Origin: a virus
Lineage: Duplodnaviria > Heunggongvirae > Uroviricota > Caudoviricetes
Length of the DNA stretch: 64,000 nt
Virus record (IMG/VR): IMGVR_UViG_3300027896_000028
Reading direction: 5' to 3' (one strand)
A program made the translations under genes and the position numbers. The notes beneath the pieces were generated by a model that was not told where the DNA came from, made no database searches, and saw only the letters and a program-made list of their open reading frames with translations. Of this stretch, positions 1 to 64,000 are shown piece by piece; positions within the stretch are counted from its first letter, which is position 1; every line of letters starts with the position of its first letter.

Positions 1-26
1 TTTCATATAGTTATAGTAGTATGTTT

Positions 27-356
27 TTATTGTTTAATCAACTTCTCTTTTTGTTCTCTCATCCAAGGCGTGCCTTCAAACCAAGGCTCGATATATTCTA
101 CGATATCCTTACGAGAGAATGAAGCAAAGTTATCGTTAGGACAACTCTCCAACACTTGGGTCATCATGAAAGCTAGCTTGGTAGACTTGTCGCTTTGTTT
201 ATCAGCGAAAGCTTTAACACCTTCCGTGGCTGCATCAATGATATGCTTCACCAGAGAGGGGTCTTCTTTACAAGACTGGTATACCCATTGTGTAATGGCT
301 TCTTTATTATCCATATTAGCAACCTCCAAAAATGCTACAGATAATAATGATTGCAA
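27..356 (-). CDS. hypothetical protein
   Basis: 109-aa ORF in the six-frame track, co-oriented with the flanking minus-strand genes. No recognisable motif. Confidence 0.45.
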   Translation of the reverse strand: MQSLLSVAFLEVANMDNKEAITQWVYQSCKEDPSLVKHIIDAATEGVKAFADKQSDKSTKLAFMMTQVLESCPNDNFASFSRKDIVEYIEPWFEGTPWMREQKEKLIKQ

Positions 357-448
357 TGATTGCAGCCCAGAAGCTGCTGTTATCCTTTGTACTGGTTGAA
401 TAACCTTTATATCTGCCGTGTCTGTCGTAATGATAACGTTTACTCATA

Positions 449-634
449 TTATTCTATCAATTTTGCCTTATAGAGCACCGTTTCAAGTTCCATGCGTTCA
501 GTCTGAACAGCCTCCGCTTTGATAAGTGCATCATCAGCCTCGCGACGATGTTTCGCTTCGCGATATTTCATTGATTCAATAACTTGTTCAAGAGCACGCT
601 TCCAGGCGTCTAATGTATTAGATTGATTATCCAT
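449..634 (-). CDS. hypothetical coiled-coil protein
   Basis: Track ORF 449..685. Start moved to an internal Met (MDNQSN) so it does not overlap the HIT gene. Charged helical sequence. Confidence 0.4.
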   Translation of the reverse strand: MDNQSNTLDAWKRALEQVIESMKYREAKHRREADDALIKAEAVQTERMELETVLYKAKLIE

Positions 635-635
635 A

Positions 636-1025
636 TTATTTCTTCCAGTACTTTGCTTTTTTAGGGATGACATGACGAATACCACCGCGTGGGTCTTTTA
701 CATCTCCTCTATAGCGAGGGATGACGTGACAATGAAATTGTAGCATAGTCTGACCTGCCGCATGTCCTTCGTTAAAGCCTACATTGAATCCATCAGGACG
801 AATAGGTAAACTTACATCTAGGTCACCCATTACCCAATCAACCATCCAAATCAATTCATCACGTTCATCTTTACCTAAGAGCATAAAACACTCTACTGCA
901 CGCTTAGGAACAATTAGAGTATGACCAGGTGAAATAGGAAATCCATCTCTAAAGATCACGAGCCTATCTCCTTCAAATATGAAGTCTTTCTTTTTAATCT
1001 TACCGAATATAGGTAATGTAATCAT
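636..1025 (-). CDS. HIT-family (histidine triad) nucleotide hydrolase/transferase
   Basis: 129 aa. Motif GHTLIVPKRAV resembles the HIT core, and QFHCHVIPR is a degenerate histidine-triad motif. Confidence 0.75.
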   Translation of the reverse strand: MITLPIFGKIKKKDFIFEGDRLVIFRDGFPISPGHTLIVPKRAVECFMLLGKDERDELIWMVDWVMGDLDVSLPIRPDGFNVGFNEGHAAGQTMLQFHCHVIPRYRGDVKDPRGGIRHVIPKKAKYWKK

Positions 1026-1038
1026 AATAAATTATAAG

Positions 1039-1320
1039 TTATTTCTTGTCGTTAGTCAAGCCATATTTCTTCAATTCTTTACTGTTGAGTTGGTGCTTGA
1101 GAGTAATTTTGACAAAAGGTTCTGTACCTTTGCGCCAGCTACGACCATCAGTAGTGTATGTGTCACGAACATACCAACTACGAGAGTCGACTTCACAGGC
1201 TTCACCGAAATGTCCCACAACTACGACTGGCATATCACCTGTCGGGTCGAGCTCTTTCAGTTTAGCTATGACCTGTTTAGTGGCCATAAACTTGCTCATG
1301 GCTGTTTGTTCTTTAGACAT
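1039..1320 (-). CDS. hypothetical protein
   Basis: 93-aa ORF tightly packed between minus-strand genes. Confidence 0.45.
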   Translation of the reverse strand: MSKEQTAMSKFMATKQVIAKLKELDPTGDMPVVVVGHFGEACEVDSRSWYVRDTYTTDGRSWRKGTEPFVKITLKHQLNSKELKKYGLTNDKK

Positions 1321-1476
1321 ATCAGTAACTTACGTATCCACCATCGTAATTACATCTGCTGCAAACACCGCGAGGTGAAGGGTCTTCAGGACCACGGTCG
1401 ACAATCTCAAAGTCGTGCCCACCTTTGTGTAGGTTCTCACACAACCATTGAAACAATTTCCACTTCAATTTGCGTA

Positions 1477-1725
1477 TCATGACCTCAGATCCCTTTCATA
1501 TGAATTGTTTATCGCTTCTTCGCGCAGCCTGTCTAACTCTTCTGCATGTTGTATAGCATTTTCACGTGCTTGATGGACTGATAGCTTTAGATGTTCAATC
1601 TCCATTGCTAATCGATAGTTTTCTTCAGTTAACACATCAATCCGCTGCTCACGCTTGGTGATTTGTTTTAACATAGAATAAGTATAGACTATTCCGCTGG
1701 AACAGGCCAGAATTATTTGACGCAA
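1477..1725 (-). CDS. hypothetical coiled-coil protein
   Basis: 82-aa ORF with heptad-like charged sequence. Confidence 0.4.
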   Translation of the reverse strand: MRQIILACSSGIVYTYSMLKQITKREQRIDVLTEENYRLAMEIEHLKLSVHQARENAIQHAEELDRLREEAINNSYERDLRS

Positions 1726-2156
1726 TTAGGAAAAATCTTAGCAAGAATCCTTTGATCTGCTTTCACTCTGTGCTCATTAAGCTTTTCTTCTTTGTAATCT
1801 AACATACTCTCTATAGCTGCTCTGATACGTTTGGCATCAGCTCGCTCAAATTTGAACATATCTGTATTGGTTAACCAAGCTTCGATGGGGCACGGGTTAT
1901 CCGCTTCTATCCCATAGATCCTGTCACCATCACAAAATGTTAATCTACGTTCTACTGTCTGACTAACTTCATCCGTCCACTTATCGTGGTTCTCAGGCCG
2001 GAGATCAACCAAAATTTGATTCACAATGCATTCATAGGAAACATCTTTCGGTGGTTCAGGTACCGGTGATGCAACTGGTGCAGGTTTCTTAAACGCAGTT
2101 GCAAATACTTTGTATGTATTACGTATATTTTGGAACATAATATCATTTAGCGACAC
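1713..2156 (-). CDS. hypothetical protein
   Basis: 147-aa ORF immediately upstream of the NAMPT-family gene on the same strand. Confidence 0.5.
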   Translation of the reverse strand: MSLNDIMFQNIRNTYKVFATAFKKPAPVASPVPEPPKDVSYECIVNQILVDLRPENHDKWTDEVSQTVERRLTFCDGDRIYGIEADNPCPIEAWLTNTDMFKFERADAKRIRAAIESMLDYKEEKLNEHRVKADQRILAKIFPNCVK

Positions 2157-3759
2157 GTGCCCGAATGTCTGCGAGCGTTTCGTTGATCAACAGTTTACCA
2201 TCGAGGAACACCGACTTGAGTTCACCCTTGGCTTCCTCTTCCGGAGTAACGCGATCGGTGTAGGTATAGTGGCCATCCACCAAGTCGACACGAACCATAC
2301 CTCTGGCAGACTTCTTCATACCATCATCCGACACCGGATCTTTGTACACATCGATCGCAGTGCCATTGACAATACCGTGAGTAGCTTTAATAGCCAGACC
2401 AAACGTATCGCGCGTATTGAATTGATACGTATAGCTACCAATGCCATAGACTGCGTTGGTGGAAGCAAAGCCCTTATCCTTGAGGCGGATACTGATCTTC
2501 TCTGCACGTTCCACAGTAATCGAATCACCATAGATAGCACCGATATGCGAATCCAACATCTTATAACCCTTCGGACTAACAGTACCATCGAAGATGTCCC
2601 AAAGAGATTCAATGAGACCCTTGCGTACCACTTCCTTCTCACGAGGCGTCAGCTTCTCCATCTGAGGATGGTAACCATCAAAGCCGCAGAGACAGTCCAC
2701 CGGATCAGTCCAGAACGAGTCGGGACGGATAACCAGCTTATCCACCGGGAAGCCTCCAGTACGGGCCATGATCTCAGGTTTCAACCGCGGAAGAATCTCA
2801 GATACAACACTGAAGAGGTTATATGTATCACCGACATACGACACAACACCACTCGGAAAGCCTTCAGTGATATACCATTTGAGGAAAGCGTACTCACGGA
2901 TGAGCATCGGATTGATAACCACTGGGTCGTGATCTTCTTGACCTTGACCTTCAGGTGTGCGATCAATAAATTCCTTCATCGACTTACCAAAGTATTCATC
3001 GTTATAGATGATGTTAAAGCTGGCCACAGCATGTTCAGAAGCTGGAACGCTAGCACCAACCAGTTCCTTCTCCACATCCGCATTGTAGTAGTGTTCCAAG
3101 AACTCAATAGCCGGAATGGTATCGGTCCCAGTGAAAGACAACAAATGTCCACCACCACTCGTACAAGCCGACTCCATGCTGCTCATACCACGGAAGCTGA
3201 AGTCATGACCCTGCCATTGACAGAAGCTGGTATCACCAACTGTTTCCATAGCGTACTTGTCGAGCACAGCCCGGAAGGTCTTGGCGATGGTAGCACTAGT
3301 CATCGGCTGCCAAGTGATACAGCTCCAGATGCTCTCCAGATAGTTCACCAACCAATAAGCATGATCAACGGTGTTGGTGATAGTCGTACACGGAGTACGA
3401 ATAGACACGCTAACACCTTCAGGAAGCGATTTGATATGAAGCGGGAGATAGCCCAAGTCGTGGAGCTTCTTGATGTGATCCGTAGTCACCGCACCCTTAC
3501 CGAGCGTGGCGTTAATCATACGGAGATACTTGGCTTCCACTTCAGCCCAAGGCTTACGGAAGAAGTTCACCTCCCATTGATTCAAGAGATACTCCTTGAT
3601 GAAGTATTGCAGGCCGAAGACAACAACCGTATTCGTACCTTCGATACGGCTCTTGCGTGGAGTGAGATTGGAATATACCTTCGTGGTGCCTTTCGGGTAC
3701 ATTTTATAATGTCCCTGTTTGTAGAAATCGTTTTGAATCAGTGGTTGGATATGTTTCAT
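2143..3759 (-). CDS. nicotinamide phosphoribosyltransferase family protein (NAMPT/NadV-like; candidate Namat of an NAD+ reconstitution pathway)
   Basis: 538 aa. The N-terminus MKHIQPLIQNDFYKQGHYKMYP and the overall length are typical of the NAMPT/NadV family. The long antisense ORF 2110..3894 is rejected. Confidence 0.85.
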   Translation of the reverse strand: MKHIQPLIQNDFYKQGHYKMYPKGTTKVYSNLTPRKSRIEGTNTVVVFGLQYFIKEYLLNQWEVNFFRKPWAEVEAKYLRMINATLGKGAVTTDHIKKLHDLGYLPLHIKSLPEGVSVSIRTPCTTITNTVDHAYWLVNYLESIWSCITWQPMTSATIAKTFRAVLDKYAMETVGDTSFCQWQGHDFSFRGMSSMESACTSGGGHLLSFTGTDTIPAIEFLEHYYNADVEKELVGASVPASEHAVASFNIIYNDEYFGKSMKEFIDRTPEGQGQEDHDPVVINPMLIREYAFLKWYITEGFPSGVVSYVGDTYNLFSVVSEILPRLKPEIMARTGGFPVDKLVIRPDSFWTDPVDCLCGFDGYHPQMEKLTPREKEVVRKGLIESLWDIFDGTVSPKGYKMLDSHIGAIYGDSITVERAEKISIRLKDKGFASTNAVYGIGSYTYQFNTRDTFGLAIKATHGIVNGTAIDVYKDPVSDDGMKKSARGMVRVDLVDGHYTYTDRVTPEEEAKGELKSVFLDGKLLINETLADIRARVAK

Positions 3760-3790
3760 AGTAAAATAATAAAGGATTTGGTTGTGATAG

Positions 3791-4042
3791 TCAAGATTTA
3801 TTTGCGAATCTCTCTGACTGTTCTTTTAAGAAGGTCGAGATGGCCTGCTTCTGTGCAACAGACATTTCAGTGGCAATCATCTCATCCGATATAGCTTTCA
3901 GATACGCAGCGACATTGTTTAATCCGATGAATACAGCTTGATACCTATCTGTATCGACTTCCATAATAGCATGGGCGATATCTTCAGAGGATACGTGGAC
4001 TTCTACCTCCACGTCCACGTTTACTGTTTTTGTGATTTTCAT
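3791..4042 (-). CDS. hypothetical protein
   Basis: 83-aa ORF. Confidence 0.45.
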   Translation of the reverse strand: MKITKTVNVDVEVEVHVSSEDIAHAIMEVDTDRYQAVFIGLNNVAAYLKAISDEMIATEMSVAQKQAISTFLKEQSERFANKS

Positions 4043-4043
4043 A

Positions 4044-4253
4044 TCAGGTTTCTTTCGCTAAAATGGCATAAACAGCACCAATGCATTTTTCTTTGGCCCA
4101 GTCAACCCACACTTGTTTATCAATGCAATCACTGGCTTCGATAGCAGATTGTGTAAACCTAATAAATTCACCGCTCATGTCGCAGATAACGAAGCCTTTA
4201 TCATCGATGTATAGCATGTATCTCGTCATAACATTAGGGATTTTCTTCGACAA
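4044..4253 (-). CDS. hypothetical protein
   Basis: 69-aa ORF. Confidence 0.4.
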   Translation of the reverse strand: MSKKIPNVMTRYMLYIDDKGFVICDMSGEFIRFTQSAIEASDCIDKQVWVDWAKEKCIGAVYAILAKET

Positions 4254-4731
4254 TCTTCATATACATCGTGTTCAAATCAGAATACACACGAGCCAGTAGA
4301 GATGGGTTAACCAATTCAGTCTGGATCAATACATCGTTCTTACGCTTGTACTCTGGATGGATACAGACATAAGTCTTGCGATAGGGAGCATACTGACACT
4401 TGACAAGCTGCTTACCATATTCCAGAAGGGTAATGGGTGCCAATGTCTCAGGAGCGAAATAGAATAGAGTAATCTCCGCCAAGTCGAGATGCTTAAACTC
4501 CCAAGCAATCTGCTCGCGTTCTGCTTTAGGGTCAAGAGTGGAATAGTTATCACGGCGTGGATTAAAGATGTTAAAGTGAGGTAACAAACGATTCGCAGCA
4601 TCATCTTGCCAATTGGAGGCACCAGTAATGGAGCCAGCTAGGAAGATGGTATGCTTCAAATCGAGACCAGAGTAGTGTTCAATGCTATTAGGAGCTTCGA
4701 GATATTTCATAAGTTTAAGATATGGCATCAA
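4234..4731 (-). CDS. nucleoside 2-deoxyribosyltransferase-like protein (putative)
   Basis: 165 aa. The motif IFLAGSITGASNWQDD resembles the Rossmann-type N-deoxyribosyltransferase N-terminus. This is an inference from motif recall only. Confidence 0.4.
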   Translation of the reverse strand: MMPYLKLMKYLEAPNSIEHYSGLDLKHTIFLAGSITGASNWQDDAANRLLPHFNIFNPRRDNYSTLDPKAEREQIAWEFKHLDLAEITLFYFAPETLAPITLLEYGKQLVKCQYAPYRKTYVCIHPEYKRKNDVLIQTELVNPSLLARVYSDLNTMYMKIVEENP

Positions 4732-5206
4732 TCGTTGTTCCGAAAGTGCGTACAGCCATTAACGTTTTCCCAAGGAGATTTAATCCTTGCCAATTCTTTT
4801 CATCGAGAATAAGATCATCATCCTCTGCAAGACCTACACCCCATATCTTATCTGTAGGTGAAGCTTCTACTAAAGTCCGTGAGCCTGTAGCTTTTAATAG
4901 TTCCCACAAGCCTAGATTCTGCCGAAACTTCGCAAGCACAGCAGTATGCATGGCGCGCTCACGTAATTTTTCCCATTTAGCATTGTTAAATCCTTTAACC
5001 AGTCTGCCTAGCTTCTTAGCTTCTGCAGGATGCTTAACACTTGCAATCTGCGTCATGATATCAGCATCGTTAAAATGGTAAGCCTTCAACCACATAAAGG
5101 CGTGCTCTGAAGTATAGAATGGTATATCGTCAATGTGTAACGGCGCAGGATAGAAGTTACTCATAAACCCACCGTAGAAATAGATATGTGTGTCAGTGGT
5201 CCTCAT
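4715..5206 (-). CDS. NADAR-domain protein (YbiA-like; NAD- and ADP-ribose-associated)
   Basis: 163 aa. IYFYGGFMSNFYPAPLHIDDIPFYTSEHAFMWLKAYHF matches the conserved YbiA/NADAR signature. Confidence 0.8.
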   Translation of the reverse strand: MRTTDTHIYFYGGFMSNFYPAPLHIDDIPFYTSEHAFMWLKAYHFNDADIMTQIASVKHPAEAKKLGRLVKGFNNAKWEKLRERAMHTAVLAKFRQNLGLWELLKATGSRTLVEASPTDKIWGVGLAEDDDLILDEKNWQGLNLLGKTLMAVRTFGTTIDAIS

Positions 5207-6099
5207 AGTTTGTCAAAGAATTTGTTCACTAACCCAAGGACGTGAATATTTGGGTGTTGCGTATCTACCAAATCATGGTAGTAACTATCAGTAGTCCATA
5301 TCTGATCAATACCGTTACATAACAATTTCTCAAGTGTAGTGGTTAGATTGGTATCTCCACCGAAGACTCCATGAGTAACGTAAAGAATAACCTTACCACA
5401 GTTCTTCTTCTTCAGCTCAGCAGCGAGACCAATGAATGTACCACCCATTTCGCAGATATCATCTACAATAACAACATTCCTACCTTTGAGATCATCGCAG
5501 TAAACAGCAATCTCTTTAATCTTTCCGTTTGTTAGATCGCGAAGCTTATCGGCCCGAACGAAATTGTCATGAGCCAACCAACCAGCCACTTCGGCTGTCT
5601 TCTTATTGCTACCAGCATCCGGACTGACGAGTACACTACCCATCAGAGTAGGAATGAAATCGGTATACTTGTTGAGTACATCGAGCTGAGAGATAATCTG
5701 AACCCGATCGATAACAGCTTCGCTAACCAAGCTATGAGGGTCGACAATGGTTACCTTGTTGAAGTTCAAGCTGTTGATGTAGTTAGCGAATACCTTCAAG
5801 CTAAAGGATTCACCTCTATCACAAACCCTATCCTGCCGAGCATAAGGCAGATAAGGCATGAACAGATTGATAGGGTTCTTGTCAAAGCGTTCAAGAGCGT
5901 CCTTCAGATTAGCCAGCTTGAACAAGTCATCGCTGTTCTGAATGCGAGCAACAATCACATTAGGCTGTTCAATAGATTGGTAAGCATAGTCAGCAGCATT
6001 AAGCTTGACAGACACTTCACCAGCAGGGAAGATGAATTCCTTGAAGTAAAGAGAACTTTTAATGCCAGTTGTGAGGTTAATTTTGTGGATGTTAAACAT
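5203..6099 (-). CDS. ribose-phosphate pyrophosphokinase (PRPP synthetase)-like protein; candidate Adps of an NAD+ reconstitution pathway
   Basis: 298 aa. The PRPP-binding loop NVVIVDDICEMGGTF is diagnostic of the Prs family. The long antisense ORF 5569..6120 is rejected. Confidence 0.8.
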   Translation of the reverse strand: MFNIHKINLTTGIKSSLYFKEFIFPAGEVSVKLNAADYAYQSIEQPNVIVARIQNSDDLFKLANLKDALERFDKNPINLFMPYLPYARQDRVCDRGESFSLKVFANYINSLNFNKVTIVDPHSLVSEAVIDRVQIISQLDVLNKYTDFIPTLMGSVLVSPDAGSNKKTAEVAGWLAHDNFVRADKLRDLTNGKIKEIAVYCDDLKGRNVVIVDDICEMGGTFIGLAAELKKKNCGKVILYVTHGVFGGDTNLTTTLEKLLCNGIDQIWTTDSYYHDLVDTQHPNIHVLGLVNKFFDKL

Positions 6100-6100
6100 A

Positions 6101-6283
6101 TTATTTGGGTGCGTGTATAAAGAGATAAAGGATACCTACAAATAGGCTGACAGTCATCGCGATCTGCAAAGGACTATCAGCGTCTTTGTTGTTACGGAGA
6201 AATCCAGCAATGCTGCACAGGCCACAGATGGACCAGATGATGGTAATTAGCATCAACCAATTGTTGTGAAGTATGATGTCCAT
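6101..6283 (-). CDS. small membrane protein
   Basis: Track ORF 6101..6379 trimmed to an internal Met. Two hydrophobic helices. Confidence 0.4.
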   Translation of the reverse strand: MDIILHNNWLMLITIIWSICGLCSIAGFLRNNKDADSPLQIAMTVSLFVGILYLFIHAPK

Positions 6284-6284
6284 A

Positions 6285-6467
6285 TTATCTTCCTTTGATG
6301 AAAGCAATGAGCAAAACCACCGCAAGAGCTGCTGCTCCAATGATAAAGAGCCAGTAGAAGAATGTAGGATACGTATCAATCAGCTGCTGGAAGCAGTACT
6401 GTTGATACGACATAACAACGACGGGTTGATTGTTCATATTAGTTCTCTTGAACGACGAATGTACCAC
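6285..6467 (-). CDS. small membrane protein
   Basis: 60 aa with a hydrophobic core (FFYWLFIIGAAALAVVLLIAFI). Confidence 0.4.
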   Translation of the reverse strand: MVHSSFKRTNMNNQPVVVMSYQQYCFQQLIDTYPTFFYWLFIIGAAALAVVLLIAFIKGR

Positions 6468-6696
6468 TGATGATTACAGCCTTGTCATTGTTGTCAATGA
6501 AGAAGCAGCTTCCACCACGATCTTCCACCTTGGACTTAGCTTTCCAAGTTTGGATAGCTGTACCGTTTGCGTTGTAGAGGGTGATGGTGCGATTCAAGCC
6601 GAGCCAGTCAGACTTCTCGTGCTTGAGTGCGTTGTTAATTTTACCACAACCGGTCAGAACAACCAGGAGAGGAGCGATGATGAGTAGTTTTTTCAT
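6439..6696 (-). CDS. putative lipoprotein
   Basis: 85 aa. N-terminal signal with lipobox LVVLTGC. Confidence 0.5.
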   Translation of the reverse strand: MKKLLIIAPLLVVLTGCGKINNALKHEKSDWLGLNRTITLYNANGTAIQTWKAKSKVEDRGGSCFFIDNNDKAVIISGTFVVQEN

Positions 6697-7289
6697 TTTG
6701 TTAGTTGATAGATAGATATTCCGAACTTGGTTTTGTCAGCGAACACTTTTGTAAATTCTCCAGTCTTCTCGAAAGCTTCGAGAGCGTTAGAGACACCGCT
6801 ACAGAAAACAGAATCATGGAAAATCATGTAACCATCTTTCGCAACGAGTGATTTGTAATTCTGGATGTCTCTCTTCACACCCTCTTCAGAGTGGTCTGCA
6901 TCAATATAAACTAAGTCGAAGAGCTGGTTATGAGACAATGCCCACGCTTGAGCTTCTTTTGACTGAGAGTCACCGATGTACTCTTCCACGTTCTTACCTT
7001 TGAGGTTATCCTTCCGATAGACGTGAGCAGAGTGTTGATTGTTGTCGATGATTTTGATCGTATCAATACCGAGAAAGTCAGAGAACACTCTTGCATTTCC
7101 ACCAGCAGCAGCACCAACCTCCAAGAGGTTCTTAAAGCTTTTATTAGAAGCCATTAAGAAAGCTACCACATTAGAAATCTCATCCAGGTTCTGCTGCAGA
7201 CGAATACCACCTACAAACTTACCACCAAACATTTCCAAGTTATCAGAACCCAGATCTGCGATTTTGTCTTTAATTTCTTGAATGTCCAT
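6693..7289 (-). CDS. class I SAM-dependent methyltransferase
   Basis: 198 aa. Motif I is LEVGAAAGG, and VYIDADH is typical of O-methyltransferase-like Rossmann enzymes. Confidence 0.7.
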   Translation of the reverse strand: MDIQEIKDKIADLGSDNLEMFGGKFVGGIRLQQNLDEISNVVAFLMASNKSFKNLLEVGAAAGGNARVFSDFLGIDTIKIIDNNQHSAHVYRKDNLKGKNVEEYIGDSQSKEAQAWALSHNQLFDLVYIDADHSEEGVKRDIQNYKSLVAKDGYMIFHDSVFCSGVSNALEAFEKTGEFTKVFADKTKFGISIYQLTK

Positions 7290-7327
7290 ACAAAGAGTGT
7301 AGATGATTTAGTTAATATGTGCAAGAG

Positions 7328-7549
7328 TTAAATTGAATATTCTGGTACAAATTCTTTGTTAAAGCAGTTCACTAGATGCTCCTCGTTAATGAAACCATAT
7401 CCATTGCGATCGAACTTGAATGTGCAGTCTTTATTCTCTGGTGTACCAGCACCACAATAGAAGTACTTGTTGACAGAGTGTAGATACATACACCTACCAA
7501 TCTTTAACTCTTCATTACACAATGGACATTTAGGATTCATAAGTCTCAC
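7328..7549 (-). CDS. cysteine-rich small protein (zinc-ribbon-like)
   Basis: 73 aa with CPLC...C...C...C spacing. Confidence 0.45.
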   Translation of the reverse strand: MRLMNPKCPLCNEELKIGRCMYLHSVNKYFYCGAGTPENKDCTFKFDRNGYGFINEEHLVNCFNKEFVPEYSI

Positions 7550-7763
7550 GCATTTGTACCCAGAACCGTAGGTTAGTAGCTACCGGTAGTCTTGCACTAT
7601 CAGCTACTGCTGTAGCAATATGAATACCGAGATGTGCATATGCATTATCATTCCATGAAGTTATTAGGTCATCGAGGTGTGCACCTGGACTTATAAACAC
7701 CCTGCGAGTGACATAGTCACGTTGCTTAAAAGGTTTACTAACTATTACATCTTCAGCTTCCAT
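7530..7763 (-). CDS. hypothetical protein
   Basis: Track ORF 7530..7832 trimmed to an internal Met to avoid overlap with the ligase gene. Confidence 0.35.
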   Translation of the reverse strand: MEAEDVIVSKPFKQRDYVTRRVFISPGAHLDDLITSWNDNAYAHLGIHIATAVADSARLPVATNLRFWVQMRETYES

Positions 7764-7764
7764 A

Positions 7765-8880
7765 TTAATGCTTAAAGCAATTGTCAATATCGATGCGAGC
7801 GAAGTTTGGAGTACCCAAACCAGTAAGACCATTGTAAAGGAACGTAACTGTCTTCCCTATCCAACCACCCACCTCAAAGAGAACCTTACGGTCCTCATAG
7901 CAACCTTTAAACGTTGCATCAAACTCTATACCCTCCCACAGCAATGTAGCTGTGACTGCAGAACCGTCCATCGTCTTGCCTTGATGGATAGCGAGGATCT
8001 TAGCTTCTGCGTCATCTTCGGGTTTAACCTTGAGTAGATCATATGAGCGACCGTGCTTGTAAGGAGCAGTGATAGACCGATACATAGCACCCTCGTACCC
8101 ATCATCTACATAGGATTGATACACTTTGTATGTCTCATCAACACTCTTCACCATCTCGTAGTCGACAACAACAATGTATTTGATATCCTGTAGAAAAGTC
8201 TTCAGAGCTTCACGACGCTGCAGGTTTCCGGTCTGCTCAGTAACGCCATTGAAACCGTAACCATCATAAACATAGAGCCGAACAAACTCTTCGCTCTCCT
8301 TTAAAACAGCTGGTGTGATCTTCTTCTCCTTCTTTTTGAGAATGCTCATCAACTTGTTGAGCTTATAACGGAACTCGTGATTGTAACCTTCACCATCAAT
8401 AACGAGATCAGGATATCTCTTAAAAAGAGGCTCCAAGGCTTTGATGATGTGTGGAATGGTAAGCCAGGTCTCACCCTTGCGAGTGAATGCACCATCCTTA
8501 GTAACAATGACACGACCACCGTTGTACTTGCGATCCAACATCGCCGGGAAAGTGATTGTATCAAGACGATCTTTGAGATGATAAGCGAGCATAGGCTCAA
8601 CGTACTGAAAGTTGTCAACATCATTGATAGAAAGGAAGTAACCAGTCTTGAGCTGTTTCTTGTATTTCGACTTGACCTCAGCTTCAGCTTGCTCTTCAGC
8701 AGTAGTAGCATTTGCCTTGCCGATGTTCTTCGGCTTAGCAATGACCCAATCTGATTCAACTAGATTAGGGCTACCCTTCACTCCAGCGACAGTACGAAAC
8801 TTATCACCATCACGCTGCTGATACCAGATGCGAATATTACCTGTTGAATCCTTACAATAGAGGGTGTCGTATGTTTTCAT
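7765..8880 (-). CDS. ATP-dependent DNA ligase (T7-like)
   Basis: 371 aa. Motif I is KYNGGR (compare T7 KYDGQR), motif IV is DGYEGAMYR and motif V is LLKVK. Confidence 0.8.
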   Translation of the reverse strand: MKTYDTLYCKDSTGNIRIWYQQRDGDKFRTVAGVKGSPNLVESDWVIAKPKNIGKANATTAEEQAEAEVKSKYKKQLKTGYFLSINDVDNFQYVEPMLAYHLKDRLDTITFPAMLDRKYNGGRVIVTKDGAFTRKGETWLTIPHIIKALEPLFKRYPDLVIDGEGYNHEFRYKLNKLMSILKKKEKKITPAVLKESEEFVRLYVYDGYGFNGVTEQTGNLQRREALKTFLQDIKYIVVVDYEMVKSVDETYKVYQSYVDDGYEGAMYRSITAPYKHGRSYDLLKVKPEDDAEAKILAIHQGKTMDGSAVTATLLWEGIEFDATFKGCYEDRKVLFEVGGWIGKTVTFLYNGLTGLGTPNFARIDIDNCFKH

Positions 8881-8908
8881 TATTAAAATTATAGCTTATT
8901 TTTCGAAA

Positions 8909-9142
8909 TTAGTCAAGAGTTTTTTCAAGTTGTTCACTGAGTAGATGTTGAACAAGTAGATGTTGAACAGTCTGGCTTACTTCCCATGCAACTGGAGATT
9001 CGATGCCAATACGTACCAGCATCATACCATCATCTACTACTGAGAAGGCATTGTACATATCATCATACATAGACATAGCCAACCTTTTCACTTCGTCCAT
9101 CTCAGCTGGTCTAGGTATTATATATGTTGTCATCTTTTCCAT
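8909..9142 (-). CDS. hypothetical protein
   Basis: 77-aa ORF. Confidence 0.4.
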   Translation of the reverse strand: MEKMTTYIIPRPAEMDEVKRLAMSMYDDMYNAFSVVDDGMMLVRIGIESPVAWEVSQTVQHLLVQHLLSEQLEKTLD

Positions 9143-9354
9143 AGGTTACATAAGACAGCTCTCAGTACAGATTGAACAGGTACTCTTGTATTACTGTACG
9201 TGGTTACGAATACTTGTTTATTGACCTCTTGGAAGATACCAATGTCAAAGTGGTTGAAGGTGTCTTCACTACACTGATGTTCTATTGACAGCATAACATC
9301 TGTACCAAGAAAGATATTTGTATCATCCATAATTAAAAAACCGGGCCCAGCCAT
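9130..9354 (-). CDS. hypothetical protein
   Basis: 74-aa ORF. Confidence 0.4.
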   Translation of the reverse strand: MAGPGFLIMDDTNIFLGTDVMLSIEHQCSEDTFNHFDIGIFQEVNKQVFVTTYSNTRVPVQSVLRAVLCNLWKR

Positions 9355-9376
9355 ATCATGTACTAGACCCGGTTGA
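9341..9376 (-). terminator. possible intrinsic terminator
   Basis: CCGGG...CCCGG hairpin with a long loop, followed on the minus strand by a T6 run, downstream of gene 9395..10255. Confidence 0.3.
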
Positions 9377-9394
9377 GTTGGCTACAAACTAAAC

Positions 9395-10255
9395 TTACGT
9401 GAGAATGTCAGCGTTTTCAAACAGGTTCTGATTGCGCCATTTGAGCGCTTCAGCGACAGTTTTGATTTCCGGTGCCACACCCTCAAGGTGGAAGCAGCCG
9501 ATCGATGGATTCGTCATCTTGAGATAACGAGCGTCTTTCAGCTCCTCACTCAGTTCGATGCTGTACAGCTCGTATGTATCCCGTTTGTCGAGCAGCTTGT
9601 GTGGAAGCGCACTGATCACGCGATCCATACCCACCTTGCGAATCAGCTCGCGACGAACTTCAACGTTGGTTTCCTTCAAGACCGTATTGGTGTCTAGCTT
9701 CTCAGCGGGAGTCAACACATACTCTTTCTTCAGCATCACACCGTTGAGTGCGAAGATTTCGTTATCGCCACTGTAAGACAGCGCCGGGCCATCTTCGCAG
9801 TTGAGACCGCTAGCGTTCTTCTTGACAATCGACATCGGTTGGCACACGATGCATTCCTGGTCGAGAGGAAACACCATGCCATACTTCTGGCAGTTGCGAA
9901 GAGCATCGTATTCCGCGCGGTTTTTGTAAACCACGTCGAGTTCATTCGCGCAATATTCGTAGAACGCGAACCACGACGCCCAGAACTGGCAGTCGAAGTA
10001 CGGATACACGAACTTCAGTTGATCGTCTTTCTTGCGACCAAGAACTTCATTGACGCGATCCCAACACGCCTTCGGAGACTGAAAGAGTGAAACCGGTGCC
10101 GGTTTATCCTTCTTCAGGACGAGGCGCTGAAACACTTCGAAGTCAGCTTCCGCATCTTCGAGTTTCAATTGCTTTGTGGTGAGCCCCTTCGCAGTCCATT
10201 CCGCAACGTATTGCGGAAACTTCGCTTGCTGCTCTTCCGTTAGTTTAGTGATCAT
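9395..10255 (-). CDS. hypothetical protein (GC-rich gene)
   Basis: Track ORF 9395..10300 begins at TTG. The start is set to the first in-frame ATG (MITKLTEEQ). Local GC is about 50% against roughly 37% background. Confidence 0.5.
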   Translation of the reverse strand: MITKLTEEQQAKFPQYVAEWTAKGLTTKQLKLEDAEADFEVFQRLVLKKDKPAPVSLFQSPKACWDRVNEVLGRKKDDQLKFVYPYFDCQFWASWFAFYEYCANELDVVYKNRAEYDALRNCQKYGMVFPLDQECIVCQPMSIVKKNASGLNCEDGPALSYSGDNEIFALNGVMLKKEYVLTPAEKLDTNTVLKETNVEVRRELIRKVGMDRVISALPHKLLDKRDTYELYSIELSEELKDARYLKMTNPSIGCFHLEGVAPEIKTVAEALKWRNQNLFENADILT

Positions 10256-10289
10256 AGTCTGAGTGTTATTTGTTGTTTGTGTTGGCGAT

Positions 10290-10610
10290 TTAGTCAACAA
10301 CCTGACGGGTCATCTTGCTGAACCAATCGTATTCTTGAACACGACCAATCTCGTACAAGCCCTTGTCGAGCTTGATGTGACCGTGCTCTTGGTGAGTCAG
10401 AGTAGCCGGCCCCTCGAGCTTCAAGAGCATCTTCTCACCAATCTGGATGAGTTCGGAGTCGGTCTCTTCGATGCCGTGATAGTGACCAGTCACTTCACCT
10501 TCAGCGAGCACGAGCTTGCCTTTGGAAATGACCTTCTGTTCACCAGCAGGCATCTTCGTGATGCGACGGAGAAGCACGTCGCCCTGTTGTACTGTTTTAA
10601 GTTTCTTCAT
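10290..10610 (-). CDS. hypothetical protein
   Basis: 106 aa with GDVLL...GEVTGHYH motifs. GC-rich like its neighbour. Confidence 0.5.
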   Translation of the reverse strand: MKKLKTVQQGDVLLRRITKMPAGEQKVISKGKLVLAEGEVTGHYHGIEETDSELIQIGEKMLLKLEGPATLTHQEHGHIKLDKGLYEIGRVQEYDWFSKMTRQVVD

Positions 10611-10687
10611 AATTTAATTTGTTTATTTTTGTTTGTTAATTCCAACTGTTCCTAAAAGTATAACTTCTTTTCCGGTATAGGCAATAA

Positions 10688-11113
10688 TTATTTAAGACTA
10701 TCTGTAGGTACCAGAAGACCTTCTTGGATGCCTTTGCAGTTGTATGCATACTCACCGATATCAGTTAAGGGAGCAACTAACATAGTTGTAGAGCTCGCTG
10801 CTGAATGAGATACCTTATCCGTATAATTTACATAACGACGAGCTTCGATATAGTTCGTGGTACACCCCATCAAAGATAAAATCCAGTTAGTAGTTGCTAC
10901 AGCAGCAGCAGCAGTATTTACTTGAATTGGTGCAAAGTAAATCTCGTTAGTTACATAGACTGTATTGGTAGTAGGGTTGTGAAGCAAGGTTTGATATTTG
11001 CTCTGTATAGAACCAGCGTATAGAACCACACCAATTGCAACTGCGATTAACAGGCCCACTGCGATATTGTTTTTAGTTTGTTCAGTTAACATAAAATTAG
11101 ATGCACCTGCCAA
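10688..11113 (-). CDS. membrane protein
   Basis: 141 aa with an N-terminal TM helix (IAVGLLIAVAIGVVLYAG). Confidence 0.45.
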   Translation of the reverse strand: MAGASNFMLTEQTKNNIAVGLLIAVAIGVVLYAGSIQSKYQTLLHNPTTNTVYVTNEIYFAPIQVNTAAAAVATTNWILSLMGCTTNYIEARRYVNYTDKVSHSAASSTTMLVAPLTDIGEYAYNCKGIQEGLLVPTDSLK

Positions 11114-11219
11114 TAATGAAACCAGCTACGAGGATGATTATAACCTGCCAGCTAAGAAAGCTGACGAGATAAGCTGCACCTATGATAGCAAATGAAATCA
11201 GAATAAGATGTTTCATATT

Positions 11220-11540
11220 TTAGCGAGTTGAGGTGATTGCTTCGTTTGAATAATAAATTGTTTCAGTAGGTGTGACAACTGTGCAACTCCGTTGAGCGCA
11301 TTGCTTAATCAAATGTTTAGCTAGCTCCTTTGCTTTAGCATCAATCGTATCTGTTTCGCTAGGAAACCGAGGATAGTTAATCAAACCAACACAAACACCT
11401 GACTCCATTCCACCAGTAAAAACAAATAACGTTTTTGTGATGCTCACACAAAAACCAGATAGACAGTAGAAGCTACAAGCATTGACAACTGCATCGTAGT
11501 TACCAGCAATGTATATTTTAACTTCGTATGTCTTTACCAT
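11220..11540 (-). CDS. hypothetical protein
   Basis: 106-aa ORF. Confidence 0.45.
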   Translation of the reverse strand: MVKTYEVKIYIAGNYDAVVNACSFYCLSGFCVSITKTLFVFTGGMESGVCVGLINYPRFPSETDTIDAKAKELAKHLIKQCAQRSCTVVTPTETIYYSNEAITSTR

Positions 11541-11565
11541 GCCACAATAATAATAGAAGAATAAA

Positions 11566-11608
11566 AAAAAGCAAGAAAAACCCTGCGGAGTCTTATAGCT
11601 CCGCAGGG
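11566..11608 (-). terminator. rho-independent terminator
   Basis: Perfect 10-bp GC-rich stem CCCTGCGGAG/CTCCGCAGGG with an 8-nt loop, followed on the minus strand by a T-run. Lies immediately downstream of the pilin-like gene. Confidence 0.7.
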
Positions 11609-11628
11609 TTGCTAACTACACCAAGCTC

Positions 11629-11997
11629 TTATTGCATTGCGTGAGCTGGCGTGGCTGTTGACAGTGTGCATGTAGGTGAAGTACCTACGTTCACTGTGTC
11701 GTTGTACGTCCCGCCACCAGGGCAGCCAGGGACTTTATTATTAGCATTCAGTTTGATATAAACTGAAAGGCTAGCAGATACTGAAGCAGTAGTGCCAGCA
11801 GCCTTGTTGTTCTCTATCGCATACTCCTGCGCTGCATTGTCAATCTGCTGAAGATTGTTAATGCATGCATTAGCTTGCGTCGTTGCACGAGCTCTCACGA
11901 AGTTGGGAATAGCAATAGCAGCAAGCAATCCTATAATTGCGACAACTATCATTATTTCAACAAGCGTGAAGGCGCTTTGTCTTTTGGTCGTTTTCAT
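11629..11997 (-). CDS. type IV pilin / pseudopilin-like protein (prepilin-type N-terminal cleavage/methylation domain)
   Basis: Leader MKTTKRQSA followed by FTLVEIMIVVAIIGLLAAIAIP, the class III signal / N-methyl-Phe hydrophobic helix. Strong SD (AAAGGAGAG) 6 nt upstream of the chosen ATG. GC-rich. Confidence 0.75.
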   Translation of the reverse strand: MKTTKRQSAFTLVEIMIVVAIIGLLAAIAIPNFVRARATTQANACINNLQQIDNAAQEYAIENNKAAGTTASVSASLSVYIKLNANNKVPGCPGGGTYNDTVNVGTSPTCTLSTATPAHAMQ

Positions 11998-12204
11998 GTT
12001 ACTCTCCTTTGAACATGGCGTGGAACAATGCAGCAAGCGGGTTATATGTAGTATGTATTTGTTCCAGTTTATTGCTCGCTGCTACCATATAAATAATTTA
12101 AGCTACTATTTTAAAAAGGTCAACTAAATAGTTTTACTTCTACCTCATCACTCTGGTTGATTCGTGTAAAGCTTTAATAAATATAAGATAGGAACCTAAA
12201 GAAG

Positions 12205-14820
12205 ATGTCTGACAAAAACAACATTGTGGGTGCATTTCGTCACAAAAATACACTCATTACACCTACAGTAGTGAATCGAGGTAATAGCGTCATCTTTTAC
12301 ACATCAAAAAAGAGAATGACTCTCTCTGATGGTGCCTCACCCCTGTATGAATATACTGTACGCGGTAAAAGCCTTATTATTGAGTCCCATACAGTAAAAC
12401 CAGGTGTTGAGGTTGGTGTATTAACAATCGAGAATGCTAATTATGAGTTTCTTCTCCAGCCTGCCGGGAATCGGGAGTCGGCTATTATAATTAACCCAAA
12501 TCAAAAGAAAGTAGTCATTGATAATAGCAGCGTTGCATCCTATTTCACTAAAGATACCGACCACCCGAAATCAATAGAACAAAACAACGGACCTCTCAAG
12601 TTCAATAATTACGAGACAAAGCATCTAGTATATGAAGCACTCACACCACTCTCTGCTCTTATAGCAGAGAGTGTGAGCAATCAAAATGAGTCAATATCAT
12701 TAGCTCTCACAAATCTTAACAATTTCGTCAAAGAACAGCGAGTTGCCTTGGAAGGTGTAATCCAGAAGGATTTTGTCAAGATAAAAGAGTCTCAGCAGAC
12801 ATCATTTACTAAAGGATGGGAGAAGGTTCTCGAAATAACTGACAAGAAGACGTCCGAATGGTTTAAGGTTTATGGTGAGAAGACAAACAAGAAGGTCTCG
12901 TCCGAATTACAATCGTTCGCAAGGAATTTAATAAACGAAGCTGTTGAGAAGCAAGGTGAGGAACTGTTAAAGGAATCTCATACTCACCTAGCATCACTTA
13001 GTGCTTTAACATTCAAATGGTTTAAGGAGCAGGTTAATAACATTGAGAAGATGTCTGATCAACTGCTAGTCGAAAAGAATGAGCAGACTGAAACAGAATT
13101 GGACAAGCGAATAGAGAAGTTGACAGAACAGGTTACCCACAAGCTGCAACATCTTACAGATAAAGTAACGTCCGAATCCACAAAGATTGAACAGTCCTTG
13201 ACATCTAAAGTAGACAAAAAGACAAATGCTATTGACACGTTGTCTAAGTCGCTAGAGAAGATCATTAAGGAGACACCTGGTAATGTTACAGAGCTATTTG
13301 AGAGTGCATCTAGGAAGTGGACGAAGGCGCTCGAAGATAAGGTAACTGAGCTCGAAACATTCAAAGAGAGCATTTACAGTGGTAATAAAGATGTAGTAGA
13401 TAAGTTCAATAAGCTTTCACATAAGGTTACTGAAACAGAGACAGAGCTAGAGAAGCAGAAGAAGACTGTTAACAGGGAAGTAAAGACATATATCGACAAG
13501 CAGACTGCTGAGATGAAAATCTTGATTGGTAAGTCTCTGGAGTCTGGTGGTGGCTCTGCTACTAACCCATTCATTAACGGTGGCACGATGAATGGTGACC
13601 TAACTGTTAAGGGTAACTTAAACGTTGAAGGTATATATCTATCTGCTGGTATTAGTTTATTCACGCTACTATCTGGTGCGGGCGGTGGAACTGGTAGAGA
13701 TGATGTTAACACAGTTGTTATATCTAGCTCAGCTAACTGGAATAGTGTATTCTCAACGGTTAAAGCTAATAGCGCTGAATGGGAAGCTGATTTTACAGTT
13801 GTAAACACTAACTCAGCTAATTGGGATACTGCATACGGTTACTCTACAGTGTACAGTTCTAACAGTGCGTCTTACGGTTCAACATATTCTACCGTTAACA
13901 CTAATAGCGCTAGCTGGGATATATCTTCTGCATACGCAACGGTATACAGCTCTAACAGTGCTAAGTACGAATCTAATTATAGTACGACTACCACTAACTC
14001 AGCTAACTGGGGTAGTGTATACACCACAGTAAATAATACTAGCGCTAATTGGAATATTGGTTATGATTTTGGTACAACGTTCAGTGTTATTAGTGCTTCA
14101 TATGATTCGTCTTATTCAACTGTTAATGCTAACTCCGCTAACTGGGATATCAGTTTTAAATACAGCACAGTTTATAGTGCCAATAGCGCTACATACGCCA
14201 CAATCGCTTATACAGCAAATTATCTGCCTCTCAGTGGTGGTAGCGTAGTAGGTGATGTTACAATTTTCGGTAATCTAACAGCATACGGCACAATTACCTT
14301 CTTAGACACACAGGTAATTGTTGCCAGTGCAATGCATATTACCAATACAGGTACTGGCCCTGCATTAGTAGTAAATCAAACAGGCCCTCAACCTATTGCA
14401 GATTTCCAAGATGACGGTTTTACTGTTGTTCGTATCGCTGATGATGGCTTTGTTGGTATTGGGACAATTACACCGAATGTTGAATTGACGGTTAAGGGTG
14501 CTATCAGCGCTACTGGAGACGTTACATTTAATAGCAGCCTAAACTTAATGCCGGTCGTTTCGGGGGCTGCTGTTGTCTTAGGTGCTAAATCATTCTACGT
14601 ATATTCTGGTGCAGGTGATATTACTTGGACGCTACCTGATTTAGCATCATCACCTAATAGAATGTATTTTATCAAGAATCGTAGTGCGGCTGGTAACATT
14701 TCCCTAAATGCTAGTGGAGCTGATAATTTATACTACACCTCTGTAACGCCTTCTTACAACGTAGGGCCTGGTGAAGCTTATATCATCGCAAACGATGGCA
14801 CATACTGGGAGATCATGTAA
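12205..14820 (+). CDS. tail fiber-like protein (long coiled-coil stalk, NSANW-type repeats, C-terminal beta-rich domain)
   Basis: 871 aa. A roughly 250-aa heptad-rich coiled coil, then GGTMNGDLTVKGNLNVEG and TITPNVELTVKG fiber-type motifs. At least 10 degenerate N(S/T)(A/S)NW repeats (aa 510-650). Confidence 0.65.
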   Translation: MSDKNNIVGAFRHKNTLITPTVVNRGNSVIFYTSKKRMTLSDGASPLYEYTVRGKSLIIESHTVKPGVEVGVLTIENANYEFLLQPAGNRESAIIINPNQKKVVIDNSSVASYFTKDTDHPKSIEQNNGPLKFNNYETKHLVYEALTPLSALIAESVSNQNESISLALTNLNNFVKEQRVALEGVIQKDFVKIKESQQTSFTKGWEKVLEITDKKTSEWFKVYGEKTNKKVSSELQSFARNLINEAVEKQGEELLKESHTHLASLSALTFKWFKEQVNNIEKMSDQLLVEKNEQTETELDKRIEKLTEQVTHKLQHLTDKVTSESTKIEQSLTSKVDKKTNAIDTLSKSLEKIIKETPGNVTELFESASRKWTKALEDKVTELETFKESIYSGNKDVVDKFNKLSHKVTETETELEKQKKTVNREVKTYIDKQTAEMKILIGKSLESGGGSATNPFINGGTMNGDLTVKGNLNVEGIYLSAGISLFTLLSGAGGGTGRDDVNTVVISSSANWNSVFSTVKANSAEWEADFTVVNTNSANWDTAYGYSTVYSSNSASYGSTYSTVNTNSASWDISSAYATVYSSNSAKYESNYSTTTTNSANWGSVYTTVNNTSANWNIGYDFGTTFSVISASYDSSYSTVNANSANWDISFKYSTVYSANSATYATIAYTANYLPLSGGSVVGDVTIFGNLTAYGTITFLDTQVIVASAMHITNTGTGPALVVNQTGPQPIADFQDDGFTVVRIADDGFVGIGTITPNVELTVKGAISATGDVTFNSSLNLMPVVSGAAVVLGAKSFYVYSGAGDITWTLPDLASSPNRMYFIKNRSAAGNISLNASGADNLYYTSVTPSYNVGPGEAYIIANDGTYWEIM
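13720..14200 (+). repeat. degenerate coding tandem repeats (about 45 nt; NxSANW(D/N)xxY motif)
   Basis: Repeated TNSANW / NSASW / NSAKY units are visible in the translation of 12205..14820. Confidence 0.5.
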
Positions 14821-14828
14821 ATATTCAT

Positions 14829-16961
14829 ATGAAGAACATTGTAGTTAAATTCATCTTAGCAGCAGTCTTGGTGTTGTTAGGCATCGCAGACAGTCAAGCA
14901 GCTTTGCAGACAACGTTTCCTGCGAGCGCTATTACTAATGCTCCCTGGACAACAACACAAACTGTATCCCAGATTATTAGCACATCATCTATCTCTGTAC
15001 AGCAGATTACTAATTTTAATCAAGTCATATCAACCTCATCAGTTCCGGCCAATACTATTACTAATCCAATTTGGGTTAATACTAATGGTGGATTTGCATG
15101 GGGTCTTACTATTTTTGGTGGTGTATTCAACGGCAATGGCGGAGGGCTAACCAATCTTAATATTAGCGGCATTTCTAATTTTCCAACAGCATGGAGTTAT
15201 ACGGCTATAACTAATCCACCATGGTGTACAACCGGAGCAGTTAGTAGCATAATTTCAACATCAGCTATTCCAGCTGCTAATATAACTAACCCTACTTGGT
15301 TGACTACTCAGCAAGTTGGTGGTATTATAGCCACGTCAGCAATACCTGCAGCCAATATAACTAACCCCCCTTGGACTACTACAGGAGCAGTTGGTGGAAT
15401 TCTATTAACATCTCAGTTGCCTAATACGGTCATCACTAACCCGCCTTGGACAACAACTGGAGCAGTGCAATCAGCCATCTCATCGTTCGCTTCTACAGGT
15501 ACAGTAGCTTATGCTAACACATCATCAGTCGCAATGAACCTTTCAGCTGATCTAACTAACTGGGTTTTATCATCTGGTGTAGGTGTAGATTTCTATCAAA
15601 CTTCTACTACTAATAACATATCAGCTTCAATCTCCAATTGCTTTATGTTCTCTGTAAGCCCAGTAATAAACATGATGACAAATTCAGTTGTACCTACTGC
15701 AGGTTCTTATGGGCAGACTTGGCTAACTCCAATAACTGTTTCTCGTCTTGAAGTAGGTTACATATACATTAATTCCATGTTCTCGATAACAGGTAACGGT
15801 GGACCATCCACCACTGCTCAATATGAATTGTGGACTTGGAACACAAATGGTACATTTACACAATTCCCTGGTGGTTACTGTTCTGGTATGATGGTTAGTT
15901 CCGCTACGCCCGCCAATACAGGGCCAATGTCTATATCTATACAAAATGCAACCAACTTAGCAAGCGGAACTTATCTCGCACTACGATTAAAATTTGTTAC
16001 AACTAGCGGAAATAATCTAAATTTCTCTACCTATTCTGGAGATGGATATATCTCTGTTATTGCTGTAAATGCTGGTAACTCATTACAGTCAATAGCAACA
16101 AATAACCCATTTAATGGTGCATTCTTAGGGTCAGACGGTATCAACTCTTTCTGGTCGATTAATGCTTATTGGTTAACTAATCTAAACGCTACAAACTTGA
16201 CAGGTATAATTCCTCTAACGAAAATACCATCACTACCGAGTTCAATCATTACTAACCCCCCTTGGTTGACTACTCAGCAAGTTGGAGGTATTATAGCTAC
16301 ATCACAGATACCAGCAGTTAATATTACTAACCCCCCTTGGACTACTACAGGAGCAGTTGGTGGAATTCTATTAACATCTCAGTTGCCTAATACGGTCATC
16401 ACTAACCCGCCTTGGACTACTACAGGAGCGGTTGGTGGAATTCTGCTTACATCTCAGTTACCTAATACGGTAATTACTAATCCACCTTGGACAACTACAC
16501 AAGCAGTAGGTGGCATTGTTGCTACATCCGCGATACCAGCTGCTAATATAACAGGCACTTTGCCTTATATCAGCAACAATAATGGTGCTGGTACAAACAC
16601 TACGCTCGTCACTGTTACTATAACTAATGGTAACTGGACAGGCCTGTTCTCATTAACGAATGTGACATTTACATTTTCAGGTAACATTAGGTATGCTGTT
16701 ACAAACGTATCAGCAAACTATACAGTATCAACGAACGACAACACTGTTAACTGCCTATCTAATTCCTTTAACGTAACCTTACCAACTGCTGTCGGAATTG
16801 AAGGTCTGGAGTATGATGTTAAGAATTCAGGTAACGGTGTTATCACTTTACTAACTACAGCTGGCCAAACGATAGACGGTAACGCTAGTGGAACAATTAA
16901 GTTAGGTACTATGGATAACTATACATTACGTGTAGCCAATACAAACTGGATGATAAGATAA
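14829..16961 (+). CDS. repeat-rich secreted or structural protein (fiber/adhesin-like)
   Basis: 710 aa. N-terminal signal-peptide-like MKNIVVKFILAAVLVLLGIADSQA. At least 10 copies of a roughly 25-aa unit ITNPPWTTTGAVGGILLTSQLPNTV. C-terminal domain similar to that of 12205..14820. Confidence 0.65.
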   Translation: MKNIVVKFILAAVLVLLGIADSQAALQTTFPASAITNAPWTTTQTVSQIISTSSISVQQITNFNQVISTSSVPANTITNPIWVNTNGGFAWGLTIFGGVFNGNGGGLTNLNISGISNFPTAWSYTAITNPPWCTTGAVSSIISTSAIPAANITNPTWLTTQQVGGIIATSAIPAANITNPPWTTTGAVGGILLTSQLPNTVITNPPWTTTGAVQSAISSFASTGTVAYANTSSVAMNLSADLTNWVLSSGVGVDFYQTSTTNNISASISNCFMFSVSPVINMMTNSVVPTAGSYGQTWLTPITVSRLEVGYIYINSMFSITGNGGPSTTAQYELWTWNTNGTFTQFPGGYCSGMMVSSATPANTGPMSISIQNATNLASGTYLALRLKFVTTSGNNLNFSTYSGDGYISVIAVNAGNSLQSIATNNPFNGAFLGSDGINSFWSINAYWLTNLNATNLTGIIPLTKIPSLPSSIITNPPWLTTQQVGGIIATSQIPAVNITNPPWTTTGAVGGILLTSQLPNTVITNPPWTTTGAVGGILLTSQLPNTVITNPPWTTTQAVGGIVATSAIPAANITGTLPYISNNNGAGTNTTLVTVTITNGNWTGLFSLTNVTFTFSGNIRYAVTNVSANYTVSTNDNTVNCLSNSFNVTLPTAVGIEGLEYDVKNSGNGVITLLTTAGQTIDGNASGTIKLGTMDNYTLRVANTNWMIR
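15190..15480 (+). repeat. about 75-bp coding tandem repeats (first block)
   Basis: Near-identical DNA units encoding ITNP(P/T)W(T/L)TT...GGI..TS.(I/L)P. Confidence 0.55.
16240..16560 (+). repeat. about 75-bp coding tandem repeats (second block, 4 units)
   Basis: Units such as actaaccc(c/g)ccttggac(t/a)actaca(g/c)gagc(a/g)gttggtggaattct recur at 16243, 16321, 16396 and 16471. Confidence 0.6.
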
Positions 16962-16968
16962 TAAATTT

Positions 16969-18267
16969 ATGAAGAAAATATTAGCAACAATAACATTAAT
17001 AGTATTTGCCTGTTTTATGGCAGGTGCAACAATCATTAATAATCCAACAGTTGATTTCAACCCAGGTAACGAATCTGCCTTCGGTGTGCTTGAGACAGGT
17101 GAGTTGACACCAGTCTTGCAAATGGACTTTATCTACGGTATTAACATCCAAGTAGGTAAGACAAACATAAGCGGTTTAACCGGCGGTGGTAACGTAGATA
17201 CTTCTGCGAACCGTCTTCGTGTTCAATCTGGAACTAATACGGCAGGATTCGGCACTTTTCAATCTGTGCGTGGTGCTAAATACCGCGCAGGACAAGGCGT
17301 CACAGCCCGTTGGACATCAGTATTCGCTCAGCCTGTAACCAATAACTTACAGGAGATGGGTGCTGGTAATGAATCTGATGGTTATATGTTTGGATATTTT
17401 ACTAATGGACAATTTGGTATCATTTACCGTGGATGGGGAACAAATTCATTCATTCCGCAAACGAGCTGGAATGGTGATAAATCTGACGGTACCGGTAAAA
17501 GTGGATTTGCGTTAATACCCACGAATGGTAATGTGTACATGGTGAAATACCCTTTCCTGGGTTATGGTAATATTGAATTTTTTATTGAAGATGGATCGGC
17601 TGGATTCGTATTGGTGCATACAATTCTATATGCAAATACATCAACCAATACATCTATCAGCAACCCGAATCTGTCATTCTGGGCTCGTAGTATTAACTAT
17701 GGTTCTCAAAGCAATGTTGTTATGTACTCTGGTTCGGTGGGTTTCTTCTTATCAGGTCCTCGTTCATTCTTAAGCAATCCTAAATGGGCTGCAAACTCAG
17801 GTTATCTAACTGCTGCGACTGCATATGAAACTAATCTAATAACACTGCAAAATTGTACAAACTATAACGGTATACCAAACCGTTCATTAATCAGATTAAA
17901 CTCAATGACGATTAGTACTACAGTGACTGCATCTGGAGCTGCTACATATTTTGTTCGATATAACCCAAACTACACTATAGCGCCTACATTCGTAGCTATC
18001 AATGGTACAACTAACCTAAATGGTTTGGTTATAACAAACGGTAACTCTATAACAGGTATATCAACAAACAATACTGGTATATCGGGAGGTCAATTAATAT
18101 TCACTAGTTGTGTTTCTGGTCCTAACAACGGATCTCAGAATCAACTTATTGACCTATCGCCATATGACCTCTATATCGCACCAGGTGATAAGATTACAGT
18201 AAGTGTGCAAGCTGTGGCTGGTACTACAATAAGCATCATCAGCTTAACTTGGACAGAAGATATCTAA
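16969..18267 (+). CDS. secreted or structural protein (signal-peptide-like N-terminus)
   Basis: 432 aa. MKKILATITLIVFACFMAGA, then a Gly/Asn/Thr-rich beta-type sequence. Confidence 0.55.
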   Translation: MKKILATITLIVFACFMAGATIINNPTVDFNPGNESAFGVLETGELTPVLQMDFIYGINIQVGKTNISGLTGGGNVDTSANRLRVQSGTNTAGFGTFQSVRGAKYRAGQGVTARWTSVFAQPVTNNLQEMGAGNESDGYMFGYFTNGQFGIIYRGWGTNSFIPQTSWNGDKSDGTGKSGFALIPTNGNVYMVKYPFLGYGNIEFFIEDGSAGFVLVHTILYANTSTNTSISNPNLSFWARSINYGSQSNVVMYSGSVGFFLSGPRSFLSNPKWAANSGYLTAATAYETNLITLQNCTNYNGIPNRSLIRLNSMTISTTVTASGAATYFVRYNPNYTIAPTFVAINGTTNLNGLVITNGNSITGISTNNTGISGGQLIFTSCVSGPNNGSQNQLIDLSPYDLYIAPGDKITVSVQAVAGTTISIISLTWTEDI

Positions 18268-18272
18268 ACTTT

Positions 18273-19139
18273 ATGAAGTATATTACGTCTCTATTAACAG
18301 TTGGTATATTGTTATTAACCTTTTCAGTAATGGGTCAATCTACAATGACTGTGTCTAGCTTTTCTGGAACCATACAGCAAGGTGTAGTAGTGACTATTGC
18401 GCAGCAGGCTAACTCATTAACTGCCGGGAGTACTAGTACTAATCCGACTTTTGTTGGTACTACAATCTTGAATAGCAATTTGGTAATAAATGCCGACACC
18501 ACTACCAGCCCCATCACAATTACAAACAGCAAATTCGTAACAGTCATAACGAACAGTCTTATAGGAACAACTTTGTACGTAAGTTATGGAGCTAATAAGC
18601 CATTAATATCCTGGAACACTAATGGCAATATTATAATAACACCTGCGACTGGAAGTTCTGTCAGCCTTAATGGTAATACTTCAATAGGTACTACTACGAC
18701 AACTAATACAGTTCGTGGAACAACTATGTTTACCGGTGAAGGTACTACTACAATTGGTGGATCGGTGACAATTTCAAATGGATATGTAGATACTCCGGTT
18801 TACGTAAGCTATACAGGTGTCACAAATGGCATATTAGATTTATCATTGGGATCAACGTTTATGATCACAAATTTAACCAATCACATCTATATATCATTAA
18901 CCAATACTACTGGTTTAATTGGTACGCATAGGAACATAACTCTATTGACTCAACAGAATGGTGTGGGTGGTTGGTTTATTACTTGGAATACTAACGTGGC
19001 TGTAGCTTGCTCTAAGTTTAGTTATGGAGTAATCCCAGTTAACACGACAAATAGTAATGCCCGTACTGTATACTCAGGTACTACATCGCCAAGTAGTACA
19101 AACGTTTTCTGGATAATGACAGACAATTTCCAACCTTAA
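18273..19139 (+). CDS. secreted or structural protein (signal-peptide-like N-terminus)
   Basis: Track ORF 18249..19139. Start moved to MKYITSLLTVGILLLTFSVMG to avoid overlap. Thr/Asn-rich. Confidence 0.5.
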   Translation: MKYITSLLTVGILLLTFSVMGQSTMTVSSFSGTIQQGVVVTIAQQANSLTAGSTSTNPTFVGTTILNSNLVINADTTTSPITITNSKFVTVITNSLIGTTLYVSYGANKPLISWNTNGNIIITPATGSSVSLNGNTSIGTTTTTNTVRGTTMFTGEGTTTIGGSVTISNGYVDTPVYVSYTGVTNGILDLSLGSTFMITNLTNHIYISLTNTTGLIGTHRNITLLTQQNGVGGWFITWNTNVAVACSKFSYGVIPVNTTNSNARTVYSGTTSPSSTNVFWIMTDNFQP

Positions 19140-19142
19140 AAT

Positions 19143-21641
19143 ATGAGATACATATATGCTATACTTGCTGCACTACTCATATTCATTCCTAGAGTAGGAG
19201 CGGTATCTAAGACTGCAGTTTCTACTGGTAACTGGAATGCCGCTATTTGGAGTCCCACTGGAGTTCCAGTCTCTACAGATTCCGTTATTATCTCTAACGT
19301 TACAGTCACCATTACTAATAACATAACGATTACAAATCTCTGGTTGACGAATGCAGTATCAGTTTTAGTAGTTACAAACCCAAATGGCCCAGCTTCCTTA
19401 ACGGTGAAAGGTAACCTCACGAATGAGTCTGGATCAACACTGTCACTCGCCGCGAATTGTACTTGTACGAACCTTGTCATCAATGGTGTTGCTAATAGCA
19501 CAGGTGGACTGATTCTTTTATACAACAGCATATCGCTTACTGCTCAATCAATTACTACGACTGGATTTGGTTCTGGTTCTGGTTCGATTAATAGTGTGAC
19601 TGGAAATAACGTTTGTACCAATCATGGCCAATTTGTTTCTGGCGCTGGTGGGTTTCAGTTGGGATGTGATTCAGGCTCATTTACTCATTCAGGAGGAACT
19701 GGCTCAATAGGATTTAACAAATATGGGGCGGGAACGAATATTCTATATGGGGCGGATGGTACAACTGGCGCACATACTATAAATGCAGGTGTGTGGCAGC
19801 TAAGTCCAGGAGCTTCAATGCAAGCAGTATCTTGGACTATAAAAGGAGTTTTGGACTTGAATAATAACAACTTAGCAGTTGGCGCAGTGGCAAATAAAAC
19901 AATCACACTAGGTAACTCTACAGTTTGTGATATCAAAACAGGAACTGGCACAATGAGTATTTTTTATCCTGATACTATAATTTCAACCTCAGGTGCGGTA
20001 ACTAGCACCATTAGTGGAAACTTAGATATTAATAAGTTTACGAATAATAATGGCGGTCTTCGATTTAATACAGTTAACTCTGCCGCATACATAAAACTTC
20101 AAGCGGTAGTTTCGGGTGGAGGGTTTGTTAAGACTAATGTAGGTACTCTAGAACTTTCTGGTGCAAACATATATACAAATCAATTAGAGATAGCGCAAGG
20201 GGTATTAGTGTTAACTGTCGCTCCTAATAGTAACAACGTTGCTGGTCCATTTGGTAGTAACGCACTCCCGGTGCTTCTTGGAAGCTCAAGTACAATAGCT
20301 AATGCCACTTTGACCTTTGGATTTGATGGATCATCAGATAAAGACTTCTATGTAGGTGTTTCAGGTGAGAGCGGTCCTGCAAATGCTATTAATACGAGTG
20401 GTGGTAACATAGAATTATCAGGATTTATCACTGCTCCTGGTGGAGCTACATCTAAGATGATAGAAAAACGTGGAGGATTAACTCTTACACTTTCCGGAAT
20501 AACTGATAATCTTTGGGTTAAGTGGTATTTAATAGGTGGAACGTTAGTTCTCAATAAATCAAATCCGGCTACTCGAGCAGGTGCTGAGTTATGGCTTGAT
20601 GGTACTTTTAGTACTACAGCTAGACTAGGTCCTGATAGTGGTGGTGATCAAATAGGTACTGGAGGACTAGGAGGAAACCTTAACTTTACTAATCAGAATC
20701 CTGGATCTTTCTCAGTGTTTGATATGAATGGTCAGAATGAAGCTATTGATATTATAAGCGCACCGGTCTCTACTAATTTTATCATCTGTAACAATAGCAA
20801 CAATACCATCTCTACTCTTACTGTAGGTACATCAACTCCTGGCGGTAGTTCATCTTACGGCGGACTATTCTTAGATAATACAAATGGAAGTGGAGGGGGT
20901 TTGGCTTTAAGGAAATATGGTACCGGTATATTCACCTTCTGTTATTCTAATCTATCAGCGTTTACAGGAGGAGTCTTAGTTAGTAATGGTATCTTATCTG
21001 CTACCAACGGGTTCAGGTTTGGTGAAAGCAATAATATCACAGTGGTTCAAGGCGCATATCTATCCCTATTTTCATCATCTAGCGTGCTCGGTACAAACGC
21101 TTGGTTATTTTTAGGTACAAATGCGGGTTCGTTTGTAACTAATAGTTTTAATGGAACTAACTTTATTGGTGCATTGTTCACCAATGGTGTTCGCCTAGCA
21201 AACGGCACCTACGGTGTATCCAACTCTCCTGCAGCTAATAAGATTAACGTCTTCGCAGCAACTAATGTAAATGGTAACGGTATATTGAGTGTGGGTAACG
21301 TTCCTAATGGTATAGCACCGGTTATCACAAACGTTACAGCTAGCTACTTCGAAAATCGCAGTCACTATCCTTGGGCCATACTAACTGGAGTAATCAGCAA
21401 TTCACAAGGTATCTATCCAGCACAAGGAGAAACAGTAACAGCCAAGATAGATGGATTCCCAGCTTATAACGGAACAGTAACTAACAATACAGGCAGATTC
21501 GTAGTAACTAATAGAATTGAGTCTATACCTGGAGGTATATTTCCTATACTATACTCTTATACAGGAGGAACAAACCTCTTAGCTGCACCTACAAATAGCA
21601 GCACAATATTAACCAATGTAGGTTCATTCATGACTTTTTAA
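19143..21641 (+). CDS. autotransporter-like beta-helix repeat protein (PATR-type repeats)
   Basis: 832 aa. Signal-peptide-like MRYIYAILAALLIFIPRVGA. Repeated G-x-GTL-x-LSGAN-x-YT motifs (VGTLELSGANIYTNQLEIAQGVLVL; LRKYGTGIFTF...NGILSATNG) match passenger-associated transport repeats. Confidence 0.55.
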   Translation: MRYIYAILAALLIFIPRVGAVSKTAVSTGNWNAAIWSPTGVPVSTDSVIISNVTVTITNNITITNLWLTNAVSVLVVTNPNGPASLTVKGNLTNESGSTLSLAANCTCTNLVINGVANSTGGLILLYNSISLTAQSITTTGFGSGSGSINSVTGNNVCTNHGQFVSGAGGFQLGCDSGSFTHSGGTGSIGFNKYGAGTNILYGADGTTGAHTINAGVWQLSPGASMQAVSWTIKGVLDLNNNNLAVGAVANKTITLGNSTVCDIKTGTGTMSIFYPDTIISTSGAVTSTISGNLDINKFTNNNGGLRFNTVNSAAYIKLQAVVSGGGFVKTNVGTLELSGANIYTNQLEIAQGVLVLTVAPNSNNVAGPFGSNALPVLLGSSSTIANATLTFGFDGSSDKDFYVGVSGESGPANAINTSGGNIELSGFITAPGGATSKMIEKRGGLTLTLSGITDNLWVKWYLIGGTLVLNKSNPATRAGAELWLDGTFSTTARLGPDSGGDQIGTGGLGGNLNFTNQNPGSFSVFDMNGQNEAIDIISAPVSTNFIICNNSNNTISTLTVGTSTPGGSSSYGGLFLDNTNGSGGGLALRKYGTGIFTFCYSNLSAFTGGVLVSNGILSATNGFRFGESNNITVVQGAYLSLFSSSSVLGTNAWLFLGTNAGSFVTNSFNGTNFIGALFTNGVRLANGTYGVSNSPAANKINVFAATNVNGNGILSVGNVPNGIAPVITNVTASYFENRSHYPWAILTGVISNSQGIYPAQGETVTAKIDGFPAYNGTVTNNTGRFVVTNRIESIPGGIFPILYSYTGGTNLLAAPTNSSTILTNVGSFMTF

Positions 21642-21645
21642 AACT

Positions 21646-21879
21646 ATGGCAAACCTTAACCTTAGAGAACCAAACAATATAACTAGCAATTGGTATGTTG
21701 ATACAACATGCACACATTGCCATAAATGCACTAGAACTTGCTCTGCTGTGTTCTACGGCAACGAAAATGCTACATGGGTATTTGCCGGCCCGCATACTCC
21801 TGAGGATTTGGCTCTGTGTGAGAAAGCTATGGCCGAATGTCCAGTCGGTGCAATAGGTAATGATTGGGTAGAGCCTTGA
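21646..21879 (+). CDS. 4Fe-4S ferredoxin-like protein
   Basis: 77 aa with CTHCHKCTRTC (CxxCxxCxxxC) and a distal ECP cysteine. Confidence 0.55.
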   Translation: MANLNLREPNNITSNWYVDTTCTHCHKCTRTCSAVFYGNENATWVFAGPHTPEDLALCEKAMAECPVGAIGNDWVEP

Positions 21880-21909
21880 TTCGTATTAAGCAGGTACTAC
21901 AATACTACT

Positions 21910-22455
21910 ATGAAAGCAATTGTAGCAATGGATTTAAACCGAACCATTGGTAATAACGGTAAACTCCCCTGGCCAAAAATTAAAGAAGATTTCGCGTTCT
22001 TCAAGAAGATGACTATAGGTGACAATCTTATCATGGGTCGCAAGACTTTTGACTCTGTAGGTGAGTTACCTGGACGCTTCACTTGGATCTTAACTAATGA
22101 TCAATCTAAGATGGCTAAGAAGTGCCTTAATATGGCTGGTGAGAGTTATGCCTACAATAATAACAGCGCTTATGTTGAGCGAGCTGATATTGATAAATTT
22201 ATAGCGACTGAAGGAAAAGATCCTCGATACACTAGCGATTTATGGGTTTGTGGTGGTGCCCAAATCTACAAAGATCTGATTCCCCTCTGCACAGATGTTT
22301 ATGTTACTCTAGTATTGAACGAATACGAAGGTGATACATTTCTACCGGAGTTTGAACATCTCTTCATTGAGCAAACTATTATTAAAGAACATAAAGACTT
22401 CTGGATCATTAGATACCACACACCTACTGCGATACCGGGAACACAATTGGTATAG
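21910..22455 (+). CDS. dihydrofolate reductase
   Basis: 181 aa. AIVAMDLNRTIGNNGKLPW and WVCGGAQIY are the DHFR signature motifs. Confidence 0.85.
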   Translation: MKAIVAMDLNRTIGNNGKLPWPKIKEDFAFFKKMTIGDNLIMGRKTFDSVGELPGRFTWILTNDQSKMAKKCLNMAGESYAYNNNSAYVERADIDKFIATEGKDPRYTSDLWVCGGAQIYKDLIPLCTDVYVTLVLNEYEGDTFLPEFEHLFIEQTIIKEHKDFWIIRYHTPTAIPGTQLV

Positions 22456-22576
22456 GTTTACCTTCGGAGTCAGTTAACACTGTAGCGTCTCCGTTACTGT
22501 TGATAGCATTCGGCATTGTTTGGCAACCTTGCATTAACACTAAAAGTAGTGGTATAGTAATAAACAGAATCTTCAT
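22424..22576 (-). CDS. putative small lipoprotein
   Basis: Track ORF 22424..22630 trimmed to MKILFITIPLLLVLMQGC (lipobox). Confidence 0.35.
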   Translation of the reverse strand: MKILFITIPLLLVLMQGCQTMPNAINSNGDATVLTDSEGKPIPIVFPVSQ

Positions 22577-22908
22577 ATAGCCTCGACAGTATTTATTACT
22601 GGAGGTAGCTCTGGCAATGTAGTCCACCACTTAACCTGGATATCCGCTGCATTCTGATTGTCAAATATCCAATAGAAAACATTAGAGTCTGAGTTATCAG
22701 GCATCTGTCGAGCAATGGTAATTGTTTCACCATCGCTAATAAGAACACGCTCATGCTTCGGAGGAGGTGAGGCATGAGTATACCTATTCCAGTTAACGTT
22801 CATATCAATATTTAATATGTTTTCTTTCATAATCAAAGGATATAACCGATTTGGACGAAGTGCAAGTCTATTAATACGTCCGAATTTACTAGTTGATTTA
22901 TGTTTCAT
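22573..22908 (-). CDS. hypothetical protein
   Basis: 111-aa ORF. Confidence 0.4.
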   Translation of the reverse strand: MKHKSTSKFGRINRLALRPNRLYPLIMKENILNIDMNVNWNRYTHASPPPKHERVLISDGETITIARQMPDNSDSNVFYWIFDNQNAADIQVKWWTTLPELPPVINTVEAI

Positions 22909-22924
22909 ACCTCTAAATAGTAGT

Positions 22925-23404
22925 ATGAAGAAGATTACTGCTTACGCCGCTATCGCGCTTGTCGCAACGATGTTTATTATTGGTTGTTCTACCACCAAGG
23001 ATCTTGCACCAAACGGTGCATATAATCAAGATGCATACCTGTATAACATTGATCAAACCGTTGTTGTATCATATAACGTGATTGATCAATTTCTCATATT
23101 TGAAATGAAGAATAACGACTGGATTAAAACCAATTCACCTGAGGTCTTTAAGATTGCTAACGACATCAGAGATAAGACACCGAACGTCCTGAAGAATATC
23201 TCAACAGCTCGTAACTTGTATATCAAGTATCTAGGTAACACCAATGAACTAGCAGCCAATAAAGAATTGGCAAAAGCACAGCTGTCATCAGCTGTCGGTG
23301 ATCTTAGCAACACTGCATTGATCGCTCAAAGCGCTATTGGCGCAGTCAGTATAGGTGCACAAGCTCCGGTTGCTACGAATGTTGTCAACATCCTACCCCA
23401 ATAA
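22925..23404 (+). CDS. putative lipoprotein
   Basis: Track ORF 22817..23404 trimmed to MKKITAYAAIALVATMFIIGCS (lipobox). Confidence 0.5.
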   Translation: MKKITAYAAIALVATMFIIGCSTTKDLAPNGAYNQDAYLYNIDQTVVVSYNVIDQFLIFEMKNNDWIKTNSPEVFKIANDIRDKTPNVLKNISTARNLYIKYLGNTNELAANKELAKAQLSSAVGDLSNTALIAQSAIGAVSIGAQAPVATNVVNILPQ

Positions 23405-23407
23405 TTT

Positions 23408-23692
23408 ATGTCAAATCAAACTACTGAAACAATTGCGACAAATGCATCTGCAATCTTGAATGCTGTTAACGGTGTTCTACCTATCGTCGAAGCTCTTGTA
23501 CCTGCAGCTCAAGGTAACGCTCAGGTTATTAAACTCGCTACCGATGCTGCAGCTGCGTTGATACCTCTTATTAGATGTATACCGACCGGTGGTGAAGTAA
23601 CTGTGCAAGAGCAAGCTGCTCAATTCGCTCGAGTTTACGCTATCCTTGCTGGTACACCACTAACTGGACCGCAGTGGCAGAAACAGGTCTAA
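23408..23692 (+). CDS. hypothetical protein
   Basis: 94 aa, Ala-rich. Confidence 0.45.
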   Translation: MSNQTTETIATNASAILNAVNGVLPIVEALVPAAQGNAQVIKLATDAAAALIPLIRCIPTGGEVTVQEQAAQFARVYAILAGTPLTGPQWQKQV

Positions 23693-23694
23693 CA

Positions 23695-23922
23695 TTACCA
23701 GTTAATCGTTGTAGTTTCACTATCCATGTCTACATGGACCTGGTAACCTAACCTCAAGAGCTCCCTCTTGACTGTAGCTTTAATGCGGTAAGCTAGTCTA
23801 CATTCGCGTAAATTAGTATTAATACTGCGAAGGATATTCTCTTCTACGTTCTCAAGCTGACCTTCGAGGCTACCCTCAACCATGTCAGCTGCTTCCTGTG
23901 CTGTAGGTAATTTTTTAAACAT
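23695..23922 (-). CDS. hypothetical protein
   Basis: Track ORF 23695..24021 trimmed to an internal Met to reduce overlap with the next gene. Confidence 0.35.
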   Translation of the reverse strand: MFKKLPTAQEAADMVEGSLEGQLENVEENILRSINTNLRECRLAYRIKATVKRELLRLGYQVHVDMDSETTTINW

Positions 23923-24250
23923 ATACGATTTTGATTTTATTTTGTTCTGCGAATTCAATCTCGGCTTTAACACCGACAGATACATCCCAGCCTGGGAGCT
24001 GATAAACGAATAAACCATCACACAAGCTCAAAAAATGTAGATCGTGCTCTGACCAGAACTCCCATGTGTGAGGTAATTTAGGCTCAGCAGCGAGAGCAAT
24101 TGGACGACCGTGTGATATCGGAGAGTATACGCGATACCCTTCTAACATCAGAGCAGCTGCCTTCTTGTTGATGAGGTTAAACCTGCTCTCCATCTCCTTA
24201 GGGTCTGGATGTGAGTATGGTGCTGCCAGATAGATGAATAGCTTTTTCAT
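23915..24250 (-). CDS. nucleoside 2-deoxyribosyltransferase-like / DUF4406-like protein (putative)
   Basis: 111 aa. MKKLFIYLAAPYSHPD...CDGLFVYQLPGWDVSVGVKAEIEFA matches the small Rossmann NDT-like fold pattern (inference). Confidence 0.4.
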   Translation of the reverse strand: MKKLFIYLAAPYSHPDPKEMESRFNLINKKAAALMLEGYRVYSPISHGRPIALAAEPKLPHTWEFWSEHDLHFLSLCDGLFVYQLPGWDVSVGVKAEIEFAEQNKIKIVYV

Positions 24251-24251
24251 G

Positions 24252-24482
24252 TTATTTGCGTCTAGCTAGATTGTGAATAAAACCATCCATGTCCGTTCCT
24301 CTCCAGACATCATAACCAGTTGCACCTTTAGGAAGCGCTCTATTCTCTTTGCGAGCTTCTTCTACAAGCTGTTTAACTACACATGGCTTCAGCACTACGG
24401 ACCAGTCATGTATTTGCTTGTATTGCATCTTCAGACCGTCTTGAAGAGTGAACGATTTATTGATTAAGTCTTCGACTAACAT
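24252..24482 (-). CDS. hypothetical protein
   Basis: Track ORF 24252..24527 trimmed to a downstream Met so it does not overlap the tRNA. Confidence 0.4.
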   Translation of the reverse strand: MLVEDLINKSFTLQDGLKMQYKQIHDWSVVLKPCVVKQLVEEARKENRALPKGATGYDVWRGTDMDGFIHNLARRK

Positions 24483-24493
24483 ATGATTTAAGT

Positions 24494-24569
<76 letters not shown>

Positions 24570-24779
24570 GAGATTATTTTTTCTTTTTCTTTATTGGCAT
24601 GTACTTCCGGTCTCTACCGTTAAGTGCAAGGGCGTAGTTCAGCGTATTGGCGACACTATCGCTCATCGTATATACAGCTTTAAACACCTTTTGATTAGTA
24701 TCCGTGTTAATCAAATTGTACTTTCTTTCCATAACAATAATGTAGTATCAAAATGAAAATTAAGCAACTGAATTTTAGA

Positions 24780-25580
24780 CTATTTTAAGAGGTTGAAGTA
24801 TTCTCGCCAATCACATTTAATGAGCTTGCATTGTCTAGGGTCAGACAGATATAAGAAGTCTAAAATCTTTTCATCACTACCAATGTAGCCATTTGCAATG
24901 CAGGCTTCTACAATCATGTTAAATGTAGTAACCATTGAGTCTATCATTTCAATAGGTACAATGAATGCTGTACCTTGAATAAAGCGCATCTGCGACAAAG
25001 CATGATCTCTCGGTACTTGTATGCTAATATCTGAATGATGAGAGAAGAATGTAATTCGTTCTTTATCGATCTTAGCTTCGTTAGGCCATACCACACCCTT
25101 GTAGTTTTTTATATCTTCTCTCAAGCCACCAGCGTCAACCCAGAATAGGAACTGCTGACCTGGGAAAGCTGCAGCTTCTGCTGCAATCTCCAGAAAGCGT
25201 ACCTTATTAAACATCACTACATTGTATAGGGGTTTAGACATCTCTGGTACATGGTGAAAGGACACTTGCTTCTTGAATGCTTCAGAAGACATCAGCTCTT
25301 CAAGTTCATCGTTAAACTGAACATAGGCATCTAGCTCTTTAAGAGGTGTAATTAGTAGATGCGTCTTACAACCTGTAGGGTCAACCTCTCTACGAGATCT
25401 TATGATCTCCTCTTTAAATTTCTCTTCAGTAAAGATGACCATATTGCAGTCGATAGCTAACGTATTCTTCATCCAGTGGAGATACGTGTTGTAAGACATA
25501 GTGTGATGTTGCCATTTATCCCTCTCAATATCATAGAGAGCTGTAACTAGAGTAGTGTGTTTATTCATATCCATTGCCAA
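24780..25580 (-). CDS. hypothetical protein (possible nucleotide-sugar transferase-like)
   Basis: 266 aa. An LFWVDAGG motif lies in a glycosylation gene cluster. The family assignment is uncertain. Confidence 0.45.
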   Translation of the reverse strand: MAMDMNKHTTLVTALYDIERDKWQHHTMSYNTYLHWMKNTLAIDCNMVIFTEEKFKEEIIRSRREVDPTGCKTHLLITPLKELDAYVQFNDELEELMSSEAFKKQVSFHHVPEMSKPLYNVVMFNKVRFLEIAAEAAAFPGQQFLFWVDAGGLREDIKNYKGVVWPNEAKIDKERITFFSHHSDISIQVPRDHALSQMRFIQGTAFIVPIEMIDSMVTTFNMIVEACIANGYIGSDEKILDFLYLSDPRQCKLIKCDWREYFNLLK

Positions 25581-26323
25581 TTTACAATTTGATTTTTGTG
25601 AAGTATATTTACCTTAGACACATCAAAATGTCTAGAGGTGTTATCAGGGCTGTATAGAGAGTCTAATTTAAAGCCTACATGGTTAAGCATAGTGGGTACA
25701 AAACCTTCACCGTAACCAAAATAACCAGCATCATTGAAATCTAACAAAGCTTTAAACGCTTCATTTGAATATCGAGTGATAGCAAAGAATGAACCGAATA
25801 TGTCTTTGACATCAGCAGGCATAGTATCTGTCGGGCCAGGATATCTACGAAACCAATCGGTACCTGAGTGAGTATTATTGTCAATCAACGGTACTAGAGG
25901 TTGTTCAGTGATACCAGCATTCTTGAATATGAAGTAGCTTAGGAAATCTGAATCATACTTTACATCTTTAAAAAATGCATCCCAGTCATTGCAGAGTATA
26001 TCATCATCAAAGAACCAATAGTAGTCGAAATTTGGATTAGCTTTATAGAAGTTAAGCATCCTTAGATAAGCATAGAACCATATGATGTTACGATTACCAT
26101 AAGCATTCCAGTAATGCTGCTTGCTTACCTCGTGTGGAAATTTCAGATTCTTTCGTACATCTGCTTCTGTGTAGATAAATGAGTTACCGTTGATAGGAGA
26201 AACTGGATTACTCTGACTATCGATAATAGCGTAGGTATTAGGTTTTTCAAGAAATGCCTTCCAGTGTGGGATATAGCTATTAATTGAATGGTTAGCAAAG
26301 CATGCACAATAACTGTTAATCAT
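25565..26323 (-). CDS. putative glycosyltransferase (DxD motif)
   Basis: 252 aa. YWFFDDDILCNDWD is a DXD-type motif. Confidence 0.5.
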   Translation of the reverse strand: MINSYCACFANHSINSYIPHWKAFLEKPNTYAIIDSQSNPVSPINGNSFIYTEADVRKNLKFPHEVSKQHYWNAYGNRNIIWFYAYLRMLNFYKANPNFDYYWFFDDDILCNDWDAFFKDVKYDSDFLSYFIFKNAGITEQPLVPLIDNNTHSGTDWFRRYPGPTDTMPADVKDIFGSFFAITRYSNEAFKALLDFNDAGYFGYGEGFVPTMLNHVGFKLDSLYSPDNTSRHFDVSKVNILHKNQIVNWQWI

Positions 26324-27122
26324 ACGAAGTTCTTAGAATTTTATACCATGTAGGTATCCGGTTAAATTGATGTACAATAGCATAAGGTGACCTCTGTTTA
26401 TTTACTATGCGACCATTGTATAGTTCAGGTACACAGTACTTCTCTTTTATGATGTTAAAGAATCCCCACACATTGAAGAATTGTGTTGGTCCAGCTACTG
26501 CACAATGCATAGCCCAGCTGTCATTTAAATTATAAATCTTCAGCTTATCTACCTGCTTCTTAGCTACCATGACAATGAGAGCTGCCTGGTCTTGTATATC
26601 ATGCTTATTAGTGCTACCTTCACACATAGCGTACATCCGCTTAAGCAATGAACTTAGAGGTGCGCGATTACCAGCAATGACACCAGAGTTGATGACTTCT
26701 TGATCTGAACATACAGCTCTATCACCTGGAAATAGCTTGCTTATGTTATCGGCATTCCATGGTTCCTGGTTAACCGTAACACCTTCACCACTTACAAAAA
26801 TATCATATGTACTGAAATCGAGCAAGAGCGGATTATCTTGAAATACGACATCAAAGACATCTGTGTACAGGATATGTTCATCTGTAATTGTGTCTAGATA
26901 ATCTGCAGCTACCTTCAACCGTGTATGATTAATAGATTGCTCGTGTGGTAGATTAACAGATATAACTTTCAACGGTAGATCGGCTACAGACTGCAAATCT
27001 CGTTCAGTCGCGTTAATAGCAAGTAAAACTACTGCATCTGGGCTGAAACGCTTGAAGCTCCTACTCCAGAGGCTTATTTTCGCTTTGTTATTGAACAGTT
27101 GATTACAAACACCTAAAAGCAT
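26316..27122 (-). CDS. putative glycosyltransferase
   Basis: 268 aa. ILYTDVFDVVFQDNP is a DxD-like motif. Co-oriented with neighbouring GT genes. Confidence 0.45.
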   Translation of the reverse strand: MLLGVCNQLFNNKAKISLWSRSFKRFSPDAVVLLAINATERDLQSVADLPLKVISVNLPHEQSINHTRLKVAADYLDTITDEHILYTDVFDVVFQDNPLLLDFSTYDIFVSGEGVTVNQEPWNADNISKLFPGDRAVCSDQEVINSGVIAGNRAPLSSLLKRMYAMCEGSTNKHDIQDQAALIVMVAKKQVDKLKIYNLNDSWAMHCAVAGPTQFFNVWGFFNIIKEKYCVPELYNGRIVNKQRSPYAIVHQFNRIPTWYKILRTSYD

Positions 27123-27123
27123 A

Positions 27124-28362
27124 TTAAAGTTTACCTATAATTTGGTTACACCATCCCTTGCTCATACTATGAGGCCAAACAATCCAGCTAGCAGGTTTTT
27201 CAACTACATCAAACTCTCTCCAAATTTTAACCCATTGATCATCACCAGCGAGACAAGCCTTCACCTCTTCTAGATTAGCATCCTTACGATATAGATCGCG
27301 ACCGTCAGCAGCCTTGAAAGCAACACACCAGAAATCATAATCAGTCTCAGTAAACTGTGGTCTATGAGCATCTATACAATGCTTGAAACGACGTGTGAGC
27401 GATGCTTCCCAATTTTCAACTGGTGGATTAGGAGCTATCTTATTCTCTAATGTATATTGCTGAACTGAGCGATTCTTGAAGCTGATACCAGCATACAGCT
27501 CGTAATCGCGAAGTGTACGCTTAGTACCGAATCCGTAGATACCAAAATCAATATCCTGTACTTCGTTATCCATACCGAAAAGCTTACGATTTCTTAAATG
27601 AGATTCCTTATTCTGTTCACCCCATTTAGGTGCATCATCCCAATGCTTTGTACGACCCTTTCTAGTATACTCGTGCCAGCATATAACCTTGTGCGGACAG
27701 AACAAATCATATCCATGTGTAAATGACCTCACAGCAAGGTTAATCTCTTCACCATGAAAGTAATAATGTGGGTCATAAATCACCTCTTTATTCCATTGAC
27801 CTAGAGTGAAGATAAAATGAGCTGAGAGAAAACGAGCTGGTAACGGTGAATTATAACTCTGCCAATTCGGTATAGTAGCTGGAAGAAAGAATACAGCTCC
27901 TTCAGGAATGAATCTATCAAAATTCATCAACCACGGAACCTCTGTTCTACCAGCTGGATAAGTCTCCGGGTTAAATGATGGTATATAAGATGTCAGCAAA
28001 GGTTTCTCATGTCCTTTAGCTCTCAACTCCTCGAGCATGTTGATACAAGTTTCATCCCAGTTCGGTGTAAACCTGTGATGTGAATCCAAACATAACGAAT
28101 ACTTCTCATTTGTATACTGCTGTTGAATGAGATTACGTGCCCAGCAACAGCCACCTGTTTTGTCATGGGGTATATCAAGTATCTTTACATTCGGCAGATC
28201 TTTAATCTCGTCAATTTTCTCATCCGGTGAATGCTGCCATGCAATGCAGATTGTAATATTCTCTGGATTCTTAGCGTTTGAAAGTAGGTGCTGAATTGTC
28301 GACACCAACAGAGGGTCTCGGTAAGCAGCGATCTGCACAAAAATAGTATTTGGTTGCGCCAT
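27124..28362 (-). CDS. glycosyltransferase (GT-A fold)
   Basis: 412 aa. N-terminal IFVQIAAYRDP...ICIAWQHSPDE...CLDSHHRF follows a GT-A Rossmann pattern. Confidence 0.6.
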   Translation of the reverse strand: MAQPNTIFVQIAAYRDPLLVSTIQHLLSNAKNPENITICIAWQHSPDEKIDEIKDLPNVKILDIPHDKTGGCCWARNLIQQQYTNEKYSLCLDSHHRFTPNWDETCINMLEELRAKGHEKPLLTSYIPSFNPETYPAGRTEVPWLMNFDRFIPEGAVFFLPATIPNWQSYNSPLPARFLSAHFIFTLGQWNKEVIYDPHYYFHGEEINLAVRSFTHGYDLFCPHKVICWHEYTRKGRTKHWDDAPKWGEQNKESHLRNRKLFGMDNEVQDIDFGIYGFGTKRTLRDYELYAGISFKNRSVQQYTLENKIAPNPPVENWEASLTRRFKHCIDAHRPQFTETDYDFWCVAFKAADGRDLYRKDANLEEVKACLAGDDQWVKIWREFDVVEKPASWIVWPHSMSKGWCNQIIGKL

Positions 28363-28383
28363 GATAATAATTACGTATAAATA

Positions 28384-28635
28384 ATGTATATGCCACTTAA
28401 ACCAGGTTCAAGTAAAAAAACGATTAGTTCTAATGTTGGTGAGTTGATGAGCTCTTACAAAAAGAAAGGTACGCTCGGTACTTCCCACCCAAAAAGCAAA
28501 GCAAAAGCTCGCAAACAGGCTATAGCTATTGCAATGAGCAAAGCCGGTAAAAATAAGAAGACTCATAATGAGTGCTTTAATAACGCTGTTAACAGAGTGC
28601 TGTCCGAGGCTTTCGAGTTTAAAATTGAAAGCTGA
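28384..28635 (+). CDS. small basic protein
   Basis: 83 aa, Lys-rich. Confidence 0.4.
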   Translation: MYMPLKPGSSKKTISSNVGELMSSYKKKGTLGTSHPKSKAKARKQAIAIAMSKAGKNKKTHNECFNNAVNRVLSEAFEFKIES

Positions 28636-28639
28636 GTTG

Positions 28640-29460
28640 TAAATCCTTCTGACTCCATCGCCGGAATCAAAGCTCATAAACAAGACGATCTGCTTACAAA
28701 CTCTCAGCAAAATTATGTTTATTGTTAGAGCACAAAAACGCTTATTTAAAAAAGCTGGTGACTGTTTTCGCGTGGTCACGGCAGCGGCTAGTTCGCGTAA
28801 CTAGCGGACGGAATAGTGAATGTCCATATTAGGGTCGGCTCACCACGTGCTCAAGCCTTGTTAGGTTTTTAATTTAGCGCTATGCCTAACGAACGCGTCT
28901 CCGTCGAGATTTAAATTGGACTTGGTGGGGGTTTAGATTACCCACAACTCACCTGTTCAACGATCTTTTCAGTCACACCAGCAAGCTTAATTACTTCTTG
29001 CCTTTTTAGGTGATGGGATTGATTACCCACAGTTCTCGGCAGCTATCTAATATATTTTAGAATAGCCTGAACCCCTTCTCAGTACCAAGTTGGCCAACTC
29101 AATACCTCCAGGACTTTAACCATCAAACAGACTCTGTACTCGTATCTGCTCTTCGCAGCTCCGATGCGTTACCCCTTGCTTCAAAGGTTGTTCCGCCACA
29201 AAAGTCCAAATTGTCTGTTCATGAGCCGGTTGATGGGCTTGCACACATGCTGTCCGCTTGGTCACGGGTATGGCCAGCTCACAAACAAATTTTAAAAGAA
29301 CAAAACTACAAAATTGCGGTAGGTTTTTAAACCGATGCACCTACAAAATCGGTCGGGTTAGACTTTCTATCACCCGCAGTTCCGAGTCATTATAGCATTC
29401 ACATCCTCGCGCGCTGTTGAGTTTTTAGTTTAAGGTAACGCACTCAACGAACCTAAATCG
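28640..29460. other. about 0.8-kb structured non-coding region (possible ncRNA, origin or regulatory region)
   Basis: No credible ORF. GC is elevated against background. Multiple hairpins (GCTAGTT-CGCG-AACTAGC; GTGGG...CCCAC) and two copies of GATTACCCACA at 28936 and 29021. Confidence 0.4.
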
Positions 29461-29461
29461 A

Positions 29462-29788
29462 TCAATGCGCAGTCGACAAATAGTGACTGTGCAAACCAAC
29501 TACCTTGTTACCCATTTCCGGGAACGCGACAAAATAGCGAGTAAATTGCCGGTTGCTATTACCACGGATATGGACACCATCCTGAGTCGAGACCGCGACA
29601 ACCGTACCGGTCAAGCCAACATACTTCTTGTAACGACCTTGCTCACTCTTGCGAGTATTGCGCGTAACCTTCACCGTTTGAGCGGGGGTAAATTTGCAAT
29701 TGCGGTTCGTGCTTTGGTCCCACTCAGTGAGCACCGAGGCATAGATGTTGTTCTTGTCGAGTAATTTGATACGTTTCGTTAAGTTCAT
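29462..29788 (-). CDS. hypothetical protein
   Basis: 108 aa. GC-rich. Confidence 0.45.
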   Translation of the reverse strand: MNLTKRIKLLDKNNIYASVLTEWDQSTNRNCKFTPAQTVKVTRNTRKSEQGRYKKYVGLTGTVVAVSTQDGVHIRGNSNRQFTRYFVAFPEMGNKVVGLHSHYLSTAH

Positions 29789-29835
29789 ATTTTTATTATA
29801 CTGTATTGTTTTTGTTTTTCAACTGTTTTTTCCGT

Positions 29836-30366
29836 TTAAACCGTTTTAAAGTATTTGACCTCTTTACCTTTTTTATTGCAAGCTTTCATCTCTGTAAAGA
29901 CGATCGTCTTAGCTTTGACACCATCCTTGATAGCTTTGTAAGCTTCCATGTAACTGATGCCGAGCTTCTCAGACAACTCCTTACAGCTGTATTCACCTTC
30001 AGGTAACTTTACAGCTACCTTTACGACCTCTTCTTCGTCTTCAGCAGCCAGCTTCGCAACACCTGCTGCAGTCAGCTCTTCAAATTTAACCTTGGCAGCA
30101 CCACGAGCTCCATAGCTCCAAGCCGTGCGACCAAACGTATTAGCTGACGGATAAACTTCACGATCTTCCGGTTCAAAAGCACCACCAGGTAATGGGTCAC
30201 CTTTCTTGCGCTTCTTGATTATGAAGACTTCGTATCCCATTAACAAGTCTTTCTGACGACGTTCGTAAATTGCAACGTTCTCGTTGCGCATGACTTGATT
30301 CAAAGTAACAGGGTTACCGACAAAACCATCACCAGTCCAAATCTTAGTTTTCGGTAATTCAATCAT
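29836..30366 (-). CDS. hypothetical protein
   Basis: 176 aa. GC-rich, with a charged Ala/Glu/Lys-rich C-terminus. Confidence 0.5.
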   Translation of the reverse strand: MIELPKTKIWTGDGFVGNPVTLNQVMRNENVAIYERRQKDLLMGYEVFIIKKRKKGDPLPGGAFEPEDREVYPSANTFGRTAWSYGARGAAKVKFEELTAAGVAKLAAEDEEEVVKVAVKLPEGEYSCKELSEKLGISYMEAYKAIKDGVKAKTIVFTEMKACNKKGKEVKYFKTV

Positions 30367-30613
30367 ATGTAAATTATAGTCGCTTCTCTCACTTAGTCAA
30401 GAAAATATTTTGTGTGAATGGAGGTATCACCCTCTTGATGCATTTTGGCCAATGCTGGTTACTTCTGTCGAGTCGATATCAAACTACTTACGGGTTATAG
30501 TCTGCAGGTATATACGCCGCCTGTTTTACATTTCCATTGCCGGCTGCAGCGAGCAACGTTTGCCGTTTTGGTTTGTCGTGGTGAGTTGTCCACGTTTCAT
30601 TCACACAAAAAAT

Positions 30614-30835
30614 TTAAAAAGTCGTAGTCAGTTGACTGCGTATTGAGTCGACATCCTCAATCCCCTTGGGTTTGGTCGCGTCAATTTCAGCGTGAATTTC
30701 GCGGAGCAGTTTCCAGCTATTTCTGGTCACGGCCCAGCCAGCCATACGCTCACGCAATCTTTTTGCCGACGGACGACCGTAGTTGGGGTTTTGGGAGAGT
30801 TTGGTACCGACGTAGACAGCTTTCGAATCAGACAT
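30614..30835 (-). CDS. hypothetical protein
   Basis: 73-aa ORF. Confidence 0.4.
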   Translation of the reverse strand: MSDSKAVYVGTKLSQNPNYGRPSAKRLRERMAGWAVTRNSWKLLREIHAEIDATKPKGIEDVDSIRSQLTTTF

Positions 30836-30994
30836 AATAATTTAGTCAGTTGAGGTTTAGGTTGTTACGGCATGAATGTCAAAACAAATATCATCGCGAT
30901 AGCGTAGGCAGTATTCGGTGAACCTGACCACGCCGTCCAAGCGATGGCGACTAAGAGTACAACTCTTAGCAGCCAAAGCCAGTTCGACAAAAAC

Positions 30995-31318
30995 TTAAGC
31001 AGCAGCGGGCTCATTGTTAATCTTTTTGTCGAAGTGGAAACGCAGTTTGTTGCCAGCTGTCCAAATCGTCAGGATGCCCTTCGCGACTCCAGCTGCGTTG
31101 ACCACCAGTGTACAACCGATTTCGTCGTTGTACCGGTAATTGTATTCAGACGACTCAGCAACGTGCTGGTCGTAACGTTTGAGGATCCAATCCTTGGCGA
31201 CTTTTGCGTATTCGGTTAATTGTTTATCGATCATGTTTATATTTTGGCTCATAAATTGTGTTTGTGCAAGTTGTTTCTTTGTATTTCTGTATTTTTCTTT
31301 AGACACCCACGGAATCAT
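30995..31318 (-). CDS. hypothetical protein
   Basis: 107-aa ORF. Confidence 0.4.
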   Translation of the reverse strand: MIPWVSKEKYRNTKKQLAQTQFMSQNINMIDKQLTEYAKVAKDWILKRYDQHVAESSEYNYRYNDEIGCTLVVNAAGVAKGILTIWTAGNKLRFHFDKKINNEPAAA

Positions 31319-31727
31319 TGGAGTCTTGAGATTTGGTCTGCTTAGATATCAAGTGATCTAGGTTAATTTTCAGGGGATTTTGGTTTGTTTCACTGTGTTT
31401 TTCCATCTGACTATACATACTCTCACCCAGTTCTGTCAACTTAAAGACTGGTTCTCCGTATTTGTCAACCTCAGTTGGATGTGGTTCTAGCAAACCAGCC
31501 TCCTGTAATTTGTCGGTGACTTCTTTCATAGCTTTGTCTTTTTCTTCCATGATAATTAGTCGAGCTTTCCACCTCGTACAGCCTAGTTGCTCCATAAGGA
31601 ACGTCTCAGCATCTGCGTCCGACATTATCGTTTTTTGTTTCTTCTCCGAAGTATAAATCCAGAGCAGAAATAAATTTGCAGCTATAATTGCTACAACCAG
31701 ACCATATTGTATGAACGTGTATAACAT
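31299..31727 (-). CDS. membrane-anchored protein
   Basis: 142 aa with an N-terminal TM helix (LVVAIIAANLFLLWIY). Confidence 0.45.
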   Translation of the reverse strand: MLYTFIQYGLVVAIIAANLFLLWIYTSEKKQKTIMSDADAETFLMEQLGCTRWKARLIIMEEKDKAMKEVTDKLQEAGLLEPHPTEVDKYGEPVFKLTELGESMYSQMEKHSETNQNPLKINLDHLISKQTKSQDSNDSVGV

Positions 31728-31732
31728 ATTTT

Positions 31733-32059
31733 CTATCCACTGCAGTTAAAGGTTTGAGTCGATTTCGTTGCTCCCACCTTATGACAGATTTCTTTAAAGA
31801 CATTTGTCGCGACATCATTGTCAGTAATCGACAATATTCTCTTAACTTTGTCGCGACCCTGATCTTCAGTCAAGTTGGTCCATTCTGGGTCACCAGATGT
31901 AAATACGTTGACCGTAGCAGACTTACTTATTTGGACGTCAGGAAATAGCCTTGCAATCTCCCTCACGAACGCTTCGTCAAAATCTCTTTCATACGCCGCG
32001 TTCATCATACTCTCAAGTAGGTTACCAGCGCTTAGAGTCTTACTCTTTTTTCGTCTCAT
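31733..32059 (-). CDS. hypothetical protein (paralog family, member 1)
   Basis: 108 aa. Shares GDPEW(T/S)NLT(E/D)D and a ...ICxxxG core with 32063..32371. Confidence 0.5.
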   Translation of the reverse strand: MRRKKSKTLSAGNLLESMMNAAYERDFDEAFVREIARLFPDVQISKSATVNVFTSGDPEWTNLTEDQGRDKVKRILSITDNDVATNVFKEICHKVGATKSTQTFNCSG

Positions 32060-32062
32060 ACG

Positions 32063-32371
32063 TCAAAAAGGTGGTTCTGATATGTCGACTGCTTTCCACT
32101 CGCCATTGTATCCTGTGTATATCCAGGTCTCGTCTGCAGTGCTCTCGTCGTTATTATACGACGTTACTGACAGTGCTTCAGCATCGCGCTTGTCACGAGC
32201 TTGACTGCAAATTTCATTGAAGAGGTTTAAAGCGGTTTTATAGTCTAGACCGGGAAACATTGCCTGCACCTTAATGACACCAGCATCATCAGTCAGATTA
32301 CTCCACTCTGGGTCGCCGACCTCACCGGATGTTTTGACAGGTTTGACTACACCTGGTTTACCTCGCTTCAT
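32063..32371 (-). CDS. hypothetical protein (paralog family, member 2)
   Basis: 102 aa. GDPEWSNLTDDAG...LFNEICSQ. Confidence 0.5.
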   Translation of the reverse strand: MKRGKPGVVKPVKTSGEVGDPEWSNLTDDAGVIKVQAMFPGLDYKTALNLFNEICSQARDKRDAEALSVTSYNNDESTADETWIYTGYNGEWKAVDISEPPF

Positions 32372-32454
32372 TGACTCTAGTATTTGGCGAATAGCATCTG
32401 TTGCTTCTTGCTTCTTGCTTCTGTTCGTCAGTTCTGTAGTCTGCGTAGTAGTCT

Positions 32455-32781
32455 TTAATCTTCATACGACTTGGTAATGTTATAGATTGACTGATCTATT
32501 GTATAAGCACCTGTCAGAGTTACAAAATTAGTGCTTTGAAAAACCGCTTTCATACCTGCATTCTTAATTTCCTGTTTACACAATTCTTTAAAAATTTCTG
32601 CTGCGGTTATGTTATTAGGTATAGACAACAACTCTGATACTGCTTTGCTACCCTCTGGTGTTGTCATATGACTCCAAACTATCGGGGTATTTGGAACCAT
32701 AGCAATCTCTAAACAAGGATTAGGCACACTACCGGGTGTGTTCAATGTCCATTCTTCATCTGTTATTGGGTCTTCGTTCAT
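32455..32781 (-). CDS. hypothetical protein (paralog family, member 3, divergent)
   Basis: 108 aa. TDEEWTLNTPG...IFKELCKQ. Confidence 0.45.
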   Translation of the reverse strand: MNEDPITDEEWTLNTPGSVPNPCLEIAMVPNTPIVWSHMTTPEGSKAVSELLSIPNNITAAEIFKELCKQEIKNAGMKAVFQSTNFVTLTGAYTIDQSIYNITKSYED

Positions 32782-33257
32782 TCAGAGTCGATTTCATCTA
32801 ATGTGGAGTCAAAATCAACCGAGCTGTTAAGCCTCTTAATAATCTCGTCCTTGCAGCTATCTATCAAACCGACATCAGTATCAGTCTGAACTAGATGAGA
32901 TGTCAGATTAGACATATCGTTGTCATCATCCACAATTACAAAGCAAGTCACATCCGGGTTCTCGTCGAGCCAGTGTTGTATCTCACCACCTCTATCGAGG
33001 TGCGGCAGACTTGCTGTCTTACCAATGACTACACGACGAGTAGCTGGGCTGAGTTTTGAGAACAGATAATTAACTGATGCTGGGTGATGTCTCCATGTAG
33101 ATGAAAGAACGATGTCGCAGCCTGTTTCTGCAGCAATTTGATCTAACATTGCGCATTTATCTTTTTCTACCCCTACCAAACCATCAAATGATTCGGTCGT
33201 AAACCTGTTGTTGAGAACTCCATCAACGTCTAAGAAGAGTACTTTCCTTGATTGCAT
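32778..33257 (-). CDS. HAD-superfamily phosphatase
   Basis: 159 aa. Motif I is FLDVDGVLN, and the acidic motif is FVIVDDDND. Confidence 0.7.
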   Translation of the reverse strand: MQSRKVLFLDVDGVLNNRFTTESFDGLVGVEKDKCAMLDQIAAETGCDIVLSSTWRHHPASVNYLFSKLSPATRRVVIGKTASLPHLDRGGEIQHWLDENPDVTCFVIVDDDNDMSNLTSHLVQTDTDVGLIDSCKDEIIKRLNSSVDFDSTLDEIDSE

Positions 33258-33323
33258 AATTAGTTTTTTTGTAGTGTGATTTCCATTGTTGTAATTATAT
33301 TTGACAAATTTAAAAAGTCAATG

Positions 33324-34799
33324 TTATTTTTTAATTTGGTCTTTCCAGAATATCGATAGAGCGAGTTGAGTACAGCGACTCTGGAATTGAGCTGCACTTT
33401 CACCTCTGCCTGCTTCGATAGTTTTCTCAACCAGTTCAGGGTAATCAGAGAGTATATATTTCGCAACTTTTTCGCGCTCTGTTTGCTCCATCTCGTGCAG
33501 CTCGATAATACGGTCTACACGCCCTGGTCGAGTTGATTTGACTTCGATATCAGCCTTATCTGGTATACCAAGTGCAGGGTCAAGACTTGATATGTCGTTA
33601 GTTGTAATAACCAAGAACACACCATCTCCATTATTGACACCTGAAATAGTATTCAAGAGACAATCGAATGTGAGTGAGTCTATCAACTCCTTAGCCGTAA
33701 TATTTGCTCTACCGCTGAACACGTTATCAATATCTTCAATCAGAGCTATAGCAGGTGCATTTTGTTGAACCTCCTGCCATGCTTCGGTAAAGGAGTTATT
33801 GTCTAACCCGCTTAAGTCGAGAACATATACAGGTAAATCCAAATCCATCGCAATAGAACGAACAAGTGTACTCTTACCAGTTCCAGGTTTACCGTGTAGG
33901 AGCCAGCCCATGCGCCAGGTAATACCTTTTTCTTTGAACCACTTTTCGTGTTTAAGCCACAACCGAATTTCTTTAACGGCTTCCATAACATAGTCAGGGA
34001 AGAAGAAAACATTAAAAGCTGTGTTCTTACCTTTCTTGGTTCCAATATCGCCAATCTCCCAGTTAAGTAGGCGAACTACGTTTGTGCGTATATTTGTTTC
34101 ATCTGAAGATACACCAGTGTGACCACCTCTACTCGACACTTCATCGCTACCATTCTTTCCACCTGAGCCCTTCATAGAGCGACCAATACGCGTAATGCTA
34201 AAGCGATTATTCTTTTCTACAAGGTTTTCAAAGCCTGTTACACACTTCAACCCGCTATTAGAGCTTATGCGGTGTAGGCTGTTATAATAGTCGATCGACT
34301 CTAATACAAGTTTATTGATATCAAATAGGCCTCTGATTGTGCTGACGTTAATAATAAAGTCGGAGCTATATTCACCAAAGCCGCGAGAATCCTTCTGACC
34401 ATTAAAACCGTATACAATTGGTCTCTTATTAAGCCATACTAGGATGCTTTCAGACGAGAAGCTTTCAAAACCAACAACCTCAACGCGTTGAACAGGGTTA
34501 ACAAACAGCTTACTACCACCAAAGACTCGAGGTCCAAATATGCTACGCTTTGCTTTAGCGTTTAAGTAAGCGCTTATTGCTTTAGCTGAATCATCCTTAA
34601 GAGTAACCTTGACAAACAATATGCTGCTCAAATTGCGCACAAAACCGGTAATATGGCCCCATGCAGTAACAACTATCGCGATTACAGCAGCGATACCCGC
34701 ATATCCACCAGCACTAGTTAAGTATGCAGGTATATTTGAACTTGCTGCATGAACAACAGGGACTGCGTTAGAAGCTTGAATAATGAAGTTAGTTGTCAT
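33324..34799 (-). CDS. membrane-anchored AAA+ ATPase (BCS1-like)
   Basis: 491 aa. N-terminal TM segment, Walker A LLHGKPGTGKST and Walker B ALIEDID (the IEDID form typical of BCS1). Confidence 0.65.
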   Translation of the reverse strand: MTTNFIIQASNAVPVVHAASSNIPAYLTSAGGYAGIAAVIAIVVTAWGHITGFVRNLSSILFVKVTLKDDSAKAISAYLNAKAKRSIFGPRVFGGSKLFVNPVQRVEVVGFESFSSESILVWLNKRPIVYGFNGQKDSRGFGEYSSDFIINVSTIRGLFDINKLVLESIDYYNSLHRISSNSGLKCVTGFENLVEKNNRFSITRIGRSMKGSGGKNGSDEVSSRGGHTGVSSDETNIRTNVVRLLNWEIGDIGTKKGKNTAFNVFFFPDYVMEAVKEIRLWLKHEKWFKEKGITWRMGWLLHGKPGTGKSTLVRSIAMDLDLPVYVLDLSGLDNNSFTEAWQEVQQNAPAIALIEDIDNVFSGRANITAKELIDSLTFDCLLNTISGVNNGDGVFLVITTNDISSLDPALGIPDKADIEVKSTRPGRVDRIIELHEMEQTEREKVAKYILSDYPELVEKTIEAGRGESAAQFQSRCTQLALSIFWKDQIKK

Positions 34800-34800
34800 A

Positions 34801-35103
34801 TTATTTTACCTTTTCAAAAACGTGAGCTACAAATGCACCTTCCTTAAGAGTATAAGAGCCAATAAATAAGACCCCTGTGTCAGAGCAAGGTGTATCTACT
34901 CCTACTGTAATTATCTCTTTTGGTATATATGGATTGTTAATATTCTCTGCAACATACAAGTTAACTGCTGGTCTAATACCATACGCACCAGATACTGGTT
35001 TTGATTTATCAGTATGAATGCTTAAGAACATGGCTCCCTCTCTCACATGAATATTCTGTGAGTTGCTGACGCTCAGTTCTATAGCTCTAATTTGCATGCT
35101 CAT
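34801..35103 (-). CDS. hypothetical protein
   Basis: 100 aa. Confidence 0.4.
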   Translation of the reverse strand: MSMQIRAIELSVSNSQNIHVREGAMFLSIHTDKSKPVSGAYGIRPAVNLYVAENINNPYIPKEIITVGVDTPCSDTGVLFIGSYTLKEGAFVAHVFEKVK

Positions 35104-35725
35104 AATTTGTCGTGAATGTCGTTGTTTGATTTATTTCCAGACACTTATAATACACACCATCAATAGTAATTTCAAGATTTTTATGGTGGTGTCCAAAGAA
35201 AACTTGTTTCGGTTTGCGTCTCTCAATCATTCGCTGGAGAGCTAACCTAGTACGAGATTTTGCAGTAACCCACGGCCACGCACCCTGTACAATATTCTGA
35301 GGGCCATCGTGTGAAAGAAGAGTATCAGCAGAGCTGTGTTCCCATTGATTAATAGCTTCTTCGAGTTGTTGGTATGTCAACTCTTCATCATCCCACCAGT
35401 CGATACCAATTGTGCGAGAATCCTTGTCATGACTATCTGCACCAGAAACAAAGAAGAAGCCTTTATACTCACCGAAATCACCTAGACAGTTTGGAAGGGT
35501 ATGGCACTCTTTGCGATTGTCGTGATTACCTGGGAAGAACTTAAAGGTAGGTGGTAACTTCTTAAACTTGTATGTATCCGGTACACCATCAACAATAAAG
35601 CCAACACCTAAGTCTCCTATCTGGATAACCTCAGTTTTAGTAGGTACCCTCTTCTGAGCTTTTTGGTGCACCTTATGGCACCTATCTAGGTAACCATGTA
35701 CATCGCCTAAAATTGTAAATGTCAT
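35087..35725 (-). CDS. metallophosphoesterase (calcineurin-like / lambda PPase-like)
   Basis: 212 aa with GDVHG, GDLGVG and GNHDN motifs. Confidence 0.75.
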   Translation of the reverse strand: MTFTILGDVHGYLDRCHKVHQKAQKRVPTKTEVIQIGDLGVGFIVDGVPDTYKFKKLPPTFKFFPGNHDNRKECHTLPNCLGDFGEYKGFFFVSGADSHDKDSRTIGIDWWDDEELTYQQLEEAINQWEHSSADTLLSHDGPQNIVQGAWPWVTAKSRTRLALQRMIERRKPKQVFFGHHHKNLEITIDGVYYKCLEINQTTTFTTNYEHAN

Positions 35726-35922
35726 ACTATTGGTGATCTTAGATCTAAGAGATCAAAGTCGTTCTTGTTGACAGTTAGTTTTCCGTGGTCTTTAAACTCT
35801 ACAATGTAGTAGTAGTCATCGCATACTCTAGTATCTCGAGTAACAGCAATTAAGGTACCTTCTTCATGCTTCTCTATTCTGTTACCTTCAACGGTAACAG
35901 CTTTGCGTGCGCACACCCTCAT
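35722..35922 (-). CDS. hypothetical protein
   Basis: 66 aa. Confidence 0.35.
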   Translation of the reverse strand: MRVCARKAVTVEGNRIEKHEEGTLIAVTRDTRVCDDYYYIVEFKDHGKLTVNKNDFDLLDLRSPIV

Positions 35923-36022
35923 TCTATTGTAGATTCTTCAGCTTTGATAGCTTCCTGTTTTTGTTTCTCGAGATAGATGTTGTATTCCGCTTCTTGTTCA
36001 GTTTGTTCTTCAGTCGTCATAT

Positions 36023-36205
36023 TTACCTTTTTAATAGGATGTTGATCCAAGTGATTAATGTAATTAAAAATGGTGCTGTAATCAAGGCGAAAATCACGCC
36101 ACCTACTGGCCCGGAATCACAATGCCAGAAATGGAACCATTTAGTCTTCTTGACTATTACAGTTGGTTTGGTAGGTACTATCGGTTTTGATGTTTGTTGT
36201 ATCAT
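36023..36205 (-). CDS. small membrane protein
   Basis: 60 aa, hydrophobic. Confidence 0.3.
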   Translation of the reverse strand: MIQQTSKPIVPTKPTVIVKKTKWFHFWHCDSGPVGGVIFALITAPFLITLITWINILLKR

Positions 36206-36420
36206 GCTAGTTCGTTAATAGTTGGTAAATGGTTTCCTTGGACATTACGTGTATATACAAAAGTCGACGGTACTAGGTCCCATGGATTATATCCAATATA
36301 AGCTGTATGCGAAGTTGTATCCGGTTTAGGGAATTCAATCTTCTGCGGTCCAGGTGGTTGAAACAGTGTGTTCAAACCAACTGGTCTCAGGATATTAGGG
36401 TTAATAGCTCCTACAGTCAT
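36202..36420 (-). CDS. hypothetical protein
   Basis: 72 aa. Confidence 0.35.
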   Translation of the reverse strand: MTVGAINPNILRPVGLNTLFQPPGPQKIEFPKPDTTSHTAYIGYNPWDLVPSTFVYTRNVQGNHLPTINELA

Positions 36421-36872
36421 ACAGGTAGTTTACAGATAAACAAAGTACCTTCCCACTCTTCGAAGATAACTTTGAGCATCGTTTCAATAATTCTCCAGTC
36501 TCCTCCACCGAGGCCACACCCGATAAAGTAGGGTACTGCAGCACTTCTCAAACCTACAGTTTCAAGATGACTGCGAATACCTGTCATCCCGGTAAAGAAG
36601 GCTTCATAGTCGGTATGACGTTTATCACTTCCATACCGATATTGACTGTATAGGTTATAGATGTACTTAGCATCATAAGCTTTAACACAGCTATAGTGGC
36701 CCATCTTAGCTTTGTCTCCACAAGTGGTATGATTATCTGCCTCAGCAGCTTCAGGGTACCTATCACGAATTAACCTAGCAATGCCGCCACCCATCTTCCC
36801 AAAGCAATTGCATTGGTGAATGATAGCATCACTCTCCATTTTAAAGATGTCCATTTCAACATTTGTAATCAT
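36417..36872 (-). CDS. Macro-domain protein (ADP-ribose binding/processing)
   Basis: 151 aa. IIHQCNCFGKMGGGIARLI matches the macro-domain core (NAAN...GGGV). Confidence 0.7.
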   Translation of the reverse strand: MITNVEMDIFKMESDAIIHQCNCFGKMGGGIARLIRDRYPEAAEADNHTTCGDKAKMGHYSCVKAYDAKYIYNLYSQYRYGSDKRHTDYEAFFTGMTGIRSHLETVGLRSAAVPYFIGCGLGGGDWRIIETMLKVIFEEWEGTLFICKLPV

Positions 36873-37522
36873 TTCTTTTCCTCTAGTCTTCCAGCTGTAT
36901 TGTCAATTTCCTGTCTACGTTTAGCTGCTTTAGCTCTGCATTCAGCGCAGCGAATAGTAACCCAGCCCAGACTAGCTGTTACATCCTTTGTGGAACCGCA
37001 AGTCTCACAAATCTTATAAGACATAGATTCCGCGAAGTCGATATACGCCATGGTGGTCATATCCCCACCCCTAACATAGAAGCACAACCCGCCGAACTTT
37101 TCTTTAACCTGCAAAGCAACCACTTGAGATCTGGGGATCTTGGATTCCTTATGGTGTTCATGCAAGCTGAAATGGCTTTGAATCCACTGATACAATCTCC
37201 ACTCTGTACTCTTAAAATATCCCGCAGGTCTAGGGCCCTTGTTGTCGTCCAACAATATGTTGTGTGCTAACGGATACACGATATGATTCCACACCAAGGC
37301 ATTCCACAATCTCTTCAGCTTACGAATGACTATATTTTCAGGGACCCAATCCTTCTGGTCGCAATGCCATTGAATCTTGCGACAGGTTAGATCAAGAAGA
37401 TCATACCATCCATCTCCGCATTCAAACCCCCAGTACATACAACTTTCAGTCATTGGCTTATCTCTGTCAGCAAAGATCTTAGGGTACTTGTCGTATAACT
37501 TCTTTGTATTTTCTTCGTTCAT
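36869..37522 (-). CDS. hypothetical protein with C-terminal zinc ribbon
   Basis: 217 aa. CETCGS...CAEC at the C-terminus. Translationally coupled to the macro gene. Confidence 0.5.
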   Translation of the reverse strand: MNEENTKKLYDKYPKIFADRDKPMTESCMYWGFECGDGWYDLLDLTCRKIQWHCDQKDWVPENIVIRKLKRLWNALVWNHIVYPLAHNILLDDNKGPRPAGYFKSTEWRLYQWIQSHFSLHEHHKESKIPRSQVVALQVKEKFGGLCFYVRGGDMTTMAYIDFAESMSYKICETCGSTKDVTASLGWVTIRCAECRAKAAKRRQEIDNTAGRLEEKK

Positions 37523-37525
37523 ATA

Positions 37526-37843
37526 TTATGTCGATTTAATCGGACCACACCAAGGCCCATTAGGCACTGGCCAACCTGGACCTGGGTTTATAATAGGCGG
37601 ATAATGCACCTGTGGTGGACTACAAGGACAGACAGATGTAAAGGGAGACAACCCAGCGCCACATCGCGGACAAATCCAACCTGTTAAGCCACCAGCTGGT
37701 CTAGAGTTCGGGCTCGGGTTCTGTATCAGCTCTTTTTTATCACCACTAGCTTCTTGTATTATTTGCAGCCACGTCTTTCCGCAGCAGGTACAAGAGCCAC
37801 CATCAGACTCAAAATTATGTTCATTCCAGATACATTCGCTCAT
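37526..37843 (-). CDS. cysteine-rich zinc-finger protein
   Basis: 105 aa with CTCCGK...CPRCGAG...CPCS. Confidence 0.45.
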
Positions 37844-37893
37844 AAGACATATTAACCTATTCTATCGTCATAATCAACTTAAAATATTGACAT

Positions 37894-37930
37894 AAAAAAC
37901 GCGTACTATTTCTAATACGCGTTTTGTGTT
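37894..37930 (-). terminator. rho-independent terminator (bidirectional hairpin)
   Basis: 10-bp stem AAAACGCGTA/TACGCGTTTT, 10-nt loop, flanked by A6 and T-runs. Downstream of gene 37942..38190. Confidence 0.6.
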
Positions 37931-37941
37931 TATCTGTTTGG

Positions 37942-38190
37942 TTAGTTAAATGCAGTTAATGCATTCACAACTGTAGCGAGGCGAGCGTTAGCCTGAGCCT
38001 GCGTCCAGTCACCAGCAGCATCGTAAGCAGCTCCACTCCACAACACAACCGGTTGCGCGAGTTCTGCGACGAAAGCGCGGACGATCTTCTGACTTGGAAG
38101 ATCGACAACGCGCTCAAGCGTTACAGAGGAGATAACTACAGCCTGCTTAATCGTCTTAGGAGACGATAGGTCTATTTTAATGGCAGCCAT
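37942..38190 (-). CDS. hypothetical protein
   Basis: 82 aa. Confidence 0.45.
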   Translation of the reverse strand: MAAIKIDLSSPKTIKQAVVISSVTLERVVDLPSQKIVRAFVAELAQPVVLWSGAAYDAAGDWTQAQANARLATVVNALTAFN

Positions 38191-38301
38191 ATTTGGTCCT
38201 TTTTGTTATGTCCGATTGTCTACGCGATCAGCTTTCGTTCGGACGCCGTGCTAATCGTTTATAAGGTTACCACTCAGTAACCAAAATTGTTAAATTATTT
38301 A

Positions 38302-39516
38302 TTAAACCCCAGCACCTAAGTCCCAGGTTCTGATAGTACCTGCATTATTGTATTCAGCTATTAAGTTGCCAGATGAAACGTCAATACGGAAAGCTAAACC
38401 ACCACGCATCAAAGTACCATCTATTTCGTTACCCACTATCGCACCACCATCTGTAAGAGCGGATAGCGTAGGAACTGTCATCGCCACAGTCCCAGTTTGA
38501 TGTATACGTATACTACTACGTGAATTAGTACTGTTGTGTCTACCAAATTCCATAACACGGAAAGGGGCTGGCCCTATGTTTACAGCCATACCAACTACAA
38601 CCGATTCGTTTGCGGAAACTGAATTTTCCCAACCGAATATTTGTGAGGAAACGTTTCCAGAAGCTATCTGATTAAATCCGCCAATCACTGTAGAATTCGT
38701 ACCTAGCAGTTGGTTATTACAACCTACTACAGTTGATGTATTACCGCTACCGTTTATTGTATTAATAGAGCCAACAATTGTAGCATTATCGCAGGTATCA
38801 TAATTGCTAGATGTCATTGTATTACCATAACCGACTACTGTCGCATTATCAAAGTATTTTGCAGACATTGTATTACTACAACCAACAGCTGTAACATTCA
38901 GTTGAGGTATATTGCCGTAACCATTTGAAACTGTATTGTTGTACCCAAACACGGCGGCATTTTCACCGTGGACTGTATTCTTATAACCAAATGCGCAACC
39001 TTTCTGACCGTCTGCAATTGAATTTTTGTAACCAATTGCTGTAGACCGATAAGCTGATGCAGTGTTATTATAACCGAAGGTAGAAGTATAATAACCACTA
39101 GAAGTGTTGCCATGACCAAAAGCCGAACTATACGGACTACCGACTGTGTTGCTATGACCAAATGCGGAGCCACCCGAAAGGTAAGTTGGGTAAGACCATG
39201 TCGTCGAGTGAACTACATTACGAAAACCGACTGCAGAGCTTTCATTAAAGTAATTCGAAACGGTGTTATTGCAACCAACCGCAGAACCGTTCACACTACC
39301 CGCATAATTACCCCATCCCATTGCAACTGCATGAGCATACATACCTGCCGTCGTATTACTACTACCCACTCTAATCTCACCGCTTGGTAATCCATTAACA
39401 ACAGAGACTGCTGTAGCTCTAAACTCTGTGTTAGAGTTAGTATTGTAACCAACTAATTGAGCATCAGTTAGCTGTGTATTATCTTTCGATGCGAAGTTAG
39501 TAAAATTCTGTGACAT
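38302..39516 (-). CDS. fiber/adhesin-like repeat protein, paralog A (YadA-head/Hep_Hag-like repeats)
   Basis: 404 aa. Starts MSQNFTNFAS. Central S(A/T)(A/F)(F/I)GY.NT degenerate heptad-ish repeats. Conserved C-terminal domain ...DGTLMRGGLAFRIDVSSGNLIAEYNNAGTIRTWDLGAGV. Confidence 0.55.
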   Translation of the reverse strand: MSQNFTNFASKDNTQLTDAQLVGYNTNSNTEFRATAVSVVNGLPSGEIRVGSSNTTAGMYAHAVAMGWGNYAGSVNGSAVGCNNTVSNYFNESSAVGFRNVVHSTTWSYPTYLSGGSAFGHSNTVGSPYSSAFGHGNTSSGYYTSTFGYNNTASAYRSTAIGYKNSIADGQKGCAFGYKNTVHGENAAVFGYNNTVSNGYGNIPQLNVTAVGCSNTMSAKYFDNATVVGYGNTMTSSNYDTCDNATIVGSINTINGSGNTSTVVGCNNQLLGTNSTVIGGFNQIASGNVSSQIFGWENSVSANESVVVGMAVNIGPAPFRVMEFGRHNSTNSRSSIRIHQTGTVAMTVPTLSALTDGGAIVGNEIDGTLMRGGLAFRIDVSSGNLIAEYNNAGTIRTWDLGAGV

Positions 39517-39537
39517 ATATGTGATTATTTAATGCTC

Positions 39538-40347
39538 TCAGTAACCAAAAGCATTAAAAAACCAGGTGTGGTCGTTACGAATCATGTTGGCCAAGTCTTT
39601 GCCTAAAACATCATTATAATCAGGTTTAACGGCTTTAAGCGAAGTTGCTACCTGATGATTACCATACACGCCAAAATGCGAGTCGTCTTCAAACACTTCT
39701 TTCTTCAGATTATTGAAGTCATGAGTGAATGGATCTATGCCAATATATTCGTACACCTTATTCATTGTCTCTTGCGGTGCCATGCAAAGATCCTCGTATC
39801 GGACGAATAGAATCTTCTTATCTATACCACGTTGAAATGAATCGGCTGTACGTAATAACGCTAATCCGATAGGTTGAGTATTCAACCAATGCTGAATGCG
39901 CTGGCCTGTAGTCATGTTAGTTAGATTAACTGGATTATCTGTACCAACAGGCAAATGACGAGTCTTGCGGTAAACCTTTTCCATACTAGCAATAGAAGCT
40001 CTCAAATCTCTAACCATACAGATCATCTTCGGGTTAGGATTCCATTGGTCTACCCATTCATAGTAATGAGACCAACCTCTATTCTTATCGCATACAATTG
40101 GACGATTAGTAATAGGCGCGTAATAGGAATCTGCCATTCCTTTGCACATGTTGATGAAACCTTTTAACATCAACTCGGGATCTTGAGATTTGACTTCAGG
40201 AAGATTGTAGTTGCCACGAGCCGCAAATTGATATTCAAGCAATGGTGAGGTGGCGCTACCGTAGATATTAGGATTCTGGTGCAGAATGACTTGAAGTAGT
40301 TCGGAGCCACTACGGGGCATCGATGTATTAAAAATCAGCTTTTCCAT
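39538..40347 (-). CDS. sulfotransferase-family protein
   Basis: 269 aa. The 5'-PSB-like loop SMPRSGSELL and the 3'-PB-like RDLRASIAS are arranged as in PAPS-dependent sulfotransferases. Confidence 0.6.
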   Translation of the reverse strand: MEKLIFNTSMPRSGSELLQVILHQNPNIYGSATSPLLEYQFAARGNYNLPEVKSQDPELMLKGFINMCKGMADSYYAPITNRPIVCDKNRGWSHYYEWVDQWNPNPKMICMVRDLRASIASMEKVYRKTRHLPVGTDNPVNLTNMTTGQRIQHWLNTQPIGLALLRTADSFQRGIDKKILFVRYEDLCMAPQETMNKVYEYIGIDPFTHDFNNLKKEVFEDDSHFGVYGNHQVATSLKAVKPDYNDVLGKDLANMIRNDHTWFFNAFGY

Positions 40348-40385
40348 ATGCTGATTATTTAATTAAAAGTTCTAAAAATCAAATG

Positions 40386-40643
40386 CTATACACCTACACC
40401 TAAATCCCAAGTTTTGATAGTACCGCCACTGTTATGATCAACCATTAAGTGGCCAGTAGACGGATCAATTCGAAAACCCAAACCATTACGCATTAAAGTA
40501 CCATCTATCTCTTGACCTAAACTGCTGCCGCCGTCAGCAAATGCGGATGCAGTTAACGTTGTAAAGGTTGTAGCACCTGTATTAGTATGCATACGAATGC
40601 CTGTGCGGGATACGAAGTTGGTAAAATTCTGCGACATACGCAA
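40386..40643 (-). CDS. truncated fiber paralog (shared N-terminus and C-terminal domain only)
   Basis: 85 aa. MRMSQNFTNFVSR... then directly the conserved GTLMRNGLGFRID...WDLGVGV C-domain. Confidence 0.5.
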   Translation of the reverse strand: MRMSQNFTNFVSRTGIRMHTNTGATTFTTLTASAFADGGSSLGQEIDGTLMRNGLGFRIDPSTGHLMVDHNSGGTIKTWDLGVGV

Positions 40644-40647
40644 TTAT

Positions 40648-41784
40648 TTATACTAACAAACCTAAATCTAATGATGTGACATTGCCAGACGCATTATTGA
40701 ATTGTAGTATCGCGTGATTGCTTGTGCTAATACGAACAGCAATACTGCCACGCATTAATGTACCATCGACTTCGCTGCCTGCAGTAGATCCACCGTCTGT
40801 AAAGGCTGTATCGGTTTGTGGAACGGTAAGGTTAGTCATACCACTTGCAGTATGCATACGAACCGCTGCTCGAGTAGTGCTCCAATCACCGAGCTCTAAT
40901 GCCCCTTTAGTTGAATGTACGCTACGACCGATAGCTGTACTATTCGTATCTTCACTGTTACCGTAGCCAACTGAACATCCTATCCCGATGGCTATTAAGT
41001 TGTTAGTACCATTACCATCAGGGTCTACTACATTACTATTACCTAATATCAAACAGTTAGTACCATTAAGTGTATTGCTGTTACCAACCACTACTCCTCC
41101 TTGATTCACAATTGCGTAATTGCTATTACCTACAACGAAAGCATTTACAAACCCTGCTTGTTGAGCATGAGTAGAATTACCAAATATACAATTACCAGGA
41201 CCGATTGGGACGTTGCTATTACCAACTATAATAGTACCAGTATCATCAGCTGTGCTTCGATTATTGTAACCAAATATTGCACCATGATTACCGGCTAATA
41301 TATTATTACTTCCAACCGCTGTTGAAAAGTATCGAAGATTCGTATTGACTGAGTTATTATAACCTATAGCGACTGTGTTGTAACCATGAGCTGTGTTATT
41401 AATACCTAGTGCTGTGCTGTGATCAACAGTAGCGCTATTACCTGCACCTACAGCAACAGCGTTAGTGTAACCGTTGGCTGTGTTGGCATTACCTATTGCT
41501 GCTGAACTACCTGTTCCGTATCCGAAATTACTAATACTGTTATTGCTGATACCTATAGCTGTTACTAAATTACCTGAATACCCTGAATTAAAGGAACCTG
41601 TATTACCATCACCTATCATCACCATCTGACTGCTACTACCATCAGGTGTGCTTAAATGGTTGACAACATTTAATAAATCAGCTCGGAATTCAACATTTGC
41701 AGCCGGGCTATAACCTACAATCTGAACCCCAGAGAGTTCGGCCGATGTTGTTCTCTCTGTGAAGTTAGTGAAATTCTGCGACAT
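40648..41784 (-). CDS. fiber/adhesin-like repeat protein, paralog B
   Basis: 378 aa. MSQNFTNFTE N-terminus, GNSN/GYNN repeat core and the same C-terminal domain. Confidence 0.55.
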   Translation of the reverse strand: MSQNFTNFTERTTSAELSGVQIVGYSPAANVEFRADLLNVVNHLSTPDGSSSQMVMIGDGNTGSFNSGYSGNLVTAIGISNNSISNFGYGTGSSAAIGNANTANGYTNAVAVGAGNSATVDHSTALGINNTAHGYNTVAIGYNNSVNTNLRYFSTAVGSNNILAGNHGAIFGYNNRSTADDTGTIIVGNSNVPIGPGNCIFGNSTHAQQAGFVNAFVVGNSNYAIVNQGGVVVGNSNTLNGTNCLILGNSNVVDPDGNGTNNLIAIGIGCSVGYGNSEDTNSTAIGRSVHSTKGALELGDWSTTRAAVRMHTASGMTNLTVPQTDTAFTDGGSTAGSEVDGTLMRGSIAVRISTSNHAILQFNNASGNVTSLDLGLLV

Positions 41785-41859
41785 ATGAAGTATTTATTCT
41801 TCATATAACAGAATTGTTGGTATGTAGTGAGTAGAATTTAGTCTAAGCTATCACTAACA

Positions 41860-42087
41860 CTACCCTTTATAATCAGCTAGATCTTTAAAATCAGTCAAAT
41901 AAACAAAATTTTCGATGATTATGTATGTCCCTAAATCACCATCAGATTCGGACTGCTCGATAGCTACACAAGGAAATTGTGCAGGTTTACCTATGGAATA
42001 TCTGGTATAACTATCATTCTTCCAATATTTGGCTTGGTGCTGCTTGAACGCCTTCTCGTCTGCTAAGTATGTTTTTTCGACGATCAT
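41860..42087 (-). CDS. hypothetical protein
   Basis: 75 aa. Confidence 0.4.
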   Translation of the reverse strand: MIVEKTYLADEKAFKQHQAKYWKNDSYTRYSIGKPAQFPCVAIEQSESDGDLGTYIIIENFVYLTDFKDLADYKG

Positions 42088-42088
42088 A

Positions 42089-42556
42089 TTATCCTTGAGT
42101 TATCGGTGTACGAATTAAAGGATCTTTAAAAGTCTTCTTGCTCATGATCTCTTGCACCTTTTCAAAACTGATAGGGAAGTAGTTATGACAGTCAACACCT
42201 ACGTCGATTGAGAGAGCATGTGGATCATCTGGTAACGTATTGTGAGTATGACCGTACAAGTGCCAAGCGCCGCGATGAGATTGGTTCCAAACGCGCATAG
42301 CATAATGACACAATGTAATACTCTTATCGCGACAAGTGATCTCTCTATAGCTATCAGAGTATGAGTAAAACTTCTCTCTATTCTGCCAAGCTATATGGTC
42401 ATGATTACCTTTAACAAGTACAATCAAACCGTTAAGGCGTTTGAGATAACTATCAAAACCATACTCAGTCTTGGTAAAAGCGAAATCACCGAGGTGATAA
42501 ATTAGGTCATCTTTCTTCACAACACTATTCCAATTAGCGATTAAAGCCTCATCCAT
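42089..42556 (-). CDS. metallophosphoesterase
   Basis: 155 aa with LGDFAF, GNHDH and GHTHN motifs. Confidence 0.7.
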   Translation of the reverse strand: MDEALIANWNSVVKKDDLIYHLGDFAFTKTEYGFDSYLKRLNGLIVLVKGNHDHIAWQNREKFYSYSDSYREITCRDKSITLCHYAMRVWNQSHRGAWHLYGHTHNTLPDDPHALSIDVGVDCHNYFPISFEKVQEIMSKKTFKDPLIRTPITQG

Positions 42557-42670
42557 TTCAACAGAGCTCTTGAACGGGCGATTACAATACTTGATTATGT
42601 TAGAATGTCCGAAATGAGCTAGGTGTCAGCGGTGAACCAAGTATGGTACCCGCTGACATCACCTTTCTCT

Positions 42671-43539
42671 TTAAATTGTTGATTCATAATATTTGTTTAT
42701 ATACTCTTCTTTGTTATATCTCTCTCCTCGTTTGTATCTATCTATAAGTATAACACATAGCTGCTGCTCTTGCCACTCTTTTTTGAAAGATAAAATTTTA
42801 TCAAACAATTGATCCAGGGTCATGCCATCAGCATCTGTATATCTCCCTTTCTTTTTACTGACATTTTCACTATGGGTCAGTATTTGGCAATTACAAGGAT
42901 GGCGCAATATCTCCGGAAACACTTTATTTTGGAATCCTGTTCTTCTAGAATATATGTGATCTCGTACAACCCCATCAATATTTGTTGTGTTATTAAAAAC
43001 ACCACAATTTGATAATTTATTTTTAGTATCCTTTACAATATCAAACATTCTTTGATTCCAATTGGCGCAATCACGATAAAAAATATAATCATCCTTTTGA
43101 TTGAGTGGGACCCAGTAACCCTTCTCTTCGTATTGTTTTCGTTGTCTCGATTTATATTCAGGTGTAAATTTATTTCTCGATTTAATACCTATGAGCTGTT
43201 TTATTTCATCTGTATGTTTGTGTGAATACGATTCAGCGTCACGATGTTCATGCATAGCGCGAATGCGTTGTTTAGAGAATTTTTTCCTCTGTTCGCAGTA
43301 CCCGCCTTAAACCTATATTCATCGTTAACCTTGGATTTTACAAGTCGTGATTGCTCTTGTTTTTGCTTCAGGGACCATTTGTTTTTGTAATTGGGGTTAT
43401 TAGCCCCACGAAGAGCAGTCTTATACAATATCCTTTGGCATTCTTTTGAACATACAGGGGTATTTGAATTCACTTGGCATGCGTATCGTTTAAATGATGT
43501 TTTACAGACCGCACATTTATATGTAGACTGATTCTTCAT
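42671..43539 (-). pseudogene. HNH homing endonuclease, split into two frames (frameshifted or programmed)
   Basis: ORF 43201..43539 carries an N-terminal zinc finger and a GANNPNYKNKWS NUMOD-like motif. ORF 42671..43255 in another frame carries the HNH core (HIYSRR...HPCNCQILTHSEN). The overlap region contains a T-rich run. Confidence 0.5.
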
Positions 43540-43739
43540 ATAAATATTTAGTCATATCGCGTGTCCAAAATGGGTATCAGATGTGAACCAAGTGCTCATA
43601 TTATTTTTTAAGCCATTCCAGTATAAAATGTATCCACCAAAGCACACCATTGACAAGCATTAGCCAGTAAGCTAACACAGCTGCCATTTTAGTAAAATCA
43701 TTTTGTCTATCTAAATACCTGGCTAATGTTTTCATCATA

Positions 43740-43994
43740 TTATTTCCTAAACCAACTCTCAGTAATATCCATAATACGGAATACTCTGGGAGCCACTATG
43801 TCACTTATAAAAATACAAAACCAAACTATCGGTCCATGTAGAGCTTTATAAAGAAGCCTCTTACGTGGATTGGGTATCTCGTTTTCAGCGGCATACCTAC
43901 CATTACCATCATAATACATCGCCGCGCCTATGCAGCTATATGTTATGATTGCAAATGCAATTAGAAGATTTATCAATATTCTTATGTCTGACAT
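43740..43994 (-). CDS. membrane protein
   Basis: 84 aa with two TM helices. Confidence 0.4.
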   Translation of the reverse strand: MSDIRILINLLIAFAIITYSCIGAAMYYDGNGRYAAENEIPNPRKRLLYKALHGPIVWFCIFISDIVAPRVFRIMDITESWFRK

Positions 43995-44009
43995 ATTAAG
44001 ATTATATCT

Positions 44010-44573
44010 TTATTTCAGATAAGTGGCAAGTGTTTTTAGCGTTTCACTAAAGGAAACTGAAGACACTTTACAAATACCACCTAGCTTGCGTTCCACCATG
44101 CCGTATAGCCATTTACAGAGATTTTCCGAAGTTGGTACAAATTGCACCAATACTAACCCACCCGCCACTTCAATATGATGGGGCGCCGTTGATGGTGTTG
44201 GCGCGATACAATACTCTACGTGATCATTTACAACAACCGCTTGAACGGCATTGAGATCTAGTGCTGATACCTTATCGAGATTTGTTCGCGTGGAATTGAC
44301 AAAATCAATCGCCCACGGGTCTTCGAGATCTAAAATGGTTTTATGGTCCAGCTGATCATCTATAAACTTCTTAAACCAATTCAAATTAACATAATCAAGA
44401 AGCATGCCTTGCGGGTTAACCATTTCCCCTTCTAACTCCACTGTGATGATAGAGTTGTGGCCATGGCACCTCTTACATTTGCAAATAGAATTGTTTGAGA
44501 GTTCATCAGAAAGCTCTTGTTTCCAGACACGATGGGTGTAGCAGAGTTCGAATTGTTTTGAGATTTTATACAT
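44010..44573 (-). CDS. 6-carboxytetrahydropterin synthase (QueD/PTPS)-like protein
   Basis: 187 aa with a CxxxHGH motif (CKRCHGHNSIITVELEG). Confidence 0.6.
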   Translation of the reverse strand: MYKISKQFELCYTHRVWKQELSDELSNNSICKCKRCHGHNSIITVELEGEMVNPQGMLLDYVNLNWFKKFIDDQLDHKTILDLEDPWAIDFVNSTRTNLDKVSALDLNAVQAVVVNDHVEYCIAPTPSTAPHHIEVAGGLVLVQFVPTSENLCKWLYGMVERKLGGICKVSSVSFSETLKTLATYLK

Positions 44574-44585
44574 ATCATTATTATA

Positions 44586-45287
44586 CTATATTTTTTTCTT
44601 AAATCCACAAGAAGGTGTTGAAGTTCCGTAGATTTCTAAATACGATTTCCCTATTTTAGAGTGATTAGGACAATAATAATGTCCAGGTGTTTTAACCATT
44701 TTATTACAACCGCATAAACAAGCTCGAGGTTTTTTGCATTCTACACAAAAACGACCTTTGATATCTGCTGACATAAATTCATTCTTACAGTTCTCACATA
44801 TATGTTTAAATTTTTTATCTTTAAGCTTATACGGCCCTTTCTTTTGCCCTGTTCGACTTAGAACCATCTTTAATCTACTCTCTGCAGAGTGAACTTTGCC
44901 TTTATTGCTTTGAGATATCTTTCGTCTAGTCTCATCAGATATAGTGCGTATTGAATTATTTTGTGATACCATTTTACTATGTTGTATTTTTAATTTTTCG
45001 TATACAACTGATGTAACTTTATAATCTCTTAATACTCTACTATTTTCTGTATTCAGTTGATTACACATGGCCCATAGGGCAAATTTAAGTTTGTTGTTAT
45101 CAGGGTATATCCTTGTCAGTAATTGATGGCATATAAAATGCTCTCTTGCTGTTAAAGACACCTTGTTTGTTTTGCTATTATTGCCGCTCAGGCATTTTGG
45201 TATAATGTGATGTTTTTCGGTGTAACCTTGTAGTACTCGTTGTTTAGCCCTTTCAATGATGTCGTCGTAAATCTTCTTATATTTCAT
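44586..45287 (-). CDS. HNH homing endonuclease
   Basis: 233 aa. HNH core EKHHIIPKC...REH, NUMOD3-like repeats (ETRRKISQSNKGK.HS) and a C-terminal Cys cluster. Confidence 0.7.
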   Translation of the reverse strand: MKYKKIYDDIIERAKQRVLQGYTEKHHIIPKCLSGNNSKTNKVSLTAREHFICHQLLTRIYPDNNKLKFALWAMCNQLNTENSRVLRDYKVTSVVYEKLKIQHSKMVSQNNSIRTISDETRRKISQSNKGKVHSAESRLKMVLSRTGQKKGPYKLKDKKFKHICENCKNEFMSADIKGRFCVECKKPRACLCGCNKMVKTPGHYYCPNHSKIGKSYLEIYGTSTPSCGFKKKI

Positions 45288-45324
45288 ATTAATTATTTAT
45301 ATGAAATGCTTTAATATACACGTA

Positions 45325-45624
45325 TTATTTGGGTGACATATCTGGATTTATAGCCCATTGAATGCATTTCATATCTGTGATATCCACTAAGCGGATACCG
45401 TTCTTCGTTTTAAAGGTAACATGGTTATCTACCTTAGGCGGTTCTATTTTAGGCTGACAATTATCGCAACGTTTGATGTGAAAATCCCAATGGCCACAAA
45501 CATCACAAAAAAAGCCACACGAAGGTTTCCCTTCATGCGGCTTGGACGGATCTGTATTGCCAGAATAAGGCATAAACAGTTTGAAAATGTAGTAGCTAAT
45601 ATCTGTTGTAGGATTTGTAGTCAT
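45325..45624 (-). CDS. cysteine-rich small protein
   Basis: 99 aa with CGFFCDVCGH...CDNC. Confidence 0.4.
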   Translation of the reverse strand: MTTNPTTDISYYIFKLFMPYSGNTDPSKPHEGKPSCGFFCDVCGHWDFHIKRCDNCQPKIEPPKVDNHVTFKTKNGIRLVDITDMKCIQWAINPDMSPK

Positions 45625-46694
45625 TACTTCTTGCTGTCATAGTGTTTGTTAATGATTTTAAAGCTCTTACCGCCTTTCATTTTAACGACAACACCCTCGA
45701 AAGGTACACCATTAATATTGTCAATACCTTCATCGTACTTCTTAATCAATTCAGGTGTTAAGACAACATCCTTCTCAATCATAGGAACTGTTTCAATGCC
45801 AAGAGCTTCGGCTACCTTTACATAGTAGTGTGGAGACTCAATACCTTCATACTGAAGTGTATTGAAATTATAAACGCTGAACAATGCAAAGCCTAATGGT
45901 TTACTAGAATGGGGGTTGATAGACATCTTCTGAATACCATTACCATACATCTCACCGCGTAAGGCTAAGCTGACTTTATGCTTAACGCAGTAATCTTTAA
46001 GCTTCGCAACCAAATCCTTTTCTTTAGCAATAGTGGTGTACTTGTTAACACATTCTGTCTTCAACTCCATGCTTCGAGTGGTGATACCAATATGGTAATG
46101 ACTCGACCAATCTGATGTCTCTAATTGAGCTGCTACCTCTTTACAGAAGACTGTCATGCTACTTCCATCGATTTTCAAAGTAACATCTACAACCTCGCCA
46201 TAAGGAATAGCATCCAAGTTCTGGTAACGCTCTTCATCTGTCTTGCCTAAGCCTGTAGGCAACGGACCTTTAGCATCCAAGTCTTGCGGTATTGGTGGCT
46301 CATATTTAGTGACACCAAGAATATCAGCAACATCCGCACCTTCTAAACCACCAACAACAGTTCCAGAGAATGCATTCATTCGCTCTATTTCAACCGTAGG
46401 AACAATACCCAATGATTCAACAATACCCATACTCCAACTGCCGCGAAGCTTTACAGCTTTCACGCGACTGGATTTGGCTTTGTAGAAAGCAGCCCATTCT
46501 TTATCAGGGAGAACAGTATCAGGCTGGATGAATACAATCAGTTCACCAACTTTATATTGATCACGCTTAACGATACACTGATAGCCCAACACCTTGACAA
46601 TGTCTAAAGTATCTGCATTGCTGTGATGAGCTACTTCTAAAATTTTTTCAATAGATGCGAGTTTCATATTCAAATTATAGCGATTATTTAGCAA
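45624..46694 (-). CDS. ATP-dependent RNA ligase (DraRnl/Rnl5-like: N-terminal OB/tRNA-binding-like domain plus C-terminal nucleotidyltransferase)
   Basis: 356 aa. The N-terminus EVAHHSNADTLDIVKVLGYQCIV resembles the tRNA-binding OB fold. Motif I is KIDGSS, motif IV PFEGVVVK and motif V KIINK. Confidence 0.65.
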   Translation of the reverse strand: MLNNRYNLNMKLASIEKILEVAHHSNADTLDIVKVLGYQCIVKRDQYKVGELIVFIQPDTVLPDKEWAAFYKAKSSRVKAVKLRGSWSMGIVESLGIVPTVEIERMNAFSGTVVGGLEGADVADILGVTKYEPPIPQDLDAKGPLPTGLGKTDEERYQNLDAIPYGEVVDVTLKIDGSSMTVFCKEVAAQLETSDWSSHYHIGITTRSMELKTECVNKYTTIAKEKDLVAKLKDYCVKHKVSLALRGEMYGNGIQKMSINPHSSKPLGFALFSVYNFNTLQYEGIESPHYYVKVAEALGIETVPMIEKDVVLTPELIKKYDEGIDNINGVPFEGVVVKMKGGKSFKIINKHYDSKK

Positions 46695-46817
46695 AAGACA
46701 AGATTAAAGTTGTGACACCATATAAGAAGTATACAATAGCCATCTTGTAGTTACATTTAATGATGGCTTCGATAGCTGCTCCGAAGAGCATGAAACCAGC
46801 TGCAGTATTACATATAT

Positions 46818-47027
46818 TCACTGTACAACCTCCTCTTTCCATTTAGTCCCGTCAAACCAGTTAAGTTTCTTTTGCGCCTCTTCTAAAGTATAGAAGGTGT
46901 CAGTACACCAAAGATCGGTATTATACGAAGCGTCTACCCAGCACCATCTAAACAAGCAATGCTTTTGCTGTATAACATATGTAACCTTACCTTCCGGATT
47001 TTCTCTTTTAATGATTCTAGCTTTCAT
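46818..47027 (-). CDS. hypothetical protein
   Basis: 69 aa. Confidence 0.4.
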   Translation of the reverse strand: MKARIIKRENPEGKVTYVIQQKHCLFRWCWVDASYNTDLWCTDTFYTLEEAQKKLNWFDGTKWKEEVVQ

Positions 47028-47028
47028 A

Positions 47029-47247
47029 TTATTTCAACCACATTGTTAATCCCCACACAATCCAAGCAATAGCAGTACCTACAAAGCATATAATCATAAC
47101 AAGCGCTGTGAACATACCAGCAAACCACCCCGTATCTTTTCGTTCCATGTATGCCATAATGTATGCCATAATAAGTGTCGCAGCGAAACCTAGCAGTGTT
47201 ATAAATTCTGGTACAACCCAACTTGTCAAATGTATTGTAATATTCAT
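47029..47247 (-). CDS. membrane protein
   Basis: 72 aa with two TM helices. Confidence 0.4.
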   Translation of the reverse strand: MNITIHLTSWVVPEFITLLGFAATLIMAYIMAYMERKDTGWFAGMFTALVMIICFVGTAIAWIVWGLTMWLK

Positions 47248-47249
47248 AT

Positions 47250-47564
47250 CTAGGAGTTTTTAAGGTGTGACAAAGTCTGCTCCATCTCTTTGATGTCAGC
47301 TTCGTACGTCTCAGCTAACATCTTATTCTTTCGAGTAGTTCGACCTAAGCTTATATCATGAAATGCTAGAAGCTCCTTCGTACTATCCAACCCATTTTGA
47401 ATACATCGTATAGCTGCATAGATATAATCCTTCTGTATCGTTCGCATCTCTGGCTGATAAGAGATAGGATTAACAAATTCAGCTGCGTGATATTCACTTA
47501 AACCGTGCGTTGGACAGTTACGACCTTCCCCGCAGCAGCAATTCGCTATATTTGTAGTATTCAT
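47250..47564 (-). CDS. hypothetical protein
   Basis: 104 aa. Confidence 0.45.
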   Translation of the reverse strand: MNTTNIANCCCGEGRNCPTHGLSEYHAAEFVNPISYQPEMRTIQKDYIYAAIRCIQNGLDSTKELLAFHDISLGRTTRKNKMLAETYEADIKEMEQTLSHLKNS

Positions 47565-47569
47565 TATGT

Positions 47570-47609
47570 TAAAAGTAGAAAGCTGGCCTCTAGATCTCTA
47601 GAGGCCAGC
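47570..47609 (-). terminator. rho-independent terminator
   Basis: Perfect 12-bp palindromic stem GCTGGCCTCTAG/CTAGAGGCCAGC with a 4-nt loop, just downstream of the SPFH gene stop. T-rich on the minus strand. Confidence 0.6.
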
Positions 47610-47621
47610 TATTGTTGTTGA

Positions 47622-48905
47622 TTACTTCTTCGTCGTAGTCGTCATATCCAAGCTCAGCTCCTTGGCCGTCTTAGCCGTAAGCAGACTGATCAAGTCGGAC
47701 GCACCGCCTGCAGGTCCAGCACCTCCACCACCGAGAACGGTAGTCGGGACCCAATTGCCTTGGTACTTGGCGATGGACTCAGCATAGGCTTTATTAACCT
47801 CAACCCAAGCCGAGAGCTTCTGTTCCAATGCACCGTTAGCCTGCATGACCAACTGTGCAGCTTGCGCTTGACCTTCACCGATCAAGATCTGTGCAGCCTT
47901 GGTAGCTTCAGCAGCCTTAGCGGAGAGTTCAGCTTCATTCACTTTCTTCTGTGCGATAATGATAGCGTTCGTCATTTCAGCTTGAGCATTAAGGCGTGTG
48001 ACTTCCAGGTTCTTCTGTGCAATCGTAACTTCCTTAGCTTTGATTGCTTCCTGTTCCCACTTCGCCTGTGCAGCGCTAGCTTTACCCTGCTGTTCGATCG
48101 TCAGAGCATCCTGTTCAGCTGTCTTAGCTTTCGCAATAGCAGTCTGAACTGCCATGATTGCTTGCTGTTGGTTTGCAATCTGATTCTTAACGACATCAGA
48201 GTAAGCAATACCATCGATAGTCAAGTTGAACGTACGGAGACCGAGAACACCAATCAAGCTCGTGTCTTCACGAACCGGGTTTCCATGGCTATCCATCGAG
48301 ATGTCAACTTGGCGAACGGTCTTCTCCTGACCAGTCAACGGATCGATACTACGAACATCGCGCGACAGCGTTTTATACGCACCCTTTTCAATCTGGTCAT
48401 AAACCAAGCTCAAGAGGTCGTTACGACGAGAAGCGTACGATTCAGCAGATGACATCAACGGACCTGTCATATACACTGCTTTACCGATGTTCTTCACGAT
48501 AATCTGCTGTTCGATAGCAGAGGGTGAGCCATACGTCTTGTGCAACGTAATGACCTGATCCATTGTAGCTGGCATTTCCCAGGCCAGAGACCCAGAGATT
48601 TCAGCTTCAGCACCGTCGTTGAAACGGATGTCCAATTTCGGAATGTGATACACTCCGTCGTTATCATCTTTATCCTTGGCATTGTCGAAGTCGATCTGAC
48701 CCCGACGCGGATAGAAGGTGACTTTACCACCCCAGCGCTGGTGAATACCAGGATTGAATGATACTGTAAGAGTACCATCAATCGGGCTTTGCAGCACTGC
48801 GATTTGATTTGCGTCCTGATGATACCATGCGGTATTACACACGACGATGATTGCGATTAACGCTACTGCAGCAAGGCAGAGCCCGACGATTTGACGAGTT
48901 GTCAT
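47622..48905 (-). CDS. SPFH/band-7 domain protein with C-terminal coiled coil
   Basis: 427 aa. N-terminal TM, beta-rich core, then an Ala/Gln/Glu-rich helical tail. Confidence 0.55.
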   Translation of the reverse strand: MTTRQIVGLCLAAVALIAIIVVCNTAWYHQDANQIAVLQSPIDGTLTVSFNPGIHQRWGGKVTFYPRRGQIDFDNAKDKDDNDGVYHIPKLDIRFNDGAEAEISGSLAWEMPATMDQVITLHKTYGSPSAIEQQIIVKNIGKAVYMTGPLMSSAESYASRRNDLLSLVYDQIEKGAYKTLSRDVRSIDPLTGQEKTVRQVDISMDSHGNPVREDTSLIGVLGLRTFNLTIDGIAYSDVVKNQIANQQQAIMAVQTAIAKAKTAEQDALTIEQQGKASAAQAKWEQEAIKAKEVTIAQKNLEVTRLNAQAEMTNAIIIAQKKVNEAELSAKAAEATKAAQILIGEGQAQAAQLVMQANGALEQKLSAWVEVNKAYAESIAKYQGNWVPTTVLGGGGAGPAGGASDLISLLTAKTAKELSLDMTTTTKK

Positions 48906-48911
48906 ATTTTT

Positions 48912-49244
48912 TTATTTCTTGTTGTTTTTGTTGTTTGTTTGTTTACTACCCCGCTCTTTAGGAGCAGGAGATTCTTTGGTAGTACTGAATAGATCATCCA
49001 CTACTTTCTTCCGTTTAAGCTCAGCTTTGAGTCTGGCGATTTCAGCCTTCATCTCTTCTTCGTCCATCTCTTCTTTAACACTCGCAATTTCCTTAGCGAG
49101 TTTAGGCTTCTTACTGAAGATAGGAAACATCGGTCTATATGTAAGCAGAGGCCAGATGATTTGAGACGCAAATGTAATCAGCATGGTAGCAACCATGATG
49201 AATTCAATGAACCGTACCGGTGAACCAAATAGAATTTTGTACAT
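48912..49244 (-). CDS. membrane protein with charged C-terminal helix
   Basis: 110 aa. Confidence 0.4.
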   Translation of the reverse strand: MYKILFGSPVRFIEFIMVATMLITFASQIIWPLLTYRPMFPIFSKKPKLAKEIASVKEEMDEEEMKAEIARLKAELKRKKVVDDLFSTTKESPAPKERGSKQTNNKNNKK

Positions 49245-49350
49245 AGGAAAATGATATATGTTTTTTTGTTTTAATCAACGTCTTTTTCTACGCGGACCAG
49301 AAATAGATGTTGTGATTGTTTTGCGTATCTTATAGCTACCAACACGCTTT

Positions 49351-49749
49351 TCATACCGCCTTGTTTTTGTTATTTTCATAAAGCTCTGGGTTTTCAAACT
49401 CGTTACCGACAACAATCATATCCTGTGTCGTCATATATGCTAATTCTTTTTCTGTCTGGTCATCCCAATTACAGACGAACATACCCGCCAAAAAACTAAC
49501 CCATCCAATTCTTTTAGAAAAATCAATTCCGTATTGAATAATATCTCCCTCGTAGATCTCTTTACCATTCTTATCCTTGACTCCTGTATATTGTAGAGCG
49601 GCACAGTCATTCAATTCTTCAATACCCACTTTATCCATAAAACCACCCATGAGTATTATCTCACCGAAGAGATTGACCTCGTAACCTGGTTTATGAATCC
49701 ATTCGTTAGTCTTTGTGTTTCGCACTCTAAATTTAATTTCTCTATTCAT
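49351..49749 (-). CDS. YopX-family protein
   Basis: Track ORF trimmed to an internal Met. KEIYEGDIIQYG motif. Confidence 0.5.
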   Translation of the reverse strand: MNREIKFRVRNTKTNEWIHKPGYEVNLFGEIILMGGFMDKVGIEELNDCAALQYTGVKDKNGKEIYEGDIIQYGIDFSKRIGWVSFLAGMFVCNWDDQTEKELAYMTTQDMIVVGNEFENPELYENNKNKAV

Positions 49750-49750
49750 A

Positions 49751-50167
49751 TTATTGTAATTTCCAATATCCGTAAACTCGTCTCCATCCCTTTGTTGTGT
49801 GAATTTTGTCATCATTCATCACACCATAAATGATTGCAACGACATGCTCTCTTAAGCTACAAATGATCTTACCTCTGGGCACCTTTCCATCTTCTAGTAT
49901 GAATGAGGGGGCTGTATACCAAACAAACCCCAGCTCTTTCATGTATCGCTTAAACCAAGCAGCTCGTGTCGAGATACCATCCATCACCGTACATGATGGA
50001 GTATGGTGTATAGATTTGCGCTGCTTAGCGTTACCTTCTGCTAGTCTATTGTACACCTGCTGATAAGGTAGGCCTGTAGCGATTGCTATAGAGCGACAAA
50101 CACAGTCTCCACCCTTACTGCGATAACCAGCAGCAGCTCTACCACCATCATTGAATTTAAATTTCAT
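49751..50167 (-). CDS. hypothetical protein
   Basis: 138 aa. Confidence 0.45.
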   Translation of the reverse strand: MKFKFNDGGRAAAGYRSKGGDCVCRSIAIATGLPYQQVYNRLAEGNAKQRKSIHHTPSCTVMDGISTRAAWFKRYMKELGFVWYTAPSFILEDGKVPRGKIICSLREHVVAIIYGVMNDDKIHTTKGWRRVYGYWKLQ

Positions 50168-50742
50168 TATACAACAGGTACAACCTTTAAAATAGCGTGG
50201 TGGTGTTTGTGCATAGGCTTTGGATTAAAAGCCTTCAACTTCTTCAGCTTAGGCCTCTTCCAACCCATCTCCTCAGGAGTCTTGCTACCCTTCTTGTTAT
50301 TACGCTTCTTATGCAACAGAGCAATATTGTTAGGGTCCTTCCTGCTACCACCACGGCTAATTGGGTCAAGATGGTCAAGAGATCTATCCTCAGGAGCAAG
50401 AATCTCACCAGTTACATAATCTCTACCACCATCGCGTTCAGAGATAGTCTTTAAGTTCACCTTAGCAGAACGCTTCGGCACTCTGTCATAGTTGACAGCA
50501 ACAATAACAGTTGGCATCCTAATCCTAGATACAGTGGTGTGGAGAGTCTCTTCAGCAGAGAGTGGTTCGAGCTTAATCCAATCTTCCCACTTGACAGGGT
50601 AGTACTCATCGTCATTGCGAAAGTCAAGAGCAGTCGCAGCGTCAATGAACATCTGCTTAATAGCGTCCTCGACAGTTACCTCATTAATGAGCTGCCAGTT
50701 CGAATTAAGTACAAATACTTTGCGTCTTAGAATATCAGACAT
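50167..50742 (-). CDS. HNH endonuclease
   Basis: 191 aa. RDGGRDYVTGE...LDHLDPISRGG...NIALLHKKRN follows the HNH His-Asn-His pattern, with a basic tail. Confidence 0.65.
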   Translation of the reverse strand: MSDILRRKVFVLNSNWQLINEVTVEDAIKQMFIDAATALDFRNDDEYYPVKWEDWIKLEPLSAEETLHTTVSRIRMPTVIVAVNYDRVPKRSAKVNLKTISERDGGRDYVTGEILAPEDRSLDHLDPISRGGSRKDPNNIALLHKKRNNKKGSKTPEEMGWKRPKLKKLKAFNPKPMHKHHHAILKVVPVV

Positions 50743-50830
50743 ATTGTTAATACAAAGAATATATGGTTTTCAGTCACTAATCAACTAAATTACACCGCGA
50801 AAAACAATATTTCGGGATTAAATATCTAAA

Positions 50831-51124
50831 ATGGCCTTTACAAATCAAAATTTATGTCGCAGCTTTAATGTAGCTGTAACCAACAGCCTTGTTTCTTTAA
50901 CTGCTCAGGATTGTACTGAAGTGGTGATTTATAATCAAGGACCATCTGCAGTATTGTTATTTGATAATGGATACACAGATGCATCTAATAGCTATATTGT
51001 TGCACCCTCTGCTTCATTCACAGTCAGGGGTATTACGAATAGTTCAGCGTTGAGCGCCCAGAGCATAGGGACATCTCAAGTGTATTACCGTACTCAGTAT
51101 TATCATGCACACGTGATTCGGTAA
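50831..51124 (+). CDS. hypothetical protein
   Basis: 97 aa. Confidence 0.45.
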   Translation: MAFTNQNLCRSFNVAVTNSLVSLTAQDCTEVVIYNQGPSAVLLFDNGYTDASNSYIVAPSASFTVRGITNSSALSAQSIGTSQVYYRTQYYHAHVIR

Positions 51125-51143
51125 GATTTCTAAACACAAAAAA

Positions 51144-51176
51144 AGCCTGTAGATTTCTCTACAGGCTTTTTTATTT
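51144..51176 (+). terminator. rho-independent terminator
   Basis: 10-bp stem AGCCTGTAGA/TCTACAGGCT followed by TTTTTTATTT, immediately after the stop of 50831..51124. Confidence 0.7.
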
Positions 51177-51283
51177 GGTCACCTCGACTAGACTCCCACT
51201 AGCATCTTCAACGTTAGGACCGTTGCGCTCTATTAAATTGAGCTACGAGGTGAAAAAGTGATTTTTAAGACTAAATATTTGAT

Positions 51284-51745
51284 ATGGCAACTATACGTCG
51301 TTCAGAAGAAAAGGTGCTCTCAGAAGCATACACTCAAGTTTTAAACACCGAAGGCTTCTTTGATCGAGTTGCTGCTACCGGAGCGGGTGTTATGCAGACA
51401 GCTAAGAATGTTGGTTCTGGTATTAAAGCTACTGGACAAGCTCTTACTGGTAATCTCGCAGGTGCACAAGCAACTGTTGCTAAAATGTCACCAGCAGACG
51501 ATGCTAAGATGCAATCTATTTTAAAGAATTCAGCTAAAAACTTTCTTACGGACATCTTCAAGCTTAAATTGATACCAGGTGCAGAAAATCTTCAACCACA
51601 GGATGTTGATATTAAGGCATTCATCACTGCTGTTGAACCTTTCCTTCAACAGTTAAAGGCTTCAAAGGCACCGGCTCCAGCCGCACCAGCAACTGGAACA
51701 ACTCCAGCAACTCCGGCCGCACCAGCAACTCCACCGGTAGCTTAA
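51284..51745 (+). CDS. Ala/Pro-rich protein
   Basis: 153 aa with a C-terminal PAAPATGTTPATPAAPATPP low-complexity tail. Confidence 0.5.
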   Translation: MATIRRSEEKVLSEAYTQVLNTEGFFDRVAATGAGVMQTAKNVGSGIKATGQALTGNLAGAQATVAKMSPADDAKMQSILKNSAKNFLTDIFKLKLIPGAENLQPQDVDIKAFITAVEPFLQQLKASKAPAPAAPATGTTPATPAAPATPPVA

Positions 51746-51749
51746 TAAA

Positions 51750-51782
51750 TGGCGGATGAGGAGGGAGTTCCACCCCCGGACG
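51750..51782 (-). other. tRNA 3'-end fragment (T-arm + acceptor 3' strand + CCA; Ser-like)
   Basis: The minus strand reads GGGGG-TGGAACT-CCCTC-CTCATCC-G-CCA. This closely resembles the 3' end of tRNA-Ser at 63778..63871. There is no 5' partner. Confidence 0.35.
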
Positions 51783-51847
51783 TTTTTTAGGCGTCGACTG
51801 TTTAGCAAACAGTTGTGTAAATGTGACATACACGTCTCATCCAAAAA

Positions 51848-51923
51848 TGGTACCCTAGGCCGGTCTTGCACCGGCACTTGACAGATTTTAAGTCTGTTGA
51901 CTCTGCTTTTGGTCTACTAGGGC
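51848..51923 (-). tRNA. tRNA-like gene, anticodon UAA (Leu-type anticodon but class I length; non-canonical D/T loops)
   Basis: 76 nt with an encoded CCA. Acceptor GCCCTAG/CTAGGGT (G1-U72), D-loop AAAAGCAG without GG, anticodon stem ACAGA/TCTGT, loop CUUAAAA, T-arm GCCGG-TGCAAGA-CCGGC, discriminator A. Confidence 0.55.
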
Positions 51924-52012
51924 GTCAAATAAACTCCCCCAGGATTACGCTTTGTTATAGGCCTCAGGGTCACCTGATTATTAGCTTTACAAGAGGCGCT
52001 GGAGGATTAAAA

Positions 52013-52089
52013 TGGTACTCCGGGTAGGACTTGCACCTACAACATTTGAGGTTTGAGCTCAACGACTCTTCTAATTGGTCTACCGGAGC
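52013..52089 (-). tRNA. tRNA-like gene, anticodon CAA (Leu-type anticodon, class I length; non-canonical D/T loops)
   Basis: 77 nt with CCA. Acceptor GCTCCGG/CCGGAGT (G1-U72), anticodon stem TTGAG/CTCAA, loop CUCAAAC, T-arm GTAGG-TGCAAGT-CCTAC, A73. Confidence 0.55.
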
Positions 52090-52090
52090 A

Positions 52091-52600
52091 TTAGTTGCTA
52101 CTAAAATCAGGATCAGTGAAATGAACGTGACCAGTCTTGTAATGTCTACGAGCTATTATCACATTTTCAAGTTCATTGATTGCATTCTTATCCGCTTCAA
52201 CTGTTTTAAATTGCTTGGTCGCTAACGACGTAATCAAGGGTATCGCTTGCTTTTGTACACCCTGTACAAACTCTTGAATTTTATCTAACTCTTCAGGGCT
52301 GAGAGTAGTTGGATCAAGTTTTAAGTGCTCTGATATATCGAGAAGAGCATCACCTAAGAGTCTACTAGTTATATCATCTACAACAATGTGGCTAGTAAAG
52401 AACCCTGCAGCGTCTCTAATCTCACCAGCAGCACAACTAGCGGCTACTTCTTCCTTTTCGTAATACTCACCTTCGATAATATCCTCTATTACTTTAAGAG
52501 TTCTGTCAATCAACATTCGAGGTGTAATATACCGCTGAGCATACTTCATCAGATCTTTACCGTTGTATGCTTCATTTATTAGATGATTGTCCAAGTTCAT
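52091..52600 (-). CDS. hypothetical protein
   Basis: 169 aa, acidic. Confidence 0.5.
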   Translation of the reverse strand: MNLDNHLINEAYNGKDLMKYAQRYITPRMLIDRTLKVIEDIIEGEYYEKEEVAASCAAGEIRDAAGFFTSHIVVDDITSRLLGDALLDISEHLKLDPTTLSPEELDKIQEFVQGVQKQAIPLITSLATKQFKTVEADKNAINELENVIIARRHYKTGHVHFTDPDFSSN

Positions 52601-52619
52601 AATATTATTTAGGCAAAAG

Positions 52620-52675
52620 TGGTCCTCCCAGCGAGACTCACACTCGCAACCTAGCCCTTATCGAGGGGTAGCTCT
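52620..52675 (-). other. tRNA 3' half (class II: anticodon-stem 3' strand, long variable arm, T-arm, acceptor, CCA)
   Basis: The minus strand reads GAGCT-ACCCCTCGATAAGGGCTAGG-GCGAG-TGTGAGT-CTCGC-TGGGAGG-A-CCA. It pairs with the 5' half at 53171..53200 (acceptor CCTCCTG/TGGGAGG and anticodon stem AGCTC/GAGCT). Confidence 0.45.
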
Positions 52676-52688
52676 ATTAAATAATTAT

Positions 52689-53087
52689 ATGAAGACATCT
52701 AATTGTTTAAATTGTAAAGTAACATTTAATTATAATGGCTCTAACTATCATGGTAAGTATTGCTCAAATAAATGCCAAGGAGAGTATAGACAGAAGCAAT
52801 ATCTGATAAATCTCAAATCTGGAGCATTAAACGGTAAGACTATAAATAGACCTAGTGTATATGCTCATTTAGTTCGTGAGAACGGTAATAGATGCGCTAT
52901 ATGCCTTACAGAAGGTATATGGAATGAAAAACCGTTGAGGTTATGGGTAGATCATATAGACGGCAATGCCTCCAATAATACCTGGACTAATTTTAGATTA
53001 ATATGTCCTAACTGTGAATCACAGTTAGATACATGCAGAGCTAAGAATAAAGGTAAGGGCAGAAAAGCCATCGGTATGAAATGGTAG
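52689..53087 (+). CDS. HNH homing endonuclease
   Basis: Track ORF 52587..53087; ATG chosen at MKTSNCLNC. N-terminal Cys4 finger, then NRCAICL...WVDHIDGNASNNTWTNFRLICPNCES (HNH). Its stop overlaps the 3' end of the tRNA at 53082. Confidence 0.7.
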   Translation: MKTSNCLNCKVTFNYNGSNYHGKYCSNKCQGEYRQKQYLINLKSGALNGKTINRPSVYAHLVRENGNRCAICLTEGIWNEKPLRLWVDHIDGNASNNTWTNFRLICPNCESQLDTCRAKNKGKGRKAIGMKW

Positions 53088-53156
53088 TCCTGGCAGGATT
53101 TTCGCCCGCAACCTGAGGGTTATATGCCCACTGCTCTAAAATTGAGCTACAGGACC
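53082..53156 (-). tRNA. tRNA-like gene, anticodon loop CAUAUAA (UAU, Ile-like, if canonical numbering applies)
   Basis: 75 nt with CCA. Acceptor GGTCCTG/CAGGACT (G1-U72), D-arm GCTC-AATTTTA-GAGC (TT in place of GG), T-loop CGAAAAT. A sits at position 33, which is atypical. Confidence 0.45.
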
Positions 53157-53170
53157 GTTAAATTTATAAA

Positions 53171-53200
53171 GAGCTTGCTCTACAATTGAGCTACAGGAGG
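53171..53200 (-). other. tRNA 5' half (acceptor 5' strand, D-arm, anticodon-stem 5' strand)
   Basis: The minus strand reads CCTCCTG-TA-GCTC-AATTGTA-GAGC-A-AGCTC. It is followed directly by an intact tRNA and is complementary to the 3' half at 52620..52675. Confidence 0.4.
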
Positions 53201-53203
53201 AAA

Positions 53204-53279
53204 TGGTAGACACGACAGGTCTTGCACCCGCACTAAGCCGGTCCTAAGCCGACTGCCTCTGCTTTTGGGCTACGTGTCC
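53204..53279 (-). tRNA. tRNA-like gene, anticodon UAG (Leu-type anticodon, class I length)
   Basis: 76 nt with CCA. Acceptor GGACACG/CGTGTCT (G1-U72), D-loop AAAAGCAGA, anticodon stem GTCGG/CCGGC, loop CUUAGGA, T-loop TGCAAGA, A73. Confidence 0.55.
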
Positions 53280-53286
53280 ATTAAAA

Positions 53287-53362
53287 TGGCAGCCTGTGAA
53301 GGACTTGCACCCTCAATTACCGTTCCGAAGACGGTAGTGATATCTAATTTCACCAACAGGCC
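53287..53362 (-). tRNA. tRNA-Arg (anticodon UCG), non-canonical D/T loops
   Basis: 76 nt with CCA. Acceptor GGCCTGT/ACAGGCT (G1-U72), D-arm GTGA-AATTAGATA-TCAC, anticodon stem ACCGT/ACGGT, loop CUUCGGA, T-arm GAGGG-TGCAAGT-CCTTC, G73. Confidence 0.6.
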
Positions 53363-53441
53363 ATGGAGCTGAATGTCGGTAATGCTCCGACTTATCTAGT
53401 TTACGAAACTAGTGCATCACTTTATATGCTTATCCAGCAAA

Positions 53442-54077
53442 TCAACTCTTTATATATTTAGAAGGAGGAAACTCTTCGTGGTAGTGATTTACACCACTTG
53501 TAAATAAACTCTTGTATGTATCATTCTTACCTAAACTAAGCAACCACTTTTCAGATGAATAATAATCAGTTGTATCACAGGTTGGCAACTGTTTGATATA
53601 CGAACTCTTTGCCCACCAAAAATTACCTGAGTAGTGTAATCCAAAACCAGGTGCATCCTGTTTATTAACACCAACTGTATTCATCTCCTCCAAAGCTTTA
53701 AAACACTCTTTCCACTCTTCTATAAGAAAGTACTCCATATAAGCTATCCAGCTATTAACAGGTACACTATCACATTTAGTAACACCTTTCGAGTGGATAT
53801 AAAGTATATTAGCTTCTGATTCTAAGTTTCGGCAAAACTCTCTAATGTAGTTAGTTGTTAACGATTCATTAGAAAACATAACCGGTGACAAACTGATAAC
53901 CTCTATCTTCGGATGCACTTTAAACTTCGGTGCATTTGACATATCACCGTTCAAGGAAACATATATCTTATCTACTGCGTCAATGAGACCACTCGATACG
54001 ATTTTATTATACGTCTTCAGGAAGCGTTCGTGGTAATCGTTTAAAGTTGATGAATGATAAAATATGTAACTTTGCAT
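53442..54077 (-). CDS. hypothetical protein
   Basis: 211 aa. Confidence 0.5.
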   Translation of the reverse strand: MQSYIFYHSSTLNDYHERFLKTYNKIVSSGLIDAVDKIYVSLNGDMSNAPKFKVHPKIEVISLSPVMFSNESLTTNYIREFCRNLESEANILYIHSKGVTKCDSVPVNSWIAYMEYFLIEEWKECFKALEEMNTVGVNKQDAPGFGLHYSGNFWWAKSSYIKQLPTCDTTDYYSSEKWLLSLGKNDTYKSLFTSGVNHYHEEFPPSKYIKS

Positions 54078-54131
54078 ATGGTTATTTTATAACATCTCTA
54101 TTTGTTATCAACTTTAATAAATGGCGGGAAA

Positions 54132-54392
54132 TTAATCAGGTTCAATGAATGATAAATCGTTTTGAAACCAAGATTCACCTTCATGATGTTTACAGCACTT
54201 ATTTGAGCAATAACCCCACCAATCTCCTTCATATTGAGGATGATCTTTGGTATCCCAATTACAGCAAACATGGATGATAGGCCAACCACAATCTTTGCAA
54301 TGTATACCTTCTGAAATTTCTATCGTCTCTGTGCTAGTTTTATATTTCAACTTATGCATAAATGGTGGGAATGATAGGATTTGCACATACAC
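54132..54392 (-). CDS. Cys/His-rich small protein
   Basis: 86 aa with CKDCGW...HVCCNW...CSNKCCKHHEG. Confidence 0.4.
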   Translation of the reverse strand: MYVQILSFPPFMHKLKYKTSTETIEISEGIHCKDCGWPIIHVCCNWDTKDHPQYEGDWWGYCSNKCCKHHEGESWFQNDLSFIEPD

Positions 54393-54446
54393 TGTTTACC
54401 TCCTCAAGGTAACGTCTCCTGCTAGTTGGACTACATTCCCGTAAAT

Positions 54447-54523
54447 TGGTGCGCTCGGAGGTAGTTGCAACCTCACCATATCCGGTTAAGAGCCGGGTGC
54501 CGGTCTACTGTAGCTTCAGGCGC
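54447..54523 (-). tRNA. tRNA-like element (anticodon loop CUCUUAA, CUU Lys-like); poor D-arm
   Basis: Ends in ACCA. T-arm GAGGT-TGCAACT-ACCTC, anticodon stem CCGG/CCGG, acceptor with one mismatch. The D-arm cannot be folded canonically. Confidence 0.3.
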
Positions 54524-54529
54524 ATTAAA

Positions 54530-54952
54530 TTATAACGACGATATACTCTGCGATAAGGCTGATTGTTTAAATGCTTCCATCTCTTCTTTGCTTGGTCGCA
54601 CTTCGACTCTTTCAGTCTTAAATTCTAGGTTAATAGACATATCAACATCAGAACCATCCAATGCTTTGATAGTCTTACCTTTAACAGGTCTCTCGTAAAC
54701 ACATTGCATATAGAAGACTTTGCCCATCTTCTTTGGTTTGATATCATCTAGTTGTTTACCTATCTCGAGCTGCTCTGTAAACCACTTATCACCGTCACGC
54801 ATTTCTTTCGGGCGCCCATTAGAAAAGTGAGCATTGAAGTATTCGAGGAGTTCTTCCTTTGTACCGACTAATATTTCAGCTTTTTGTATCATGGAATCAA
54901 TATAACAGATAAAGATATAAATGCAACTGAAGTTTAGAAATGGTCGCAGCAC
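54530..54952 (-). CDS. hypothetical protein
   Basis: 140 aa. GTG start, N-terminal hydrophobic segment. Confidence 0.45.
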   Translation of the reverse strand: MLRPFLNFSCIYIFICYIDSMIQKAEILVGTKEELLEYFNAHFSNGRPKEMRDGDKWFTEQLEIGKQLDDIKPKKMGKVFYMQCVYERPVKGKTIKALDGSDVDMSINLEFKTERVEVRPSKEEMEAFKQSALSQSISSL

Positions 54953-55015
54953 CCGGTGCTACCCCGGACTGAACTGGCTTATGAAACCTGCTCGATCGTT
55001 GGATCTACTGCGAAA

Positions 55016-55090
55016 TGGAGCCACCAGAAGGATATGCACCTTCCTGTCTGACTTACCAAGTCAGTTCATCGCTGTCTATGAGTTGGCGGC
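55016..55090 (-). tRNA. tRNA-Thr (anticodon GGU), non-canonical D/T loops
   Basis: 75 nt with CCA. Acceptor GCCGCCA/TGGTGGC, D-arm TCAT-AGACAGCG-ATGA, anticodon stem CTGAC/GTCAG, loop UUGGUAA, T-arm GAAGG-TGCATAT-CCTTC, U73. Confidence 0.6.
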
Positions 55091-55097
55091 GTTGTGA

Positions 55098-55499
55098 TTA
55101 ACAATTAATCAAATCAATATTCTGATCACCTGCAATGTTTACCAACCCGTTATCACCTGCGATGTTAAACAACTGACATGAATCACCAGGTGTTGGAGTA
55201 GGTGTTGGGGTAGGTGTGATCTCTGTCGGTGTCGGAGTCGGCAAAATCTCTGTCGGTGTTGGTGTGATCTCTGTCGGTGTCGGAGTCGGCAAAATCTCTG
55301 TCGGTGTTGGTGTGGTACCTGGTGTGGGTGGAACGTACAAGGTATGGCCTACTGTAGTAGCAGATGTGTTAGATATCTTAGGTTGTATACCTCTTGCTCT
55401 TCCACCAGCTCGCACTGATGCCGCTGCAGCTATTCTCGCCTCTGAACGCGTAGCTCTTGCTATTCTAATACTATCAAATTGTGATGGTGACTGTGCCAT
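55098..55499 (-). CDS. Pro/Thr-repeat protein
   Basis: 133 aa with TPTPTEILPTPTPTEITP tandem repeats. Encoded by a perfect 2 x 48-bp DNA tandem duplication. Confidence 0.5.
   Translation of the reverse strand: MAQSPSQFDSIRIARATRSEARIAAAASVRAGGRARGIQPKISNTSATTVGHTLYVPPTPGTTPTPTEILPTPTPTEITPTPTEILPTPTPTEITPTPTPTPTPGDSCQLFNIAGDNGLVNIAGDQNIDLINC
55213..55308. repeat. perfect 48-bp tandem duplication (2 copies)
   Basis: ggtgtgatctctgtcggtgtcggagtcggcaaaatctctgtcggtgtt occurs twice, back to back. Confidence 0.8.
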
Positions 55500-55518
55500 A
55501 CATATATTTATCTAAAAC

Positions 55519-55592
55519 TGGAGCTCAGTATTGGATTTGATCCGTCGTTTCAGTCTTACCAAGACCGTGTTCTGCTATTGAACTAACAAGGC
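55519..55592 (-). other. chimeric tRNA-like element (Thr-GGU-like 5' two-thirds + unrelated T-arm/acceptor 3' end with CCA)
   Basis: The 5' part is GCCTTGT-TA-GTTC-AATAGCA-GAAC-A-CGGTC-UUGGUAA-GACTG. The 3' part GGATCAAATCCAATACTGAGC-T-CCA does not pair with the 5' acceptor strand. Confidence 0.35.
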
Positions 55593-55595
55593 AAA

Positions 55596-55624
55596 TGGAG
55601 CTCAATATTGGATTTGCACCAATG
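55596..55624 (-). other. tRNA 3'-end fragment (T-arm ATTGG-TGCAAAT-CCAAT + acceptor 3' strand ATTGAGC + U + CCA)
   Basis: A direct repeat of the 3' end of the chimera. There is no 5' partner adjacent. Confidence 0.35.
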
Positions 55625-55655
55625 AATAATCGTTTTGAGTTCATTAAATAATTAT

Positions 55656-56435
55656 ATGACACAAAAAACAGGTATTTATACTAATTGTAAGCAATGTAAT
55701 AAGTCTATATATGTTACAAGAGGTGCAGCGAAGAAACGTCAAAATCATTTTTGTTCGCAGACATGCTCAGCAAAATACAATAACGCGCATAGAGCACCTA
55801 TGACAAGCAAGCAGAAGCAACAGAGATCAGATACCCTACGCAAATTTCATGGATTGCCTACACGAATATTGACACAACCAATTATGCCACTCGAACATCG
55901 ACTTAGTATATCTCGTGCTCACAGGGAAGGTAAGATTATGCAAAAGGAATATACTTGTAAGGTGTGCAATCAACTATTCATTTCACATAGGCAAGGCAAG
56001 GCATATTTTCCTACTGTTTGTTCAGATGAATGTCGCGGGCAACAATTAATTAAAAACGCGCACGGATGTAGATACATCTATAAAAACACCCATATGCAAT
56101 CTAGCTGGGAAGTTAGTATTGCAAAATTTCTTGATGAACAAGGTATAGAGTGGGTACGCCCTAAGTGTATACCTTACAAATATCTAGATGGAAAGATGAG
56201 AAATTATTTTGCTGATTTTTTTATACCATCTCTTAATTTATATGTAGATCCTAAAAATCCGATAATTGCCCGCATTCAAAAGGATAAGCTTCTTATTTTA
56301 GAAAAACAGATTGATCTTATCTATGGTACGGTGGATTTTCTCAAACAAGAAATACTTAAACGGGTTAAGAAGATGGAGCTAGGTGTCGGTGCTGCCCCGA
56401 CTAACTTCCGCTTTGCAGGCGGTGCCGTTTGCTGA
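55656..56435 (+). CDS. putative homing endonuclease (N-terminal Zn fingers + C-terminal Vsr/DUF559-like PD-(D/E)xK domain)
   Basis: Track ORF 55635..56435 (TTG start); ATG at MTQKTGIY chosen. It shares the upstream leader TTAAATAATTATATG with the HNH gene at 52689. The motif YFADFFIP...LYVDPKNP resembles the Vsr-like nuclease core. The C-terminal 20 codons run antisense through a tRNA. Confidence 0.55.
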   Translation: MTQKTGIYTNCKQCNKSIYVTRGAAKKRQNHFCSQTCSAKYNNAHRAPMTSKQKQQRSDTLRKFHGLPTRILTQPIMPLEHRLSISRAHREGKIMQKEYTCKVCNQLFISHRQGKAYFPTVCSDECRGQQLIKNAHGCRYIYKNTHMQSSWEVSIAKFLDEQGIEWVRPKCIPYKYLDGKMRNYFADFFIPSLNLYVDPKNPIIARIQKDKLLILEKQIDLIYGTVDFLKQEILKRVKKMELGVGAAPTNFRFAGGAVC

Positions 56436-56449
56436 TTCGGTAACCTAGC
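56374..56449 (-). tRNA. tRNA-Cys (anticodon GCA), non-canonical T-loop
   Basis: 76 nt with CCA. Acceptor GCTAGGT/ACCTAGC (perfect), U8 A9, anticodon stem CCGC/GCGG, loop CUGCAAA, T-arm GTCGG-GGCAGCA-CCGAC, U73. Confidence 0.5.
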
Positions 56450-56550
56450 TTAAGACGAGTCCCTTAGCTTCTTGGGTAACTGAGCATTAAATGGGGTGAC
56501 CGGTGGGTAATTACTTCGATTTTATCACCCCATCAGATATAAGTATTAAT

Positions 56551-57282
56551 ATGAAGACAACAGTAAGCTGTCCGATGTGTAAAACGGCTTTCAAACAACT
56601 AACTAATAGCCATTTTAAGCGGTGTCATAATACTACAATACACGATATAAAAATACAATTCCCTAATATTCAATTAAAATCGGATGCAACATATTCATTA
56701 GAATGCAAACAAATGGTATTAAAACGCCATTTAGCTGTTAAATTTAAAAATACAGAAAAGAAACAACGAGTTATTGAATATAATTCTAATCCTAAATGCT
56801 GTCAACAATGCTCAAAACCTATTTCATATACGAATAAGCGTTATGCTGATTTTTGTTCACATAAATGTGCAGCTGTTTTTAATAAATCACATCTCAGTTT
56901 TTCAGTTAAACGTAGTAAGGCTGAGATGTATATGGAACGGTTACTAACGAAATCTTTTCCTCTTATACCCATTGAAACAAACAACAGAAGTGTGCTCTCA
57001 ACTAAATTTGAAATTGATATATTATTACCAACGATTAAACTAGCTATTGAAATAAATGGGCCGACTCATTTTATACCAGTTCATGGTGATGAGATTCTTA
57101 AAAAAATACAGAATAGAGATTTACAGAAGGTATTAGAACTCCAGAAATTAAATTATACTTTTTTTGTTATTGATATAAGTCAGTTTACAAATTTTGAAAA
57201 GACTGTGAAATATCTTGATATTATATTCATTAAACAAATTAAGCCTTTTATTGAGCAGTATCAAAAAGAAATGGTCAGGTAG
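56551..57282 (+). CDS. putative homing endonuclease (Zn finger + Vsr/DUF559-like PD-(D/E)xK domain), paralog of 55656..56435
   Basis: Track ORF 56503..57282 (GTG start); the ATG at MKTTVSCPMCK has the same ATGAAGACA context as the HNH gene at 52689. The motif FEIDILLP...LAIEINGPTHF is a D...(E/Q)xK-like core. Its stop overlaps the tRNA at 57272. Confidence 0.55.
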   Translation: MKTTVSCPMCKTAFKQLTNSHFKRCHNTTIHDIKIQFPNIQLKSDATYSLECKQMVLKRHLAVKFKNTEKKQRVIEYNSNPKCCQQCSKPISYTNKRYADFCSHKCAAVFNKSHLSFSVKRSKAEMYMERLLTKSFPLIPIETNNRSVLSTKFEIDILLPTIKLAIEINGPTHFIPVHGDEILKKIQNRDLQKVLELQKLNYTFFVIDISQFTNFEKTVKYLDIIFIKQIKPFIEQYQKEMVR

Positions 57283-57348
57283 GTGGGATTTGCACCCACA
57301 CAGTTCCCTTCACAGAGGAAGATGCTAACTATTACATCACGTACCTGA
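57272..57348 (-). tRNA. tRNA-like gene with enlarged or irregular anticodon loop (anticodon unresolved)
   Basis: 77 nt ending in CCA. Acceptor TCAGGTA/TACCTGA, D-arm GATG...CATC, T-arm GTGGG-TGCAAAT-CCCAC. The anticodon region TTCC-UCUGUGAAG-GGAA folds only with an 8-9-nt loop. Confidence 0.4.
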
Positions 57349-57354
57349 ATAATC

Positions 57355-57423
57355 TGGAGCCAAGCCGGACATTGCAGTCCGCATCCTCGTTTACAAAACG
57401 AGCGTAGGTAGCTTACGCAAGGC
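57355..57423 (-). tRNA. tRNA-Thr-like (anticodon UGU), 5' region shortened (possible pseudo-tRNA)
   Basis: 69 nt with CCA. Perfect anticodon stem CTCGT/ACGAG with loop UUUGUAA, T-arm CGGAC-TGCAATG-GTCCG. The acceptor has two U-U mismatches and a 3-bp D-stem. Confidence 0.4.
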
Positions 57424-57427
57424 AAAA

Positions 57428-57502
57428 TGGAGCCCCATGAAAGATTTGCGCTTTCCTTTCCGGATTACAAAGCCGGTGCATCGCTGTCTATGCTTATAGG
57501 GC
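57428..57502 (-). tRNA. tRNA-Thr (anticodon UGU), non-canonical D/T loops
   Basis: 75 nt with CCA. Acceptor GCCCTAT/ATGGGGC, D-arm GCAT-AGACAGCG-ATGC, anticodon stem CCGG(C)/(U)CCGG, loop UUUGUAA, T-arm GAAAG-CGCAAAT-CTTTC, U73. Confidence 0.55.
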
Positions 57503-57539
57503 GTAAAATATGCAGATGTTTTGCTAACACTTGCATAAA

Positions 57540-57613
57540 TGGTAGGGGATAGAGGTAACGCTCCTCTGTCCTGTCGGTGTAAGCGACTCGCTCTGCTTTT
57601 GAGCTAACCCCCC
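57540..57613 (-). tRNA. tRNA-Val (anticodon UAC), non-canonical D/T loops
   Basis: 74 nt with CCA. Acceptor GGGGGGT/ATCCCCT (G1-U72), D-arm GCTC-AAAAGCA-GAGC, anticodon loop CUUACAC, T-arm AGAGG-AGCGTTA-CCTCT, A73. Confidence 0.55.
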
Positions 57614-57620
57614 ATGAAAA

Positions 57621-57923
57621 TTAAACTTGGCCTGGTCCCGTATTCTGCATCTCACAATCCTCATCTCCACCTACTTCTTCTTTTGCAGACCATTTTTCAT
57701 CGGCTTCGACTGTGTGCATGCCAATAAGTTCTTTAGCAAGGTGCAATATATCCTCTAAAACATACACCGGGTCTTGGCGTTCATCATCACTATTGAGATG
57801 ATCTTCGATTAAAGAAATAATTGCTTTACCAATCTGAACCTCACGCTTCTCTTCAGGATTAGACATATTGGTTTCATCATGCTCTACGTACAATCTATAA
57901 ATTTTGTCGGAATCGTTTGTCAT
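57621..57923 (-). CDS. acidic hypothetical protein
   Basis: 100 aa, Asp/Glu-rich. Confidence 0.45.
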   Translation of the reverse strand: MTNDSDKIYRLYVEHDETNMSNPEEKREVQIGKAIISLIEDHLNSDDERQDPVYVLEDILHLAKELIGMHTVEADEKWSAKEEVGGDEDCEMQNTGPGQV

Positions 57924-57943
57924 ACTAATATTTATGTATTTTA

Positions 57944-58609
57944 TTACAACTTTAAGGCTTTATCAACTTCTGATTTTTGTTTTTTACTGACACCCGCTTT
58001 ATGCATCACTTCATTACGCTTCATAGTGTCCATTATATTATCATCTATATGAATGACATCTGCAGCGGTTTTTGTTATCGCATTTGGTATTGCGGTCTTA
58101 CTAGTTACTACTGTTGTATCAATATTACACGTTTGTTTAAGATCCTCTATACACGATAAGAGCTCAGAAGTAAACACTTCGTCTGTCACAATATACAAGT
58201 GAGATATGTCATTAAATTCATTGTCTCTATCGCGAACCCAATCATGTAGGCATACAATATTTGAATGTGAGTTAACACGTACAGTATTCAATATTTTGTT
58301 CATTGCCTTGTATGGGTTTGAACTATGCTTAATTTCATGAACAGAGCGTACTTCGTTATCATATATTACAACGGTTACATCAGTGTTCAACTCTCCTATC
58401 TTATATGAAACCCACTGTAACTGAGTCATTATTGCCCAACCGTTTGATCTAGTTCGATATGACAGTGAAGCACTGGATGTATCAACAGCAATAACCAGTC
58501 TCGATTTCTTAGCTTTCGGTTTAACAAATTTCTTACCTGGTTCAAGCTTGAGCTCGGGTTGTATTGTTTGATAGGCTTCGACTAGAAGCGATGTATCCTT
58601 ATTGCTCAT
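57944..58609 (-). CDS. VWA-like domain protein (putative)
   Basis: 221 aa. LVIAVDTSSAS resembles a MIDAS DxSxS motif. Confidence 0.45.
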   Translation of the reverse strand: MSNKDTSLLVEAYQTIQPELKLEPGKKFVKPKAKKSRLVIAVDTSSASLSYRTRSNGWAIMTQLQWVSYKIGELNTDVTVVIYDNEVRSVHEIKHSSNPYKAMNKILNTVRVNSHSNIVCLHDWVRDRDNEFNDISHLYIVTDEVFTSELLSCIEDLKQTCNIDTTVVTSKTAIPNAITKTAADVIHIDDNIMDTMKRNEVMHKAGVSKKQKSEVDKALKL

Positions 58610-59421
58610 AAATTCATTGCATCAATTACGGTACCCATATCTTCCGGTTTAACACCAGATGAAATTGCATCGTGTTGCTTCTTAGATAGCTCTTTACCGT
58701 TTATATAGTAACCATGATGCAAATCGACCCGCTTAAATTCTACTGCTGGTCCATCCATACGGTGGTTTATAGTACAACCAGCATCTTTATAGTATAGTGT
58801 TACGAATCCTTTATCATCTTTACACAATTTTTCACCAGAAACTTTGTCAGTATAACCTACTATGTTTATAACATCTGTCATCTTTTTCCAACCTGTTACA
58901 AAGTATATACGAGTTTGACCTGCACCCCGTGATGTAAATTCCTTACGGGCATATATAAATGGTTCGCCATCTATTGTACCTGGTATATAAAACGATAATA
59001 GGTATCCTTTAGGTCCTTTTATCGGGTCGTAAGTCTCACCTTTATATAGAGAAGGTACAGTGTAAACAATACCTTGATACTCAACTTTTTGATCTATTGT
59101 AGATCTATTTACCTTAAATTTATTGAGATTATTGCGTGTTACAGAGCTCAGAGGTGCAGTATCAAGTGGAAATATCCAACCCGGTGAATGCTTTACAACT
59201 TTAGATTTACCAACAGTTAAGTTGATATCGTTATCAAAGATTTTGTCGCTGTACTTTGCCCACTTAGCTTCAGTAGCAGTACCCTCATACAACATTACCA
59301 GATTCTTATTGTCCGTCTTGTTTGCGCATCTCATTGACATACGGTAAATTCTTAACTTTTCTTTTAGCAGGGTTTCTGATACGCTTTGTAGGTGTTTCTT
59401 GATCCTCTTCCTGAGGTGCAC
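58606..59421 (-). CDS. hypothetical protein
   Basis: 271 aa, basic N-terminus. Confidence 0.5.
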   Translation of the reverse strand: MHLRKRIKKHLQSVSETLLKEKLRIYRMSMRCANKTDNKNLVMLYEGTATEAKWAKYSDKIFDNDINLTVGKSKVVKHSPGWIFPLDTAPLSSVTRNNLNKFKVNRSTIDQKVEYQGIVYTVPSLYKGETYDPIKGPKGYLLSFYIPGTIDGEPFIYARKEFTSRGAGQTRIYFVTGWKKMTDVINIVGYTDKVSGEKLCKDDKGFVTLYYKDAGCTINHRMDGPAVEFKRVDLHHGYYINGKELSKKQHDAISSGVKPEDMGTVIDAMNL

Positions 59422-59487
59422 GATGGGGCACAGGCATTGCTGCTATATTGTTAATGTGCTGCTGTATCTTATTAATATCCATCATAA

Positions 59488-60870
59488 TTATTTGGTACCT
59501 TTATCTAAAGATGCTTGAGCACGTGTCCAATCCTTTGACATAAACGATTTAAACGGCTCAACGTTCTTATTATCAAGTATAGTCTTAAATAGCGTAGCAG
59601 TTATCATATTATCCACTCTATTAAGTTTACTAAAGAAAACGTTCATCCATTCTTCATCAAGTTCGTGTAGGATACCGCACATCTCAGCGGCAACTTTTAT
59701 CTGTGTTTTCTTATCAGCTCCCATCAGTCTCTTTTGAAGCTCTGATGTGCAGCGTGAAAGAACACCATGGAGTTGATCAGTGCTAACACCTTCCGTCTCC
59801 TTGGTGTTCTTTTTCAAACCGATATGCTTCTTAGGGTTAGATACTAACTTATCCCAATCGAAATGACGCATATAACGCAAGTGCGCCATAAATCTACGAG
59901 ACCATGCTGGGCCACATGACTCACCAGCAGCTATTTCAATCTCTGTCATCGGATCGTAACTCAACTTACCATTACTCGCTTTGAAATCTTTATAGATTTC
60001 CTCCATATCTTCACTCAATGTAACAAACGAGCGAGGACATGCAAACTGATTATCGAAAGAAGGTTTCTCGTAGAAATTCTTTTCTGGATCAATTTCAACA
60101 AACTCACAGATGTATTCACTAATATTATTCATTCGTGCCCACTTTAGCCAAGTTGGAGCATCTGCAACCATTATACCAGCTTTAAAACGACTGGTTAAAG
60201 CGATCGGAAGTGGTTCATTGAAATCTGCACCTAAGTTACCTGCAGCAACAATACCCCAATCATCATTCATCTTCAAGTTACCAATCTTGCGATCTAATAC
60301 TAACTGAAATAGCGCCTTTTGTACAGCTTGGTGACCTTGATTTATTTCATCAAGGAAAAGCATACCAGATGAAGAAGGTATACCCATGATATATGCATAA
60401 AGCTGTGGCTTCATCTCGAGATATTCCTTCCTGCTTCTGATATCAATAATACCCGTAATGTCAGAAGGTTCTAACATCGCTGTGCGAATATCCCAAAAGA
60501 AGAAGTAATCTTTATAGAGGTTGTTATCGATAATATGACGCTGTTCATCAACACTTAATAATGCCCAGTCAACTACTTTACGCTTACCACCAAGTTTCTG
60601 ATCGACTATTCTTGCTAAATCGTTAGCTGATTCTTTAATCACAGCAGTTTTACCAAGACCAGGATCACCATAAACAAGCACAGATCTATGAGTCTTAAAA
60701 CCTCTGACAATAGAACGAACGGTTTGTTCAATTGAACGCTCAACTAGGTTCTTTTCCGCATGAGAGTGTGTAGGTGTATTAGTATCTGGAAACTCAGAGA
60801 TATCGATAGCATCTTCCTCTGCATATTCACAGAGTTTTCTAAAAGTATCGATTGTTTTGAAGGCTCTCAT
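59488..60870 (-). CDS. AAA+ ATPase (MoxR/AAA_5-like)
   Basis: 460 aa. Walker A VLVYGDPGLGKTAV, Walker B MLFLDEINQG and a sensor AAGN. Confidence 0.65.
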   Translation of the reverse strand: MRAFKTIDTFRKLCEYAEEDAIDISEFPDTNTPTHSHAEKNLVERSIEQTVRSIVRGFKTHRSVLVYGDPGLGKTAVIKESANDLARIVDQKLGGKRKVVDWALLSVDEQRHIIDNNLYKDYFFFWDIRTAMLEPSDITGIIDIRSRKEYLEMKPQLYAYIMGIPSSSGMLFLDEINQGHQAVQKALFQLVLDRKIGNLKMNDDWGIVAAGNLGADFNEPLPIALTSRFKAGIMVADAPTWLKWARMNNISEYICEFVEIDPEKNFYEKPSFDNQFACPRSFVTLSEDMEEIYKDFKASNGKLSYDPMTEIEIAAGESCGPAWSRRFMAHLRYMRHFDWDKLVSNPKKHIGLKKNTKETEGVSTDQLHGVLSRCTSELQKRLMGADKKTQIKVAAEMCGILHELDEEWMNVFFSKLNRVDNMITATLFKTILDNKNVEPFKSFMSKDWTRAQASLDKGTK

Positions 60871-60874
60871 ATAT

Positions 60875-62254
60875 TTATTTAATGTCGATAAGAAAGGTTT
60901 TGAGTCTAGTTTCAGGTTGTAGAGTTTTAATACCTTCCGCTGTGGTAACTAATGCAAAGTTCTTTGTCGGTGGTGGTAATAGATTAATAGGTGGATGCTC
61001 GACAAAACCGTCAGTTATATAAACAACTGCAGTAGCCTGCTTTTCTAGTTTATTCTTTCTAAGATATTCAGCTACCGACCCCATTGTAGTTCCACCACTC
61101 CTGAGATTGTTTAAAATAGTTTGTAACAACGTTGGAGCAGTACCTTTAGTTACGTTGATATGATAGTAAGCAACGTCATGCCACAACACTATGCATATGT
61201 TAGCTTGAGGGTAATGCCTGAAGACGTTAAGAGTTTCTGTGACAAAAGCTGAGAGTTCTTGTTGACCGATAGAACCTGAGGTATCGATAGCGATCACAAT
61301 GGGCGGTAAAATATCTTCATTGTGCATCTTTGGTAATATAACACCAGCTGCAAGAGGTCTCTTAGCAAATTTTCGCTGATCGTATCTTGCAACCGTCTGC
61401 ACTATAATCTGTTTCAACACAACTCGCCAATCAACGCGAGGTTTATGGATATCCATGATGTGTTCTCTCATGCCGCCTTCACCAGTACCTCGCTGTTTAC
61501 CCCTTCCAGCATCTTCATCATTTTTAGATGATTGGCTAGCTTGGCTAACCGCACGTCTAATATCATCAGCAGATTTATTACCAATTTCACCATCAACAAT
61601 AACGATCGGGGTACCGTCATTTGTTTTTCCTGGTGTACCCAGGACAATATCGAGAGGTGCAACTGCATTAAACTTCATTTGCTTATCAAGAATTTTATAC
61701 AAATATTCTGCACTCTTATTGCTAACGTCTATAGATACTGCCTTACCTGATGCTGTTAGCTTTGAATTTAACACAACCTTAGCTGTAGCACCATTGTTAC
61801 TCATTACAGGTATACAGCCCGCAGATGGCAGTTTAAAACCATTGCGGAGTAGGTCTCGGTTCATAATGAAATCTGTAGCAATATTCCACAACTGGTGGTG
61901 ACGACCCTTCTTGCGATCAGATGTCATTGTTGCAATGTGAGATGCTTCATGAGCAAGTACACCTATGCATTCGTCAAAATCTAAAAATTCAAGAGCGAAT
62001 CGAGGATTTATATAAATGTTACCTTGGGTATCAACTGCCATTGTTGGTAAACTATAGGTAGTTACTACGTTAAGCTTCTGTAGAAAGTGACCTAGAAATG
62101 GTGCATGTTTATAGATTTGAAACTTAGAACCCTTTAATCTAAGTCTAAACTTATCTTCCTGTTCTGGTGTAAGTGGTACCGACATCTCGTCGTAATTAAG
62201 CTCACGCTTAGAAGCTTCAGTCAAAATATTCGCAACTGTGTCGTTAAATTTCAC
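60875..62254 (-). CDS. zinc-metallopeptidase (HExxH) + VWA domain protein (DUF2201-like partner of MoxR ATPases)
   Basis: 459 aa. VLAHEASHIATM is an HExxH motif. The C-terminal VIAIDTSGSIGQQEL is a VWA MIDAS motif. GTG start. The antisense ORF 61455..61901 is rejected. Confidence 0.65.
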   Translation of the reverse strand: MKFNDTVANILTEASKRELNYDEMSVPLTPEQEDKFRLRLKGSKFQIYKHAPFLGHFLQKLNVVTTYSLPTMAVDTQGNIYINPRFALEFLDFDECIGVLAHEASHIATMTSDRKKGRHHQLWNIATDFIMNRDLLRNGFKLPSAGCIPVMSNNGATAKVVLNSKLTASGKAVSIDVSNKSAEYLYKILDKQMKFNAVAPLDIVLGTPGKTNDGTPIVIVDGEIGNKSADDIRRAVSQASQSSKNDEDAGRGKQRGTGEGGMREHIMDIHKPRVDWRVVLKQIIVQTVARYDQRKFAKRPLAAGVILPKMHNEDILPPIVIAIDTSGSIGQQELSAFVTETLNVFRHYPQANICIVLWHDVAYYHINVTKGTAPTLLQTILNNLRSGGTTMGSVAEYLRKNKLEKQATAVVYITDGFVEHPPINLLPPPTKNFALVTTAEGIKTLQPETRLKTFLIDIK

Positions 62255-62277
62255 ACTATTATTTATGTCTTCTTAAA

Positions 62278-62353
62278 TGGCGCTTGTATCTGAAGTTGCA
62301 TCAGAAATTTAACCTTCGCAGGGTTATGTGATATCTATTTTCACCATACAAGC
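62278..62353 (-). tRNA. tRNA-Arg (anticodon GCG), non-canonical D/T loops
   Basis: 76 nt with CCA. Perfect acceptor GCTTGTA/TACAAGC, D-arm GTGA-AAATAGATA-TCAC, anticodon stem TAACC/GGTTA, loop CUGCGAA, T-arm TCTGA-TGCAACT-TCAGA, G73. Confidence 0.6.
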
Positions 62354-62387
62354 AAACCGGCGCTCTATCTAACTGAGCTACTCGAGC
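62354..62387 (-). other. tRNA 5' half fused upstream of tRNA-Arg(GCG)
   Basis: The minus strand reads GCTCGAG-TA-GCTC-AGTTAGATA-GAGC-G-CCGGT-UU and then runs directly into the next tRNA. There is no 3' partner adjacent. Confidence 0.35.
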
Positions 62388-62388
62388 A

Positions 62389-62580
62389 TTAAATTTTTTC
62401 GAAGTTATCAAGAGTATCCCATTCAAGCAACCTCTTGTGTGCACTATACTCTATTACAAGACCTCTAGATTCACGTTTAACAACACGGACCGTGTAACCA
62501 AAGCCTTTATGTTGAAGGACGTCACCAACACCCCACTCTTTAGGGGACTGTGTTTGTTCATAAAAGACCTTGAAAGTCAT
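62389..62580 (-). CDS. hypothetical protein
   Basis: 63 aa. Confidence 0.4.
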   Translation of the reverse strand: MTFKVFYEQTQSPKEWGVGDVLQHKGFGYTVRVVKRESRGLVIEYSAHKRLLEWDTLDNFEKI

Positions 62581-62599
62581 ATTATTATTTAGTCTTAAA

Positions 62600-62674
62600 T
62601 GGTAGCGCGTAGGGGTTACGCTCCCCTGCCTTAGCCTTGAAAGGGCTCTATCCTAACTATTAGACGAACACGCC
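62600..62674 (-). tRNA. tRNA-Glu (anticodon UUC), non-canonical D/T loops
   Basis: 75 nt with CCA. Acceptor GGCGTGT/ACGCGCT (G1-U72), anticodon stem AGCC/GGCT, loop CUUUCAA, T-arm AGGGG-AGCGTAA-CCCCT, A73. Confidence 0.55.
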
Positions 62675-62675
62675 A

Positions 62676-62999
62676 TTAAATTTGTCGAGCTTGGCAAGCT
62701 GGGCACCTGCGAAGCAGCTCAGTGTAGTTAGCTTTAACATCGTACCAACCTACATGATTAAAATTTTCTAAAACACTGCAATCTAGGGGTGTCTTATGCT
62801 TCATATTGCGATTCAACATCTCTTCTGCAATCTCATCGTGTCGAGTTTGCAATGTCTTTGTATCGACTAAGCCAGTAGAAGCATACTTACCAAGTGCAAC
62901 ACCTTTTTTGATAGAACCAATAAACATATGATGTTCTACGTGCTCACCAAGCAGGTGTTTATTGCACATTAATTTAGGATTTACATGCCATTGTCTCAT
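62676..62999 (-). CDS. pyrimidine-dimer DNA glycosylase (T4 endonuclease V / DenV-like)
   Basis: 107 aa. LMCNKHLLGEHVEHHMFIGSIKKGV aligns with the DenV motif [24 protein letters not shown]. Confidence 0.55.
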   Translation of the reverse strand: MRQWHVNPKLMCNKHLLGEHVEHHMFIGSIKKGVALGKYASTGLVDTKTLQTRHDEIAEEMLNRNMKHKTPLDCSVLENFNHVGWYDVKANYTELLRRCPACQARQI

Positions 63000-63040
63000 A
63001 GATTTAATGTATAAAATCTATGAAGTAAAATCAATGCATT

Positions 63041-63499
63041 TTACCCGTTTTGATTCTTTAGGTTGGAGATGTAGTCACCGTAAGAGTTATAATCAGTAAA
63101 GATTCTTGTCCAAATAAAGAGGTTGTTCTTTCCTCCGTTAACAGTCTCTTTAATACCAATTACATGGAAAGGTGGTTGACGTTTTTGTACTTCTACACCG
63201 TAAATGAGGGTAGTAGGTTTACTAGGTCCCTCTGTCTTAAATCTGATAGATGCTTTCAATTCGAAAATTGCATCTTGTCCTCGGCTAGCTTTCCACGCTC
63301 GAAAATATCGACGCATAATAGCTCGCTCGTTAGGCTTCAACTTCTTCTTATCTGATAAGAACTGTTTAGTTACCTTTTCACGATCACCGGCACCTCGGTC
63401 ATATCGAAGAGCTACCTTGGATGGTCTATGAGCCTCTGCTAGAATAAACGACTTAAAGCTTTTCATTTTTAACCTCTGGTTTAGCAGCTGCATCAGCAA
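63041..63499 (-). CDS. hypothetical basic protein
   Basis: 152 aa. Confidence 0.45.
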   Translation of the reverse strand: MLMQLLNQRLKMKSFKSFILAEAHRPSKVALRYDRGAGDREKVTKQFLSDKKKLKPNERAIMRRYFRAWKASRGQDAIFELKASIRFKTEGPSKPTTLIYGVEVQKRQPPFHVIGIKETVNGGKNNLFIWTRIFTDYNSYGDYISNLKNQNG

Positions 63500-63650
63500 A
63501 AGCGTCTTGGGTATCTACAGCTGTATCAACACCTAGAGCATGTTTAAAATCCTCTTCAGAATTAAACGTCAACACCGGGATATCTTGGACATCATAAGTG
63601 CTTTCAAGCATCAGTTGACCATCTGCGGCTTTTTTCAATTTCTTGCTCAT
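63453..63650 (-). CDS. hypothetical protein
   Basis: 65 aa, overlapping the previous ORF by 47 nt. Confidence 0.35.
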   Translation of the reverse strand: MSKKLKKAADGQLMLESTYDVQDIPVLTFNSEEDFKHALGVDTAVDTQDAFADAAAKPEVKNEKL

Positions 63651-63697
63651 ATTATTATTTATATGATATTGACAAATTAACCAATAGTCAATAAAAA

Positions 63698-63772
63698 TGG
63701 TCCACTAGGTTGGTATCGCACCAACGTCCACGGGGTTTCAATCCGTTGCTAATCTATCTCAGCTACTAGTGG
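63698..63772 (-). tRNA. tRNA-Phe (anticodon GAA), non-canonical T-loop
   Basis: 75 nt with CCA. Perfect acceptor CCACTAG/CTAGTGG, U8 A9, anticodon loop UUGAAAC, T-arm GTTGG-TGCGATA-CCAAC, A73. Confidence 0.65.
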
Positions 63773-63777
63773 TTAAA

Positions 63778-63871
63778 TGGCGGATAAGTGAGGTGCTGCC
63801 CCCCAGTCCGAGTGGATACGGCTCCGATCGGTTTTCAAGACCGCCCCGAACGCTGGTCCGGATACTCATCC
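63778..63871 (-). tRNA. tRNA-Ser (anticodon UGA), class II with long variable arm
   Basis: 94 nt with CCA. Acceptor GGATGAG/CTTATCC, anticodon stem CGGT/ACCG, loop CUUGAAA, long variable stem-loop, T-arm TGGGG-GGCAGCA-CCTCA, G73. Confidence 0.6.
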
Positions 63872-63877
63872 ATGAAA

Positions 63878-64000
63878 TGGAGCGGCCGAAGGACTTTCAC
63901 CTCATCAATCGGGTATAAACCGATTATCTTATATACTTCAGAGCCCAAGCCGGGTCACCGGTACGTTGGCCCACGTGTATTATTAGACGATTACCGCATA
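63878..64000 (-). other. partial class II tRNA-like gene (3' end with CCA and a long variable arm); 5' end beyond the window
   Basis: The minus strand ends ...ATCGG-TTTATAC-CCGAT...GAGG-TGAAAGT-CCTT-CGGCCGC-T-CCA. The anticodon could not be assigned. Confidence 0.3.

What the first reader, a model, noticed from the sequence alone, without database searches (positions are those of the whole stretch)
38302..41784. Three paralogous fiber/adhesin genes with shared termini, a truncated copy, and an embedded sulfotransferase gene
ORFs 38302..39516 and 40648..41784 share an N-terminal MSQNFTNF motif and a roughly 60-aa C-terminal domain. They differ in a central array of YadA-head-like S-A-x-G-Y-x-N-T repeats. 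ORF 40386..40643 is only the N-terminus joined to the C-domain. A PAPS-type sulfotransferase-like gene (39538..40347) sits between paralogs. This architecture suggests a cassette-swapping receptor-binding protein locus. The sulfotransferase could modify the fiber or a host glycan, which is unusual in phage fiber loci.
Basis: seen in the sequence. Interest (0 to 1): 0.65.

Follow-up and report, generated by a model that had tools for sequence, protein, structure and literature searches.

The report
Phage fibre genes coupled to a sulfotransferase
A large phage carries two full-length copies and one head-less mini copy of an adhesin-like fibre wrapped around a sulfotransferase gene, and this fibre-plus-sulfotransferase pairing recurs in many unrelated uncultured phages, pointing to an undescribed, conserved link between a phage fibre and sulfation.

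Summary
On the minus strand, B (40648-41784), a head-less mini copy S (40386-40637), a PAPS-type sulfotransferase ST (39538-40347) and A (38302-39516) form a tight co-directional block. A strong terminator follows about 400 bp downstream.

A and B are YadA-head-type beta-roll proteins. They lack a signal peptide, stalk and membrane anchor, so they are not autotransporters. All three copies share the peptide MSQNFTNF and a conserved ~75-aa all-beta C-terminal domain. That domain has no Pfam model and defines a family of at least 288 metagenomic clusters.

The paralogs are old (synonymous sites near saturation). S is under purifying selection and is not a decaying remnant.

I found no switching machinery, so "cassette swapping" holds only in the evolutionary sense.

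The main new result is that the sulfotransferase is not an oddity. Close orthologs (59-75% identity, hundreds of clusters) lie next to YadA-head/C-domain fibres in about 13 independent phage lineages. They are often start/stop-coupled to the fibre gene and usually come with a conserved ~110-aa partner protein. One ortholog sits beside an APS kinase gene.

The sulfotransferase's substrate is unknown. It could be the fibre itself or a host surface glycan. This is an undescribed, testable module.

The parts
40648..41784 (-). Paralog B (378 aa). N-terminal docking-like region (about aa 1-46), about 15 YadA-head beta-roll turns (about 40930-41628), and C-terminal conserved beta domain (about 40651-40899).
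   Evidence: ORF. Pfam YadA_head above cutoff. Alignment with A and S. C-domain profile E 1.5e-32. Repeat layout.
40386..40637 (-). Mini copy S (83 aa from the ATG; a TTG two codons upstream at 40643). MSQNFTNF plus 3 residues joined directly to the complete C-domain, with no head repeats.
   Evidence: public gene call P0132 is the 83-aa form. AF2 model pLDDT 82.5 as an independent all-beta domain. dN/dS about 0.24 against A. Keeps all family-invariant residues. Junction microhomology TACTAA..TTC between A's 5' end and A's pre-C-domain region.
39538..40347 (-). Cytoplasmic PAPS-dependent sulfotransferase ST (269 aa). No signal peptide; the 5'-PSB loop starts at residue 11.
   Evidence: Pfam Sulfotransfer_3 and Sulfotransfer_1 above cutoff, phrog_27463. 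PAPS motifs aligned to TPST1. 115 invariant columns among 5 orthologs. 461 clusters at E<=1e-30.
38302..39516 (-). Paralog A (404 aa). N-terminal region, about 17 YadA-head turns (about 38587-39381), and C-terminal conserved beta domain (about 38305-38559).
37942..38190 (-). 82-aa ORF between A and the terminator. Co-transcribed by position; function unknown. It has its own SD-like AAGGA. It is not related to the ~110-aa partner protein found in other cassettes. Membership in the module is uncertain.
37894..37925 (-). Intrinsic terminator closing the block: a 13-bp stem (AAAACGCGUAUUA/UAGUACGCGUUUU) followed by a U-run.
   Evidence: Sequence. RNA fold -16.9 kcal/mol, z = -5.9, 0 of 200 shuffles fold as well.
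38294..40650 (-). Four exact TAAATAAT motifs (38294-38301, 39524-39531, 40354-40361, 40643-40650). Three lie 5-7 nt upstream of the ATGs of A, ST and S. B has a one-mismatch copy 4 nt upstream of its ATG. This is a genome-wide gene-start motif in a genome that largely lacks Shine-Dalgarno sequences.
   Evidence: 16 matches against 6.65 expected, 0 of 100 shuffles reach 16. 20 of 93 gene starts carry it (<=1 mismatch), and only 7 of 93 have an SD-like motif.

Best explanation
The locus is an expanded copy of a widespread, undescribed phage accessory module. The module pairs a fibre with a dedicated cytoplasmic PAPS-dependent sulfotransferase. In most relatives a ~110-aa partner protein is also present.

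The fibre has three parts: a short N-terminal docking region, a YadA-head-type left-handed beta-roll, and a conserved ~75-aa all-beta C-terminal domain.

In this jumbo phage the module holds two old paralogous fibres, B and A. They have the same N-terminal peptide and C-domain but different beta-roll surfaces. There is also a head-less mini-fibre, S, created by an ancient deletion that joined the N-terminal peptide to the C-domain and has been kept by selection since.

Inferred mechanism:
- The genes are co-transcribed and made together.
- A, B and S use the shared N-terminus to occupy the same attachment site on the particle.
- The conserved C-domain serves as the folding/trimerisation cap of the beta-roll.
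- The variable beta-roll faces provide alternative binding surfaces.
- The sulfotransferase acts in the infected cell on a conserved target belonging to the fibre pathway. Most likely this is the fibre itself, either directly or on an attached glycan.

Shown: domain identities, paralogy, selection, operon layout, and the conserved gene linkage.
Inferred: virion location, trimerisation role, and the enzyme's substrate.
For: Identity of the parts.

The C-domain is a real family. There are 288 representative clusters at E<=1e-3 and 208 at <=1e-10. It has no Pfam, PHROG or NCBIfam model. It is the most conserved part of these proteins.

Family members look like virion fibres.
- Tail-fibre-type N-terminal motifs, Mtd_N and collagen repeats occur in members.
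- Some lie inside structural modules. L094's lies between the major head protein and adaptor Ad1. L087's is next to a tail-fibre protein.

Linkage, starting from the C-domain: 4 of 12 viral loci have an ST ortholog (E 1e-114 to 1e-133) immediately downstream of the fibre.

Linkage, starting from ST orthologs (9 lineages):
- 5 have a full C-domain fibre within about 2.5 kb (L001/L002, L099, L105, L108, L111).
- 3 have a YadA-type fibre with a partial C-domain match (L106, L107, L110).
- 1 has none (L109).

Distant ST homologs (24-31% identity) show no such neighbour.

Gene boundaries overlap or nearly touch in L087, L094, L099, L106 and L110. That layout suggests co-expression with a structural gene.

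ST is far more conserved (59-75% identity) than the fibres (about 30-40%). This implies a conserved substrate.

A deletion scar, ST N-terminus fused to the C-domain tail right after a fibre, occurs in two independent samples. It shows that a fibre-ST-fibre order like this window's existed elsewhere.

L105 has ST followed by a full-length homolog of A/B, including the N-terminus.

One ortholog is adjacent to an APS kinase gene.

S is under purifying selection, and the N-terminal octapeptide is conserved despite synonymous changes.
Against: - There is no direct evidence that A, B or S are in the virion. In this window the block lies among non-structural genes (phosphoesterases, macro domain, RNA ligase, QueD-like), about 17 kb from the nearest large structural ORFs.
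- PHROGs has no family for A, B or S, and no deposited phage has a homolog.
- About half of the C-domain fibre loci have no ST within 10 kb. One ST locus has no detectable C-domain. So the enzyme is not obligatory for the fibre.
- The family has no invariant tyrosine in an acidic context.
- The TPST similarity is weak (E 1.6e-4), and CurM-type, SULT and NoeE similarities are comparable. Protein sulfation is therefore not specifically indicated.
- Contexts with glycosyltransferases or sugar-nucleotide enzymes fit a glycan substrate equally well.
- The ~110-aa partner protein is absent from this window.
Confidence: 0.5

Rival explanations
1. Receptor-editing model. The sulfotransferase does not touch the fibre. 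It sulfates a host envelope glycan or its cytoplasmic precursor, namely the structure recognised by the linked fibre. This would block superinfection or stop progeny from sticking to debris. It is analogous to the O-antigen-modifying genes that sit next to tailspike genes in P22-like phages.
For: - Some relatives place ST beside glycosyltransferases (L002). One places it beside sugar-nucleotide epimerases/dehydratases and an APS kinase.
- The window has its own glycosyltransferase cluster.
- There is weak similarity to the Nod-factor sugar sulfotransferase NoeE.
- The fibre family has no conserved acidic-tyrosine site.
- Linkage to a conserved domain could reflect a conserved receptor.
Against: - ST is soluble, with no membrane segment.
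- It is often start/stop-coupled to a structural gene rather than placed in an early or lysogeny module.
- The phages involved look lytic and span very different genome types. ST stays 59-75% identical across them, which is hard to reconcile with diverse host glycans.
- The seroconversion precedent comes from temperate phages (own knowledge).
Confidence: 0.27
2. This is a programmed cassette-swapping or phase-variable receptor-binding locus, in which shared termini let alternative cores be exchanged to switch host range.
For: Shared N- and C-termini with divergent cores. A 24-30-nt 5' stretch that is 83-92% identical in all three genes. All five ambiguous bases in a near-identical contig fall in gene B.
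Against: - No invertase, integrase, reverse transcriptase or template repeat nearby.
- No significant inverted repeats.
- All copies are co-directional and each has its own start signal.
- C-domains are only 53-65% identical at the DNA level, with near-saturated synonymous sites, so there has been no recent exchange.
- Two independent metagenome contigs carry the same arrangement.
Confidence: 0.05
3. Head-fibre or decoration variant. The proteins are virion fibres, but they decorate the capsid or neck rather than the tail. They would mediate loose, reversible adhesion to surfaces or polysaccharides rather than primary receptor recognition.
For: In L094 the fibre, partner and ST sit between the major head protein and head-tail adaptor Ad1, a typical place for decoration genes. 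In this window the genes are far from the large structural block. Collagen-like segments occur in relatives.
Against: Other relatives carry tail-fibre-type N-termini or Mtd_N. Some neighbour tail-fibre or tail-collar proteins. N-terminal regions differ between lineages, so the attachment site may differ by phage.
Confidence: 0.25
4. Non-structural or remnant model. A and B are lysis-released or intracellular beta-roll proteins unrelated to the particle. S is a meaningless deletion remnant. ST is an independent auxiliary metabolic gene that merely hitch-hikes.
For: Non-structural neighbourhood in this window. No PHROG family. The module is absent at this position in 80 related phosphoesterase-bearing contigs, so it is dispensable.
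Against: - S keeps every family-invariant residue, has dN/dS about 0.24, and folds confidently.
- Linkage of ST to this fibre family recurs in about 13 lineages with different genome backbones.
- Family members lie in structural modules.
Confidence: 0.1

Closest known systems
Head domains of trimeric autotransporter adhesins (YadA, UspA1, CbpF, BpaC, AtaA)
   Same: Same repeat and fold. The 14-residue h-G-x-x-N-T left-handed beta-roll is supported by Pfam PF05658, by sequence E 6.9e-13 to CbpF, and by top Foldseek hits. In those adhesins the head is the ligand-binding part (own knowledge).
   Different: No signal peptide, no neck or coiled-coil stalk (PF05662), and no YadA_anchor beta-barrel (PF03895). 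The protein is phage-encoded and ends in a different, unmodelled beta domain.
Phage tailspikes and fibres with C-terminal folding/trimerisation (auto-chaperone) domains (P22 and 9NA tailspike, K1F endosialidase, phi29 gp12)
   Different: The structural match is marginal. There is no sequence similarity and no evidence of cleavage. The domain is internal in some relatives.
Virion glycosylation in mycobacteriophages by glycosyltransferases encoded next to structural genes (Freeman et al. 2023, listed in the references of PMC12619734; content from own knowledge)
   Same: A modifying enzyme gene is embedded in, or abuts, virion structural genes. This is a precedent for phage-encoded post-translational modification of particle proteins.
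   Different: The chemistry differs (sulfate from PAPS rather than sugars). No sulfated phage protein is known. The substrate here is untested.
Receptor-modifying (seroconversion) genes adjacent to tailspike genes in temperate phages (P22 gtrABC, Sf6 oac; own knowledge)
   Same: A surface-glycan-modifying enzyme is genetically linked to the receptor-binding protein.
   Different: Those enzymes are membrane proteins of temperate phages expressed from the prophage. This ST is soluble, often translationally coupled to the fibre gene, and found in apparently lytic phages, including jumbo phages.
Protein-tyrosine sulfotransferases (TPST1/2)
   Same: The best solved-structure relatives by sequence. 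They share an Arg-type 5'-PSB loop (PRSG[ST]) and the 3'-PB RDxRxxxxS motif.
   Different: Similarity is weak (E 1.6e-4) and comparable to CurM-type and cytosolic SULT enzymes. The TPST catalytic Glu aligns with Ala/Thr in the HMMER alignment.
Invertible or diversity-generating receptor-binding loci (Mu Gin/S-U, P1 Cin, BPP-1 Mtd DGR)
   Same: Multiple alternative fibre sequences with shared ends. One distant family member even carries Mtd_N.
   Different: No invertase, inverted repeats, reverse transcriptase or template repeat here.

Membership tests
Trimeric autotransporter adhesin (YadA family) | YadA-like head repeats forming a left-handed parallel beta-roll | tested here: met
   PF05658 above cutoff in B and sub-cutoff in A. 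CbpF E 6.9e-13. Foldseek top hits are CbpF, BpaC, UspA1 and AtaA.
Trimeric autotransporter adhesin (YadA family) | C-terminal YadA_anchor beta-barrel translocator (PF03895) | tested here: not met
   No Pfam hit in A, B or S. The closest homologs also lack PF03895, whereas bacterial hits have it.
Trimeric autotransporter adhesin (YadA family) | Sec signal peptide and coiled-coil stalk/neck (PF05662) | tested here: not met
   The N-termini (MSQNFTNFASKDNTQ...) have no hydrophobic segment (read from the sequence, no SignalP run). No PF05662 hit. The model has no helices.
Phage virion fibre / receptor-binding protein | Encoded in a phage genome, with homologs carrying recognised fibre modules and lying in structural gene blocks | tested here: met
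   Jumbo-phage context. Relatives carry a tail-fibre N-terminal motif, Mtd_N and collagen. L094 and L087 are in structural contexts.
Phage virion fibre / receptor-binding protein | Physical presence in the virion, and trimeric assembly | not testable with these tools
   No proteomics is available. Only monomer models could be made.
PAPS-dependent sulfotransferase superfamily (Sulfotransfer_1/_3) | Profile match above the curated cutoff | tested here: met
   PF13469 at 60.8 bits (cutoff 27). PF00685 at 39.6 bits (cutoff 22).
PAPS-dependent sulfotransferase superfamily (Sulfotransfer_1/_3) | 5'-phosphosulfate-binding loop and 3'-phosphate-binding motif | tested here: met
   PRSGSE and VRDLRASIAS align with the TPST1 motifs. 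Both are invariant in five orthologs.
PAPS-dependent sulfotransferase superfamily (Sulfotransfer_1/_3) | Sulfotransfer activity and acceptor identity | not testable with these tools
   Needs a biochemical assay.
Protein-tyrosine sulfotransferase (TPST/RaxST type) | Specific similarity, including the catalytic Glu base | tested here: inconclusive
   It is the best PDB hit, but only at E 1.6e-4. Other sulfotransferase classes score close behind. The TPST Glu-Glu aligns to Ala-Thr. An invariant Glu38 lies 5 residues downstream.
Programmed switching RBP loci (invertible segments, shufflons, DGRs) | Site-specific recombinase with inverted repeats, or reverse transcriptase with template/variable repeats | tested here: not met
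   Only weak, short inverted repeats at chance level. Neighbouring ORFs are phosphoesterases, macro domain, PTPS and NUMOD3. All copies are on one strand.
New C-terminal fibre domain family (defined here) | Profile match with the invariant R..H, TDGG, G.E, DGTL.R, N..G and LG positions | tested here: met
   A 9.4e-34, B 1.5e-32, S 1e-26 against profile A4 (these three sequences were in the profile). Independent members reach down to 3e-68. Invariant columns are listed.
Fibre-partner-sulfotransferase module (defined here) | Presence of the ~110-aa partner protein (C-terminal N.DGT[VI]T) | tested here: not met
   The partner is found in L002, L087, L092, L094 and L107-L111. There is no homolog anywhere in the window (best E 0.23).

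The most novel reading that the evidence does not exclude
The sulfotransferase sulfates the phage's own fibre, either on a conserved residue of the C-domain or beta-roll or on a glycan attached to it. That would be the first known case of virion protein sulfation in a bacteriophage. The fibre, partner protein and sulfotransferase would form a dedicated, mobile 'sulfated adhesin' cassette that tunes particle charge and adhesion in many environmental phages.
Probability: 0.3. Interest if true: 0.85.

Novelty: new variant of a known kind. Interest (0 to 1): 0.62.

Why it matters
Phage sulfotransferases are annotated repeatedly, but their role is openly described as unclear (PMC10580990). This locus turns that into a concrete, testable hypothesis. 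One tightly conserved sulfotransferase family (hundreds of clusters) travels with one specific fibre family across very different phages.

If the enzyme modifies the fibre, that would add sulfation to the short list of phage virion modifications. It would also matter for adsorption physics, host range and immune or environmental stickiness.

If instead it edits the host surface, it would be a new kind of receptor-editing function in lytic phages.

Two further points have value on their own. The work defines an unmodelled, widespread C-terminal fibre domain. It also gives a natural example of a head-less mini-fibre kept by selection, which is useful for understanding fibre assembly and for engineering receptor-binding proteins.

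Tried and rejected
- **Deposited phages.** Megablast of the locus and tblastn of A found nothing. Only distant ST homologs (24-30% identity) exist in cyanophages.
- **Profile libraries.** PHROGs and NCBIfam have no family for A, B, S or the 82-aa ORF.
- **Locus conservation via the flanking phosphoesterase.** Eighty related contigs were fetched, and none has the module at that position. The closest relative, L007, has unrelated genes there.
- **Switching machinery.** None found.
- **Sigma-70 promoter and terminator scan.** Uninformative: counts were at chance, and the scan missed the real terminator because its loop limit was exceeded. Folding confirmed the terminator.
- **The 82-aa ORF.** I considered it as a homolog of the conserved partner protein or as an acidic-tyrosine substrate. 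There is no detectable similarity.
- **PAPS supply.** I looked for an APS kinase among ten mid-size window ORFs and found none.
- **S as read-through of B.** Rejected, because S is in a different frame and has its own ATG and start motif.
- **Literature.** Searches for phage sulfotransferase/fibre pairings returned nothing specific.

Full report
**1. The observation**

- B, 40648-41784 (378 aa)
- a short ORF, 40386-40643
- a sulfotransferase-like ORF (ST), 39538-40347 (269 aa)
- A, 38302-39516 (404 aa)

Aligning the three fibre-like proteins shows an identical MSQNFTNF start and a shared C-terminal domain with 35 invariant columns. The short ORF most likely starts at the ATG at 40637, giving 83 aa. 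This is the form called in public data as P0132. I call it S.

Intergenic gaps are 10, 38 and 21 nt. An 82-aa ORF follows A. After it comes a 13-bp-stem hairpin with a U-run at 37894-37925, which folds far better than shuffled sequence (z = -5.9). The block therefore reads as one transcription unit ending at that terminator.

**2. What the fibre proteins are**

- **Sequence.** B passes the Pfam YadA_head cutoff and A is just below it. A matches the head of Fusobacterium CbpF at E 6.9e-13 and also matches UspA1.
- **Fold.** An AlphaFold2 model of A (pTM 0.71, beta-roll core pLDDT 80-94) retrieves only trimeric-autotransporter heads at the top of a Foldseek PDB search: CbpF, BpaC, UspA1 and AtaA.
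- **Repeats.** A has about 17 h-G-x-x-N turns and B about 15, with modal spacing 14.
- **What is missing.** There is no signal peptide, stalk or YadA_anchor. The nearest homologs in 5.8 billion proteins also lack the anchor, while bacterial adhesins match only through the repeats.

So A and B use an autotransporter-type head fold, but they are not autotransporters.

**3. The C-terminal domain**

It is not private to this phage. The closest homologs all end with the same domain, roughly E.GyWs..tR..aiRmH..G.va.T...s.taPTDGGataGSEadGTL.RGm......g.....yNnaGTI.sLsLG.

A profile of the domain finds 288 representative clusters at E<=1e-3 among 1.84 billion proteins. Of these, 208 are at <=1e-10 and 70 at <=1e-30. 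The domain is usually at the extreme C-terminus. It is sometimes followed by further domains.

No Pfam, PHROG or NCBIfam model covers it.

This is the most conserved part of the proteins, and it can be internal. I therefore favour a structural role, as a folding/trimerisation cap of the beta-roll, over a role in specificity. That is inference by analogy with tailspike C-terminal auto-chaperone domains (PMC3357383).

**4. Are these virion fibres?**

There is no direct evidence. The indirect evidence comes from relatives:
- Tail-fibre-type N-terminal motifs occur (GHVELATN.EA.A.TDTTRA.TP).
- One member has an Mtd_N domain.
- Collagen repeats occur.
- Some members lie in structural modules. In L094 the gene lies between the major head protein and head-tail adaptor Ad1. 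In L087 it lies just upstream of a tail-fibre protein. In L107 and L110 it lies beside tail-collar-domain proteins.

In this window, by contrast, the block sits among phosphoesterase, macro-domain, QueD-like, RNA-ligase and homing-endonuclease-like genes. Whether the fibres decorate the tail or the head is open.

**5. Genome context**

The window is part of a jumbo-type phage:
- NAD-salvage genes, ligases and DHFR
- ten tRNA genes
- large structural ORFs at 12-22 kb
- a glycosyltransferase 44-49% identical to those of Xanthomonas and Stenotrophomonas jumbo phages

The same sequence occurs in two metagenomes.

Eighty viral contigs share the flanking phosphoesterase. None carries the module at that position. 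The closest one, L007, has unrelated genes there. The module is therefore an accessory island.

It nevertheless uses the phage's own start signal. TAAATAAT lies 3-7 nt upstream of the ATG in 20 of 93 genes, including all four cassette genes. The genome largely lacks Shine-Dalgarno motifs.

**6. History of the paralogs**

A, B and S are old duplicates. pS is 0.62-0.79, and C-domains are 53-65% identical at the DNA level.

The first eight codons are 100% conserved at the protein level, yet they differ at synonymous sites among all three genes. So the peptide itself is constrained. A full-length homolog in another 185-kb phage contig begins MSSVNFGNFTT...LVGY. This supports a conserved N-terminal docking module.

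S looks like the product of a deletion between TACTAACTTCG (codons 6-9 of an A-like gene) and TACTAATTCACG (just before the C-domain). It has since diverged to 58-62% identity. It still keeps every family-invariant residue and shows dN/dS of about 0.24 against A. So S is maintained, not decaying.

Its role is inferred. Possibilities include a head-less stub competing for docking sites, a co-assembling cap, or an assembly aid.

**7. Cassette swapping**

I found no invertase, reverse transcriptase or significant inverted repeat. All copies are co-directional.

Evolutionary shuffling is evident, however. A 53-aa ORF found in two independent samples fuses a sulfotransferase N-terminus (MQLIYNSSMPRSGSE) to the tail of a C-domain, immediately after a 736-aa fibre. 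This is a deletion scar of a fibre-ST-fibre arrangement like the one here.

**8. The sulfotransferase**

It is a bona fide PAPS-type enzyme:
- It scores above both Pfam cutoffs.
- Both cofactor motifs align with TPST1.
- Five orthologs share 115 invariant columns.

It has no signal peptide or membrane segment. The family is large and tight, with 461 clusters at E<=1e-30 and more than 120 at 60-75% identity.

The acceptor class cannot be read from sequence. TPST1 (1.6e-4), CurM-type, cytosolic SULTs and NoeE (2.6e-5, far below its cutoff) are all similarly distant.

**9. The key finding: conserved linkage**

*Starting from the C-domain.* Four of 12 viral loci have an ST ortholog directly downstream of the fibre: L087, L092, L093 and L094.

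*Starting from ST orthologs.* The outcomes are listed here.

| Locus | What lies next to ST |
|---|---|
| L001/L002 | collagen + YadA-head + C-domain fibre, a second sulfotransferase-like gene, and two glycosyltransferases |
| L099 | C-domain ORF ending 3 bp before ST |
| L105, L108, L111 | full C-domain fibre within about 2 kb |
| L106, L107, L110 | YadA-type fibre with partial C-domain match |
| L109 | no C-domain detected |

A conserved ~110-aa partner protein accompanies the pair in nine loci (L002, L087, L092, L094, L107-L111). It is absent from this window.

The closest ortholog (73% identity) sits directly after an APS kinase gene. That phage therefore supplies the sulfate donor itself.

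Distant ST homologs (24-31% identity) lack fibre neighbours. Gene boundaries often overlap.

**10. Interpretation**

The structural identity and the conserved module are well supported. The enzyme's target is not.

Three observations favour a target within the fibre pathway. I put this at about 0.45-0.5, including sulfation of a fibre-attached glycan.
- ST is tightly, often translationally, coupled to a structural gene.
- ST is much more conserved than the fibres.
- ST is linked to the conserved domain rather than to any host lineage.

Glycosyltransferase and sugar-nucleotide contexts, and the lack of a conserved acidic tyrosine, keep a host-glycan target alive (about 0.27).

I found no literature describing this pairing. 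One paper explicitly states that the role of phage sulfotransferases is unclear (PMC10580990).

**11. Verdict**

The fibre is a new variant of a known kind: a phage fibre with an autotransporter-type head and an unmodelled C-domain. Its conserved coupling to a sulfotransferase appears undescribed and is directly testable.

Interest is moderately high, at 0.62.

Noticed in passing
L005 4681-4842 and L006 1147-1308: A 53-aa ORF (P0138) fuses a sulfotransferase N-terminus (MQLIYNSSMPRSGSE) in frame to the last 38 residues of a fibre C-domain. It lies right after a 736-aa YadA-head fibre. It occurs in two independent samples, so it is a real deletion scar at GSE microhomology.
   Followed up: yes
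window 40657, 40695, 41515, 41524, 41551 (compared with L003): The only five differences between the window and a 20,252-bp near-identical JGI contig are ambiguous bases (N) in that contig. All five fall inside paralog B. This could be population polymorphism in B, or read mis-mapping between paralogs.
   Followed up: partly
window-wide, e.g. 44586-45287, 52091-52600 and 55656-56435 gene starts: Only 7 of 93 gene starts have a Shine-Dalgarno-like motif. 20 of 93 carry TAAATAAT (<=1 mismatch), mostly 3-7 nt before the ATG (16 exact copies against 6.65 expected). This is a non-SD start signal or a short-leader promoter. It hints at a host that does not use SD (for example Bacteroidota-like), but the host was not determined.
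   Followed up: partly
L087 2068-2436; L092 11469-11813; L094 10207-10539; L002 5605-5958; also L107-L111: A conserved ~105-122-aa protein of unknown function accompanies the fibre and sulfotransferase in most relatives. It is predicted to be mostly non-repetitive and has a C-terminal N.DGT[VI]T motif. It is missing from this window. It has no Pfam, NCBIfam or PHROG annotation.
   Followed up: partly
context of P0275 (ENA ERZ1426598; no DNA available): The closest sulfotransferase ortholog (73% identity) lies directly after an APS kinase gene. TerC, TerD and vWA-TerF-like genes and two NAD-dependent sugar epimerase/dehydratase genes are nearby. That phage carries its own PAPS supply.
   Followed up: no
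window 24780-28362 (-): A glycosyltransferase cluster. It includes an HtrL_YibB-like protein, two unannotated ~250-270-aa ORFs, and a PF11397 'GlcNAc' transferase (E 1.4e-73) that is 44-49% identical to proteins of Xanthomonas phages XacN1 and Xoo-sp13 and Stenotrophomonas phages. A possible link to virion or host glycan modification was not explored.
   Followed up: partly
window 2143-6099 (-): An NAD-related cluster: nicotinamide phosphoribosyltransferase (2143-3759), nucleoside 2-deoxyribosyltransferase-like (4234-4731), NADAR domain (4715-5206) and ribose-phosphate pyrophosphokinase (5203-6099).
   Followed up: no
window 32778-37522 and 42089-46694 (-): The fibre block is flanked by an RNA-repair / ADP-ribose-flavoured gene set. 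It includes HAD_SAK_2 (32778-33257), an AAA ATPase, two calcineurin-like phosphoesterases (35087-35725 and 42089-42556), a macro domain (36417-36872), PTPS/QueD-like (44010-44573), a NUMOD3 homing-endonuclease-like gene (44586-45287) and RNA ligase (45624-46694).
   Followed up: no
window 24494-63772: Ten tRNA genes, all on the minus strand: Met, Arg x3, Leu x4, His and Phe. Several are clustered at 51-54 kb.
   Followed up: no
window 12205-21641 (+): A block of five large plus-strand ORFs (871, 710, 432, 296 and 832 aa). Only two have any annotation. The 432-aa protein matches phrog_1645 'virion structural protein'. The 832-aa protein contains a PATR autotransporter-passenger repeat (PF12951, E 1e-6). 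This is presumably the structural region nearest to the fibre block.
   Followed up: no
L002 154-2535, L108 6211-8019, L110 2771-4993: Some family members combine collagen-like G-x-y triplets with the YadA-head roll and the C-domain. In L002 the C-domain is internal and is followed by more collagen and a distal domain. This shows extensive modular shuffling in the fibre family.
   Followed up: partly

Follow-up and report, generated by a model that had tools for sequence, protein, structure and literature searches.

Can a tRNA whose elbow departs from the canonical sequence still act as a tRNA, and why would a phage carry many of them? The question is raised by a long tRNA array in an uncultured large phage. 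The window analysed here, 64,000 nucleotides of a 157-kb contig (L001), holds the 3' part of this array, which runs on upstream past position 64000 with about ten more tRNA genes and a tmRNA. Within the window it occupies positions 51176-63871 of the minus strand and comprises 19 intact tRNA genes, all on that strand and with encoded CCA, together with three genes for homing endonucleases, a small number of tRNA copies that are decayed or split, and a terminator at its end. The tRNAs inside the window cover 19 anticodons and 12 amino acids; with the upstream genes, the set looks close to complete. The array is probably co-transcribed.

The original observation of at least 16 minus-strand cloverleaf genes with CCA was confirmed. 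It had proposed ARAGORN and covariance models as checks; ARAGORN called nine array tRNAs and the tRNA-Met at 24494-24569, which is, as had been stated, the sole canonical tRNA within the window. Rfam RF00005 gave 14 array matches of 33-51 bits (13 intact genes and a decayed copy at 55519-55592), against 74 bits for the Met gene. Our own cloverleaf scan, in which an encoded CCA was compulsory and pairs were scored out of 21 stem pairs, found 18 genes on the minus strand of 51176-63871, and the addition of tRNA-His brought the intact genes to 19. The same scan found no match on 20 Markov shuffles and, at a threshold of 18 of 21 pairs, one weak match on the plus strand of the whole window. This parser alone found five of the intact genes (Ser-UGA, Cys, Thr-GGU at 55090, Lys and Ser-GCU), which neither ARAGORN nor Rfam called with default settings; Lys is the weakest of them, with 18/21 stem pairs.

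In the elbow of these genes, G55 is present and GG is absent from the D-loop in 19/19, and the T-loops (UGCAAGU/A, UGCAACU, UGCAAAU, AGCGUUA/AGCGUAA, GGCAGCA) read as originally reported. The claim that G18 and G19 are both lacking stands for G18, which is replaced by A18, and fails for G19: 16 of the 19 combine A18-G19 in the D-loop with G55-C56 in the T-loop, so that the replacement is confined to G18 and leaves the G19:C56 pair intact. Elsewhere, 19:56 is compensated as C19:G56 in Ser-GCU and as U19:A56 in Ile-UAU, and is uncompensated in Arg-CCU. Position 54:58 varies as A54:U58, G54:G58 and C54:A58. The poor fits to the pattern are Arg-CCU (G56 without C19), Thr-GGU (U58), Ile-UAU (U18) and His, with its irregular acceptor stem.

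Read in the direction of the array, the first gene within the window is the class II tRNA-Ser(UGA) (63778..63871; G73, T-loop GGCAGCA, that is G54 G55 C56 A57 G58), for which Rfam gave only a sub-threshold tRNA-Sec match of 28.4 bits and whose anticodon stem, placed by eye, lies 1 nt off from the parser output. It is followed by tRNA-Phe(GAA) (63698..63772; ARAGORN, Rfam 47.2 bits, parser 20/21; D-loop AGAUAGAU, T-loop UGCGAUA) and tRNA-Glu(UUC) (62600..62674; Rfam 44 bits, parser; D-loop AAUAGUUA, T-loop AGCGUAA with A54:U58, G1:U72), whose D-arm we take to resemble that of E. coli tRNA-Glu. Next come tRNA-Arg(GCG) (62278..62353; ARAGORN, Rfam 51 bits, parser 21/21; D-loop AAAUAGAUA with A18 G19 A20, T-loop UGCAACU), tRNA-Val(UAC) (57540..57613; Rfam 43.6 bits, parser; D-loop AAAAGCA, T-loop AGCGUUA, G1:U72) and tRNA-Thr(UGU) with A8 (57428..57502; Rfam 40.3 bits, parser; D-loop AGACAGCG, T-loop CGCAAAU with C54). 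In tRNA-His(GUG) (57272..57348; ARAGORN, Rfam 41.2 bits, RNAfold; D-loop AAUAGUUA, T-loop UGCAAAU) the acceptor stem has a possible extra pair U-1:A73 and a C7.C66 mismatch, and Rfam aligns it with an acceptor-stem deletion.

The central part holds tRNA-Cys(GCA) (56374..56449; U73, parser 19/21, T-loop GGCAGCA), tRNA-Thr(GGU) with A8 (55016..55090; parser 21/21, D-loop AGACAGCG, T-loop UGCAUAU), tRNA-Lys(CUU), the weakest of all 19 (54447..54523; D-loop CAGUAGAC, T-loop UGCAACU), and tRNA-Leu(GAG), class I with a 5-nt variable loop and A73 (54363..54440; ARAGORN, Rfam 42.3 bits; T-loop UGCAAAU). Then follow tRNA-Thr(CGU) (53364..53438; Rfam 39.2 bits, parser 21/21, homolog; D-loop AUAAAGUG, T-loop AGCAUUA), tRNA-Arg(UCG) (53287..53362; ARAGORN, Rfam 49.5 bits; D-loop AAUUAGAUA, T-loop UGCAAGU, G1:U72), class I tRNA-Leu(UAG) (53204..53279; ARAGORN, Rfam 40.4 bits; D-loop AAAAGCAG, T-loop UGCAAGA, G1:U72) and tRNA-Ile(UAU) (53082..53156; Rfam 48.4 bits, parser; D-loop AAUUUUA, T-loop CGAAAAU with G55 A56, G1:U72). 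The last four are class I tRNA-Leu(CAA) (52013..52089; ARAGORN, Rfam 49.6 bits; D-loop AAUUAGAAG, T-loop UGCAAGU, G1:U72), class I tRNA-Leu(UAA) (51848..51923; ARAGORN, Rfam 48.5 bits; D-loop AAAAGCAG, T-loop UGCAAGA, G1:U72), class II tRNA-Ser(GCU) (51750..51842; parser 21/21, ARAGORN at relaxed threshold only; T-loop UGGAACU with G55 G56, D-loop A18-C19) and tRNA-Arg(CCU) (51176..51252; ARAGORN, parser 21/21, not Rfam; D-loop AAUUUAAUA, T-loop UGGGAGU). Identity elements are kept, namely residue 73 (A in the tRNAs for Leu, U in Cys, G in Ser), the long variable arm in Ser, A20 in Arg-UCG and Arg-GCG, and the Glu D-arm noted above. Judged by their cloverleafs, U33/R37 anticodon loops, identity elements and encoded CCA, the array tRNAs are genuine translational adaptors, presumably in use in translation.

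The coupling of D- and T-loop changes across isoacceptors had been taken to suggest that the elbow may still fold, and covariance analysis over related genomes bears this out. For comparison, a non-redundant set of several hundred tRNAs was drawn from 120 IMG/VR loci and from some contigs of bacteria. The pattern used to seed it demanded CCAUUU in addition to G55, and the parser demanded stems and, in most cases, an encoded CCA as well; the set therefore gives no prevalence estimate and its cloverleaf pairing statistics are partly true by construction, whereas the tests of 18:55, 19:56 and 54:58 are unaffected. Position 18 tracks position 55, G with U and A with G: a D-loop GG is found in 390/402 U55 tRNAs versus 27/239 G55 tRNAs (Fisher p = 2e-121), the 27 being mostly A18-G19-G20. 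Among 7-nt D-loops, G18 occurs in 62/62 U55 and A18 in 69/70 G55 tRNAs, with G at position 19 in both. The association is present within a single contig in 25/29 mixed arrays. Furthermore, when homologous tRNAs (same anticodon, at most 30% divergence) are compared in pairs, position 18 switches from G to A in 18/19 pairs with different residues at 55, against 0/221 for pairs with the same residue there. The double change is seen directly between the Thr-CGU of the window and its homolog in the huge phage LR745206, with UAAUGGUG and AUCGUUA, and between the Leu tRNAs of L051 and Corynebacterium phage StAB.

Position 19:56 covaries as a Watson-Crick pair (A56 with U19, U56 with A19, G56 with C19); in an ungapped 63-sequence alignment 100% of its cells are paired, and double changes number 8. 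Over the whole structure this alignment is 95.3% paired, against 54.5% for shuffles and 38-46% with partners slid, figures which are partly true by construction. Position 54:58 occurs as U:A, A:U, G:G and C:A. Independently, Rfam called 69 tRNAs in five nearly all-G55 loci. Such position-specific covariation argues for a compensated alternative elbow rather than a lost one; on this evidence, A18:G55 is a compensated alternative to the canonical G18:Psi55 tertiary pair.

A structural reading is offered by T-loops outside tRNA. Those of riboswitches are UGNRA (89%) or CGNRA (11%), in which an intercalating A bonds to G2 at its sugar edge, and rRNA has a T-loop of sequence GGAAG (bioRxiv 10.1101/2022.12.26.521914). 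T-loop counts in the phage set are UGC.A 137, CGC.A 11 and GGC.G 57. With the A18:G55 swap, the UUCRA T-loop specific to tRNA gives way to a T-loop of the general YGNRA type, and the intercalating adenine, by analogy with riboswitches, would hydrogen-bond to the G in the second loop position through the sugar edge of that G. The L-shape would be preserved, as would the flat face of G19:C56 that the ribosome and RNase P use. A yeast suppressor tRNA does not tolerate single mutations at G18, U55, G19, C56, U54 or A58 (PMC4117946); the coupled changes seen here therefore imply that function has been under selection.

G1:U72 and the encoded CCA are general traits of such arrays, unlinked to the elbow. 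G1:U72 does occur, as described, in 7/19 array tRNAs, but its assignment to the altered-elbow design does not hold, since it is equally frequent in U55 (16%) and G55 (17%) tRNAs of such arrays.

Fragments, split genes and decayed copies lie between the intact genes, on the same strand. An orphan 5' fragment (62354..62388: acceptor strand, D-arm, 5' anticodon stem) stands directly upstream of tRNA-Arg(GCG), and an orphan T-arm search found no matching 3' half anywhere in the window. A Leu(UAA)-type gene is split on either side of tRNA-Cys: its 5' half (56450..56485) is broken in the anticodon loop, ending in CUCGU CUUAA, and its acceptor strand GCUCAGU complements the 3' half (55596..55635; T-arm AUUGG UGCAAAU CCAAU, acceptor AUUGAGC, U73, CCA), which the T-arm search recovered. 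A second split gene flanks tRNA-Ile: the 5' half (53164..53200; acceptor CCUCCUG, D-arm, 5' anticodon stem AGCUC and loop) pairs with the 3' half (52620..52674, also from the T-arm search; 3' anticodon stem GAGCU, long variable arm, T-arm GCGAG UGUGAGU CUCGC, A73, CCA) at 7/7 acceptor and 5/5 anticodon-stem positions. Decayed copies comprise a Thr(UGU)-like sequence with a 6-nt T-loop and mismatched acceptor stem (57355..57423), called by no tool, and a decayed or chimeric Thr(GGU)-like copy with a poor acceptor stem (55519..55592; Rfam 33.2 bits), for which RNAfold gave no cloverleaf. At 54941..55012 lies a possibly functional tRNA-like gene whose anticodon is CAU; it has CCA, a T-loop reading GGUAGCA and a D-arm that is reduced (orphan T-arm search, sequence, RNAfold).

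Protein genes are interspersed. A minus-strand cassette (57944..62254) encodes a DUF2201 metallopeptidase/VWA protein (60875-62254) and a MoxR-like AAA+ ATPase (59488-60870), both from Pfam, as well as two ORFs (58606-59421 and 57944-58609) that match nothing in Pfam or PHROGs; its homologs elsewhere are located outside tRNA arrays. The three endonuclease genes lie on the plus strand, opposite the tRNAs: a homing/HNH endonuclease (56503..57282; phrog_559, phrog_3339), an endonuclease (55635..56435; phrog_22215, phrog_15137, phrog_15471) and an HNH homing endonuclease (52587..53087; Pfam HNH_3, phrog_10822 at E 1e-18). An intrinsic terminator on the minus strand (51139..51172; 15-bp stem, then a U run), found by a promoter/terminator scan, closes the array. 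Just downstream, a minus-strand gene (50167..50742; Pfam HNH, PHROGs) encodes a 191-aa HNH protein with 24% identity to the Anabaena pDelta HNH (BLASTP, E 8e-8); tblastn synteny located its homologs in at least six other contigs, where they either end a tRNA array on its 3' side or follow it closely downstream.

Why the elbow differs might be explained in two ways. By chemistry, neither pseudouridine can be made from G55 nor Gm18 from A18; G55/A18 tRNAs would thus be unable to receive Psi55 (TruB) or Gm18 (TrmH), and the A54 and G54 forms m5U54. The variant may be an adaptive escape from the Psi55/Gm18 enzymes or from defence nucleases, and may add independence from host proteins that modify or read the elbow. 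It may equally be the product of neutral, compensated drift. Many arrays mix both elbow types and the elbow state behaves like a stably inherited lineage character, which fits neutral change and adaptive design about equally well. We consider it likely that the locus is the 3' part of a long mobile tRNA array in which A18:G55 is a 'second solution' for the tRNA corner, equivalent in structure and stably inherited, one that most likely circulates in phage and mobile-element tRNA arrays.

Hundreds of tRNAs encoded by other uncultured phages and by mobile tRNA arrays share the compensated A18/G55 swap, of which no published description was found in the literature. The array itself is of the 'long tRNA array plus HNH endonuclease' kind of horizontally mobile module, as in phages T4 and T5 and bacterial L-arrays, with support from its three endonuclease genes and from the downstream HNH gene syntenic in at least six other arrays. 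The Anabaena homolog of that HNH gene adjoins the trn operon, a long tRNA array (PMC8421152), and this shared gene places the present array in that mobile module. All cultured phages checked, namely T5, CcrRogue, StAB and Gordonia phage Remus, have the canonical elbow, unlike the array described here, whereas the Anabaena trn operon carries one terminal GGCAGUA/A18 gene, the only experimentally studied example found.

The minus strand of 51176-63871 carries 19 intact tRNA genes, all in one orientation within 12.7 kb, a density which is lowered by inserted protein genes. Eighteen of them were found with our cloverleaf parser, which demands stems of 7, 4, 5 and 5 bp with at least 18-19 of the 21 pairs formed, followed by a discriminator and CCA, and each forms 18-21 of these pairs; the remaining one, tRNA-His, was called by ARAGORN and Rfam. 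The complete list is Ser-UGA, Phe, Glu, Arg-GCG, Val, Thr-UGU, His, Cys, Thr-GGU, Lys-CUU, Leu-GAG, Thr-CGU, Arg-UCG, Leu-UAG, Ile-UAU, Leu-CAA, Leu-UAA, Ser-GCU and Arg-CCU. The parser returned no match in 20 Markov shuffles of the region and a single weak plus-strand match over the whole window at the 18-pair threshold. Two low-scoring parser matches, lying inside ORFs and having no T-loop-like loop, were discarded. This sequence was also present on an independent Logan contig.

Standard tools call part of this set. Of the ten tRNAs that ARAGORN reports in the window, nine are minus-strand genes within 51176-63772 and one is the canonical tRNA-Met at 24494-24569. The Rfam tRNA model (RF00005) gives 12 array matches at its gathering threshold, or 14 if the filters are permissive; the scores of these 14, among which are 13 intact genes, run from 33 to 51 bits (33-51 bits in all, compared with 74 for tRNA-Met). 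The gathering threshold of 29 bits is exceeded by 13 of the 19 intact genes, at 39-51 bits. The original prediction had looked to such scoring for confirmation, and part of the array tRNAs was called, 9/19 by ARAGORN and 13/19 by Rfam. Five intact genes below the Rfam threshold (Ser-UGA, Cys, Thr-GGU, Lys and Ser-GCU) were called by neither tool, and Arg-CCU, also below it, was recovered by ARAGORN.

All 19 genes have U33 and a purine at position 37 in a 7-nt anticodon loop (Ser-UGA after a 1-nt re-registration) and encode CCA, usually followed directly by UUU. Their T-loops are of 7 nt and their D-loops of 7-10 nt, or 11 in two tRNA-Ser of class II, the type with a long variable arm. Among the identity elements are A73 in the four tRNA-Leu of class I (short variable loop), U73 in Cys, G73 together with a long variable arm in Ser, and A20 in Arg-UCG and Arg-GCG; the D-arm of Glu presumably resembles that of E. 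coli tRNA-Glu. Because these elements are in place, the tRNAs would be expected to be charged by host synthetases; they would then be used on host ribosomes. Transcription would give one long precursor or a small number of them, with probable cleavage by RNase P and by 3'-processing nucleases of the host, at the U-rich trailers that follow the encoded CCA. The terminator behind the last gene is, with the encoded CCA and the identity elements, an indirect sign that the tRNAs are expressed, processed and charged.

In the standard teaching, tRNAs of the cytoplasmic type almost universally have G18, G19, U54, U55, C56 and A58, and pseudouridine at position 55 (Psi55) is among the most conserved RNA modifications. 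At the elbow, the corner formed by the D-loop and the T-loop, G18 meets U55 and G19 pairs with C56. The window array departs from this arrangement in a consistent way: the T-loops read as originally given, with G55 in 19/19 according to the parser and the Rfam alignments, and all 19 D-loops are without GG. The earlier description of these tRNAs as lacking G18G19 is correct for the first position, which has become A18 in about 17/19, but not for the second, as both G19 and the G19:C56 pair are retained in 16/19. In these 16, A18-G19 stands opposite G55-C56 (Rfam alignments and parser; D-loop examples AAUAGUUA, AAUUAGAUA and AAAAGCAG), the joint change being confined to G18 and U55 with G19:C56 unchanged. 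Ser-GCU has G56 with A18-C19, and Ile-UAU has A56 with U19 and a U at position 18; Arg-CCU, with G56 and a D-loop without C, is the sole uncompensated case among the 19.

The 54:58 contact is U:A in 11 window tRNAs, A:U in three (AGCGUUA, AGCGUAA and AGCAUUA), G:G in two (GGCAGCA), C:A in two (CGCAAAU and CGAAAAU) and U:U in one. Nine of the 19 have the loop core UGCRA or CGCRA; the core is CGAAA in Ile-UAU, UGGRA in Ser-GCU and Arg-CCU, and UGCAU in Thr-GGU, where U58 departs from the final A of YGNRA, and the remaining six T-loops are A54:U58 or G54:G58 variants. The genes which fall outside the common pattern are Arg-CCU, Thr-GGU (U58), Ile (U18) and His, the last by its acceptor stem. In this irregular stem of tRNA-His (57272-57348), the best fold has an extra U-1:A73 pair and a C7.C66 mismatch, where bacterial tRNA-His has G-1:C73. 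The four tRNA-Leu (51848-51923, 52013-52089, 53204-53279 and 54363-54440) are all class I, with a 5-nt variable loop, a 3-bp D-stem and A73, where the bacterial type has a long arm. Class I tRNA-Leu are common in phage arrays with either elbow, and they also occur in the Anabaena trn operon and in Corynebacterium phage StAB.

The coupling of D-loop and T-loop changes across isoacceptors, proposed from the window, extends to related array tRNAs, in which 18:55, 19:56 and 54:58 covary. These tRNAs come from an exact-pattern scan of IMG/VR (GGTGCAARTCC-N11-CCATTT), which matched at least 120 loci, nearly all of them tRNA arrays; in the matched loci listed, the parser identified 775 tRNAs with CCA, 683 of them non-redundant. 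Because the seed pattern itself contains G55 and CCAUUU, the comparison set provides no estimate of prevalence, and the parser imposes the stems, as well as CCA for most of the set; 18:55, 19:56 and 54:58 were not selection criteria.

Among the matches listed, the D-loop contains GG in 390/402 tRNAs with U55-C56 against 27/239 with G55-C56 (odds ratio 255, Fisher p = 2e-121), and the 27 exceptions are mostly A18-G19-G20. The alignment is unambiguous where the D-loop has 7 nt and the variable loop 4 nt; in this subset, G18 is present in 62/62 tRNAs with U55 and A18 in 69/70 with G55, whereas G19 is common to the two types. The 18:55 rule is also kept inside one contig, in 25 of the 29 mixed arrays (carrying both types) among the matches listed. 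When homologous pairs, defined by the same anticodon and at most 30% divergence, differ at position 55, G changes to A at position 18 in 18/19, against 0/221 of the pairs with the same base at 55. Double substitutions separate the window Thr-CGU (AUAAAGUG / AGCAUUA) from a homologous tRNA-Thr of huge phage LR745206 (UAAUGGUG / AUCGUUA), and likewise a G55 tRNA-Leu of locus L051 from the class I tRNA-Leu of Corynebacterium phage StAB, which is canonical.

Position 19 follows position 56 in the rare T-loops as well: among U55 tRNAs, UUAGA occurs with 'GU', UUUGA with 'GA' and UUGGA with 'GC', and among G55 tRNAs, UGAAA or CGAGA occurs with 'AU', UGGGA with 'AC' and UGUAA with 'AA'. An ungapped alignment of 63 sequences has 19:56 paired in 100% (GC 55, UA 5, AU 1, CG 1, UG 1) and the whole structure in 95.3%, versus 54.5% after shuffling and 38-46% with slid partners. 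Stems, which are a parser criterion, are 96-99.7% paired in this alignment, with double changes in every stem pair. Independently of the parser, Rfam called 69 tRNAs in five nearly all-G55 loci. Judged by this covariation, the tertiary contacts between the D-loop and the T-loop appear to be retained, with 19:56 as a Watson-Crick pair and position 18 docking on 55. Two further traits are not linked to the elbow. The G1:U72 pairs noted in the original prediction are present in 7/19 window genes, but their suggested association with the variant loops did not hold, since they occur in 17% of G55 and 16% of U55 array tRNAs. A link between G55 and the encoded CCA, by way of a CCA-adding enzyme unable to measure the altered elbow, was rejected in the same manner, CCA being encoded in about 92% of both types.

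In FMN and cobalamin riboswitches, T-loops are UGNRA in 88.7% and CGNRA in 10.9% of cases, and the base that intercalates between the fourth and fifth loop positions is nearly always an adenine, held by two hydrogen bonds to the sugar edge of the position-2 G; the UUCRA loop of tRNA is the exception, and a GGAAG T-loop is known in rRNA (bioRxiv 10.1101/2022.12.26.521914). The phage T-loops of the non-redundant set, among the matches listed, comprise 137 UGC.A, 11 CGC.A and 57 GGC.G, and the intercalating position 18 is A in the G55 phage tRNAs. In a yeast suppressor tRNA, none of the single mutations at G18, U55, G19, C56, U54 and A58 was tolerated (PMC4117946). Since the phage T-loops share the riboswitch and rRNA repertoire together with A18, while single elbow mutants fail in the yeast tRNA, we read the array tRNAs as having a corner probably rebuilt by the general T-loop solution, with the G19:C56 face kept; the geometry is predicted by analogy. 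Chemistry bars the conversion of G55 to pseudouridine, of A18 to Gm18 and of A54 or G54 to m5U54. In a review of T-loop modification, U55 figures as conserved, and G55 and A18 go unmentioned (PMC7912444).

The share of G55 tRNAs per array ranges from about 5% to 100% among the matches listed, and some arrays are uniformly or nearly uniformly G55 across all isoacceptors (e.g. 17/17, 21/21 and 22/23). A scan of GTDB (one genome per species) for the A18 form of a common D-arm followed by GUGCRA gave 48 matches. Some are arrays which are G55 throughout and encode CCA, on GC-rich contigs binned as Verrucomicrobiota (e.g. Lacunisphaera 21/21, Opitutus 10/10); about 30 matches are a lone conserved G55/A18 tRNA in Nostocales. 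AT-richness was rejected as the cause of the variant because the GC-rich Verrucomicrobiota-binned arrays share the same elbow, and arrays combining the G55 elbow with an HNH gene occur both there and in AT-rich phage contigs. The lone Nostocales tRNA, found at L147 2503-2574, at L151 (about 7122-7193), in L144, in L160 and in about 25 other contigs, has an encoded CCA and the anticodon CUA, with which it would read the amber stop; the Tolypothrix copy has GCA, and the Nostoc carneum copy has tRNA-like fragments and genes for an L7/L12-like and a VWA protein in its vicinity.

None of the cultured phages T5, CcrRogue, Corynebacterium phage StAB and Gordonia phage Remus has the variant, all being U55, as is the uncultured huge phage LR745206. 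The cultured phages checked being canonical, A18:G55 may for that reason have gone unremarked so far. Caulobacter phage CcrRogue has, at L180 6001-6097 (51051-51147 of the record), an unannotated class II tRNA-Ser-like gene with the T-loop AUCGAGA within its tRNA region; it is homologous to the G55 tRNA-Ser of L051 and exemplifies how annotation misses tRNAs with variant T-loops. Searches for phage relatives found nothing, either by megablast of the array and the all-G55 loci against INPHARED or by searching IMG/VR at the protein level with the array-encoded MoxR ATPase as query.

The window belongs to a 157-kb contig, and an overlapping, independent Logan contig of 25 kb (L001) adds 8 kb upstream, where about ten further tRNA genes lie, most of them G55, along with one tRNA-Pro that is canonical. 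Adjoining this tRNA-Pro is a tmRNA gene (L001 6582-6963, on the L001 plus strand, which corresponds to the window minus strand; Rfam 120 bits), with a tag ending in AVLA and a canonical UUCAA T-loop. Together with the upstream part, the tRNA set looks close to complete, with the tmRNA in addition; the G55 array L018 likewise carries a tmRNA. Rfam also detects on L001 a 102-nt tRNA with an insert of about 30 nt in the anticodon region (72-173) and an overlong tRNA of 144 nt, about 70 nt in excess (3694-3837); both have the canonical GG/UUC elbow and are too short for group I introns. A match to RNase P class B at L001 829-1007 (24.9 bits against a gathering threshold of 97, E 0.0017) was taken as chance.

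The array stands in a mobile context. It contains three endonuclease genes on the opposite strand, small ORFs, decayed tRNA copies and two split tRNA genes, and a strong intrinsic terminator follows its last gene. One split gene (53164-53200 and 52620-52674, minus strand) is interrupted by the Ile-UAU tRNA and an opposite-strand endonuclease gene, the other (56450-56485 and 55596-55635, minus strand) by the Cys-GCA tRNA and again an opposite-strand endonuclease gene. Both are broken in the anticodon loop (the anticodon is UAA in one and either UAA or UAU in the second), with 7/7 acceptor pairs and anticodon stems of 5/5 and 4/5 pairs, and their endonuclease genes have a common start region, TTAAATAATTATATG. 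A group I intron was rejected as the origin of the splits, as there was no intron match up to E 10 and the insert is a complete tRNA with an opposite-strand endonuclease gene. The split genes look like the result of tRNA-carrying homing-endonuclease cassettes landing in tRNA anticodon loops. For a 5' tRNA fragment at 62354-62388, no 3' mate was found in the window.

Four minus-strand genes form a protein cassette (57944-62254) in the middle of the array: one for a MoxR-like AAA+ ATPase, one for a DUF2201 metallopeptidase/VWA protein, and two ORFs that match no family. MoxR/VWA gene pairs in other phage contigs are located away from tRNAs, and the closest homologs of the VWA peptidase, at 44-47% identity, are on short contigs without tRNAs. 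A small minus-strand ORF (55098-55499) encodes a Thr/Pro-rich repeat (TPTPTEI variants) with no match in Pfam or PHROGs. The next gene downstream of the array (50167-50742, minus strand) encodes an HNH protein of 191 aa, whose N-terminal domain is uncharacterised. Homologs of this protein, on several unrelated contigs, lie at or just downstream of the array 3' end in L136, L143, L018, L138, L100 and L052, whereas in L101 the homolog precedes the array on its upstream side. A full-length alignment is also obtained with the HNH beside the trn operon of Anabaena PCC 7120, a homology that ties the window array to the mobile 'L-array plus homing endonuclease' module (PMC8421152). The HNH was discarded as a marker of G55, for it adjoins all-G55 arrays in L136, L143, L018 and L138 and mostly canonical ones in L100, L101, L052 and the Anabaena trn operon. 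INPHARED holds a single homolog of it, in huge phage LR756511, and no tRNAs lie close to that gene. Elsewhere in the window are genes for NAMPT (2143-3759), NADAR (4715-5206), a PRPP synthetase-like protein (5203-6099), two phosphoesterases (35087-35725 and 42089-42556), QueD (44010-44573) and an RNA ligase (45624-46667). Plausibly, some of these serve counter-defence, by NAD+ regeneration (NAMPT and PRPP synthetase), reversal of ADP-ribosylation (NADAR) and RNA repair (RNA ligase).

It is extremely improbable that the array consists of non-functional relics or tRNA-like decoys, or that it reflects a strand or coordinate artefact: compensatory covariation in the stems and in three tertiary pairs contradicts this, as do the retained identity elements, U33/R37 and encoded CCA, the absence of matches in shuffled sequence and the presence of the same sequence on the independent Logan contig, even if Rfam scores are only 33-51 bits, five genes are missed by standard tools, and real pseudogenes and split genes exist in the same array. 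As regards the purpose of the altered elbow, neutral compensated drift and independence from host elbow-reading proteins are both viable. Under drift, A18:G55 would be isosteric and equally fit, would have arisen a few times in mobile tRNA lineages with a relaxed constraint from host modification, and would have spread by inheritance and endonuclease-driven segment exchange. We regard this as a tentative explanation, possible but short of probable. The array tRNAs mirror the general T-loop repertoire (UGNRA, CGNRA, GGAAG) in similar proportions, mixed arrays are common and switches rare relative to divergence, the elbow is unlinked to CCA encoding or G1:U72, and the array's homing endonucleases and broken tRNA genes bespeak frequent recombination. 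Full neutrality, however, predicts the variant in cellular housekeeping tRNAs, where G18 and U55 are virtually universal (PMC7912444; PMC4117946), and near-uniform G55 over about 20 identities needs many independent double substitutions or a very old co-inherited array.

Selection offers other accounts. A18:G55 could be an adaptive 'orthogonal' architecture of mobile arrays, which meets the needs of the ribosome, RNase P, EF-Tu and the synthetases and is independent of, or invisible to, TruB, TrmH and as-yet-unfound nucleases reading the elbow or D-loop, or by which a phage factor tells its own tRNAs from those of the host; we consider this rather doubtful. It is unlikely, in our estimation, that the variant was selected specifically for evasion, as a corner on which anti-phage tRNA nucleases or corner-reading host proteins fail and with which phage translation survives. 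Phage tRNAs do escape tRNA-targeting defence by sequence changes (PMC12409363; PMC12475279), and AriB of the PARIS system reads a D-loop base, making a base-specific contact at U16 (PMC12409363). The phage also has other candidate counter-defence genes (RNA ligase, NAMPT with PRPP synthetase, NADAR), and the uniformity of some G55 arrays suggests genome-level pressure or co-inheritance; yet both elbow types are mixed in many arrays, and their stable inheritance with few switches is that of a neutral lineage marker. Evasion is also less natural where the elbow sits on Verrucomicrobiota-binned contigs and in at least one chromosomal Nostocales (Nostoc) tRNA. Moreover, we know of no nuclease reading G18 or Psi55, the known defence nucleases cutting the anticodon loop or stem, which tells against evasion. 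The near-complete tRNA set with its tmRNA, and the synteny of the HNH with the 3' end of the all-G55 arrays L136, L143, L018 and L138, would suit a distinction of self from non-self, whereby canonical tRNAs of the host are destroyed or disabled, by the phage or by the HNH linked to its array, while the A18/G55 set is spared and takes the place of the host pool. This is very improbable, given that the HNH family also adjoins mostly canonical arrays and looks like an ordinary DNA homing endonuclease, and that the tRNA-Met, tRNA-Pro and tmRNA of the phage itself have canonical elbows.

A large natural tRNA family which solves the corner with A18:G55, with clean covariation, implies that UUCRA/G18 is not the sole workable arrangement. 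It provides a natural test for the role of Psi55, Gm18 and m5U54, in presumably functional tRNAs beyond the reach of host elbow-modifying enzymes. With ARAGORN calling 9/19 and Rfam 13/19, tRNA counts in phages and metagenomes are probably underestimated, which touches analyses of codon usage, host prediction and counter-defence. Should the variant protect from tRNA-directed defence or mark self, it would represent a new axis of phage-host tRNA conflict beyond the anticodon loop, and it could furnish orthogonal tRNA scaffolds as well. As read from sequence, the coupled change should be of real interest to tRNA and phage biologists; a full-text literature search found no description of natural tRNAs with coupled A18:G55, or of its wide occurrence, and appears to leave it undescribed in the literature covered, beyond which a description may exist.

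Several of the elements described here are already known, namely phage tRNA clusters with homing endonucleases, L-arrays, class I tRNA-Leu, and the T-loop chemistry of riboswitches and rRNA. Like the window, the tRNA clusters of phages T4 (segB) and T5 (HNH) have dense same-strand tRNAs among small ORFs and HNH or homing endonucleases, tRNA-like remnants and encoded CCA, and for T5 this layout was observed directly. T5 tRNAs have the canonical GG and UUCRA, an elbow which we take T4 tRNAs to have as well, whereas the window array is G55 in 19/19 and GG in 0/19. SegB is treated in PMC8421152, as is the trn operon of Anabaena sp. PCC 7120, an L-array on plasmid delta which resembles the window in its long one-orientation array, its homologous HNH and its class I tRNA-Leu; bacterial L-arrays spread by horizontal transfer according to the same source. 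The elbow of the Anabaena array is nearly all canonical, with only the last gene having GGCAGUA and A18, in contrast to the window array, which is phage-borne and uniformly G55.

The type I tRNA-Leu of Streptomyces coelicolor has a short variable loop and is reported to be charged by the single bacterial LeuRS (PMC6614811). The four window tRNA-Leu are of type I with A73, as in S. coelicolor, and this is a trait of the variable arm, found with both U55 and G55. Metazoan mitochondrial tRNAs, like those of the window, are without the conserved GG/UUC and score poorly with standard models; in many of them, the contacts between D-loop and T-loop are lost and loop sizes are variable (PMC2777451). 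Unlike this elbow-less type, the window tRNAs have loops of canonical size and, by covariation, contacts that appear retained. The T-loop of FMN and cobalamin riboswitches shares with the phage tRNAs a UGNRA/CGNRA core and an adenine from the partner loop, in the phage UGCRA/CGCRA with A18, but the phage loops are set in a tRNA, with a 19:56 Watson-Crick pair and a 7-nt loop on a 5-bp stem, and membership of a riboswitch family is not implied. In an in vivo suppressor selection in E. coli, Zagryadskaya, Doyon and Steinberg (Nucleic Acids Res 2003) reportedly obtained G54:G58 and G54:A58 as replacements of the reverse-Hoogsteen U54:A58 pair, for which G54:G58 can stand in functionally. The laboratory-selected G54:G58 is the same as that of the GGCAGCA class in the arrays, where it is natural, abundant and combined with A18:G55.
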